Shown: one piece after another, positions 1 to 38,664 of the stretch
Layout: each line of letters begins with the position of its first letter
Numbering within the stretch: position 1 is the first letter of the stretch
Virus record (IMG/VR): IMGVR_UViG_3300030397_000353
Location: 1-38,664 of that record
From: a virus
Taxonomy: Duplodnaviria > Caudoviricetes
Length of the DNA stretch: 38,664 bases
Reading direction: 5' to 3' (one strand)
Translations under genes and position numbers: made by a program
The notes under the pieces: generated by a model
Databases searched by the model: none
What the model saw: only the letters and a program-made list of their open reading frames with translations
What the model was told of the DNA's origin: nothing

Positions 1-146
1 AATCCCGGATGAGGTAAGGTCGATAGAATTGTTGTGACACTGGGAGCTTGTCCACTGGGTGTAGTATACACACGACTGCCAGATGCAGCGGTGACACTTT
101 CCATCTCGGGGTATACGATATCATTGTTGTATTTGAACCTACTCAC
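1..146 (-). CDS. PD-(D/E)XK (Cas4-like) phage exonuclease, N-terminal part, truncated by window edge
   Basis: Not in the ORF track. Hand translation from GTG at 146 (GTGA overlap with the radical SAM stop) gives MSRFKYNNDIVYPEMESVTAASGSRVYTTPSGQAPSVTTILSTLPHPG. The G-x-R-x-Y-x-TP-x-G...PSVTTILS pattern is the typical N-terminus of this family in T4-like phages. Confidence 0.75.
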   Translation of the reverse strand, partial: MSRFKYNNDIVYPEMESVTAASGSRVYTTPSGQAPSVTTILSTLPHPG

Positions 147-1111
147 GATGGGAAGTCAACCTCCACGGACTTGCTCTTGGTTACCATGATATCAAGATGA
201 CACGTGCACCATTCTTTGTTACAAAGCGTCGGCTCTGCTGGAAGTGTATAGTCTCCGGTATAGATGTTTCCATAAGACCCACCAACGCGGCAAAGACCAC
301 CACGAACTTCTCCCCACATATCCACATTGAGCGTATCGAGACCAATATCGCACATCCACCCTTCAAACTTGTTCGCGCCTTCGAGGATGAGTGAGTTGGA
401 TACGGTTCTTTCGGTCGAACCGTCTTCGTTGGTCACCTTTAGCAAACCGGTTGGCATACCACCTAGTTGGATAGATCGTTTCGAGAATCCGTGCATCGTA
501 TCGAGGACCAATTTCTCTGCATCAGTATATGGATAAAGTTCTTCCCCGAAGCCAATCTGTAGTGGCTTGAGTTGAATGTTTGCGTTGGGTGCTGCGTCAC
601 GAATTCTGGCGGCGATGGCCAGCAATTCATCAAAGCGATTTGGAATCATTAGCATGTTGACGTGCAAGTCCGTCTGTTGCTCTATCCGTTTGGCTATCTC
701 GATGAAGTGATCGGGCTCAGCGAATTCACCGTGGTACGATAAATGAACCTTGTTGAAATAAGGAATTATCTCTTCCCAAAATCGAATTGTCCTAGAACCA
801 TTAGAAATCATCGATTGCATGATCCCCCGCTCTTTTGCGTAGGCAATCAGTTTTTTGAATTTGGGATAAACGGTGGGCTCCCCGCCCGTGTACTGGACAA
901 TCACTTCACGCCCGAGATGTCCGTGATAATGGTCGTAGCACACATCGAGGAAGTCCGTCAATTTTTCATGATCGTGCCATCCAGCAGAACCATCATGAAG
1001 AACCTTTGGGCAATAGGAGCATGCGTATGTACACCGGTTGCCTAGTGTCCATTCTACGATGGTTACCTTGCGGCTAGTATCTCGCTCAACGCGGACCATG
1101 TTTTCGTACAT
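143..1111 (-). CDS. Radical SAM protein with C-terminal SPASM/twitch-like Cys cluster
   Basis: CxxxCxxC (CTYACSYC), GGEP motif (YTGGEPT), SNGSR, and C-terminal cysteines (CDIG...LC...CNKEWCTC). Confidence 0.9.
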   Translation of the reverse strand: MYENMVRVERDTSRKVTIVEWTLGNRCTYACSYCPKVLHDGSAGWHDHEKLTDFLDVCYDHYHGHLGREVIVQYTGGEPTVYPKFKKLIAYAKERGIMQSMISNGSRTIRFWEEIIPYFNKVHLSYHGEFAEPDHFIEIAKRIEQQTDLHVNMLMIPNRFDELLAIAARIRDAAPNANIQLKPLQIGFGEELYPYTDAEKLVLDTMHGFSKRSIQLGGMPTGLLKVTNEDGSTERTVSNSLILEGANKFEGWMCDIGLDTLNVDMWGEVRGGLCRVGGSYGNIYTGDYTLPAEPTLCNKEWCTCHLDIMVTKSKSVEVDFPS

Positions 1112-1117
1112 ACTGGT

Positions 1118-1483
1118 ATGTTCCTACCTAAAAATTATGTCGAGACTATCTGGAGTCGTTCTAAAAGTCGTGCCAAAAAGGCTGGTATAGAATTTACTCT
1201 TACACGAAACGACGTTTCAGAAATGTCAATTCCGGTTACGTGTCCAGTACTCGGAATACCCTTGTGTATGGAACGGGGTGAACGGAGCGATAATAGCTTA
1301 TCCATCGACCGCATTGATTCCAGTCAGGGGTATACTCCTGATAATGTAGTATTTGTCAGTTGGAAGGTCAACCGTCTGAAAAACGATGCCACAATAGAAG
1401 AAATGCGAAAGATGGTTACTTTCTATGAAAACCTGTTAGAAGATCGGTCAGTATTTGAAAACGAGGGTCACTCGGAAGTCTGA
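1118..1483 (+). CDS. HNH-like (endonuclease VII-type) endonuclease, probable homing endonuclease
   Basis: CPVLGIPL...SLSIDRIDSSQGYTPDNVVFVSWKVNRLKN motif. Lies antisense to its neighbours. Confidence 0.8.
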   Translation: MFLPKNYVETIWSRSKSRAKKAGIEFTLTRNDVSEMSIPVTCPVLGIPLCMERGERSDNSLSIDRIDSSQGYTPDNVVFVSWKVNRLKNDATIEEMRKMVTFYENLLEDRSVFENEGHSEV

Positions 1484-1744
1484 ACCACCCATGATTCCAA
1501 CAAACTGGGATCGGCCTACACCTAGTTGTTCAACTATATCGGAAACTTGTTGGGCATGGTTTTGGATAGTGTCTACAGGAACTATATCACCCCCATCAAT
1601 CATAACTTCGATGGTGCGGTCGCGCTCATAAGAGGATGCGATTACACTGGTGTTCTTATAGTTGTGGTACAATGCATCATCAAGAGGACTGTCTTCATAG
1701 TCCTCCATCATGTCTTGAAGTGTGTAAATGTCTGGAGAAGACAT
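1448..1744 (-). CDS. Hypothetical protein
   Basis: ORF tightly packed behind 1746..1976 in the minus-strand run. Confidence 0.6.
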   Translation of the reverse strand: MSSPDIYTLQDMMEDYEDSPLDDALYHNYKNTSVIASSYERDRTIEVMIDGGDIVPVDTIQNHAQQVSDIVEQLGVGRSQFVGIMGGSDFRVTLVFKY

Positions 1745-1745
1745 A

Positions 1746-1976
1746 TTAGCTATACTCGTTACGAGCGGCGTCCTGCAAAAATTTCATCATGGCAGAAGAA
1801 TCAATCTCTTGGAGTTTCAATGCCACTTTAGCGACCGCAGATGGGCCAGTGCTCGCATACCGGGCAACACCCAAACGATTCCCATCCATCCAATCAGCAA
1901 CAGCTTTCTGAAGATTTACATCTTCGTCTTCCGTAACGATTCCTGCTAGGCGCTGGAGGTCTTCGATTTCATTCAT
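1746..1976 (-). CDS. Small hypothetical protein with LxRLAG motif, possible virion head protein
   Basis: MNEIEDLQRLAGIVTE shares its motif with both termini of 36399..38504. Confidence 0.6.
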   Translation of the reverse strand: MNEIEDLQRLAGIVTEDEDVNLQKAVADWMDGNRLGVARYASTGPSAVAKVALKLQEIDSSAMMKFLQDAARNEYS

Positions 1977-1981
1977 GAGTA

Positions 1982-2383
1982 TTACCAGCGAACAATCCAG
2001 TTGAAGGTTGTAGGAGATGCAGCGGTTTGGTCTTCACGACGAACGGCATAGCCAAGTCGTGTGAGATAACCAATGACACGATTCATACGAGTAGTGAAGA
2101 TAGCTCGATCCTGCCCCGGGAATAGCGACTCAAAAGAGTCATCAGTTCCGAAGGCAGCTTCACGGTAGATAGGACCGGTAGTCGCATCAGTCATCGGGGT
2201 CGCATTTGATTCGGCAATTCCGATTTCAACTGATAGAGCTTCCCCACGGGCAGCGGTATCTATCAACAACTGGAGAGCGTTGATTTCGACGAGAACATCG
2301 TTATCGGATGCCCCGTTACCGGCTGCAATATCGCGGGCGCGACTCGCAGGGTAGAATCCATCATCAAAAGTACGGGTTGCCAT
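1982..2383 (-). CDS. Hypothetical protein, possibly structural
   Basis: Start overlaps the upstream stop (TAATG); lies in a TAAATA-headed run. Confidence 0.65.
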   Translation of the reverse strand: MATRTFDDGFYPASRARDIAAGNGASDNDVLVEINALQLLIDTAARGEALSVEIGIAESNATPMTDATTGPIYREAAFGTDDSFESLFPGQDRAIFTTRMNRVIGYLTRLGYAVRREDQTAASPTTFNWIVRW

Positions 2384-3558
2384 TACATATCTTTCATTGG
2401 GCGTTCGCCGTCGCCGCCGTCAAGGCTGGCACCAGCAAGATCACCGGCAAGTTCATCACCGCCCAGATCGCCACCGATTTCAGGCTCGTCACCCATGGCG
2501 TCCATCGGTGAACCCATGTCACCATCATCACCGAGGTCACCAGCAGGTCCGGCACCGAGGTCACCCGGTTCAATTCCTGCATCGTCACCCTGCTTTAGGT
2601 TATCAACCGTGGCTAGGATAGTAGCTTGAAGCTGAGACAGAGCATCAGCAGCTTGGCGGACAGGCTCAAGGAACTTGTCCTCGATTTGAGCAGCAGCATC
2701 GTCGCCCATGGAAATGCGGATTTGGTTCTTCAGTTTGATGATGCCTTCACCACCAAGACGTGCAACCTGTTCAACCATCTTTTCGATAGTTGCTGCCATT
2801 TCCTCAGCAGCGGCGATAACTTCATACTTGTCCATGCTCTCTTCATTGAGAGAAGTGAGAAGCTTGGTAAATTCGCCTTGCATCTCGTTAATGGTCTGAA
2901 GATTCATCTCTTTGTTTTCCTCGATAGTTTCGCGAAGTGTGTAAGGGGAAGGTGCTTCCCATGGCCATGCACCGTCCCAACGCGTATCGCAGTATTCTCC
3001 GATAGCTTGGAGAGCATCAGAATCCGATTCGGTCAGATGCTCGATGCTAACTTTGTCCAGTGCGTTCAGACGACCGTTGGCCATCTCAACATAAATTTTG
3101 CTGAAGTCTTCTTCACTACCGTGACGCATGACTTCAAATGCTTTTGCAACGTTCAGGTCCATTTTCCATGGAACCCACATTGGGGTTGCGTTCTCACGGA
3201 AATAGCAACGATGACCAACAAGATCATCACCGAACTGACGGATTTTTCGGTAGTAGGTAAAACCCGGAACAAGAGTTTCGTCGTCACGACGGCCTTCTTT
3301 GTATTCCTTCAGGAAATTGACAGCTTCCTTAGTGAGTTGCAATTCAATGAACTCTTCACTTTGGAGCCAGTCACCATACGTGCTTTCGGAAAGCATTTTG
3401 GTGCGCTTGGCATCAAGTGATTCGAGAACCGATGAAAGAGAACGAGGCGTCATTGCCTTGTATTGACCCAGTTGTGTTTCTGGGTTTACTAGCATCAAAT
3501 CCCGCTCAAGTTTGCGGAAAGCTCTCTGGGGAGTGTCGTTAAGAAATTCCAGCGCCAT
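2383..3558 (-). CDS. Probable prohead core/scaffold-like protein
   Basis: Acidic and helical, with a D/G-rich low-complexity C-tail and several L-x-E sites (LSE, LTE, LNE). Has an AGGAG SD and an upstream TAAATA box. Function is inferred. Confidence 0.5.
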   Translation of the reverse strand: MALEFLNDTPQRAFRKLERDLMLVNPETQLGQYKAMTPRSLSSVLESLDAKRTKMLSESTYGDWLQSEEFIELQLTKEAVNFLKEYKEGRRDDETLVPGFTYYRKIRQFGDDLVGHRCYFRENATPMWVPWKMDLNVAKAFEVMRHGSEEDFSKIYVEMANGRLNALDKVSIEHLTESDSDALQAIGEYCDTRWDGAWPWEAPSPYTLRETIEENKEMNLQTINEMQGEFTKLLTSLNEESMDKYEVIAAAEEMAATIEKMVEQVARLGGEGIIKLKNQIRISMGDDAAAQIEDKFLEPVRQAADALSQLQATILATVDNLKQGDDAGIEPGDLGAGPAGDLGDDGDMGSPMDAMGDEPEIGGDLGGDELAGDLAGASLDGGDGERPMKDM

Positions 3559-3590
3559 TATCTTTGGCTCCTATCTACCTGTTGTTTTGT

Positions 3591-3596
3591 TATTTA
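3591..3596 (-). promoter_or_regulatory. Late-type promoter box TAAATA
   Basis: TAAATAACAAAA directly after the upstream stop; the same 12-mer occurs at 14600 on the plus strand. Confidence 0.65.
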
Positions 3597-4376
3597 TCAG
3601 ATTCCAAGCCGTTGCTTGACCCCACGAAGTTTCGATGCAATCTGCTGTCCCTTCTGAACAGCCTTCTGATTGCCCGACGACTCGTAAAGCTTCTTACATT
3701 CACGGTACTCGCGTGTCAGCGAAACGTACACGTCGTAATCTTCTTGAATCTGACGAACGCGTGGATCATTCACATTACCCGTAACATTCAGAAGACTTAC
3801 GATCCTTTCTGCCGGGGCTTGTACACGGAATGGTTTGTTGATTTGCATCCCAGTGGTCGTGTTTTCTACCATCCACACCGGAATCGTTTTACCACCACGA
3901 AGGGTAGCAGTACTCTTGATTGCTTTCCAATCCCATGAAGGTTCTGCGGCAGGCTGTCCGGCCAAAGACTCGGCCATCAATGCAGCCTCGTTGTCGGTGC
4001 CCATGTAGCCTTCGTGGAATAAATCCATGCCAACCTGATTGACGGTATCGTGGAGACCACCACCGATATCAACCAGATCATCCATAGTTAATTGGGAATT
4101 TTTGCGACGGACTCGGCCTGTTGCACTTGGTACGTGCTGCGGTGCTTCATCCTCTTCAAGAATCTCCATGATCTTTCGACGTGCTTCGCGAGCAACATCG
4201 TTTTCTGCGAGTTCTCGTGCTTGGACATCACCGGCCATGTCGCTGGATACGGAGGGAGTTTTGTTTCTCCATGATGCATCAAGTGCCATGGCGGTGTCCA
4301 TAGACTCACCACCCTCTAGTTGTCTTGCTTCAAATACTTCACTGGCACTCTTGCCGTTGTCTTCGTACTGGGGCAT
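3597..4376 (-). CDS. Hypothetical protein, probable head-associated
   Basis: 259-aa ORF in a tightly packed late-type run, acidic N-half. Confidence 0.65.
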   Translation of the reverse strand: MPQYEDNGKSASEVFEARQLEGGESMDTAMALDASWRNKTPSVSSDMAGDVQARELAENDVAREARRKIMEILEEDEAPQHVPSATGRVRRKNSQLTMDDLVDIGGGLHDTVNQVGMDLFHEGYMGTDNEAALMAESLAGQPAAEPSWDWKAIKSTATLRGGKTIPVWMVENTTTGMQINKPFRVQAPAERIVSLLNVTGNVNDPRVRQIQEDYDVYVSLTREYRECKKLYESSGNQKAVQKGQQIASKLRGVKQRLGI

Positions 4377-4379
4377 TGT

Positions 4380-4970
4380 TTAGAATCCTCTTGCTTTCTT
4401 TAGACGTTTGTTAGCTACCCTGATTCTCCTAGCAGTCACATTCGTTAGCTGAGTCTTCTTACGAGACTTTGATGCTTGACCGTATTTAGCTCTCTTAGTG
4501 ATTGCAAATTTGATTTTCTTCGCCGGGTCGGGAATACCGATGCAATCATTAGGATTCGCTACGCGTCGTCCGTTCTTTTTTCCACCTACACATTTGTAAT
4601 AAGTTTTCTTCTTATTGGTTTTTGGATCACGCTTGAAAATCGAGACTGCTGCCTCGGTAACCTTAAGGTCTTTGGACATACGAACTACAAGCGAATCCTC
4701 ATCAGCACGTTCTTGCTGAACACTGACAGAAATATGTTTGAGCCAATTTAAAACCATTCTCTTGACTTGCGGGATCGATGATGCTTGTTGAACAGCATGT
4801 GAAAAACCAGCAAATCGAACCGCCAACTCAACATCATCCTCTTTGACACGCTTCAGATAAATTTCATCCGGGGACGCAAGGTCCGGGGCTACCTTTTTCA
4901 TTTCGGTAGCACGAGACTTCTTGAGCTTGTTCCAAGCATCCTTCAACGTGTCAAATGTCATTTGTTGCAT
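4380..4970 (-). CDS. Hypothetical protein with basic C-half, possibly prohead core (gp68-like)
   Basis: ATG at 4970 preferred over TTG at 4982. K/R-rich domain YKCVGGKKNGRRVANPNDC follows a VTE site. The gp68 resemblance is compositional only. Confidence 0.45.
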   Translation of the reverse strand: MQQMTFDTLKDAWNKLKKSRATEMKKVAPDLASPDEIYLKRVKEDDVELAVRFAGFSHAVQQASSIPQVKRMVLNWLKHISVSVQQERADEDSLVVRMSKDLKVTEAAVSIFKRDPKTNKKKTYYKCVGGKKNGRRVANPNDCIGIPDPAKKIKFAITKRAKYGQASKSRKKTQLTNVTARRIRVANKRLKKARGF

Positions 4971-5000
4971 AATGGTACGCAAGTAGGTGATTTATTAATA

Positions 5001-5006
5001 TATTTA
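5001..5006 (-). promoter_or_regulatory. Late-type promoter box TAAATA
   Basis: AT-rich gap between the terminator and the 4970 start. Confidence 0.6.
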
Positions 5007-5034
5007 CATTTGTGCCGAAAGAAAAGGTAATGCA

Positions 5035-5065
5035 CAAAAAAGACCGCCCGAGGGCGGTCTTTTTG
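5035..5065. terminator. Intrinsic terminator, bidirectional shape
   Basis: CAAAAAAGACCGCCC-GA-GGGCGGTCTTTTTG: GC-rich stem flanked by A and T tracts, just downstream of 5089..5742. Confidence 0.9.
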
Positions 5066-5088
5066 TACTGTCCTCGTAGACGTGGTTA

Positions 5089-5742
5089 TTAGCCGACGTT
5101 TACGAAGGTGATGGTCAGACCAGCAGGGTTGGTCGTAGCTGGCAGAGCCGGAGCAGCAGCACCAGTTGTAACAACACGGCCATCAGGCAGCGTGATGGTA
5201 CCACCAGCAGACAGAGCACCGAAAGGACCAGTTGTACCACCGTCGTAAGAAACGGTAGCGAGGGAGTCCAGAAGGCTCTGGAGACCGTCTTTGGTCTTGA
5301 CAGTAGTCATACCACCGGTACCGAGACGGTCGGTGATGTCAGCTACGTGATGCTTGTCAACAGCGTTGCCTTCCAGCGGCCATGACTGGTCAACACCCGG
5401 GGTAGCACCCAGAGGCGGAAGAGCTTGGTTGAAGAAAGCACCCATTTCGTCTTGCTCAGCAGTCCAACGGAAAGCACCACCAGTGGCGGTAGAGTCGTCA
5501 ACTTGCAGAGAGACGGTGATTGCATAGGCGGTCAGAGCGCGAGCAGCGAGGCTGAGACGAAGCTGAGCCAATTCCTGTTCAACAGTCGGAACACCAGTGA
5601 TCTGGTTGTAATGAGGGTATGCGTTCGCCGGACCCTTGAGGGCGAGGAACGTGTTTGCGGTAGGGCCAGCATCAGCCTCAACGTTGAAAGTAACGTGGCG
5701 GTTGACGTTAGCACTATTCACATCATAGCGTGCTGTGGTCAT
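5089..5742 (-). CDS. Probable abundant virion structural protein
   Basis: A/T/G-rich 217 aa. Monocistronic, with its own TAAATA box, AGGAGA SD, 5' hairpin and terminator. Confidence 0.6.
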   Translation of the reverse strand: MTTARYDVNSANVNRHVTFNVEADAGPTANTFLALKGPANAYPHYNQITGVPTVEQELAQLRLSLAARALTAYAITVSLQVDDSTATGGAFRWTAEQDEMGAFFNQALPPLGATPGVDQSWPLEGNAVDKHHVADITDRLGTGGMTTVKTKDGLQSLLDSLATVSYDGGTTGPFGALSAGGTITLPDGRVVTTGAAAPALPATTNPAGLTITFVNVG

Positions 5743-5814
5743 AGTAGTAATCTCCTAAGTTATTGATTCGGCTCATTGGTTGCGGTTTCTGTGTCCGCTA
5801 ACCTGAGTTACCTG

Positions 5815-5826
5815 TAAGTATTTAGG
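5815..5826 (-). promoter_or_regulatory. Late-type promoter CCTAAATACTTA
   Basis: Identical 12-mer at 12674-12685 upstream of another structural gene. Confidence 0.75.
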
Positions 5827-5852
5827 GAAAACATCAAAAAGGTTGCACAAAA

Positions 5853-6350
5853 GTGTCATATTGCATATATCGCATAATCAATACCGTCAACGACAAGACC
5901 TATGTAGGCGTGTCAAAAACACCCAAAAAGCGCATCAGCGCTCACTTAACGGGCAAAGGTTCATTGCTTTTGCGGGATGCAGTAGCTAAGCATGGGAGGA
6001 GTGCATTCATCAGTCAAATCATTGAATGTTACGATGATGAAGTTGAGGCTAATCGACGAGCCCAGACATATATCATGCGTAATGGTGCCCTTCACCCCTT
6101 CGGATACAACAAGAGTATCGGCGGTCACGGGAGTAGTGGACACCAGTGGAACTTGAAGCAAAAGGCGGGCGTGACTGGATCGAACAACCGACGAAGTAAA
6201 TTAACGGAAGAGCAGGTTATCGGGATTTACTATGACACTCGTCCAAGGTCAGTTATCTCAAGCGAATACGGGATTAGCACGACGATGGTGACCAAGATAA
6301 AAAATGGCCGTGCTTGGAAACACGTTACAAATGTCGTGGGAGAAAAATAA
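5853..6350 (+). CDS. GIY-YIG homing endonuclease with C-terminal HTH-like DNA-binding region
   Basis: CIYRIINTVNDKTYVGVS...R...H, GYN, and C-terminal KLTEEQV...ISSEYGISTTMVTKIKNGRAWKHV. Antisense insertion. Confidence 0.85.
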   Translation: MSYCIYRIINTVNDKTYVGVSKTPKKRISAHLTGKGSLLLRDAVAKHGRSAFISQIIECYDDEVEANRRAQTYIMRNGALHPFGYNKSIGGHGSSGHQWNLKQKAGVTGSNNRRSKLTEEQVIGIYYDTRPRSVISSEYGISTTMVTKIKNGRAWKHVTNVVGEK

Positions 6351-6352
6351 GA

Positions 6353-6520
6353 TTACCTACGGATGATTACAATTCCGCCAACCTTGCGGCGTTTTTTATT
6401 TTTCTTTACGGTATCTGCAACCTGACCCAGTGTACCAGTGTGAGTCGCAATAGAACCAACGCTTGTGGCACTAGCGCTTGCATTTTCCTTCACCCGTCGG
6501 CGTAGGTCAGACATTTTCAT
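6353..6520 (-). CDS. 55-aa small protein, not in ORF track
   Basis: ATG immediately after the sulfotransferase stop. MKMSDLRRRVKENASASATSVGSIATHTGTLGQVADTVKKNKKRRKVGGIVIIRR fills the gap exactly. Confidence 0.7.
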   Translation of the reverse strand: MKMSDLRRRVKENASASATSVGSIATHTGTLGQVADTVKKNKKRRKVGGIVIIRR

Positions 6521-7321
6521 TTATGTTCGCCAAAATTGAGCATCATCGTATTTACGATATGCCGTTTCGCCTATCAATCTCTTACCATAAGGTTGTAGCG
6601 GTTCGACCTTGTTGCGAATCACATGAAGTCCCGGAATACCATGAAGGTCGTCATTCTCATGGGTTACTTGTTCAACATTGTCGAAGTCATGCGGATAATA
6701 TTCATATCCAAGAAACTCATAGATTCCTCGCATAGTTTTCTCGGGCTCGCATGCCAAATCCTCGAACTCCATAAAATGCATGCGGTCACGGAAGCCACGA
6801 TTCATGGCCTCTCGAACTCGATTGTACGCAATTCCTACGGGTTGGTCACTCCGCATCCATATGTCGGCGCGGCCTTCCATAGTTTGCCATTCATAGTAAT
6901 GCGTTTTCTCTTGTGGGAATTGCCATTCGTGGGCGTGCTTCCGAAAGAGATTTTCAAACGAAGAAAGTATGTCTGTGATTTTTCTAACAGGGACAATCAT
7001 TTTGGCCTGTCGTCCTAGAATGGATTCAGCCAGTTCCATATGGGCTACCCACCCACGTGACTTATCAAAGTAGATTGGACGCTCCACCGGACTAACGTAA
7101 TTGTGTAGAACTCCTCTTACTACAGCCAGCTTACCCGCTTTGTTCGGTGATGCCTTAAATGCCGCATTGTTTTCCCATTGATTACGAATGGACAGAACGA
7201 TGTCGAGAATTCCGGAAGTTGATGTCGCATGGAATTGGGGATTTTGATTCAGGATGTTACACAGTAAAGTAGACCCCGACCGTGGCAATCCCGAAATGAA
7301 ATGGATTTCTTTCTCTGACAT
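6521..7321 (-). CDS. Sulfotransferase family protein
   Basis: PAPS-binding loop FISGLPRSGSTLLCNILNQNP, DKSRGW, VR..DILSSF, and FEDL..EPEKTMRGIYEFLG. Confidence 0.88.
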   Translation of the reverse strand: MSEKEIHFISGLPRSGSTLLCNILNQNPQFHATSTSGILDIVLSIRNQWENNAAFKASPNKAGKLAVVRGVLHNYVSPVERPIYFDKSRGWVAHMELAESILGRQAKMIVPVRKITDILSSFENLFRKHAHEWQFPQEKTHYYEWQTMEGRADIWMRSDQPVGIAYNRVREAMNRGFRDRMHFMEFEDLACEPEKTMRGIYEFLGYEYYPHDFDNVEQVTHENDDLHGIPGLHVIRNKVEPLQPYGKRLIGETAYRKYDDAQFWRT

Positions 7322-7560
7322 TATCCGTCCTCTCGGCGTCTATGATAGCGTTTAAGGGCACGCTCGAACTTTTTGTAATCACGGTCTTTCACCGAACGCA
7401 TCCACGTGGCCATCAGCTTCCGGCGTTCGTCCTCTTCCGGAATCTGTGTTGCTAACATTTCCAAAAACTTTACTGCATGGGAATGCGCTTCTTCCCCGCG
7501 CACTCCAAGAGTGTGAGGAGAAAATTGTTTCTTAAGTTGATCAAATATACTTTGGGCCAT
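7321..7560 (-). CDS. Hypothetical protein, probably leaderless
   Basis: ATG at 7560 avoids overlap with the upstream gene and lies 5 nt after TAAATA. Confidence 0.6.
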   Translation of the reverse strand: MAQSIFDQLKKQFSPHTLGVRGEEAHSHAVKFLEMLATQIPEEDERRKLMATWMRSVKDRDYKKFERALKRYHRRREDG

Positions 7561-7565
7561 GATTA

Positions 7566-7571
7566 TATTTA
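7566..7571 (-). promoter_or_regulatory. Late-type TAAATA box, 5 nt before ATG
   Basis: TAAATA-TAATC-ATG with no SD; same geometry as 38510-38515. Confidence 0.55.
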
Positions 7572-8054
7572 ATCCGGTGCCCGTTCCCCGTATCTCCAAT
7601 GCTTCCCGTCACGGGTCGCAATGATGAATTGGCGTTTCATCTTCTTGGGAAGAATATTGAATTCCTTAGTGCCCAAACGGAAGTTCATCATTCGTTGCAA
7701 CAACTCCACCACGCCATCGAGGCCAAAGTCATCATACGGGACAAACATATTGTCTTCGAATTGGTCCTGTAGACTCTCGGGAAGCTTCGCGATGACATCG
7801 TCCGATGCCCGCATTTCGGTAGCTGTCAGAATATCAACGAATTCCGACACTGTAATGTCTTGTTGTGGAACAAAAGTTTTGCCATCAAAGTGGCGCTCAT
7901 GGGGCGGCTCCTTATCGTCATCAAAAACGATGTTGAAGAACTGAGCAATGTAATACAAATCTTCCTCGTTGAAATTAGAAAGAGGGGCGAACAGGTATTG
8001 TTCAAAAAACATACCATGGTCATCCAACGCCGGAATTTCACTCTGTTTCGTCAT
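7569..8054 (-). CDS. Hypothetical protein
   Basis: 161-aa ORF overlapping the helicase end. Confidence 0.65.
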   Translation of the reverse strand: MTKQSEIPALDDHGMFFEQYLFAPLSNFNEEDLYYIAQFFNIVFDDDKEPPHERHFDGKTFVPQQDITVSEFVDILTATEMRASDDVIAKLPESLQDQFEDNMFVPYDDFGLDGVVELLQRMMNFRLGTKEFNILPKKMKRQFIIATRDGKHWRYGERAPD

Positions 8055-9630
8055 TGTTGACTAACTCCTGTTGTGGGTGGTGCAAGGAACGCAGTTTCGC
8101 AAATGCTTCGACTGCATTTTTAGAAGAACCTGATTTTTCTTCTTCCTCTTTAACCTGTATACCTAATTCTTTAACTATTGGGTCGTTCTTCACGCTTTCG
8201 TTTACACGGCCCCTTGATTCTTCAGCGGGACGTTTAAATCCAAAGATTTTTGGATTCGACTTTTCAAACAAGTCTCGGTCACCGTCCGACATACGCTGTG
8301 TTCTTGAATCCCAGTGTAATGGTACCTTAGCTTTTGTCGCACCGGAGGAACGTGCTTTTGCAACGTGAGCCCACCACCGTTCATCCTCGTGGTCATCCTC
8401 TGAACGTTTACCAATGATAAGATTGTCACAGGTATTAATCTTCGGAGCACCACCGGCAACGCCAGACTGGCGTGGGTCTTTTTCATCCTGAGCGCCTTTG
8501 GTTTGTTGTGATGCCGACCAAAGAATTATGTTGTTTTCATGAGCCCAGTCATTCATTTCTTCGGAAACGAATTTATCTTTCATATGGATGTTGGATTTAT
8601 CAACCTTTTGATCAGGCTCCATAATATCGATGTAGTCGATTGCTACGCACGGAAAATTCAAACCGGTGTGCATGGTCAATTCCTGATAATGCGCAGCGAT
8701 GTCGGACATTGATGTTCCAATCATAGGAAACTTCACAACCCATAGGTCGCCATCAGTTTTGCCACGGGTATGCAAAGCATGACCGATAGTGTCCAAGTGA
8801 TTATAAACTTGGGCGATGTCCGTATTGGTCATCATTGCTGAGAAACGTTTGATGACGATTGCGGGCTCAAGTTCGAGCGTGTAAAAGATACAATTCCTTC
8901 CTTGCTCGACGTAGTTGACAATTTGGTTCTGTAGGTAAATGGATTTACCATCACCACTGGCCGCAGAAACGATGTTGAAGCTTGGCATAGTGAGACCGCC
9001 ACTAAAAGCGCGGTCCATATGAGAGAATCCGGTTGATTGGTTGTCTGATTCTTCCGCTCGGGTCAAAATAGGAACAGCCCCACCATGGATTTCGGTTCCC
9101 ATGTTTCGGATAAGGGACATGCGCTCGATGTTTGCAGCATCCTTCATGAGAGACGCAAGAGTTCCCCGGCTTCTGTCTGATGCGGTTACTTCAGAAGCAT
9201 GAACCAAAAAATCATGGAATGCAGTGGTACGGCAAAACTCCTCCACTTGATCACAGACGAAACTTTGACGTGATTCCTCTTTGGCATCATCACGGAAGGT
9301 TAGCTTAACTCCGGTAGCAGCATGGATTATGTCGGGATTCGGCATATCCTTATACTTCTTCAGGTGCTCCGTAATTTTATTAATCACCGGGCGATACTGA
9401 GGATCGAAATATTTCGCATCGATTAGGGGTGCGCATTTTACCCACAGTTCAGGGGCAGAGATCAAATACGAGAGTAGTAGTTGTTGGGTATAGTCGGACG
9501 GCTCAACAGTGTCGGTGTCCTGTTCAGCATCCATATCATCGAGGCTTGGAAGTTCGGAATCGGGACCATCAATGTCTTCGGTCTCTCCGAATGCTTCAGC
9601 AATTTCGTGATCTTCGAGTTCGCCTGTCAT
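8038..9630 (-). CDS. dnaB: Replicative DNA helicase (T4 gp41/DnaB family)
   Basis: Walker A AASGDGKS, YTLEL, Walker B VAIDYIDIM, WSASQ, KARS arginine finger. Confidence 0.9.
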   Translation of the reverse strand: MTGELEDHEIAEAFGETEDIDGPDSELPSLDDMDAEQDTDTVEPSDYTQQLLLSYLISAPELWVKCAPLIDAKYFDPQYRPVINKITEHLKKYKDMPNPDIIHAATGVKLTFRDDAKEESRQSFVCDQVEEFCRTTAFHDFLVHASEVTASDRSRGTLASLMKDAANIERMSLIRNMGTEIHGGAVPILTRAEESDNQSTGFSHMDRAFSGGLTMPSFNIVSAASGDGKSIYLQNQIVNYVEQGRNCIFYTLELEPAIVIKRFSAMMTNTDIAQVYNHLDTIGHALHTRGKTDGDLWVVKFPMIGTSMSDIAAHYQELTMHTGLNFPCVAIDYIDIMEPDQKVDKSNIHMKDKFVSEEMNDWAHENNIILWSASQQTKGAQDEKDPRQSGVAGGAPKINTCDNLIIGKRSEDDHEDERWWAHVAKARSSGATKAKVPLHWDSRTQRMSDGDRDLFEKSNPKIFGFKRPAEESRGRVNESVKNDPIVKELGIQVKEEEEKSGSSKNAVEAFAKLRSLHHPQQELVNNDETE

Positions 9631-10658
9631 ACGCTTTGTTGACCTAATATAGCCTTGGCTGACACGTAATGTCGCGTTGTTGCTTTCATCAAGATTTCAA
9701 TCGTAAACAAAAGACCATCCTTGACAATAGATTGACCTATGTCAGTTGTCTTTAGTTTGTCAGGATTCATTTGTCCAGTCCACTTTGGAACAGACACGAA
9801 CCATTTGTTTTCTTCTGCCTGACGAACGAACTCATTAGATTCTCCGATCTTACAGTCCGGCACCATGACAATATCCTTTCCGCATACCTTCAATAGATTT
9901 ATTTGTTTTTCTGTTAAACGATCATTTCTGGCAGCAACACAACCCAACAATGCTGCATCCATGGGGGATTCTACCACAAACAAATACCGACCACCATACG
10001 TTGATAGCTTATGTTGGTTGAAAAGATAATCCCCGGGCGCTCGTTGAATAAATCTCTTCGGACCACTTTCACGATAAATGTGTCTTCCCAGATATCCCAC
10101 GATTTTATCCTTGTAGTGGAAGTATGGCATGATCACGTAGTACGGATATTTTTCGGTCCAGTACAATGGGAAATTCTCCACGAAATTTCGACCCATTCGA
10201 GCGTGAGCATACTTCATTACCTTGCTCGCAGTTTTGCTTTGCATATAAACATCCAACAACAACTGCGATCCTTCAGGCAAAGAAACCTCCGGAAACTTGT
10301 AGACGACATCGAGGTCGTCCCCCCGTTCAACCATTTTGCCATCGGCTGAGAATTTAGAAGCATTCCATCGCATCCGTTCCGAGAGTGGAATCTTACGGGA
10401 ATCACCTCCGAGCAGTTCGAATAATTTAAGGGGACGCCCGCCGAAACCATTACCGGGTTCCCAACCTGTCGGCTGTGAGTTGAATTCGCATCCGCCGTTG
10501 AAGCAATAATAACGCCATCCCCCGGTGGGGGTAAAACTGGTGCCACCACGGAAACGCCGGTCACCGCAGGATGGACAACAAAAGTTGAGCCATCCCCCGG
10601 GACCGATTCGTCTGTTTGCCGGAATGACGAGGCGGAATTCTTCGAGGATGTCTGTCAT
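9627..10658 (-). CDS. DNA primase-like protein (gp61/DnaG-like, divergent)
   Basis: N-terminal Zn-binding CPSC...YYCFNGGC, VGYLGR, and TOPRIM-like VVESPMDA. Translationally coupled to the helicase. Confidence 0.75.
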   Translation of the reverse strand: MTDILEEFRLVIPANRRIGPGGWLNFCCPSCGDRRFRGGTSFTPTGGWRYYCFNGGCEFNSQPTGWEPGNGFGGRPLKLFELLGGDSRKIPLSERMRWNASKFSADGKMVERGDDLDVVYKFPEVSLPEGSQLLLDVYMQSKTASKVMKYAHARMGRNFVENFPLYWTEKYPYYVIMPYFHYKDKIVGYLGRHIYRESGPKRFIQRAPGDYLFNQHKLSTYGGRYLFVVESPMDAALLGCVAARNDRLTEKQINLLKVCGKDIVMVPDCKIGESNEFVRQAEENKWFVSVPKWTGQMNPDKLKTTDIGQSIVKDGLLFTIEILMKATTRHYVSAKAILGQQSV

Positions 10659-10664
10659 TCCCCG

Positions 10665-10693
10665 AATATAGGCTTCTATCCTAGAAAAATCAA
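10665..10693 (-). promoter_or_regulatory. Sigma70-like promoter, near-leaderless primase transcript
   Basis: TTGATT-17 nt-TATATT-6 nt-ATG. Confidence 0.6.
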
Positions 10694-10694
10694 T

Positions 10695-11195
10695 CTAGCG
10701 AAGGCGACTATCGTAAGTCCGACCGACTGTCAAATGATATCGATGATGCACTCGAAGACCAAGTTCATCACGAATATGATCGATCAACGGACACTCCACC
10801 TCGATGAACCAGAAATCACCATCCTTAGCATATCGGTTCTTTCGGTCGTCCATGGTCGTCTTGCGAGGATGATGGGCGTATGTGAATTCTACACTGACGC
10901 CATCGTACTTCTTCCACAAGTCGAGGTTCCGACGAGGAGTTTCACCACGAACGATGGATACATGAGCATCCCACGATGGCTGACACAACCAGTCGGGCTG
11001 AATGGCAGTCAAACCCCAAAGGCGACGTTCAATCAACCAGCGATAATATCGAGTGATTTCCTTGTCAACCTGAAGAATACACCAGTAATCGACGTTGCTA
11101 GCTCCGGACGCACGCTTCTTCTTCCGCATCCCCGGACGTGGAGGGTCGTACTTGATTCGACCCATAGCAGTGTGAGTGTAGGCATACTTTTCCAT
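10695..11195 (-). CDS. 2H phosphoesterase superfamily protein
   Basis: Two Hx(S/T) motifs (AHVSIVR, YHLTVGR) about 75 aa apart in a 166-aa protein. Confidence 0.7.
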   Translation of the reverse strand: MEKYAYTHTAMGRIKYDPPRPGMRKKKRASGASNVDYWCILQVDKEITRYYRWLIERRLWGLTAIQPDWLCQPSWDAHVSIVRGETPRRNLDLWKKYDGVSVEFTYAHHPRKTTMDDRKNRYAKDGDFWFIEVECPLIDHIRDELGLRVHHRYHLTVGRTYDSRLR

Positions 11196-11201
11196 AGTGG
11201 T

Positions 11202-11230
11202 ATTTTACCACCGTGGAAGCGTTTTGTCAA
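11202..11230 (-). promoter_or_regulatory. Strong sigma70-like promoter, leaderless
   Basis: TTGACA-17 nt (ending TGG, extended -10)-TAAAAT-6 nt-ATG, no SD. Confidence 0.85.
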
Positions 11231-11232
11231 AA

Positions 11233-11880
11233 TTACGGGGTAAGGACAGGATTGCGCGGGGTACCGGCAAAGTGGTTCAATGAGAGATTCCTTCCTTGAT
11301 CTGCTACCCGGGCTGGTGCGCTCAGACGTGTTCCGGGGATGACACCACCCGGACCAATAATTCCACCAGCCCCATTTGAAATTTCGAAGGAAACGAAATC
11401 ATCTGAGGCACGAAAGCCCAATCGATTACCGGGTTGAACACAAACAGCTTGTACTGACGTTGCGCCTAGTGTGGCATTCAGTTCGCCAACAACAGTTTGA
11501 CAATCTCCACCAGTTGCGGAAGTGCCAGCCGTGGTTACACCATTGATGATAATATCGACGGATGCTCCAGCAGGAAAAACGGGGTTTTTTACATTACCGA
11601 CAGCTTCGGTTATGGCAGCGGTATCGCTCCATGGATTGGAACCACCCGCTGAATGTCGGAAGAGTTTGCTAATTGACTCGTGAAGTAGCTTGGCTTCCTC
11701 ACGAGTCTGTAGCAGTTCCATATGAGAGCGAAGAAGTTCCAGTGTCGATAAAATTCGATTTTCTGAAACCTCGTCAGTTATTTCTGGATTGGCGGCGATG
11801 AAAGAAGCATATGGCTCCTCGGCATCTTCGCCGCCAGTCCATAACGTAGCGAGGATATCAGTGTCGTAATCATACGCCAT
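11233..11880 (-). CDS. Probable virion structural protein, paralog 2
   Basis: N-terminal ~75 aa highly similar to 11902..12633; GAGGA SD. Confidence 0.7.
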   Translation of the reverse strand: MAYDYDTDILATLWTGGEDAEEPYASFIAANPEITDEVSENRILSTLELLRSHMELLQTREEAKLLHESISKLFRHSAGGSNPWSDTAAITEAVGNVKNPVFPAGASVDIIINGVTTAGTSATGGDCQTVVGELNATLGATSVQAVCVQPGNRLGFRASDDFVSFEISNGAGGIIGPGGVIPGTRLSAPARVADQGRNLSLNHFAGTPRNPVLTP

Positions 11881-11901
11881 TGTATTTCCTCTTGCGCTAT
11901 C

Positions 11902-12633
11902 TTAGGTCAGAGCGGTTTCGCGGATTTGACCTTGAAATACACGCAGTGCGCGGTCACGAGCTTCGTTAGCAACGGCAGTAACCTTTGCAACGTAGAAACC
12001 ACCATTCAGGCCAGCTTCAGTAGCGCGTGCACCCGGCTCTTGGGTGACAATACCAGCAGTGGTAACAACGTTGTCGTTAGCACCTTCACCGCGAGTGATG
12101 ACAAAGCCATCAGCAGCAGTACCAGCAACAGGAGCCTGAGTGATACGCAGACGACCGTCTTGGGTGCGGGCTGCGGTAATACCAGCAGCAGTTACGGCAC
12201 CAGTGCCGTTGATGTCAGCAATGACGGTATCAAGATCGGTACCGGTTGCGGCAACAACTGCGATGGAAGCACCACCAGATACGCCGTCAAGAGCAGCAAA
12301 CTCGATTTCGTCACCGATAACGAAGGTTGGGTTTGGAACGTTACCTTCAACAACTGCGTTAACGTTGTCGGAAGTACCGCCGTAGATGAAACCACCGGAA
12401 CCAAAACCCTCAAGCATGGTAGATACGCAGAAGTGGAACAGACGAGCTTCGTCGCGGTCTGCAAGAACTGCCATGTGAGCACGGATTGCTTCAACGGTAG
12501 AAAGAATTCGGTTTTCAGAATCCTCGTCGGTCAGGGCAGGGTTGGCTGCAATAAACGCTGCATACGGCTCTGCGCCGTCTTCACCACCTGTCCACAGAGC
12601 CGCTAGGATATCTGTGTCGTAATCATAAGCCAT
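11902..12633 (-). CDS. Probable virion structural protein, paralog 1
   Basis: MAYDYDTDILAALWTGGED N-terminus shared with the neighbour; A/G/T-rich; late box upstream. Confidence 0.7.
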   Translation of the reverse strand: MAYDYDTDILAALWTGGEDGAEPYAAFIAANPALTDEDSENRILSTVEAIRAHMAVLADRDEARLFHFCVSTMLEGFGSGGFIYGGTSDNVNAVVEGNVPNPTFVIGDEIEFAALDGVSGGASIAVVAATGTDLDTVIADINGTGAVTAAGITAARTQDGRLRITQAPVAGTAADGFVITRGEGANDNVVTTAGIVTQEPGARATEAGLNGGFYVAKVTAVANEARDRALRVFQGQIRETALT

Positions 12634-12640
12634 TATTATA

Positions 12641-12699
12641 TTCCTCGTTTCAAGAAATGGGTTGTACTAGAGATAAGTATTTAGGCAACCCACGAGGAA
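12641..12699 (-). promoter_or_regulatory. SD-sequestering hairpin with late promoter in its loop
   Basis: mRNA sense TTCCTCG-TGGGTTG-[CCTAAATACTTATCTCTAGTA]-CAACCCA-TTTCTTGAAA-CGAGGAA: two perfect 7-bp stems, the outer one covering the SD. Confidence 0.8.
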
Positions 12700-12706
12700 C
12701 ACAGGG

Positions 12707-13528
12707 CTATTCTACCGGTAATGGGTTCTTTCTCGTCACAGTGGGGTCCAATTCTTCCGAGGATGAATTATCCAGTTCCGGTTTGGGCTCAGGTTTGAAT
12801 GGAATGCGCTCATTGAGATAAAAAAGGTGATTTCCAATTTGCACACTGAACTTGTAATGGGGTCTCCACCACGGGTCCACATAATCGGCATGGTATAACG
12901 TGGCACCACCGGTTTTATCCAGATGCGTCAAAATGTAAAACTTCGCATCAAGGTACTGGTCATAAGCCTCGCACTCGATTTCGTGCCACTGGACAACTTC
13001 TCCGTTTTCTTCGCGCTCGTTCCATTCATCATGTTGTTCCTTGATGTGGGGACAAAGAGAGTCTTTTTGCTTGGCACTAAGTGCGAAGTTGCGGGCAATC
13101 GTCCATGCCTCATCCCACTGTTCCTGTTCATTTTCGAAGGGTCTGTCGATGTGACCGTCCAACGTCCATGTGAACATGGGAATGTGTCGTTCAAAACGCC
13201 GTGACCAACGTTTCTCCCAAACTACGTCAGCAACGGTACCGGGCCATTCTGGGTCTTTGACGCGCCACATGGTAACTGCGGCAACAGCTAACATGCCTTC
13301 GGAATTTTGGTTCCGACCTTCCCAATAGATATTGCAAGCGAGTGATGCGAGGTCGTCATGCTTGTGGTCTTCACAATCGAAGTCCATCCGGACGGCGTGG
13401 GCGTCCATGGCGAAAAGGCCGAAGCCAATTAACAACAGAACTGCCCACGGTTTCATGCGAAGCAGTCCAAAGATAAACATCGTGCTAAATGCACCAATAA
13501 TCATTCTCATAATTCCTCTCCTTTCCAT
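12707..13528 (-). CDS. Cell wall hydrolase, SleB/Hydrolase_2 family, with hydrophobic N-terminus
   Basis: LACNIYWEGRNQ..EGMLAVAAVT..RV...WPGTVADVV, FTWT, GATLYHADYVDPWW, IGNHLFY. Confidence 0.88.
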   Translation of the reverse strand: MERRGIMRMIIGAFSTMFIFGLLRMKPWAVLLLIGFGLFAMDAHAVRMDFDCEDHKHDDLASLACNIYWEGRNQNSEGMLAVAAVTMWRVKDPEWPGTVADVVWEKRWSRRFERHIPMFTWTLDGHIDRPFENEQEQWDEAWTIARNFALSAKQKDSLCPHIKEQHDEWNEREENGEVVQWHEIECEAYDQYLDAKFYILTHLDKTGGATLYHADYVDPWWRPHYKFSVQIGNHLFYLNERIPFKPEPKPELDNSSSEELDPTVTRKNPLPVE

Positions 13529-14055
13529 ACGTAAAACCGGTTCGTGTTGAAGAATATTTTCATTACCGCCTTTTCGTCACCCGGTTGTGCGTTTTCTAAA
13601 CGATAATCTCCGTTTTTGTAAATGTAGGACCATGCCGTGATTTCGCCAACATCTCCACCTTCTTTGGCGTAGTTTGCTGTTACACGTTCCCGACGATAAA
13701 CATCCGGGTGGCCTTCAAACATATCCAGAAGCATTAGATTCTCGTTGTCTACCTCGTAAATTTCCCCGTTAACGATACCATGCGGGTCTCCCGGGACATT
13801 ACGCATAACAATCGGTGCTAAGTACCCACTGCTGGTACGACGTGCTTCCATTGTGAAATCGCCGTATAAATTAGCCTTCGATCCCCAGAGAGTAATTCCG
13901 TCATTCAGCATCCGGTGGTGATTCCGCATTCCAGTCATTAACGTTCCATACACGAATACGAGGTGCTTTTCACCGGAGTGAAGCACCGTTAGGTTGAGAT
14001 CACCAAATACTTCTTCGAAGTCGGTGTCGTCGTTAAATGTGTATAGCTCGCTCAT
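13507..14055 (-). CDS. Gamma-glutamylcyclotransferase (GGCT/AIG2-like)
   Basis: VFVYGTLMTG..NH, VNGEIYEV...LDMFEGHPDVYRR. Start reassigned to ATG 14055. Confidence 0.85.
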   Translation of the reverse strand: MSELYTFNDDTDFEEVFGDLNLTVLHSGEKHLVFVYGTLMTGMRNHHRMLNDGITLWGSKANLYGDFTMEARRTSSGYLAPIVMRNVPGDPHGIVNGEIYEVDNENLMLLDMFEGHPDVYRRERVTANYAKEGGDVGEITAWSYIYKNGDYRLENAQPGDEKAVMKIFFNTNRFYVWKGEEL

Positions 14056-14061
14056 CCCAAC

Positions 14062-14091
14062 AGAATAGCATAAATACCATGCATCTGTCAA
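14062..14091 (-). promoter_or_regulatory. Sigma70-like promoter, leaderless, for GGCT-SleB
   Basis: TTGACA-18 nt (ending TGC)-TATTCT-6 nt-ATG. Confidence 0.75.
14071..14076 (+). promoter_or_regulatory. Late-type TAAATA box heading the plus-strand tail fibre operon
   Basis: 25 nt upstream of ATG 14102, with AAGGA SD in between. Confidence 0.65.
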
Positions 14092-14101
14092 GGAATTTAA
14101 C

Positions 14102-14596
14102 ATGAGCAACAGAGTTATCTATAACGTCGAGTACGACATCCCGCGTGTTAACTTAACCCTGCCCGGTCGGCAAAACCGTTCCGGAGATGGTGTTATTCGT
14201 ATCACACCCGGAATGGATGAGTCTTTTGAGTTCATTTTCGGTAACCAAGACGGCGTCCCGGTTAACCTCGTACCATTCAAAGTCAAAATTGTTTTTTGGG
14301 TAAAGCAAGATATGGACATTGATGAACTGGTGCCCGGTCAAACCAAAATCATATTCGCCCGTGAGTTCGAAGTTCAGTCCCCATACAACGGACGTGTTTT
14401 TGGGCTATTGACTGCCGAAGATACACAGGCTATCGCACGCGAGCAGACCAGCTTGGTACGGTGGTCCATGTTTATGATCAATGAGGCTGGCAACGTTTTC
14501 CCGGCAGAAGTCAACCGTAATGGTACACGTGCTGGTACGGTTCGAATGGACTTTGCGTCAGGTATTCCTACAGCAGAGATGATTAAGTCCGCTTAA
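14102..14596 (+). CDS. Hypothetical protein, probable tail/baseplate-associated
   Basis: First gene of the fibre operon, beta-rich composition. Confidence 0.6.
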   Translation: MSNRVIYNVEYDIPRVNLTLPGRQNRSGDGVIRITPGMDESFEFIFGNQDGVPVNLVPFKVKIVFWVKQDMDIDELVPGQTKIIFAREFEVQSPYNGRVFGLLTAEDTQAIAREQTSLVRWSMFMINEAGNVFPAEVNRNGTRAGTVRMDFASGIPTAEMIKSA

Positions 14597-14599
14597 TGG

Positions 14600-14605
14600 T
14601 AAATA
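14600..14605 (+). promoter_or_regulatory. Late-type TAAATA box
   Basis: TAAATAACAAAA followed by GAGGA SD and ATG 14641. Confidence 0.65.
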
Positions 14606-14640
14606 ACAAAAACAATAATACTCGATAGAGGAAACGACAA

Positions 14641-15000
14641 ATGGTCGCACGCGCATACCCTGACCTCGGTGGTATCGGTGGTGTTCAAAACAATCCACCT
14701 GTAGCTTACTCCAACCGTGGTCTTGACCAAGACAGTGTTCAAACCTTCGTCTTCGAAGATGATCCTGCCGACCCATTCATCGGAACCATTCATCTTCAGG
14801 GATCGAATGACGCTCCACTAGGTACCACACCGGAAGGTGACCGAATCTGGGTAGATTTGGTTGCGATTACCCTCGATGGGGTTCCACCGCTCGGTAACTT
14901 TTTTGTCGAGACTGATGTTGAGATTTCTCAAGTGCGCTTAGTGTGCAAAACGGGGAATTACACAGGTGGTAAGCTCATTAGCTGCCGCAGCATGAGGTAA
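14641..15000 (+). CDS. Hypothetical protein, probable virion component
   Basis: SD-led 119-aa ORF before the tail fibre. Confidence 0.6.
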   Translation: MVARAYPDLGGIGGVQNNPPVAYSNRGLDQDSVQTFVFEDDPADPFIGTIHLQGSNDAPLGTTPEGDRIWVDLVAITLDGVPPLGNFFVETDVEISQVRLVCKTGNYTGGKLISCRSMR

Positions 15001-15005
15001 AGACA

Positions 15006-17309
15006 ATGACTGTTTCTATAGTTTCCGGTATTCCAATTTACGCTGGCCCGCTTGACATCGTAACCAGCATCCAAGCTCCTAACATTCCCGGTGGTGGAAC
15101 CCTCGGCATCGGTGACATTCTCGGTCTCCAATCTGCACTTGATTCCAAGCTGGAAGATGTCATTGGCACTATTGCTCCACTGACCACCAACGTTACCATT
15201 ACTGGTGCTGAACTCAATCATCTTGGTGGCGTAACTTCCGCTATCCAAACACAGCTTGATGGGAAGGTTGATATCCTTGGTGACACGATGGGTGGAAACC
15301 TTGCCTTCGGTCCCGGTGCAGCCGTTGAAGCCGATGCAGGAACCTCGGCACTCCCAAGCATCTCATGCGTTGGTGATCTCGACACTGGTTTTTTCTGGCC
15401 AGCAGCCGATACACTCGGTATCTCCGTTGGTGCGTTGGATGCATTCCGCATTCTACCAACTGGTCTTCTCCAATCCCAAGTAGCAACTTACGAAACTCTC
15501 GTTGTAGCGGATGACGATATTCCGAACAAGCGATACGTTGACGATGCTATTTCTGTTGCGATTGGTGGTCCATTCCTGCCGCTAGCCGGTGGAGTCATGA
15601 CAGGCGACATCGACTTGGATGGTGTGGCATCTCTGGTTTTGGATGCTGACGGTGATACGCTGATTAGCTCACTTGTTGATGACACTCTGAATATTGCCGT
15701 TGGTGGTGGTGTTGTCTTCATCATGGATGGCACGAATATTGATGTAGTTGGTCAGGGAATCAGTAATGTTCTCGATCCGGTTCTTGCACAAGATGCTGCG
15801 ACTAGAAATTACGTTGATACCGAAATCGTCGCACTTGGCCTCGGACCAACTACTGGACCATATCTCCCACTGTCTGGTGTTGACGCCATGACCGGTGCTC
15901 TTGATATGGGCACAAACCAAATCAACAACGTTGTTGATCCGACCGCAGCACAAGATGCTGCAACAATGAATTACGTCGATACCGAAATCCTAGCACTTGG
16001 TCTCGGTGGTGCAACTGGTCCGTTCCTCGAACTGGCTGGTGGTACCATGGGCGGCAATATCGCTATGGGTGGCAACGGCATTACTGGCCTCGTTGATCCG
16101 ACTGCGGCCCAAGACGCCGCTACCATGAACTATGTTGACACTGAGATTATTGCTTTGAATCTTGGTGGAACCCTCGGTCCGTATCTACCACTGTCTGGCG
16201 TAGATGCTATGACCGGTGCTCTTGATATGGGCACAAACCAAATCAACAATGTTGTCGATCCTACACTGGCCCAAGACGCGGCCACCATGAACTACGTCGA
16301 TACCGAGATTCTTGCTCTGGGTCTTGGCGGTGCAACTGGTCCGTTCCTCGAACTGGCTGGTGGTACAATGGGCGGCGATATCGCCATGGGTGGTAATGGT
16401 ATTACTGGTCTGGTTGATCCTACACTGGCCCAAGACGCGGCCACCATGAACTACGTCGATACCCAGATTCCTCTGGTAGCACTGCCTCTGGCTGGTGGTA
16501 CTATGACTGGCAACATCGCTATGGGTGGCAACGGCATTACTGGTCTCGTTGACCCAACTGCGGCACAAGATGCAGCCACAATGAACTACGTTGACACCGA
16601 AATTACCAACCTGTCATCCGGTGGTACATTCCTTGCGGTAGCTGGTGGTACCATGACTGGTGACCTCATCACTGATACGGGTGTTCAGTTTAGCGCTGAT
16701 TCCGGGACCATTGGTGCTCCCGCATACTCTTTCACTGGTGATCTGGATAGTGGTTTCTGGTGGGATGGTACGAACCTACGTATGTCCATCGGTGGTGCCA
16801 GCGCATTGACTGTTGCTGACTCTGGTGGTGCAAACGAACTCGATGTCCATGGCCGTCAAGTTGTCGGTGTTGCTGATCCAACAGATGATGATCATGCAGT
16901 AACCCGTGGTTATCTCGATGCGCAAAACATGGTTAAGCTGCTTGGTTCTGTTTCTGGTGTTGATCTTCTAGCTACGGGGACCACTCCAGTTTACACAATC
17001 CCGGCTGGAAGCATGCACGTCGTAACGCAAGTTATTGTTCGTGCAACCTCCTATACCCCGGGTGGTGCTCCGACCAACCCGTCGGCTTCTATCGGCCTGT
17101 CTGGCGCATTTGACCAGATTGTTGATACGAGTGTATTGGACTGGGGTGGCACTTCCGGCGCTGGTGACCAAGTTGTTTACCTACAGCCAAAGGACGGTGC
17201 AGATTCACCAAACGCAGGTAATACAATCTCGTTTCAAGTAGATACAGCAGGTGGCGGTACTTTTTCTGCCCTCGAAGCGACCATTTATATTTTAGGAATT
17301 GAACTATAA
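15006..17309 (+). CDS. Tail fibre-like protein with internal repeats
   Basis: G/T/D-rich. Contains LQSALDSK, LPLAGGTMTG and six DPxxAQDAATxNYVDT repeats typical of phage fibre shafts. Confidence 0.85.
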   Translation: MTVSIVSGIPIYAGPLDIVTSIQAPNIPGGGTLGIGDILGLQSALDSKLEDVIGTIAPLTTNVTITGAELNHLGGVTSAIQTQLDGKVDILGDTMGGNLAFGPGAAVEADAGTSALPSISCVGDLDTGFFWPAADTLGISVGALDAFRILPTGLLQSQVATYETLVVADDDIPNKRYVDDAISVAIGGPFLPLAGGVMTGDIDLDGVASLVLDADGDTLISSLVDDTLNIAVGGGVVFIMDGTNIDVVGQGISNVLDPVLAQDAATRNYVDTEIVALGLGPTTGPYLPLSGVDAMTGALDMGTNQINNVVDPTAAQDAATMNYVDTEILALGLGGATGPFLELAGGTMGGNIAMGGNGITGLVDPTAAQDAATMNYVDTEIIALNLGGTLGPYLPLSGVDAMTGALDMGTNQINNVVDPTLAQDAATMNYVDTEILALGLGGATGPFLELAGGTMGGDIAMGGNGITGLVDPTLAQDAATMNYVDTQIPLVALPLAGGTMTGNIAMGGNGITGLVDPTAAQDAATMNYVDTEITNLSSGGTFLAVAGGTMTGDLITDTGVQFSADSGTIGAPAYSFTGDLDSGFWWDGTNLRMSIGGASALTVADSGGANELDVHGRQVVGVADPTDDDHAVTRGYLDAQNMVKLLGSVSGVDLLATGTTPVYTIPAGSMHVVTQVIVRATSYTPGGAPTNPSASIGLSGAFDQIVDTSVLDWGGTSGAGDQVVYLQPKDGADSPNAGNTISFQVDTAGGGTFSALEATIYILGIEL
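15855..16600 (+). repeat. Tandem coding repeats, 321-bp higher-order unit made of two ~160-bp subunits
   Basis: GPYLPLSGVDAMTG starts at 15855 and again at 16176. An exact 48-nt duplicate occurs at 16257-16304 and 16416-16463. Confidence 0.9.
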
Positions 17310-17716
17310 TGCTTGATAGCACCACACTGGCACAGATCGAGGAAACTCGTGCTGAGCATGAGTTTCTTACCTTCTTAGTCCTGATGTCAGGCGATGTGAG
17401 AGTAGGAATTGTCCAAAACGAATCACCCAAAATGGTTCATTTCTACGATTTCGGAAAAATACGCGATGCCGAACTTCAGAAGAAATTTCTGGAGTTGGGC
17501 GATTCGTGGTGGTGGGGCAGCAATCAAGCCCTACCCGTGGATTCCTTCATCGGTGAAGAATTCGATGTGTTCGGCTCGGCCCTAACAGGATATCCCAAAA
17601 AGTCAATCGACGATATGTACGGCCCCACCATCTCCCTCCAAGAACAATACCTAAAAAGAGTCAAGAAAAAGAAAATCGAAATAGTAAACAGAACACAACT
17701 CGCAAGTGCTCTGTAA
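17309..17716 (+). CDS. Hypothetical protein
   Basis: Coupled to the fibre stop (TAATG); WWW motif, basic C-terminus. Confidence 0.7.
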   Translation: MLDSTTLAQIEETRAEHEFLTFLVLMSGDVRVGIVQNESPKMVHFYDFGKIRDAELQKKFLELGDSWWWGSNQALPVDSFIGEEFDVFGSALTGYPKKSIDDMYGPTISLQEQYLKRVKKKKIEIVNRTQLASAL

Positions 17717-17727
17717 CCCCAAAAACG

Positions 17728-17733
17728 TAAATA
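17728..17733 (+). promoter_or_regulatory. Late-type TAAATA box
   Basis: In the 50-nt gap before the second fibre gene. Confidence 0.6.
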
Positions 17734-17766
17734 GATATTAAACTACATCCGCAAAGAGAACGGTAA

Positions 17767-19800
17767 ATGTCTATCTACACTGCCCGCACAACAGGGGGTG
17801 GAACCGACGCAGTCGGAACAACCCTTCAAACCTTCCGACTTGGACTGATAGGTCCGACTATCTACAGTGGCTCTGCTGACCCAACTGTTACTCCGCCGAC
17901 TCCTATGGATGATGGATTTCGTAACGGTGATCTGTATGTTCGAACAACCGCTGGTGGTTCTGCCATATGGGTGCACGACACACTCGTTTGGACACAAATC
18001 GCTTCCGGTTCCGGTGGTGGTTCTTTTGCCGGTGACATAATCCTAACCTCGGGTGCCCAACTACTGGGAGACCCCGCTGCCGATGAAACTGCTCCCGCAT
18101 TCGCATTCGACGGCGATACGGATACTGGCATTTATCAGGTAGGTGCAGACGAGCTAGGGTTCTCGACTGGCGGAACACAAGCATTTATCATCGAGTCTGA
18201 CGGAACTCTGGCATCCACGATAGCTGGTTATGAATCTCTGGTTCTGGCCGATAACGATATACCCAATCGTCGGTACGTTGAAGATACGTTTATCAATGTA
18301 GCTGGCGATACTATGACCGGTAGTCTGACACTGGATACCGGTGCTCAGCTTTTGGCCGATGTGGGCTCTGCTGGTTCTCCAGCTATTTCATTTGCCGCCG
18401 ATGCTGATAATGGTTTCTACCGTGTCGGTGCAGACACCATTGGATATTCGGCAGGTGGTGCCCAAATTGCAAGCTTCATTGCCGACGGAATCCGTATGGA
18501 AAACGGAGCACAATTTGTCGGAGCGGGGAACACGGCTGCGGCTCCGGACTTCACTTTCTTTGCTGACTTGGATACTGGTGTATTCAGTGATGCGGTTGGT
18601 GCTACTGCAATTTCTTCCGCAGGAATAGAAACGATCCGATTCAGTTCTTCTTCTGCAACCGGTTCCCTTCTATGGCAAGGTGGTGATGGTGCTGTTGGCA
18701 CACCAGCTATTTCTTTCAGTGGCGATACCGATACCGGTTGGTTCCGCACGGGTACTGGTGCTATTGCATTCAGTTCCGATGGATCGAATGTATTGGGTCT
18801 GACAGGAACACTAGCAACTGGTAGCCTTACATGGCAAGGTGGCGACGGTACCGTTGGTTCGCCGGGTATCTCATTTTCTAGTGACCCAGACAGTGGTATC
18901 TACCGCGTTAGTTCTGATGTCATCGGTTTCGTTGCTGCTGGTACCGAAACATTTCGCATTACTGATACCCACCTTCAGGGACGTGACGGTGCTATCGGAA
19001 ACCCAACTTATTCTTTCCTCAGTGAAACCAACACCGGTATGTACCTTGAAGGTGCTGGTCTTCTTGGTTTTAGTGTGGTCGGAACCGAGAGAATGCGGCT
19101 GACCGCAATCGATGCCCGCTTCTTGGAACCTCTACGTGGACCAGTGGCATCACCTACGACCCCAACCTTCTCGTTTACTACGGACGAGGACAGCGGTATG
19201 TATTCGGTAGCTGCCAACGAACTCGGTTTTGCGACAGGCAGTTCCCTTCGCTGGAGCATCAATGCAGCAGGTGACTGGTTGCCCGCCGCGTCTGGTGCAG
19301 ATATCGCAACATCCGGTACACGGATGGGAACCGTCTACGCAACGACCTTTGATGGTACCGCCACCGCTGCTCAGTATTCTGACTTGGCGGAACGTTATTC
19401 CGTTGGTAGTTGCTGTTCTCTGAAACCGGGTGATGTTGTTATTATTTGTGACCATGAAGAGCACGACATTTGTAAGTCATCCAAGCAAAACGACGACCGA
19501 GTTCTGGGTGTTGTTTCTACCGCTCCGGGATTCATGATGAACTCTGAAGCTGGAGATGATGATACAGCGCCGTATATAGCCCTACGCGGGCGTGTACCCG
19601 TCAAGGTAGTTGGTACAGTGAAGAAGGGTGATCTCCTCGTAACGAGCAATACAGACGGTGTGGCGCGTGCTGTAACCGCTGACGAGAAGAGCCGCAATGT
19701 GGTCAACTCACATGCAGTATTTGGAAAGGCATTGTCTTCGTATGATTCAGTAGAAGCTACGACCGGGAATGTTGGTTCCGTAGAGGCAGTAATCCTCTAA
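17767..19800 (+). CDS. Tail fibre protein with C-terminal chaperone/autoprotease-like domain
   Basis: Seven P-x-x-(S/T/A)F-x-x-D-x-D(T/S)G repeats. C-terminal AQYSDLAERY...PGDVV...VLGVVST.PG..MN...IALRGRVPVKV.G.V.KGDLLV. Confidence 0.85.
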   Translation: MSIYTARTTGGGTDAVGTTLQTFRLGLIGPTIYSGSADPTVTPPTPMDDGFRNGDLYVRTTAGGSAIWVHDTLVWTQIASGSGGGSFAGDIILTSGAQLLGDPAADETAPAFAFDGDTDTGIYQVGADELGFSTGGTQAFIIESDGTLASTIAGYESLVLADNDIPNRRYVEDTFINVAGDTMTGSLTLDTGAQLLADVGSAGSPAISFAADADNGFYRVGADTIGYSAGGAQIASFIADGIRMENGAQFVGAGNTAAAPDFTFFADLDTGVFSDAVGATAISSAGIETIRFSSSSATGSLLWQGGDGAVGTPAISFSGDTDTGWFRTGTGAIAFSSDGSNVLGLTGTLATGSLTWQGGDGTVGSPGISFSSDPDSGIYRVSSDVIGFVAAGTETFRITDTHLQGRDGAIGNPTYSFLSETNTGMYLEGAGLLGFSVVGTERMRLTAIDARFLEPLRGPVASPTTPTFSFTTDEDSGMYSVAANELGFATGSSLRWSINAAGDWLPAASGADIATSGTRMGTVYATTFDGTATAAQYSDLAERYSVGSCCSLKPGDVVIICDHEEHDICKSSKQNDDRVLGVVSTAPGFMMNSEAGDDDTAPYIALRGRVPVKVVGTVKKGDLLVTSNTDGVARAVTADEKSRNVVNSHAVFGKALSSYDSVEATTGNVGSVEAVIL

Positions 19801-20435
19801 ATGAAATACTCTTCAGCTTCGCCAAGTTGTCTGGCGATCAACTGGGCGTGAAGTACAACAAGGACTCCGAAAGCAACCGCGTGGCTTTTCTTAAAGAAAT
19901 AGTGTTGGTCATCTTCTGAGTCCAGCTTCTTCCACACGGTATCCACGATGGTTTCCCATGGTTGTCCCACGAGGTATTTCTTCCTCGGACGAATCAACGC
20001 CAGAAGGCAAGCGATGTCTTCCACGGATTGAGGTGGATACATTTCACACAGGTGGTGATAATTCGCGAGGTGGGTGAGTTGATAACGCCGATCCTCTGCC
20101 TCAAAGAATCGTTTGTCTTGGAACCACTCCCAGTTGATTGGGGCTTCCAGTAAACTCTCAAGCTCTTCGTTTGATTCCACCAAGTCATATACGTGATTCG
20201 GAATTAGGTCTACCTTGAAGAACCCAATAAATTCTGCTTCCTTGTATGGGAATGCCGACAATTTGGTCACCGGGTCTACCGGGATATCCTGAAAATAAAT
20301 CCCGGTATTATGCGGAACCAAAACGGCATCGTTGTTGACCTGTGATGCTTGAACATAATTACGCAACGCAGTGAGTGCTTGGTCTCTATCACTCACGTCC
20401 AAATCAACGTCGGGTATTTCTATGTCAGGAAGCAT
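19797..20435 (-). CDS. Minimal DNA polymerase III alpha (DnaE)-like protein
   Basis: PDVDLD (cf. DnaE PDIDID), HNTGIY (cf. HAAGVV), FFKVDLI (cf. LVKFDFL), LALIRP (cf. ALYRPG), YFFKKSHAVAF (cf. YGFNKSHSAAY), all within 212 aa. Confidence 0.8.
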   Translation of the reverse strand: MLPDIEIPDVDLDVSDRDQALTALRNYVQASQVNNDAVLVPHNTGIYFQDIPVDPVTKLSAFPYKEAEFIGFFKVDLIPNHVYDLVESNEELESLLEAPINWEWFQDKRFFEAEDRRYQLTHLANYHHLCEMYPPQSVEDIACLLALIRPRKKYLVGQPWETIVDTVWKKLDSEDDQHYFFKKSHAVAFGVLVVLHAQLIARQLGEAEEYFI

Positions 20436-21129
20436 TCAGCCTCTCGGTCATAACTTCGTTAACCTTTTCCACTCCTTCCGTATCCGCTGCGGTTTTATCC
20501 ATCCAGTATTCAACGTTGATGTGATCGTTCAAGGCAAACAACATTTCTTGTTTGAAGCGTGAAGTAAGTTTGTCCAGACACGGCTGATAGGTAAGCAATA
20601 CCCATGGGCTTAGCTTATTCTCTTTGACCATATTCATGGCCTGACCCGGTGTGATGGTTGAGAAGAATTCCGGCATCTCGATACCGTTATCCGAACACCA
20701 CAGCCGAATGTTTTTACAAGTCGTTTCTGCTTGTTGTTCGGGTTCCTCGGTGGACCGGATGTACTCTCGGTATTCTCCGAGGTCACGCGGGTTGCACCAC
20801 TTTGCTTCGGGAACCTTGTTCTCCACCAACCAGTCGATGTATTTGAATGCGGAAACAACATACTCCTTGGATGTGAATTCGGCAAGCTTGGTAAAGGCAC
20901 CAAAGAATGGTGACTTACAAAATTCTTCCATGGTCTTTTCAGTACCACGGCGAGTTAGTCGTGTTCGCATTTGCCAATGAGTAAACAGGCGGTGCGCTTT
21001 GATGGTCGTAATATTATTACTGGCCATGAAGCGTTCTTTCTTGTCACACATGTGCTTTTCAAACCACGTTTTTCTTACGAAGGTTCGTTGGCAAAATGTG
21101 CACTTGTACTTTCTCTCTTTAAGTCCCAT
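20425..21129 (-). CDS. Hypothetical protein with N-terminal Zn finger
   Basis: YKCTFCQRTFVRKTWFEKHMC (C2HC/C2H2-like). Confidence 0.7.
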   Translation of the reverse strand: MGLKERKYKCTFCQRTFVRKTWFEKHMCDKKERFMASNNITTIKAHRLFTHWQMRTRLTRRGTEKTMEEFCKSPFFGAFTKLAEFTSKEYVVSAFKYIDWLVENKVPEAKWCNPRDLGEYREYIRSTEEPEQQAETTCKNIRLWCSDNGIEMPEFFSTITPGQAMNMVKENKLSPWVLLTYQPCLDKLTSRFKQEMLFALNDHINVEYWMDKTAADTEGVEKVNEVMTERLNAS

Positions 21130-21623
21130 TAGCCTTTCCTCAATGCATCAAATGATTTAGTCAATTCCTTGACTTCTTTTTCCTGATATCCGAGCGATTG
21201 CGCGAGATGAACCAAGTCATCCGACGTTGCATGGCGAACCCACATTGCCGCTTCTCCCTCCCGGACATCAACATACTTACTTTCCAACAACTTCATGATC
21301 TTGCTAAGATTTGGAGAATTTTGCGGCTTGTAGTATTTGTGTCGGGTTTTCCCGACCCCACAGCACGCCAGCAGTTTTGCTTGTAACTCCGGATGTCCGT
21401 ATAGATTGAACCATCCATCATTACAAAACTCGTTAAAGTTGTCAATCAACTCCGCATGCACAGAATCGTTGGTAGCGCCCGTCATCCATTGTGGAAGCAT
21501 CCACGATACGTTGCGTTCGAGTTCTTTCAACATCTCGGAGTCTTCCCGGAGTGCTTCATACACACCAAGATTGTTCTCATCAAGATAAGACAGAACTGCA
21601 AAGATGTCGAGCTTAGCTGCCAT
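21129..21623 (-). CDS. Hypothetical protein, possible clamp-loader small subunit (gp62-like)
   Basis: Size, replication context and the N..WFNL..HPELQ.KLL...G.GK..H.Y pattern. Tentative. Confidence 0.45.
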   Translation of the reverse strand: MAAKLDIFAVLSYLDENNLGVYEALREDSEMLKELERNVSWMLPQWMTGATNDSVHAELIDNFNEFCNDGWFNLYGHPELQAKLLACCGVGKTRHKYYKPQNSPNLSKIMKLLESKYVDVREGEAAMWVRHATSDDLVHLAQSLGYQEKEVKELTKSFDALRKG

Positions 21624-21934
21624 TACTTCGGAGGTGAAATGGTTGCGTCAATGGTTTCCCAACGATTTGCCACAACGGTGTAATCATCCGGCTGGTCGGA
21701 AGGGATATCAGTATCAAGGATTTTGATATCTTTGACATTTTCCATGTTGTATCGTGCAGGGTGCGAACCACCGCCACCAACAACCTGTTGGCCAAAAACA
21801 GCGTCCTTGTCGTTGGATGCATGACCGACAGTGAACGGGTAGAACAGGCGTGTCTTCTCGCCCTTGTCCTTCGACTCGTAGGTTACTTCGACAACCTTAC
21901 GGGTGCGGATCGCTTCGATTAGTTTCTCTTTCAT
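21623..21934 (-). CDS. Stand-alone WYL-domain-like protein
   Basis: LIEAIRTRKVVEVTY...TRLFYPFTVG...RYNMENVKDIKILD matches the WYL pattern; TAAGGAG SD. Confidence 0.65.
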   Translation of the reverse strand: MKEKLIEAIRTRKVVEVTYESKDKGEKTRLFYPFTVGHASNDKDAVFGQQVVGGGGSHPARYNMENVKDIKILDTDIPSDQPDDYTVVANRWETIDATISPPK

Positions 21935-21944
21935 TTTTGGCTCC

Positions 21945-22463
21945 TTACCAAATATCGCCTATCGGTTTGTAAACTTCAACCTTACTGGATGAGAATATAG
22001 CACACAATGGCCCTCTTTCGACAGCCCCATGAAGATGCGGTCTTGTGGTTTCTCCAATCGGAACAACCAAAAGGTCTTTATCGTTCATTTGTGGCGTCGT
22101 CCAGTTTGCGGTTGGGAAGATTGTTCCCTGACGTACAGGTAAGAACTCTGGGCGAAATCCGTCGATAGGGTTAACGCAAAACGCCGAAAAATCTTTTCCA
22201 ATTGCGAGTTCATACAATGGAATCGAATGTAGATATTCCAAGTCCGTACAAATGATGGACCAGTGAAGAGGCATCACGATTTCGTGTCCTCCAACCCTCA
22301 GTGTTACCGAGGCTGATGAAAATTCTTCAAGAAATTCTATTTCATTGAAGAAGAAATCAGGATAGGCCGGGTCTTGAAAACTGAGTACACTGTGGTGGAC
22401 ATTATCTCCCACCTTCATTGTATCAGTGTTGAGAACTTCGTTCTCAGCCGTCAGAATTAGCAT
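21945..22463 (-). CDS. Hypothetical protein
   Basis: Likely start MLILTAEN at 22463; overlaps the UvsW end. Confidence 0.65.
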   Translation of the reverse strand: MLILTAENEVLNTDTMKVGDNVHHSVLSFQDPAYPDFFFNEIEFLEEFSSASVTLRVGGHEIVMPLHWSIICTDLEYLHSIPLYELAIGKDFSAFCVNPIDGFRPEFLPVRQGTIFPTANWTTPQMNDKDLLVVPIGETTRPHLHGAVERGPLCAIFSSSKVEVYKPIGDIW

Positions 22464-23895
22464 CGTAATACTCCACGTCAATTACGTTTAATGTTTGTTG
22501 AGCGTCTTTGTAATAAGTTCTTCTTGTCGCCGCGTGCTTCTTACTTAATCCCCCATCACCACAAATGTCAAATATGTTGATGTAGCGTTTGTCTTCGGCT
22601 GTTCGAAAACCACGTCCGAGGGTTTGCATTACTTTTTCAAATTTCTTTCCGGGCTCAATTAGAACCAGATTGAAAATGCGGGGGATATCAATACCGGTCG
22701 AAGCGATGCCGTATGTGCAAATCAATATCCCGTTGTTGCCGCTGTTAAACTCTTCGTAGAATTCTCTTCGGTCTTTGTTTCTACCGTCAAGCGACACCGC
22801 TTCCGGAAGCAACTTCGCCAGCTTCTTTCCGTGATCGCGGTACTGAACCAACACCAACGTGTTGCCATATTCTTCGGTGACCATTTCAATGGTCTCTGCC
22901 ATATACGCAAGGCGTTGTTTATCAGAGAACATCCAGTCGAGTTCGTCTTTCCAGACTTCGGTATATTTCTGAGCCTTCTCCCATTCCGGATTTTTATCAT
23001 CCGCCAACTTCATTTGGAATACATTCGATTCTGCCAACACCCCAAGGTCTTGCAGATACTTCGAGCGAACGACGTAGATGTGGCTACCGATTGTTCCTTC
23101 GATTTGTTTTCTGAACAGGTCTTCCTTCGGGAGGGTACCTGTACAACCAAAACGGAATGGAACATTTGCTGCCGGACCAGAAAGCATCTCGCTCAATACT
23201 TTCGCTTTGGCTTGGTGAACCTCGTCCACGATTACACAAATAACTTCGTTGAACAGTTCGGGGAAATGGTCAAGACTTTGCCAAGTCGCTATGGTTACAT
23301 CGCCACGCTCTTTTCGATCACCGTACCATATTCCCGCATCAACACCCACACGGGTTTTGAATTCGTAATGGGTTTGCAAAATCAAGTCGATGCTCGGAAC
23401 GATGACAACAACACGACCGAATTGGGACCATATTCTAGACATGATTCCGCAGATAATAGTTTTACCTGCACCTGTGGCAAGTTCGAGGACGCCCTGTCCA
23501 CATTGAATCGCGGTGTTAACTGCGGTGACTTGGTGTTTCCAAAGGGTTATTGGATTTCCTTCACGATCCACGAAGTCGCTTAGGTAGGTATCGTCTATGT
23601 ATTGTAGTTTGTCTGAAACAGTATCAACCCAAGTGCGACGATCATCGATTTCAATGTCGTAACCTTCATGAACCAAAATGGGGTCAATGTATTGAACTAA
23701 ATTGAATTGCGTGAAGCCAGAAGCTTGCATCAAACGGATACGCCCGTCCCACCAGCCAAGTTTTACCTTCGCCATGTGGACGTATCCCGGGACGTAGTAT
23801 GTCAGTTCTTCCTGACATGCATGCAGGGTTTCGGGATCGAGACCCCTTAACTGAACATTGACCTCGTCATGTATTACAAGCTTCGCTGTTGGCAT
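22444..23895 (-). CDS. uvsW: UvsW-like SF2 DNA helicase
   Basis: GWWDGRIRL, LATGAGKT, ATWQSL, VDEVHQAKA, GCTGT, STGIDIP, QTLGRGFR. Confidence 0.92.
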   Translation of the reverse strand: MPTAKLVIHDEVNVQLRGLDPETLHACQEELTYYVPGYVHMAKVKLGWWDGRIRLMQASGFTQFNLVQYIDPILVHEGYDIEIDDRRTWVDTVSDKLQYIDDTYLSDFVDREGNPITLWKHQVTAVNTAIQCGQGVLELATGAGKTIICGIMSRIWSQFGRVVVIVPSIDLILQTHYEFKTRVGVDAGIWYGDRKERGDVTIATWQSLDHFPELFNEVICVIVDEVHQAKAKVLSEMLSGPAANVPFRFGCTGTLPKEDLFRKQIEGTIGSHIYVVRSKYLQDLGVLAESNVFQMKLADDKNPEWEKAQKYTEVWKDELDWMFSDKQRLAYMAETIEMVTEEYGNTLVLVQYRDHGKKLAKLLPEAVSLDGRNKDRREFYEEFNSGNNGILICTYGIASTGIDIPRIFNLVLIEPGKKFEKVMQTLGRGFRTAEDKRYINIFDICGDGGLSKKHAATRRTYYKDAQQTLNVIDVEYYDANSDG

Positions 23896-24587
23896 TAGAA
23901 TAATTCATTATATCGGGTGAGCCATGCCCCCTCAGACTGTTCCCAGACATTCTCTCTCGGACACGCGGCTACCCATGAAATGTATTCCTTATCCTGCGAG
24001 TGTTCAAGTTTCTCAGCATCCCACCCGTAAAGTCCATTTGATTTGGCTTTATAGATTGGAAGCATGTCTCCCCAAACATTCATTTCGCACCAACTTATCT
24101 TCAAATCGTAGAACAGAAACTCGTCGTTGTCCATTAATGCGAAGTCAACACCGAAGTATTCGAAGCAAGCTTTAAGTAGTTTGCGCTCGATGGCCTCATA
24201 CACACTCTTAAACGGCTCCTGTCGCCGTATGGGACGAGGAATATCTTTCAGGAAGGCTTCGGATGCATCATGAATTAACGCCGCCTGAGCGTATTTCTCG
24301 GGCACCAGATGACTAAGTGCCATTGAGTGCCATGCTACCGTGTACGGGATTGGTGATTGATTTCCGTATCTGCATTCGGTCGCTAGACCACGGGCTACAG
24401 ATTCTACATCAATCTCATCGGGATACGGGTCTAATGGCCAAATGAATTTTCCACCAACGGTCTGAAGTGCATGACCCAATTCGCGACCGCGCATTGGTTG
24501 CCAGCCCGTACCGTTGAAAATGTGGTTCTCTCCGTTTATCTCAGCGAATTGACCGGGCTCAGGTGTTGTCTGTTTCGCGTGTTCCAT
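23895..24587 (-). CDS. HD-domain phosphohydrolase (YfbR/YfdR-like 5'-deoxynucleotidase)
   Basis: LATECRYGNQ...YTVAWHS...ALIHDASEAFLKDIPRPIR. Confidence 0.85.
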   Translation of the reverse strand: MEHAKQTTPEPGQFAEINGENHIFNGTGWQPMRGRELGHALQTVGGKFIWPLDPYPDEIDVESVARGLATECRYGNQSPIPYTVAWHSMALSHLVPEKYAQAALIHDASEAFLKDIPRPIRRQEPFKSVYEAIERKLLKACFEYFGVDFALMDNDEFLFYDLKISWCEMNVWGDMLPIYKAKSNGLYGWDAEKLEHSQDKEYISWVAACPRENVWEQSEGAWLTRYNELF

Positions 24588-25116
24588 CGATCCATACCTC
24601 TTCTAGATTGGCAATCCTCAAATCCGTGATTGTCTTCAGTTTGAAACCAAGGTCCGTAAACGAATCACAAATATCTTCCAGTATGTGTTGTCGGTCTGCG
24701 ATGAGTCGGATGCACTCGTTCAACAAGGCGACGGTGTCGTCTGCCTTGATACGATTGCGAAGATCAGTGGCAGATGGTTTTGCACCAACAATTGCTCTAC
24801 CATCCGGACTTGATATGTACCAAACATATTTTTTGGCCTCGTACTCGGACAAAATATTTTCCAGATATTTCCGTACCTGAAGGGCATCCGTGTGGAGGGT
24901 CTTGTAGAAATATCCTGTTGCCGTGATTACGGTAAGCAGTCCATCGAGTTTTCCGACAGGCAACAGTTCTTTCTCGACGCCCGATTTAACACTGAGGTAA
25001 TAATCGGAAGCATCGATAACGGTATTGACAAAGATGTTACGCTCGTCCTCATCTTCAAGATCAGTACATGCGTCACGTACTTTGTCAAACCATCGTTGGG
25101 CGCGACGATTACTCAT
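24559..25116 (-). CDS. Probable UvsY-like recombination mediator
   Basis: Helical 185-aa protein directly after UvsX; C-terminal GFKLKTITDLRIANLEE resembles the UvsY end. Confidence 0.6.
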   Translation of the reverse strand: MSNRRAQRWFDKVRDACTDLEDEDERNIFVNTVIDASDYYLSVKSGVEKELLPVGKLDGLLTVITATGYFYKTLHTDALQVRKYLENILSEYEAKKYVWYISSPDGRAIVGAKPSATDLRNRIKADDTVALLNECIRLIADRQHILEDICDSFTDLGFKLKTITDLRIANLEEVWIDGTRETDNT

Positions 25117-26284
25117 CGTCTTCCTCTATTGCCATTTCAGCCGCGATCTCTTCGTCCGTAAGCGGTCTCATAATACCACCCGGATTCAAAGAGTCGGCCC
25201 ATTCCATAGCAGCATCGGCATGCTTTCGAAAATCTTTCTTGCGAAATTTGGTTGGAGAATCTTCCGGTCCATATTGATACCATCCCGTCGTTGGAACAGT
25301 AATGGCACCTTCATAAATCAGAAGATCGAACAATCCCGAGTATGGGTCCATACCGGTATTGAATGGAACCTGAATTTCAATGCGTTGCCCGGGCTTTGAT
25401 GAACGGGATTTCAGATTATCGATGACACAAACATGACCGATTATTTGCTTACGCTTCGCAAGCTTTGCGGTCATTCCTTTCTTCATGTTCTCGTAGTAAT
25501 TTGAAACTTCCTCGTCCTCAATCTCCCGGTTGGCGTCGTTGATTTTCAATTCAGCTTTGGTCAGCATCAAGCACCCAGACGCCATATAGAACATTTTGTG
25601 TCCACCGGTCGTCTTGTGCTTCGGTCCGTACATGTCTTGATTGTCCATGACGTGGCCAACACCAATGACCAACACGGGCACATGACTACACAGGTGGGTT
25701 ATGGCTTGAACCACGTCACCCGTCTGCTTTGCCTTTTGTCCCATGTCTCCCACGATGTCACCAGACTGAGCCTCGTTCCATTGTTTTTCCGTCATGGCCG
25801 CTGACCATGAATCGACTACGATAACCATTGGCTTATCGAAGTCGTCGTTTTCGTCTAAGTAGGCGTCACGATACATCTTGCACATTTCGGAAATCGCTTT
25901 CTTACAATCGGTCAGCGTAGCTGCCGTGATGTACTGAAAGTTTTCCTCACCGAGGTCCACCCCGACGCGTTGCAACCATTTCTGGCCCGCGACATCGTCC
26001 GTTGCTTTTTCAACGTCGATCCACAGAACAAAGGCGTCGTGTGTTTTTTGTGCATTTGCGCATGCGTAAGCTGCCTGCAAGGATTTACCCGAGCCAGACT
26101 CGCCATAGTATACGTACTGTCGTCCGAACAGAATTCCTTCTTTGAATTTACCGGACATGATACGATTCATTGCGAAGTTTCCCATATCAACCCATTTGTC
26201 GATGCTGGAAAAACCCACATTAATCGTTGGAGATTTGAATGTTGAAAACGCTTTCTGGCGCTTTTTTGTGAATTTACTAGCCAT
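25109..26284 (-). CDS. uvsX: UvsX/RecA-like recombinase
   Basis: GESGSGKS, IDVEKA, IVVDSW, DMGQKAK, TGGHKMFYMAS, KSRSSKP. Start reassigned to ATG 26284 with AGAGGA SD. Confidence 0.92.
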   Translation of the reverse strand: MASKFTKKRQKAFSTFKSPTINVGFSSIDKWVDMGNFAMNRIMSGKFKEGILFGRQYVYYGESGSGKSLQAAYACANAQKTHDAFVLWIDVEKATDDVAGQKWLQRVGVDLGEENFQYITAATLTDCKKAISEMCKMYRDAYLDENDDFDKPMVIVVDSWSAAMTEKQWNEAQSGDIVGDMGQKAKQTGDVVQAITHLCSHVPVLVIGVGHVMDNQDMYGPKHKTTGGHKMFYMASGCLMLTKAELKINDANREIEDEEVSNYYENMKKGMTAKLAKRKQIIGHVCVIDNLKSRSSKPGQRIEIQVPFNTGMDPYSGLFDLLIYEGAITVPTTGWYQYGPEDSPTKFRKKDFRKHADAAMEWADSLNPGGIMRPLTDEEIAAEMAIEEDDE

Positions 26285-26304
26285 GATTTCCTCTCTTGTT
26301 AGGT

Positions 26305-26374
26305 AAAAACCGTCCCCGGCTGGAGCGAGCATCCGGGGACGGGAAGAGGGTTGGACCATGAGGAGTCCAACCCT
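26305..26374 (-). terminator. Two tandem 10-bp hairpins after SSB; the second is followed by a U-tract
   Basis: AGGGTTGGAC/GTCCAACCCT (26347-26374), then CCGTCCCCGG/CCGGGGACGG (26310-26342) followed by TTTTT in mRNA sense. Confidence 0.75.
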
Positions 26375-26379
26375 TCAGC

Positions 26380-27573
26380 TTACGCTGACTTCTTACCTAC
26401 ACGTGCCTTGATCTTGGCTGCAAGGTCCGACACTTCAGTCTCACCAGCTTGTGGTGGAACTGCGTCGTCGGCTGCTGCGGCAACCTCGGCTGGCGAGTCG
26501 TCCTTAGCTTCTTCCGGAGCTTCATCGACTGGGGCCGCTTGGGTCTTGCCACGTGCTGCCTTCAGCTTGTCAAGGGCGTTACCGGCACCTGCTCCTTCCG
26601 CCTTCGGGCTGTCATCGTCATCGTTAGATGATTTCGGAGCCGTAGACTTCTTCTGAGCAGCAGATTCATCACCGCGCTGGCGAAGAGGCTTGAAGCCTGC
26701 TTCTTCCCACTCGGGGTTCCAGACGCCGTTCTCGCCAGTAATTTGACGCTGGAGAGAGACGTTCATCATCTCAACCAGAATCTCATACTGCTCGTCACTT
26801 GGACGATCCGGCAGACGCTTGGTCAGATCGTGGAATTTGTGTTCCGCGAGTGCTGCCAGTTGCTCGTCGGTAAGCGGAGTCGGAGACTTCGCCCACGTGG
26901 ATGAAGTTGTCCAGTCTGCGTATTCTCCTTGCTGTTGCTTCTTCAGGATGAAGTTGAATCCGTTGAAGATATCCATGTCAACTTCGCCGTCACCAAGGAG
27001 TGCCGTAATGTCATCTTCGGTGAATTCACCGCACGGAAGCGTTTCGTATGGGTCTTCCTCGTTTTCGAACACGTCACTGAAAATCTTCTGGTGAAGTTTC
27101 TTGTTCAGCGGGAAAACACGGATTGGGTTTTCTGGAGTTTCCTCTTCCGTCATACCGGACTTGATAACAAATCCTTGGTAGTAGTACGTCGGCTTCTTCC
27201 AGTGAAAACCAGCAATCTTCTTGAGCTTGTCGGCTTCTTTGGTGTTACCCGAGTTGCGCAGTTCTTTTTCCTCGGAATAGAGGTCACGAACTGGACCCAG
27301 AACCGGACACTTGTTTGCGTGATCATACATTTCGCGGCACGGAGCCAAGAATTTGATGACCTTAGCCGGATCGTCGGGATCGGTGAATTGCATCGGCAGT
27401 AGAACTCGCTCGGCCCAGAATGCGCCAGTGTAGGCATCGTTGTATGGCAGGAAACGAAGGGTACTGGATGCACCGAATTTCAGGTTCCAGAAGGGATAAA
27501 TCGAGTAATCTTTCTCGAATTGGGGAGTGCGCTGTTTTACCCGCTCGCGCATGCGCTCTAACATGGTAGACAT
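26380..27573 (-). CDS. Single-stranded DNA-binding protein (T4 gp32-like)
   Basis: YPFWN...TLRFLP...FWAER, PCREMY...CPVL, GFNFILKK...YADWTTS, long acidic/Ala tail; directly upstream of UvsX. Confidence 0.85.
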   Translation of the reverse strand: MSTMLERMRERVKQRTPQFEKDYSIYPFWNLKFGASSTLRFLPYNDAYTGAFWAERVLLPMQFTDPDDPAKVIKFLAPCREMYDHANKCPVLGPVRDLYSEEKELRNSGNTKEADKLKKIAGFHWKKPTYYYQGFVIKSGMTEEETPENPIRVFPLNKKLHQKIFSDVFENEEDPYETLPCGEFTEDDITALLGDGEVDMDIFNGFNFILKKQQQGEYADWTTSSTWAKSPTPLTDEQLAALAEHKFHDLTKRLPDRPSDEQYEILVEMMNVSLQRQITGENGVWNPEWEEAGFKPLRQRGDESAAQKKSTAPKSSNDDDDSPKAEGAGAGNALDKLKAARGKTQAAPVDEAPEEAKDDSPAEVAAAADDAVPPQAGETEVSDLAAKIKARVGKKSA

Positions 27574-27589
27574 AAGTCTAGTCCTCTCT

Positions 27590-27657
27590 AAGTTTATGCA
27601 GTTCTATTCGAATCTACAGGTTTTGTTACAGTTCTATTCAGTTTTATACAGTTTTAT
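27590..27657 (-). repeat. Short direct repeats A(A/G)AACTG in the SSB leader
   Basis: ATAAAACTG-TATAAAACTG-AATAGAACTG-TAACAAAACCTG-...-AATAGAACTG-CATAAACTT, then GAGAGGA SD. Confidence 0.75.
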
Positions 27658-28241
27658 GTTCCGGTCGATCCGAAGCCACCTTCACCGCGTTCGGTCATAT
27701 TCAAATCATCGACATAATCGAAGACAGGTATGACGATTGGTTTGACAACCATCTGAGCGATTCTCATCCCACGTTCTACGAAGAATCTCTTCGTGGACAT
27801 GTTCACAAGGATAACCTTAATCTCGCCCCGATAATCAGAATCAATTGTTCCCGGTGTGTTGAGAACGGTGATTCCGTATTTCGCTGCCAAACCCGACCGT
27901 GGGCGAATTTGTGCTTCGTAACCTATCGGCAGTTCGAGGGAAATTCCCGTAGGAATTATTTCTCTCGCACCCATGTTATTTAGGCAAACTGGTTCGTCAA
28001 CTGCACAGAAAAGGTCAACACCAACACTTCCGATTGTGGCCATGGACAGACTTGGAAGATCACCAAAATGGGGGAGCATTTTTACTCCAATGCGGACTCG
28101 TGGAACGTGTGCAGCCTCGTCAACTCGTTCTGACGTGGGCAATGCAGTGTCCACTGCGGCTTCGCCACCATACTCGACGGCAAGGCTATCCATCATATCC
28201 TTTTCAGTGAAGGGCTTCTCGAATTTGCGGTCTGACGCCAT
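27654..28241 (-). CDS. dut: dUTP diphosphatase (trimeric)
   Basis: GVDL, IRPRSGLA, GTIDSDYRGEI, RIAQMV, RGEGGFGSTG. Confidence 0.97.
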   Translation of the reverse strand: MASDRKFEKPFTEKDMMDSLAVEYGGEAAVDTALPTSERVDEAAHVPRVRIGVKMLPHFGDLPSLSMATIGSVGVDLFCAVDEPVCLNNMGAREIIPTGISLELPIGYEAQIRPRSGLAAKYGITVLNTPGTIDSDYRGEIKVILVNMSTKRFFVERGMRIAQMVVKPIVIPVFDYVDDLNMTERGEGGFGSTGT

Positions 28242-28303
28242 GGTTTCCTCTCGTGAATGTCAGTGTCAAAAACAAGATGATACCAGTTTCGAGGAAAGTC
28301 AAG

Positions 28304-30097
28304 TTAGAGTATGGGCAACATTGGCATATTGTCTGGATGGTCGAAATCGTCCGGATCATATTCATCCATATCTGGCCGAATCAGGTCATCCAAATCAGGC
28401 TCATGGAACCGGACTTCGTCAACCAACATAGCCATCAAGACACAACTCATCACGATGTCGTCCTTAGACCCTTCCTTGGCGGCATAGCTCGCACCAGAAC
28501 GCACGAAGGTCTTCAACTGTGAGGCTAGATACTTGGACCGGGGGATGAACAGGTTTCGCTCAATCAGGTTCTTCAGTTCCACACAGTACCGCCGCTTCGA
28601 GGTCACATTGGTTAGGAGACCGCGCCACTTGTTGGGTTGGCTAGTGCTCATGCCATCACCACGGGCGTTGACCGAGGTCATGGTGGAATCTATCAGGAAT
28701 CCCGGAAAAGTCTGTTCATCCTCATACTCGATGGAGTTGAGAATACCAATACCCAATCCGTTTCGTTCAACTGAGTAATAGGTCTGACATCCGGTGGTGT
28801 GCTCTGGGTCATTCATCTGAATCATAAAAATTCGTTTGAGTGTTCGTCGCAGCATTTTGGTTTGTTCTGGCTGGTCCACCATGTTGCTGTTCCATTCCGC
28901 CACTTGACGCATTTGTGGAATTTCCCACACCTGTATGCAGGCGTCATCAGCCCCCACACCTTCAGAGGGATCGAGGACTACACCGTAAATTTGATTCGGT
29001 AATATTTCTGAGTACCAACGCATCCCCCACTTATCGACAAATCTGGGCTTTCGGACAACATGCTTGAGTCCGGCCAAAACCGAAGCTGCAATCAAGGTTG
29101 AATCACCAGATACGAATGCGCACTCGAATTCTCGAAGCCATTCTTCTTCAGACAGTCCAGCGCGAATAACTTGATTCTTGAATTTTTGATCACGGTGACC
29201 GCCCTTACCATCCGGGATGGTCGTCCAATGAGCATGGAATCCGACAAACTCTTCCATTTGTTCGTCTTCGAAATCGAGGTCATCTTCTTCTCGCATCGCA
29301 AAAAGATTTTTAGTCTCTTCGTTCTCGTACTCGATTTCCCAATCTTCATCTTCTGCGTGCTCATCATGAGAACCGGCGACCTTGTGACGATTAGCGAATA
29401 CATCAACCCACTCATCCGATGATTCAGCCATCTTAGCATTAAACCAAATCGTAGCGAATTTATCTTCATCGGTGTTTGGTGTACTGGTGATGATACACTT
29501 ACCACCGGTTGCAATGGTAGGGTAGATCGATGTCCAAAAGTCATTGGCCACACCCGGGCGAACGAATGCAAACTCGTCGAGGTAAATCAACGAATTGGAT
29601 TTACCACGACCAGAAGTCGGAGTAGTTGCCGTTGCAAAAACACTGGAGCCATTGTCAAACTCTTTACGGGTAACAATGTTGGTTTTTGTTCCCGGCTTCA
29701 ACCACCATGGCAATTCTTCGTAGGCATACCAGAGACGCGACATGATATCAGTAGCACCCTCTTGGTCTTTCGACGCAATGAGAATTCTTTGGTCTTCTTG
29801 GAAGATTGCCCACCACAAAAGAAACGCAGCAGCGGTTTGGGTTTTACCACACTGTCGAGAGAGCATAGCGATGCTCAAACGATTCTCTTGGTAAACGTTA
29901 ATTAGGTTTTCTTGGTAATCCCACAAGTCAAATTTCATTGCCCCCTTGGTGGGGTTCTGAATCATGACATAATTTCGGGTAAAATAAATGGCGTCATTCT
30001 TGCACTTTATCAGTTCTTGAATTTGCCACTGCTCAAAGTCTTGCTTATAACCGGGCGGTTTTACTTTACCGCCCTGTTCTTCTGTTAATTTCGGCAT
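28304..30097 (-). CDS. terL: Terminase large subunit (T4 gp17-like)
   Basis: LWDYQ, SRQCGKT, GRGKS..LIYLDEFAFV, ITSTPN, REFEC, nuclease DPSEGVGAD, VERN, KDDIVMS. Confidence 0.95.
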   Translation of the reverse strand: MPKLTEEQGGKVKPPGYKQDFEQWQIQELIKCKNDAIYFTRNYVMIQNPTKGAMKFDLWDYQENLINVYQENRLSIAMLSRQCGKTQTAAAFLLWWAIFQEDQRILIASKDQEGATDIMSRLWYAYEELPWWLKPGTKTNIVTRKEFDNGSSVFATATTPTSGRGKSNSLIYLDEFAFVRPGVANDFWTSIYPTIATGGKCIITSTPNTDEDKFATIWFNAKMAESSDEWVDVFANRHKVAGSHDEHAEDEDWEIEYENEETKNLFAMREEDDLDFEDEQMEEFVGFHAHWTTIPDGKGGHRDQKFKNQVIRAGLSEEEWLREFECAFVSGDSTLIAASVLAGLKHVVRKPRFVDKWGMRWYSEILPNQIYGVVLDPSEGVGADDACIQVWEIPQMRQVAEWNSNMVDQPEQTKMLRRTLKRIFMIQMNDPEHTTGCQTYYSVERNGLGIGILNSIEYEDEQTFPGFLIDSTMTSVNARGDGMSTSQPNKWRGLLTNVTSKRRYCVELKNLIERNLFIPRSKYLASQLKTFVRSGASYAAKEGSKDDIVMSCVLMAMLVDEVRFHEPDLDDLIRPDMDEYDPDDFDHPDNMPMLPIL

Positions 30098-30100
30098 GTA

Positions 30101-31114
30101 TTAGACCACGTTTGGCTCGACGGCGATCAAACGGCTTTGGTCTAATTGTTCTTGGTTTGCTACTGTCTGTACACCCAAATCGCGGGCATCGGTTTCAGAA
30201 AGGGCTTTGACGAGGACATTGTATGTTTTTCCGGTGTCCTGATCTTGAACGGTAACCTCAAATGGTGTCGGCTTCACTTGCTCACGTAGTGGACGAGTGA
30301 ATCGAAAATCGCGGTCGTGCTCTACCAATCGAACTTGTGTTTCGCTTAGAACTTCAAACATTCCAGCGCCTTTGACAATCAAGTCAGACACGAAATCATA
30401 GTTCATTGGTTGTTGCTTGAACGGTCCCTCAATATGCATCATGCTCGGGTCATCCTGATGGCGTTCTATCATGTAGAAACCTTTGGGTGCTGTAGTTCCG
30501 AACACATCGCCAAGGGCCAAATGTGTTGTGACGAATGATTCCGTCAGTTGTGGTTGGACGTTCCGCCCCTCTACCTCCTTTGTGCGCTCCGATTGCTCGG
30601 TATCTAGTTCCCGGATAAATGCATCGATTCGATCCTGTCCTACAAGACTTTGTGCATCGTTGTCGATGGCATCTTTATCAGGAGTAGCATCCCACGACTT
30701 GGCATGCTGTGCTAGACTTTTGTATGGACCACCGTCCATCGATGGATGGAGATCGAGAATTTGATCATCTTCCAGCTTCTCGCCGTCTCTGTGGACTACG
30801 AGGTATTTCCAATTGATGTCGGTGAAGTACGCGATTTTCTGACGGAGAACACCATTATCTTGGTCGGTTCCGAGAATCGCTTTGACGTGAAAAATCTTGT
30901 CCAGACCCGGTTCGTCGTTGTACGGACGAAACATAGGTTCAACAGCAGCGAGTGGGTTGTACGATACGCGCTCTAGGGAACGCAGGTCGTAACCCAATAG
31001 ACCAACCTGCAACTTATCGAAGATGTCATCGTCGTGTAAGTGCCGTGTGGACTTAATGTGGTACACGTATTCTTGGTCTTGTTCTGCTAAAATTGCTCGA
31101 AATGATCTGGACAT
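30101..31114 (-). CDS. Hypothetical protein, possibly head-associated
   Basis: N-terminus MSRSFRAILAE resembles the T4 capsid-targeting sequence; late box upstream. Confidence 0.6.
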   Translation of the reverse strand: MSRSFRAILAEQDQEYVYHIKSTRHLHDDDIFDKLQVGLLGYDLRSLERVSYNPLAAVEPMFRPYNDEPGLDKIFHVKAILGTDQDNGVLRQKIAYFTDINWKYLVVHRDGEKLEDDQILDLHPSMDGGPYKSLAQHAKSWDATPDKDAIDNDAQSLVGQDRIDAFIRELDTEQSERTKEVEGRNVQPQLTESFVTTHLALGDVFGTTAPKGFYMIERHQDDPSMMHIEGPFKQQPMNYDFVSDLIVKGAGMFEVLSETQVRLVEHDRDFRFTRPLREQVKPTPFEVTVQDQDTGKTYNVLVKALSETDARDLGVQTVANQEQLDQSRLIAVEPNVV

Positions 31115-31139
31115 TGCAAAAATCCTATGTTAACCCTGA

Positions 31140-31145
31140 TATTTA
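31140..31145 (-). promoter_or_regulatory. Late-type TAAATA box overlapping the upstream stop codon
   Basis: TAAATA 25 nt before ATG 31114, with AGGA SD. Confidence 0.55.
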
Positions 31146-31667
31146 CTTAGGTTCGCTCTCTGACGTGACCTCTATCGTTTCAGGTGCTACCTCGACGGTT
31201 TCAGCCTCATTCATCATCTTCATCAGGTCTTCTCGGGAACCGAAGAAATTGGCCGTTCCAATTTTTGTATTACCGGCTTCTGGGCCACCAAACTGGGCTT
31301 CTTTCATGCGCTGTTCTTTGCGCTTTATCTGATGACCGGTCTTATGCTTGATAGCATCCAAGGTATGGCCCATGATAAGTGCGGTTGTTTCGAGATGTCG
31401 ATTGCGATATTTTGGGTCAATGCTTTTGAGTTCGTCGTATAGTTCCGTGAACATACCCATTCCCTTAGAGATAACTTGCTCCAATTGCTTTTCGCCTTGT
31501 ATCACTTTGGTTTCGATGTCGCTCATATCTGGCAAGTTTTCGTTCTCGACGGAAACTACCTCGTGGGGCTCGACAACAATCAACGGCGCACTGTCCTCGA
31601 CTGGAGGTTCTTCGGGAAGCTCCATGTCAAGTGCCGCAGCAATATTTGCATTCAAACGTGTTGTCAT
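31143..31667 (-). CDS. Probable terminase small subunit
   Basis: 174 aa, helical core, NFFGSREDLMK (cf. gp16 FVGSTxDL); two genes upstream of terL. Confidence 0.55.
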   Translation of the reverse strand: MTTRLNANIAAALDMELPEEPPVEDSAPLIVVEPHEVVSVENENLPDMSDIETKVIQGEKQLEQVISKGMGMFTELYDELKSIDPKYRNRHLETTALIMGHTLDAIKHKTGHQIKRKEQRMKEAQFGGPEAGNTKIGTANFFGSREDLMKMMNEAETVEVAPETIEVTSESEPK

Positions 31668-32308
31668 CGTTTCGTAGCCTTCATAGCTTTTCTAATCTTA
31701 CCTACCGTACTTACCTTTCCACCGAGTCTGGCCTTAGCCCTAATGCGAGTTTGGCGGCTAGATTTACCTAAATTCTTAGCCGTTTGTTTCTTAATTTTGG
31801 TCGGCTTGGATGGGTTCGGAGCCTTTGTTTGTTGATTTGCAACGGCCTTTATTGGGTGCGCACGGCCTTTCCGATTCGCATGATTGTTGTACAATTCTGC
31901 TTCAGTCAAAACGAGGAAATCGATACCTCGTCGCTGAGCCCATTGGGATGCCGCACCCCATTTGGCCTCATTCCTCATGCGGATAGCCGCATCCTCTTTT
32001 GTTCGTGCGTGTTGCGCTGATGCTTCATGAAGCGGTTTTATTTCGATGAGCTTTACAGACTTAGCTCCACCCCGCTTCATGTATGTTACGAGGAAGTCCG
32101 GGATGTAAACCGTTTGCTTACCGGTGAGGGGATTCTTGTATGGGATTTTTGCGGATTCCGATGCCCACTCTAAGACTTCCGGATGATTATCACAGTAGTT
32201 CATGAATTCCAGTTCCCATGAACTACGATAGATAATCGGGTAGTCCCCGGTATACTTGTCCCGAAACTTCGGGGTAAAGATTCCTTTGGTTGTTGAACGG
32301 GATGCCAT
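31664..32308 (-). CDS. Head completion nuclease (T4 gp4-like, TnsA-type)
   Basis: GIFTPK..DKY.GD...YRSSWE..FM.YCD...WASE...IPY...YIPDF...LIEIKP...NEAKW; long basic tail. Confidence 0.88.
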   Translation of the reverse strand: MASRSTTKGIFTPKFRDKYTGDYPIIYRSSWELEFMNYCDNHPEVLEWASESAKIPYKNPLTGKQTVYIPDFLVTYMKRGGAKSVKLIEIKPLHEASAQHARTKEDAAIRMRNEAKWGAASQWAQRRGIDFLVLTEAELYNNHANRKGRAHPIKAVANQQTKAPNPSKPTKIKKQTAKNLGKSSRQTRIRAKARLGGKVSTVGKIRKAMKATKR

Positions 32309-33888
32309 TACTGATTCGACGGGTTAATGCGCTCGCTTTCAGCAAGCAAAAAGTCGGCACTACGCTGAGCCTGAACCGCTTTATCTCGGCTCGCTTGTGC
32401 ATCTGCATTCTTTTGTTGGGCGAGGGCATTGTCCCCGGCATCAGCAGCAAGTTGAGCCTGTAGTTCCTGCTCTTCTGCTTCAGCAGCAAAAGTATTCGAT
32501 AGTTGTTGCGCACGTTCACCGGCAGTTCGGAATCCATCCGCTTCTTCTTGGTTCGCAGGATTGGGAACGCTGTTCGTACTAACTGGTGGTGCACCGATTC
32601 CGTTAGCCTCGCGAGTGTTGTCGAGTGCAGATCGCTCTTGCGCACTGACAAATTCATTTGCCCGTTGCTCGGCTTTCTGTTGGGTGATTGCGTCAACCAA
32701 TTCGCCTTCACGTTGATTGAGTTTTGCCAGCCGTTCGTTGGTTGCTGGATCATCCGTTGGGTTGCCGTTTGCGTTATTCAAGATAGCAGCTTTCTCGGCC
32801 CGGACTTGTTCCAAATCTCGTTCCTTCCCGGCTAAGCTATTCGGGATGATGGGATTCAATTCGCTTTCGAGTGCTGGTTCGATGATGTTTGTAACACCAC
32901 CAAGGTCTTCATCGGGAAGCGGGAATGCACGTGCAGCAGATTGATTTAGTGCCGGTTCATCAACACTGTTGGTATTTTCAACGCGTCGGTTAACAACTTG
33001 CTCTTGACCATCACGAGCGATGCCAGACTTACGTGGAGCATCAAGCCCACCGTCGGGGAATGCACCCAAGATGTGACGAATGTAATCGGAAAGCCGACCA
33101 CGGTTTTGGCCAATGGTGAAATAGTATCCTTCGTAATCGAATGAGGTCGATACCCGGACATTTCCTGTTCGGTCTTCCTTATCAAGATTATCGTGTTTCC
33201 AATCGGTAAGCATTGGCTTATGGAACCAATAAACATTGATACCATCGGGTTCTGTACCGAGGTCATAAACCACAATAGATTCCAAGAAGTGACGACCGTC
33301 ATTTGGTTTCAAGCGCATACCCAAGGATGGGCGTCGGCCCATAGCGGAACGCATTTCTCCACCATCCGTCGCAGTCAACGCATCGGTGAATTGAAAAGAA
33401 TTAACTTCCTGCGAGGAACCGAGGTTCGATTGAACATCAACACCAGAGATTGTGTCTCCGATTGTTGCTTGGTGCGTATAAAAATTCAGGTGTTCTTTCC
33501 AAAGCGCCTGAACGACAGAAGTCGAGTCATCATGGAATGTCATTGATGCTGTTGGATAGTTGACTTGGGTCGGAACGTTAATCCACTTGTTATACGAGCG
33601 AAGCTTTTCTGTCGAGATTTCTGGCTGCGGATGATCTATGGTCAGCAGATGAGTATACAGTTTGCCGGTATCACTTACGAATTCTCGCAAGTTAGTAATT
33701 GGATTATCGAGGGCTCGGGGGCTGAATTGGAACTCAACCAACCAAGTAAATTTAAAACGTGGGATACTCAGCGCACCGGAACGACCGTTATGCGTTGTTT
33801 GAAAATTACGTTCTTCTTGCGCATAGTTGACCACCGGCCAGCCGGTTTCGTCCGTAATTGTGCTCAAGTCTCGCTTGTTTACTGCCAT
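32308..33888 (-). CDS. Tail-tube-fold baseplate protein (gp19/gp54-like) with coiled-coil C-terminal extension
   Basis: PRFKFTWLVEF...IDHPQPEISTEKLRSYNK...VNYPTASMTFHDD parallels the tube gene; A/Q/E-rich C-terminal region. Confidence 0.65.
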   Translation of the reverse strand: MAVNKRDLSTITDETGWPVVNYAQEERNFQTTHNGRSGALSIPRFKFTWLVEFQFSPRALDNPITNLREFVSDTGKLYTHLLTIDHPQPEISTEKLRSYNKWINVPTQVNYPTASMTFHDDSTSVVQALWKEHLNFYTHQATIGDTISGVDVQSNLGSSQEVNSFQFTDALTATDGGEMRSAMGRRPSLGMRLKPNDGRHFLESIVVYDLGTEPDGINVYWFHKPMLTDWKHDNLDKEDRTGNVRVSTSFDYEGYYFTIGQNRGRLSDYIRHILGAFPDGGLDAPRKSGIARDGQEQVVNRRVENTNSVDEPALNQSAARAFPLPDEDLGGVTNIIEPALESELNPIIPNSLAGKERDLEQVRAEKAAILNNANGNPTDDPATNERLAKLNQREGELVDAITQQKAEQRANEFVSAQERSALDNTREANGIGAPPVSTNSVPNPANQEEADGFRTAGERAQQLSNTFAAEAEEQELQAQLAADAGDNALAQQKNADAQASRDKAVQAQRSADFLLAESERINPSNQ

Positions 33889-33902
33889 AATCGATGCTCC
33901 TC

Positions 33903-33916
33903 GTAAATATATTTAC
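33903..33916. promoter_or_regulatory. Palindromic double TAAATA box (divergent late promoters)
   Basis: GTAAATATATTTAC is a perfect 14-bp palindrome between two divergent SD-led genes. Confidence 0.7.
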
Positions 33917-33947
33917 CCATAACCAACAATCAAATTTTGGAGAAAGC

Positions 33948-34166
33948 ATGCGCGTCGAGGTTCGTCACGGAAATGTTGATAAAGCACTAAAGATACTCAA
34001 GAAGAAATTATTCGATGATGGAGCAATTCGGGAGGCCATGGATCGCCGGTATTTCGAGAAGCCATCAGACGCCCGCCGAAAGAAACACAAGGAAGCCGTT
34101 AATCGGACCAAGAAAGCGTTGAACAAGGAACGGGCAAAACAACTCGCCGCAAAACGGCGCAAATAA
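33948..34166 (+). CDS. rpsU: Ribosomal protein bS21, phage-encoded
   Basis: MRVEVRHGNVDKALKILKKK...GAIRE...RRYFEKPS..RRKK; GGAG SD before ATG 33948; 72 aa. Confidence 0.93.
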   Translation: MRVEVRHGNVDKALKILKKKLFDDGAIREAMDRRYFEKPSDARRKKHKEAVNRTKKALNKERAKQLAAKRRK

Positions 34167-34192
34167 AAAAGGGGCTGTACAGCCCCTTCTTC
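34165..34192. terminator. Bidirectional intrinsic terminator between rpsU and tail tube
   Basis: AAAAAAGGGGCT-GTAC-AGCCCCTTCTTC between convergent genes. Confidence 0.85.
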
Positions 34193-34209
34193 AATTATAG
34201 GTTCAGCGA

Positions 34210-34974
34210 TTAGATTCCGAAGGAACCACCAACGCTGCCGCCTACCGTAGCACCACCAATTGAGGTAGAGCCGGATACACCGATACTAACGGAAGCACCA
34301 GAAGTGCTAACGCCACCACCAGCAGCACCAGAACCAGTAGAGATGACACCCGACTGTGCAGCAATTTCTGCACCGTGAGAGAAAACACCCATACGGAAAC
34401 CATCTTGGTTGAAGCCGATAACGTTGTCGTAACGAAGGGTAAGAGTGACTTCCATCGGAGCCGCTTCTTCGTAAGACATTTCGTTGGCATTGTAATTGAC
34501 GATCTGGCAACCAGCAAAGCACCACTTCTGAACAATGTTCGGATCAGCAGCGGAACCACCAGCAGACTGACCACCGGCTAGGATGTCAAGGTCCATTTCG
34601 AACTTGTAGTTTTCACCAGCACGAGACATGGTCTGGTCGAAGAAGTTCTGTTGCTTGGCATTCTGTTCCATTACACGCTGGTGTACGGAATTGGTAATAT
34701 CATCAACGAAGACAACATCAATCGTTCCCCATTCACCACGAGTGTTGATGTACACCGTAGAAACGTAGGAATAAAGAGTCTGAATTTCGAATTCTAGATT
34801 TGGACGACCCATGCGACGAATTTGGCGGGTCAAGTCATACGGGGCTACTTCACCCGGGGTACCAAAGTTGAAGAACAGCACGCGAAAGCGATTGGATAGA
34901 ATCGGCTGCAATTGTGCAGAACGATCACCGTTCAGGCCCGGTACACCGAAGTTGGCGAGGGAATTTACCGTCAT
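34210..34974 (-). CDS. Tail tube protein (gp19-like)
   Basis: LQPILSNRFRVLF...LTRQI...RPNLEF...GEWGTI...DD...W...GCQI...Y....LTLRYDN; near the sheath gene; G/S-rich tail. Confidence 0.85.
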   Translation of the reverse strand: MTVNSLANFGVPGLNGDRSAQLQPILSNRFRVLFFNFGTPGEVAPYDLTRQIRRMGRPNLEFEIQTLYSYVSTVYINTRGEWGTIDVVFVDDITNSVHQRVMEQNAKQQNFFDQTMSRAGENYKFEMDLDILAGGQSAGGSAADPNIVQKWCFAGCQIVNYNANEMSYEEAAPMEVTLTLRYDNVIGFNQDGFRMGVFSHGAEIAAQSGVISTGSGAAGGGVSTSGASVSIGVSGSTSIGGATVGGSVGGSFGI

Positions 34975-34979
34975 TGTTT

Positions 34980-35039
34980 TTGTCTCCTAAGCAGATGGAG
35001 TATTTATATCTATTACTGCTATTTAGGGCTAAGAGACAA
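34980..35039 (-). promoter_or_regulatory. SD-sequestering hairpin with TATAAATA late promoter in its loop
   Basis: TTGTCT..CCTAA..GCAG..[TATAAATA at 35001-35008]..CTGC-TTAGG-AGACAA; the SD AGGAG is in the 3' arm. A second TAAATA lies at 35020-35025. Confidence 0.75.
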
Positions 35040-35041
35040 TA

Positions 35042-35296
35042 TCAATCACAAGGAAAATAAGAATATCTTTCTTCCGTACTATCCAAATCTACAGAATCGT
35101 CACCATCGGTAAGTGACACGGAACCAAACATCTCCAGTGTTTCGAGTTCTGCCTTCGTTGTTGGTTCTAATTTGTACGCACCAAGCATGGAATTTTTCCC
35201 ATACTTCTCACATGATACATGACTCCCAACAACTCTTCCATCCGGATGTCGTATCCAGTAATAGAATTTAGTTTCGGATGTTTCCGTAGAGGACAT
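35042..35296 (-). CDS. Hypothetical protein
   Basis: 84-aa ORF overlapping the phosphatase end. Confidence 0.5.
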   Translation of the reverse strand: MSSTETSETKFYYWIRHPDGRVVGSHVSCEKYGKNSMLGAYKLEPTTKAELETLEMFGSVSLTDGDDSVDLDSTEERYSYFPCD

Positions 35297-35840
35297 AGGG
35301 CATCACCATTTCGATTGGTTGTTTCATGATGGCAGCTTCATCCATTCCCTTGAGATAGCCGATTAGAATTTTCATCGGAACGGTATGCGAACATACCCAT
35401 ACATTCTTTCCGTCATTTACCAACGGAACCACGTATTCTCGGAAGAACGGAAGAACCCGGTCTTCTACATCTCGGAAGGATTCACCTTGTGGTGGAGCCT
35501 CGAAGTATTCCCTCTCCCACAGCTTGTAATGCTTGGGTGCAAACTCTTTACGGATGTCTTGATAGGTCATGCCCTCTAAAGTACCGCCTGAGCGCTCTCT
35601 GAGTTCTTCTGAGAGCGTCCAACTGTCCCGGGGGTGGCTATGCCCTATGACCAACTCTGTCGTCGTCTGACAGCGCTCAAGGTCGCTCACGAAGATGGCA
35701 TCGTACTTGTGTCCACCAATATCGTCACGGAATTGCATAGCGGCCTGCTTACCATCATTTGTTAATGGCGAGTCAGTATGACCGAGCATCCGATTTTCGA
35801 CATTTGCTTCGGTCTCGGCGTGATGAATTAGAACGAGCAT
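35268..35840 (-). CDS. Histidine phosphatase (phosphoglycerate mutase-like) family protein
   Basis: HHAETEAN...G.TDSPLT..GKQAA, SDLERCQTT, LRERSGG.LEG, PPQGES..DV..RV, VCSH. Confidence 0.88.
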   Translation of the reverse strand: MLVLIHHAETEANVENRMLGHTDSPLTNDGKQAAMQFRDDIGGHKYDAIFVSDLERCQTTTELVIGHSHPRDSWTLSEELRERSGGTLEGMTYQDIRKEFAPKHYKLWEREYFEAPPQGESFRDVEDRVLPFFREYVVPLVNDGKNVWVCSHTVPMKILIGYLKGMDEAAIMKQPIEMVMPYVLYGNIRN

Positions 35841-36353
35841 TTAGTGGTACTGTGTTGAGTAGAGTTCCTTCGCATTCGTAGCACGGCTTCCCCATGCGGC
35901 ATTCACTTTTTCAATCATTGGTTCGGTGACCACCAATGTGTTTGCCATGGTATCCATAATATGAGCCAGCGTTATTCGTACTACTTCGTCGAAGACGTAT
36001 CTGTTAACGAATTCTTTGTATTCCAACATTTCGCCAACTGATTCGATGGCTCCTTCGGACTCAATTTGTTTGGTCGTTATGGTTACGCCTTGGAACAATG
36101 TTGCTTCGTCCTTGGTGTATCCCAATGTCGGGTCGGTTGGGGCAGTCGGGAATGTGAGTTCCGAAAACAATTCAAAAACTATTTTCACCCCTTTGGATTT
36201 CTTGTTGATAGAACCTTCGATATTGCATTTCTTACCCCATCCCATCATAGGAATCGATGTGCGTGGCTTAACGTCAGCCATTTTCATGATGATTGCATCA
36301 AAGTCAACGTCGTAATTGTTGACTGGCTGGTGCATTCCGGGTTTAAATGTCAT
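35841..36353 (-). CDS. Hypothetical protein
   Basis: GGAGG SD 8 nt before ATG; abuts the phosphatase start. Confidence 0.65.
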   Translation of the reverse strand: MTFKPGMHQPVNNYDVDFDAIIMKMADVKPRTSIPMMGWGKKCNIEGSINKKSKGVKIVFELFSELTFPTAPTDPTLGYTKDEATLFQGVTITTKQIESEGAIESVGEMLEYKEFVNRYVFDEVVRITLAHIMDTMANTLVVTEPMIEKVNAAWGSRATNAKELYSTQYH

Positions 36354-36377
36354 AGGTCATACCTCCAGTTCCCTAAA

Positions 36378-36406
36378 AGTATATACCCTTTTTAGATGCT
36401 ACACAA
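36378..36406 (-). promoter_or_regulatory. Sigma70-like promoter
   Basis: TTGTGT-17 nt-TATACT upstream of the three non-structural genes. Confidence 0.55.
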
Positions 36407-38504
36407 GAGAAAGACCGGCGAGTCTCTTAATTTCTGCAAGTTCTTCTCGGAAGGCTGCTTCTCGACGCTTGGCTTCCAGTGAAAGTTTTTGTTGTTTCGA
36501 GTGGTCGCTGGCCGGGGTGATACCAGTACGTAATGTCTGATTCAAGATGGCAGCAGTATTGTTGATAAGTTGGTCCATGGCAAGCATAATTTTATCTTCA
36601 TCAAATTCTTTTGCCAATTTGTCGGGCTCATTATACGTACCCAATTCCATGTCGGGGAAATTTCCGTATTTTCCACGGTGATCGCTGGAGCCAGAGTATT
36701 CATCCACGCTTATACCATCATAGCTGGACCATTCTGCATATACGTGGTAATCATCATCCTCCCAAACGTCTTCTCCCCCACCGGCCATACCGGCTTCTAA
36801 TGCATTCATCAAATCTTGCATACCGATGGTCATAGCCCATGGTCCGAATACTATGTTGTCATTCTCAACCGGTCCTACGCCAATTACGTGGGGGCGAACG
36901 TGAAGCCCTTCTGAAGCATATGCTTCAAGGCGGTCCATAATTTCTTCTCTTAGTTTTTCAACTTGTCCATTGACAGCACTCGCATCAATTGCCTTGTGGG
37001 CCGCATCGGCTACATAATCGAAGAACCGATTTCCTTCTCGCTCTTTATCCAATACTTTCGCAATTCCGCGTGCCATCTTATGTTGATCCTTTGACGGTGT
37101 AACTCCCACGCCCCGGGCTACACTTATTACCAGACCAATCGGTAGTGACTCGAACACATGAATCAAGAATTCTTCGTCGATGGATTCATCAACATTATCC
37201 GGTTTAATATCCAACCCATCAATTTCTTCCAATAACTTGAATAAACTTTCCGGAGCACCATCACCATGTTCCTTTACCAATGCCTCGTAGTTTTCCCATT
37301 GGTCTAATATTACATCAACAGCATGCATTCCTTTTTCGGCGTGTGTCAAATCAAATTCGGCTCGTCCACCCGGAACTTCTAAACCATGATCATCCATCAA
37401 ATTCTGAACTTCGCGTGCCGCTTCATCGTAGTCTCCAGCTTCCCACGCCCTTTCGATGAAATACGTAGGACCAGCAAGACCCGGCTTTTCGTCTATAAGC
37501 TGTTCACGTAATTCATCATCTTCCAAATCCTTCAAACCGAAATTGTTCTCGGGCATGTAGCCACCCCCGACTATTCCTTCGATCTTTTCGTGGCGCAACA
37601 AAGGAACAATATACTTGTGGTATCGTTCGGCGGGCTTATCGTTGCCACGACCCTTCATCTCCGTCAGCATTCCGTTTTCGTTCAAAATGAATGTCAACAT
37701 ACACGAATATTTCATTTCGCCATTCATAGGAAATTCCTTCCGAAGACTCAAAATAGTGTCATCAGAACTTTCCCGTGGTTGGTTACCACAATGACCCATA
37801 CATGCGGCTTCTTGTGGACAGTAGGCCGTTTCCAAATCCCACCATGCAACACCGTCCCCAAAATCAATCAGTATTACTCCACCATCTTCTGGTCCCGGAG
37901 CGTCAACGACACGGTCCTGATCCTCTTCCCATTCTTTACTGATTTCTTTGAAATGATTTATAAGCTGCTGCGGTAGCTCGTATCCAAAAGTGTGGTTCTG
38001 AATTCCATGAATTGGCATACTCATGTAGTGAACCATTTCTTGTTTCAGTGCATCACCACGAAGTGTTTGACCAGCAGCCCGGATGATATTATCTGGAGTA
38101 GTGCCAGCCTTTGCAGCCATCTGCGCTGCCTTTTTATTAACAAGGTTCCACAATGGGGCTACCTCGGGGTGGCTGTACGTGTCAGAAACATCCATCTGTT
38201 GTCCGTCGTGTTGTTGATGAGCTAACAACCCATCTTCGATGTCATTTTTTATTTCGAGAATTAAACCAAGCTGGACATACCGGAGATACCAAATAATACG
38301 GTCTTCGCGCTCAAGAACACGTCGTGCCCAATTGATTTCTTGATTAGTTTTGTGCTCTATTTGGTCTCGGACTTTGGGAGAAGGAGCAATTTGCAGAACA
38401 TTCTGAAACATCGGCCATAGACGTTTCGCAGACGGCGCAGCTTCATCTAACTGCTCCAGTCCGGCCAATCTCAAAATATCATTGATTTCGTCTAGGAAGT
38501 CCAT
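36399..38504 (-). CDS. Large acidic protein with PcfJ-like central domain and terminal RLAGL motifs
   Basis: EAACMGHC...ILSLR...LTFIL...EMKGRGNDKP resembles the PcfJ-like pattern; ILRLAGL at the N-terminus and IKRLAGL at the C-terminus. Confidence 0.6.
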   Translation of the reverse strand: MDFLDEINDILRLAGLEQLDEAAPSAKRLWPMFQNVLQIAPSPKVRDQIEHKTNQEINWARRVLEREDRIIWYLRYVQLGLILEIKNDIEDGLLAHQQHDGQQMDVSDTYSHPEVAPLWNLVNKKAAQMAAKAGTTPDNIIRAAGQTLRGDALKQEMVHYMSMPIHGIQNHTFGYELPQQLINHFKEISKEWEEDQDRVVDAPGPEDGGVILIDFGDGVAWWDLETAYCPQEAACMGHCGNQPRESSDDTILSLRKEFPMNGEMKYSCMLTFILNENGMLTEMKGRGNDKPAERYHKYIVPLLRHEKIEGIVGGGYMPENNFGLKDLEDDELREQLIDEKPGLAGPTYFIERAWEAGDYDEAAREVQNLMDDHGLEVPGGRAEFDLTHAEKGMHAVDVILDQWENYEALVKEHGDGAPESLFKLLEEIDGLDIKPDNVDESIDEEFLIHVFESLPIGLVISVARGVGVTPSKDQHKMARGIAKVLDKEREGNRFFDYVADAAHKAIDASAVNGQVEKLREEIMDRLEAYASEGLHVRPHVIGVGPVENDNIVFGPWAMTIGMQDLMNALEAGMAGGGEDVWEDDDYHVYAEWSSYDGISVDEYSGSSDHRGKYGNFPDMELGTYNEPDKLAKEFDEDKIMLAMDQLINNTAAILNQTLRTGITPASDHSKQQKLSLEAKRREAAFREELAEIKRLAGLSLV

Positions 38505-38509
38505 AGCAA

Positions 38510-38515
38510 TATTTA
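38510..38515 (-). promoter_or_regulatory. Late-type TAAATA box, 5 nt before ATG (leaderless)
   Basis: TAAATA-TTGCT-ATG directly after the sheath terminator, no SD. Confidence 0.65.
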
Positions 38516-38524
38516 GTCAACGCC

Positions 38525-38552
38525 AAAAAGAAAGCCCGCACTGGGCGGGCTT
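38525..38552 (-). terminator. Intrinsic terminator after tail sheath
   Basis: AAGCCCGC-CCAGT-GCGGGCTT followed by TCTTTTT in mRNA sense. Confidence 0.88.
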
Positions 38553-38572
38553 CCTACGGAGAGGTAACAACT

Positions 38573-38650
38573 TTAGAACGGGAAATCATCCCCAGTGTTC
38601 AAGACCGTGATTGGTACGAAGATGAATTCGATTGCTTTCGCAGGCTTGAT
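38573..38650 (-). CDS. Tail sheath protein (gp18-like), C-terminal fragment
   Basis: Hand translation IKPAKAIEFIFVPITVLNTGDDFPF* matches the conserved sheath C-terminus. Confidence 0.8.
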   Translation of the reverse strand: MKPAKAIEFIFVPITVLNTGDDFPF

Positions 38651-38664
38651 CGTGACTGGGAAAC
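38648..38664 (-). other. Probable random-amplification primer tag (artefact)
   Basis: Reverse complement is GTTTCCCAGTCACGATC, the M13-derived round A/B random PCR primer, exactly at the contig end. Confidence 0.8.

What the first reader, a model, noticed from the sequence alone, without database searches (positions are those of the whole stretch)
7560..38515. Window-wide translational insulation between early and late genes without terminators
Seen: at same-strand junctions between a sigma70-driven block and a TAAATA-driven block there is no obvious terminator. Instead the downstream gene has (a) its SD paired in a hairpin whose loop holds its own promoter (12641-12699, 34980-35039, weaker at 28244-28297), or (b) no usable SD, with its own promoter 5-6 nt from the ATG (7560, 11195; the same geometry also at 10658, 14055 and 38504). 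Known: T4 uses RBS-occluding hairpins for a few late genes such as e, soc and I-TevI. Inference: this phage uses both devices, in both temporal directions, so a gene is translated only from its own promoter's transcript. A late-expressed bS21 may be the trans-acting partner. I do not know of this combined architecture having been described.
Basis: partly seen in the sequence, partly recalled or inferred. Interest (0 to 1): 0.85.

Follow-up and report, generated by a model that had tools for sequence, protein, structure and literature searches.

The report
Promoter-gated translation starts in jumbo phage
In this jumbo phage several genes carry their predicted promoter inside a conserved RNA hairpin or directly against the start codon, which likely lets them be translated from their own short transcript but not from read-through RNA; it is mostly a known T4 device with an added leaderless form, not a rule for every gene.

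Summary
The sequence features are real. The window is part of a PA5oct/Atu_ph07/CBB-like jumbo phage. The hairpins before the virion gene (12633) and tube gene (34974) bury the SD and hold TAAATA in the loop; the first is kept in 11 aligned sequences with compensatory changes. The dUTPase stem is not above shuffles. Five leaderless geometries are conserved (30 of 30 upstream sequences). New: the leaderless sigma70-type gene at 11195 also has a 12-19 bp co-varying hairpin, -10 box at the tip, burying the AUG. Over four genomes such hairpins sit at 61 of 358 promoters exposed to read-through against 7 of 193 not exposed. The general rule fails: only 20 of 96 class switches have one (same class 26 of 186, p=0.10), leaderless starts are not enriched at switches (6 of 36 against 13 of 93), 38504 has a terminator, and T4 scores the same hairpin rate, including at gene 1 after a late gene. 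Leaderless starts of both promoter classes appear only in this lineage among the five genomes tested. bS21 is genuine but does not track either device. No RNA data: start sites, timing and repression are inferred.

The parts
12641..12699 (-). SD-occluding hairpin before the 243-aa gene 11902-12633; 5' arm 12686-12699, SD arm 12641-12648
12678..12683 (-). predicted late promoter TAAATA in the loop
   Evidence: invariant in 11 of 11 rows
11902..12633 (-). 243-aa gene with no family match, presumed late/virion from its promoter and neighbours
11233..11880 (-). paralog with its own SD and no promoter or guard hairpin
11190..11218 (-). hairpin with the -10 box at the tip and the AUG of 10695-11195 in the 3' arm (12 bp here, up to 19 bp in relatives)
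11202..11230 (-). predicted sigma70 promoter TTGACA-17-TAAAAT, 6 nt before ATG 11195
10665..10693 (-). predicted sigma70 promoter 6 nt before the primase ATG 10658 (leaderless)
14062..14091 (-). predicted sigma70 promoter 6 nt before ATG 14055 (gamma-glutamyl cyclotransferase), overlapping the divergent TAAATA of 14102
7566..7571 (-). TAAATA 5 nt before ATG 7560 (virion protein family phrog_11854); its TAA is the stop of the upstream gene
28244..28302 (-). predicted sigma70 promoter of dUTPase with an anti-SD in the spacer (28291-28297); weak, not above shuffles
33904..34166 (+). TAAATA (33904-33909) and bS21 gene 33948-34166
34169..34188 (.). terminator-like stem between the convergent bS21 and tube genes
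34980..35039 (-). SD-occluding hairpin before tail tube gene 34210-34974; TAAATA at 35020-35025 and 35001-35006 inside
36358..36406 (-). predicted sigma70 promoter of 35841-36353; -10 box and discriminator can pair with the SD (11 bp); not above shuffles
38510..38515 (-). TAAATA 5 nt before ATG 38504 (leaderless)
38525..38552 (-). intrinsic terminator-like stem and T-run upstream of the 38504 promoter

Best explanation
At some promoters that lie inside a same-strand run with no terminator, this phage has an anti-RBS sequence upstream of the predicted start site, so read-through RNA likely folds over the SD or AUG and stays untranslated while RNA from the gene's own promoter would lack that arm and be translated. 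This is the T4 gene e / 49 / I-TevI device, here at late TAAATA promoters (12633, 34974) and at a sigma70-type promoter (11195). Separately, this lineage likely starts about one in six promoter-bearing genes with no leader; that would silence them on read-through RNA where no upstream ribosome can reinitiate, but it is a lineage habit not aimed at class junctions. At 11195 both are combined. Rho polarity on the untranslated RNA may then act as the missing terminator. Shown: sequences, spacings, conservation, covariation, context statistics. Inferred: promoter activity, timing, start sites, folding in vivo, repression, polarity.
For: Covariation at 12633: 85% of cells paired, 6 of 16 pairs changed on both sides, score 0.180 against 0.081+-0.021 shuffled and at most 0.064 slid; 9 of 13 sequences p<0.05 singly. 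At 11195: 98.6% paired, 7 of 500 shuffles as high, G-U kept at three pairs; 5 of 6 sequences at the floor p=0.016, window 0.082. Context: 61 of 358 against 7 of 193, p=8e-7; pseudo-promoter controls 8 of 145 and 10 of 200. Tube gene: stem where early genes read in (p=0.024 in 3 of 4, 0.073 in one), none in 2 relatives with an opposite-strand ORF upstream nor in PA5oct and CBB, which have a terminator call there. Sheath gene: stem in CBB and Atu_ph07, weaker in PA5oct, all with a dNMP-kinase homolog one or two genes upstream; none in G001, which lacks that neighbour. The test recovers T4 genes 49, I-TevI, I-TevII and segB. The 360 kb relative encodes a homolog of the CBB late sigma factor (E 1e-17 over 94 aa). 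Leaderless peaks in G001: 12 at 6 nt and 8 at 5 nt against 0-2 at other distances.
Against: Six of eight outer SD-helix pairs at 12633 never vary, so they give no covariation, and the short RNA still costs 3-9 kcal/mol to open. Most exposed promoters (297 of 358) have no hairpin. Switch against same class is not significant (p=0.10). In G001 sigma70-type hairpins are at background (2 of 37); the sigma70 signal comes from Atu_ph07 (21 of 90) and CBB (7 of 50). The paralog at 11880 keeps an open SD and would be read on early RNA unless polarity removes it. At 7560 the upstream stop is 8 nt from the ATG, so reinitiation is possible. A window site that scored p=0.010 (14102) is not conserved, so single-site scores can be chance. 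The cut-off was changed.
Confidence: 0.7

Rival explanations
1. Strong form of the first reader: a genome-wide design in which hairpins and leaderless starts replace terminators at early/late junctions, so each gene is translated only from its own promoter's RNA.
For: All 6 class switches without a terminator in the window have a candidate device (36353, 34974, 28241, 12633, 11195, 7560). Switches have more hairpins than all other classified promoters (20 of 96 against 33 of 379, p=0.001); in Atu_ph07 8 of 16 TTGAC promoters after a late block have one. Class labels are noisy, which would blur a true effect.
Against: Two of those six are not above shuffles; 26 of 36 switches in G001 have neither device and leaderless starts show no preference; terminator-like stems exist at 38525-38552, 34169-34188 and 5044-5057.
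Confidence: 0.15
2. The stems act on the RNA, not the ribosome: conditional terminators, RNase III sites or 3'-end stabilisers that form only in read-through RNA.
For: In Atu_ph07 14 of 34 hairpin genes have a run of 4 or more T just before the ATG against 19 of 184 others (p=4e-5). Stems of 15-19 bp at 11195 orthologs are long enough for RNase III (own knowledge).
Against: No T-run after the window's stems or in G001 (0 of 12); the 3' arm is the SD or AUG itself.
Confidence: 0.2
3. The inverted repeats round the promoters are DNA elements (repressor operators or promoter-opening aids), and leaderless starts reflect only host habit and genome compaction.
For: The 11195 repeat is centred on the -10 box. 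14055 and 14102 have overlapping divergent promoters in a 46-nt gap. Leaderless mRNAs are common in some hosts (171 in S. meliloti, PMC3616915, passages).
Against: G-U pairs are kept and the arm sequence changes freely, unlike an operator; Atu_ph07, with an alphaproteobacterial host, shows no leaderless peak. The host of this phage was not determined.
Confidence: 0.15
4. Late phage bS21 remodels ribosomes so that they read these starts selectively.
For: bS21 passes TIGR00030 (54.7 bits, cut-off 28.95), has a TAAATA upstream and is kept in all 8 close tube loci.
Against: Does not track the devices across genomes. Three of five leaderless genes are sigma70-type and would be expressed before it. 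The lambda cI structure abstract says loss of bS21 eases leaderless mRNA exit (PMC10491246), so more bS21 would favour SD-led starts if anything.
Confidence: 0.1

Closest known systems
T4 RBS-sequestering hairpins at e, soc, 49, I-TevI, I-TevII/III, segB and Aeh1 mobE (PMC3014915, section 29 read)
   Same: Late promoter inside the 5' arm or loop; long RNA buries SD or AUG; short RNA lacks the arm. Same rate by my test (T4 6 of 35 late; this clade 17% of exposed promoters).
   Different: Different phage group (jumbo, TAAATA core); guards structural and unknown genes, not mainly nucleases and lysozyme; the described T4 cases are late promoters, whereas here one strong case is sigma70-type and leaderless. 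T4 shows no leaderless peak.
Leaderless mRNAs such as lambda cI from pRM (PMC10491246, abstract) and host leaderless mRNAs (PMC3616915, passages)
   Same: Predicted start site coincides with the A of ATG; no SD.
   Different: Occurs at both host-sigma and phage late promoters, at about 24 genes of a 360 kb genome, once with an AUG-burying stem.
Predicted ATAAATA late promoter of CBB and GAP32 (PMC5259590, passages)
   Same: Same motif before structural genes; late sigma homolog in the relative.
   Different: The passages seen mention no hairpins at these promoters and the word leaderless does not occur; my scan finds hairpins at 11 of 71 CBB late promoters.

Membership tests
T4-type promoter-dependent RBS-occluding hairpin | SD or AUG paired with sequence upstream of the gene's own start site | tested here: met
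   12633, 34974, 11195; start sites are predicted
T4-type promoter-dependent RBS-occluding hairpin | own promoter within the 5' arm or loop | tested here: met
T4-type promoter-dependent RBS-occluding hairpin | structure conserved with compensatory changes | tested here: met
   inconclusive for dUTPase and 36353
T4-type promoter-dependent RBS-occluding hairpin | long upstream transcript crosses the site | tested here: inconclusive
   no intrinsic terminator found; Rho sites not testable
T4-type promoter-dependent RBS-occluding hairpin | lower translation from long than short RNA | not testable with these tools
   needs reporters or Ribo-seq
Leaderless mRNA | 5' end at the A of AUG | tested here: inconclusive
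   spacing fits in 30 of 30 sequences and gives sharp genome peaks; no 5'-end data
Leaderless mRNA | AUG start and no SD | tested here: met
   29 of 30 without an SD match
Intrinsic terminator (for the guard hairpins) | U-tract right after the stem | tested here: not met
   absent at the window's stems and in 12 of 12 G001 cases; present in 14 of 34 Atu_ph07 cases
gp55-type late promoter | motif before structural genes and a late sigma gene in the genome | tested here: met
   sigma homolog in relative G001, not in the window
Ribosomal protein bS21 | TIGR00030 above cut-off | tested here: met
Group 2.2 jumbo phages (PMC7824862, passages) | gp32-like SSB, UvsW helicase, split Pol III alpha module, sigma factor, gp23-type capsid | tested here: inconclusive
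   SSB, UvsW, UvsX/Y and a DNA polymerase family in the window; sigma and major head protein in G001; tube hits to PA5oct, Atu_ph07, CBB at 29-35%; no tree built

The most novel reading that the evidence does not exclude
Phages that transcribe by sigma swapping insulate genes from read-through in both time directions by hiding an anti-RBS inside the promoter itself: late-to-early as well as early-to-late, as a leaderless AUG-burying stem in this lineage and as a promoter-in-terminator in Atu_ph07, with Rho polarity doing the terminating; T4 genes 1, 55 and regB would be undescribed cases of the same rule.
Probability: 0.3. Interest if true: 0.75.

Novelty: new variant of a known kind. Interest (0 to 1): 0.5.

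Why it matters
It suggests how large phages with interleaved early and late genes and few terminators keep protein timing when mRNA timing is blurred, so RNA-seq classes would mislead for these genes. The device appears in cultured phages (Atu_ph07, CBB, PA5oct, T4), so it can be tested now. A promoter carrying its own anti-RBS is also a compact insulator part. Leaderless starts matter for annotation of this lineage.

Tried and rejected
The terminator tool listed none of the three clear stems, so a script was used. Earlier findings: nothing by words or relatives. Host from bS21: one uninformative match. Hairpin at 14102: p=0.010 but not conserved, rejected. AUG-burying stems at 10658, 14055, 7560, 38504: 1 of 17 sequences below p=0.05, rejected; in G001 4 of 24 leaderless genes below 0.05. 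Idea that the invariant leader motif at 12641-12654 is a middle-promoter -35: not enriched before starts in G001, unresolved. Loss of the tube hairpin beside inserted ORFs is consistent with the model but may be a mechanical result of the insertion. T4 genes e and soc were not scored by my scan (the proximal e promoter is 13 nt from the start, under the 15-nt limit; the reason for soc was not checked). Not tested: PA5oct sigma70 promoters, the last 90 kb of Atu_ph07, the last 22 kb of CBB.

Full report
What the window is. A 38.7 kb contig, the whole of G000, with primase, helicase, UvsW/X/Y, SSB, dUTPase, terminase and tail genes. The tube protein matches 92 phage records, the best at 29-35% identity, among them PA5oct, Atu_ph07, GAP32 and CBB. 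Closer relatives came from viral and metagenome contigs, among them a 360 kb record G001, 91% complete. Many of these contigs are near copies, so I counted distinct upstream sequences only; they remain kin, not independent.

Promoter classes. 15 of 17 TAAATA sites lie within 80 nt upstream of a start. An ATAAATA late motif was predicted for CBB and GAP32 (PMC5259590, passages), and G001 has a homolog of the CBB late sigma factor. Sigma70-type sites are at chance density overall (24 against 24.7), but the two best in 1-19500 end 6 nt before an ATG. Early and late labels rest on motif and gene function only.

Hairpins. I compared the cost of opening the RBS in RNA starting at the predicted start site with RNA extended upstream, against shuffles of the upstream part. 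12633: 6.2 against 11.6 kcal/mol, p=0.010; 34974: 2.6 against 15.8, p=0.005; dUTPase 3.4 against 8.5, p=0.24; of ten other leadered late genes only 14102 scored (p=0.010) and it is not conserved. For 12633, 11 distinct sequences were aligned (four loci with the same leader and two divergent ones, L096 and L099, left out): covariation 0.180 against 0.081, 0 of 500 shuffles, slid controls at most 0.064; six core SD pairs are invariant and so uninformative. 9 of 13 sequences pass singly. The tube stem holds in the window, L005 and L007 (L007 with a different arm), weakly in L001, and not in L003 and L014, where an opposite-strand ORF lies upstream. dUTPase and a further candidate at 36353 are not above shuffles in any of 3 and 4 sequences (one 36353 relative was not run).

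Leaderless starts. The spacing is kept in 4 of 4 (7560), 7 of 7 (10658), 6 of 6 (11195), 9 of 9 (14055) and 4 of 4 (38504) sequences, with no SD in 29 of 30; a distant G001 homolog of 14055 is leadered. In G001 a plain pattern gives 12 starts at 6 nt after the -10 box and 8 at 5 nt after TAAATA, against 0-2 at other distances up to 14; Atu_ph07 has 0 and 2, PA5oct 1 and 3, CBB 1 and 0, T4 0 and 0. The PA5oct primase shows the same geometry with GTG. That these spacings put +1 on the A is from my own knowledge of sigma70 and T4 late promoters.

New site. 11195 is leaderless and also lies in a stem of 12 bp here and up to 19 bp in relatives, with the -10 box at the tip and the AUG and first codons in the 3' arm. 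71 of 72 cells pair, two pairs change on both sides, G-U is tolerated (six sequences only). It follows late genes with no terminator and is the best late-to-early case. The other four leaderless sites have no such stem.

Terminators. Clear stems with T-runs lie before the 38504 promoter, between bS21 and the tube gene, and at 5044-5057. None was found at the six class switches or at 10658. Rho sites cannot be seen.

Genome-wide test. With my own gene calls and a matrix trained on this lineage's leaderless promoters, G001 has 152 promoter-bearing genes, 24 leaderless. Either device: 10 of 36 switches against 17 of 93 others, p=0.17; leaderless alone 6 of 36 against 13 of 93, p=0.45 (23 genes of unknown upstream class left out). 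Promoter-bearing genes exceed pseudo-promoter controls (mean z 0.60 against 0.07, p=0.0008). With a cut-off set afterwards (z 2.5, 4 kcal/mol, 20-30 shuffles), G001, Atu_ph07 (400 of 490 kb), PA5oct (late only) and CBB (356 of 378 kb) give 61 of 358 exposed against 7 of 193 divergent or terminated promoters, p=8e-7; switch 20 of 96 against same class 26 of 186, p=0.10. Controls: 8 of 145 and 10 of 200, some of which look like missed promoters. The sigma70 side is background in G001 (2 of 37) and strong in Atu_ph07 (21 of 90), where 14 of 34 stems are followed by a T-run.

Benchmark. In T4 the scan finds 6 of 35 late promoters, including 49, I-TevI, I-TevII and segB, and 3 of 29 TATAAT promoters: 55, regB and gene 1, the last directly after late gene 3. 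So hairpin density here is no higher than in T4, and the reverse direction is predicted in T4 as well.

bS21. Genuine, with a late motif. Matches in PA5oct and Atu_ph07, none in CBB, which has 18 hairpins in 143 promoters. It tracks neither device.

Literature. Ten searches listed no paper describing these hairpins or leaderless starts in this phage group, nor the combination; the library lacks most subscription papers, including much older T4 work. Seen: PMC3014915 passages and section 29; PMC7318152, PMC5259590, PMC7824862, PMC3616915, PMC2988021 passages; PMC10491246 abstract; the rest as listings. Supplements (promoter tables of CBB and PA5oct) were not read and may bear on promoter calls.

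Verdict. A real, conserved T4-type device in a new phage group, with a lineage-specific leaderless layer and one site that combines both; not a universal insulation rule, and no evidence for bS21 as partner. New variant of a known kind, interest 0.5.

Noticed in passing
window 12641-12654 (-): 14-base leader motif invariant in 11 of 11 relatives, longer than an SD needs, forming a weak stem with an AAA loop even in the short RNA; the hexamer GAAACG is also enriched 10-19 nt before starts in Atu_ph07 (32 against 3 expected). Possible protein-binding site.
   Followed up: partly
Atu_ph07 (W02), e.g. genes at 103758, 108174, 224600, 239836, 360492: Promoter-overlapping hairpins whose 3' arm is the SD and which end in a T-run before the ATG: candidate terminators that form only in read-through RNA.
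   Followed up: partly
T4 (W04) genes 55, regB, 1: Strong predicted RBS-occluding hairpins overlapping TATAAT promoters (z 8.0, 7.7, 4.0), not among the cases listed in the review section read.
   Followed up: partly
window 27575-27653 (-): Five AACTG-type repeats upstream of the gp32-like SSB gene, resembling an autoregulatory operator (recalled from T4 gene 32).
   Followed up: no
window 33904-33915 and 14055-14102: Back-to-back divergent promoters: two TAAATA on opposite strands between bS21 and 33888; a TAAATA inside the spacer of the opposite sigma70 promoter at 14055.
   Followed up: no
window 1118-1483 (+), 5853-6350 (+); L003 9030-9917 (-); L014 13-1461 (-): Endonuclease-like ORFs on the strand opposite to their neighbours (GIY-YIG shown for 5853-6350; the others judged by eye).
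   Followed up: no
window 27977 and 4483 (-): Two TAAATA sites inside genes: in dUTPase 403 nt before SSB, and 106 nt before 4376; possible late promoters for downstream genes.
   Followed up: no
window 6521-7321 (-), 143-1111 (-): Sulfotransferase and radical SAM genes among presumed late genes.
   Followed up: no
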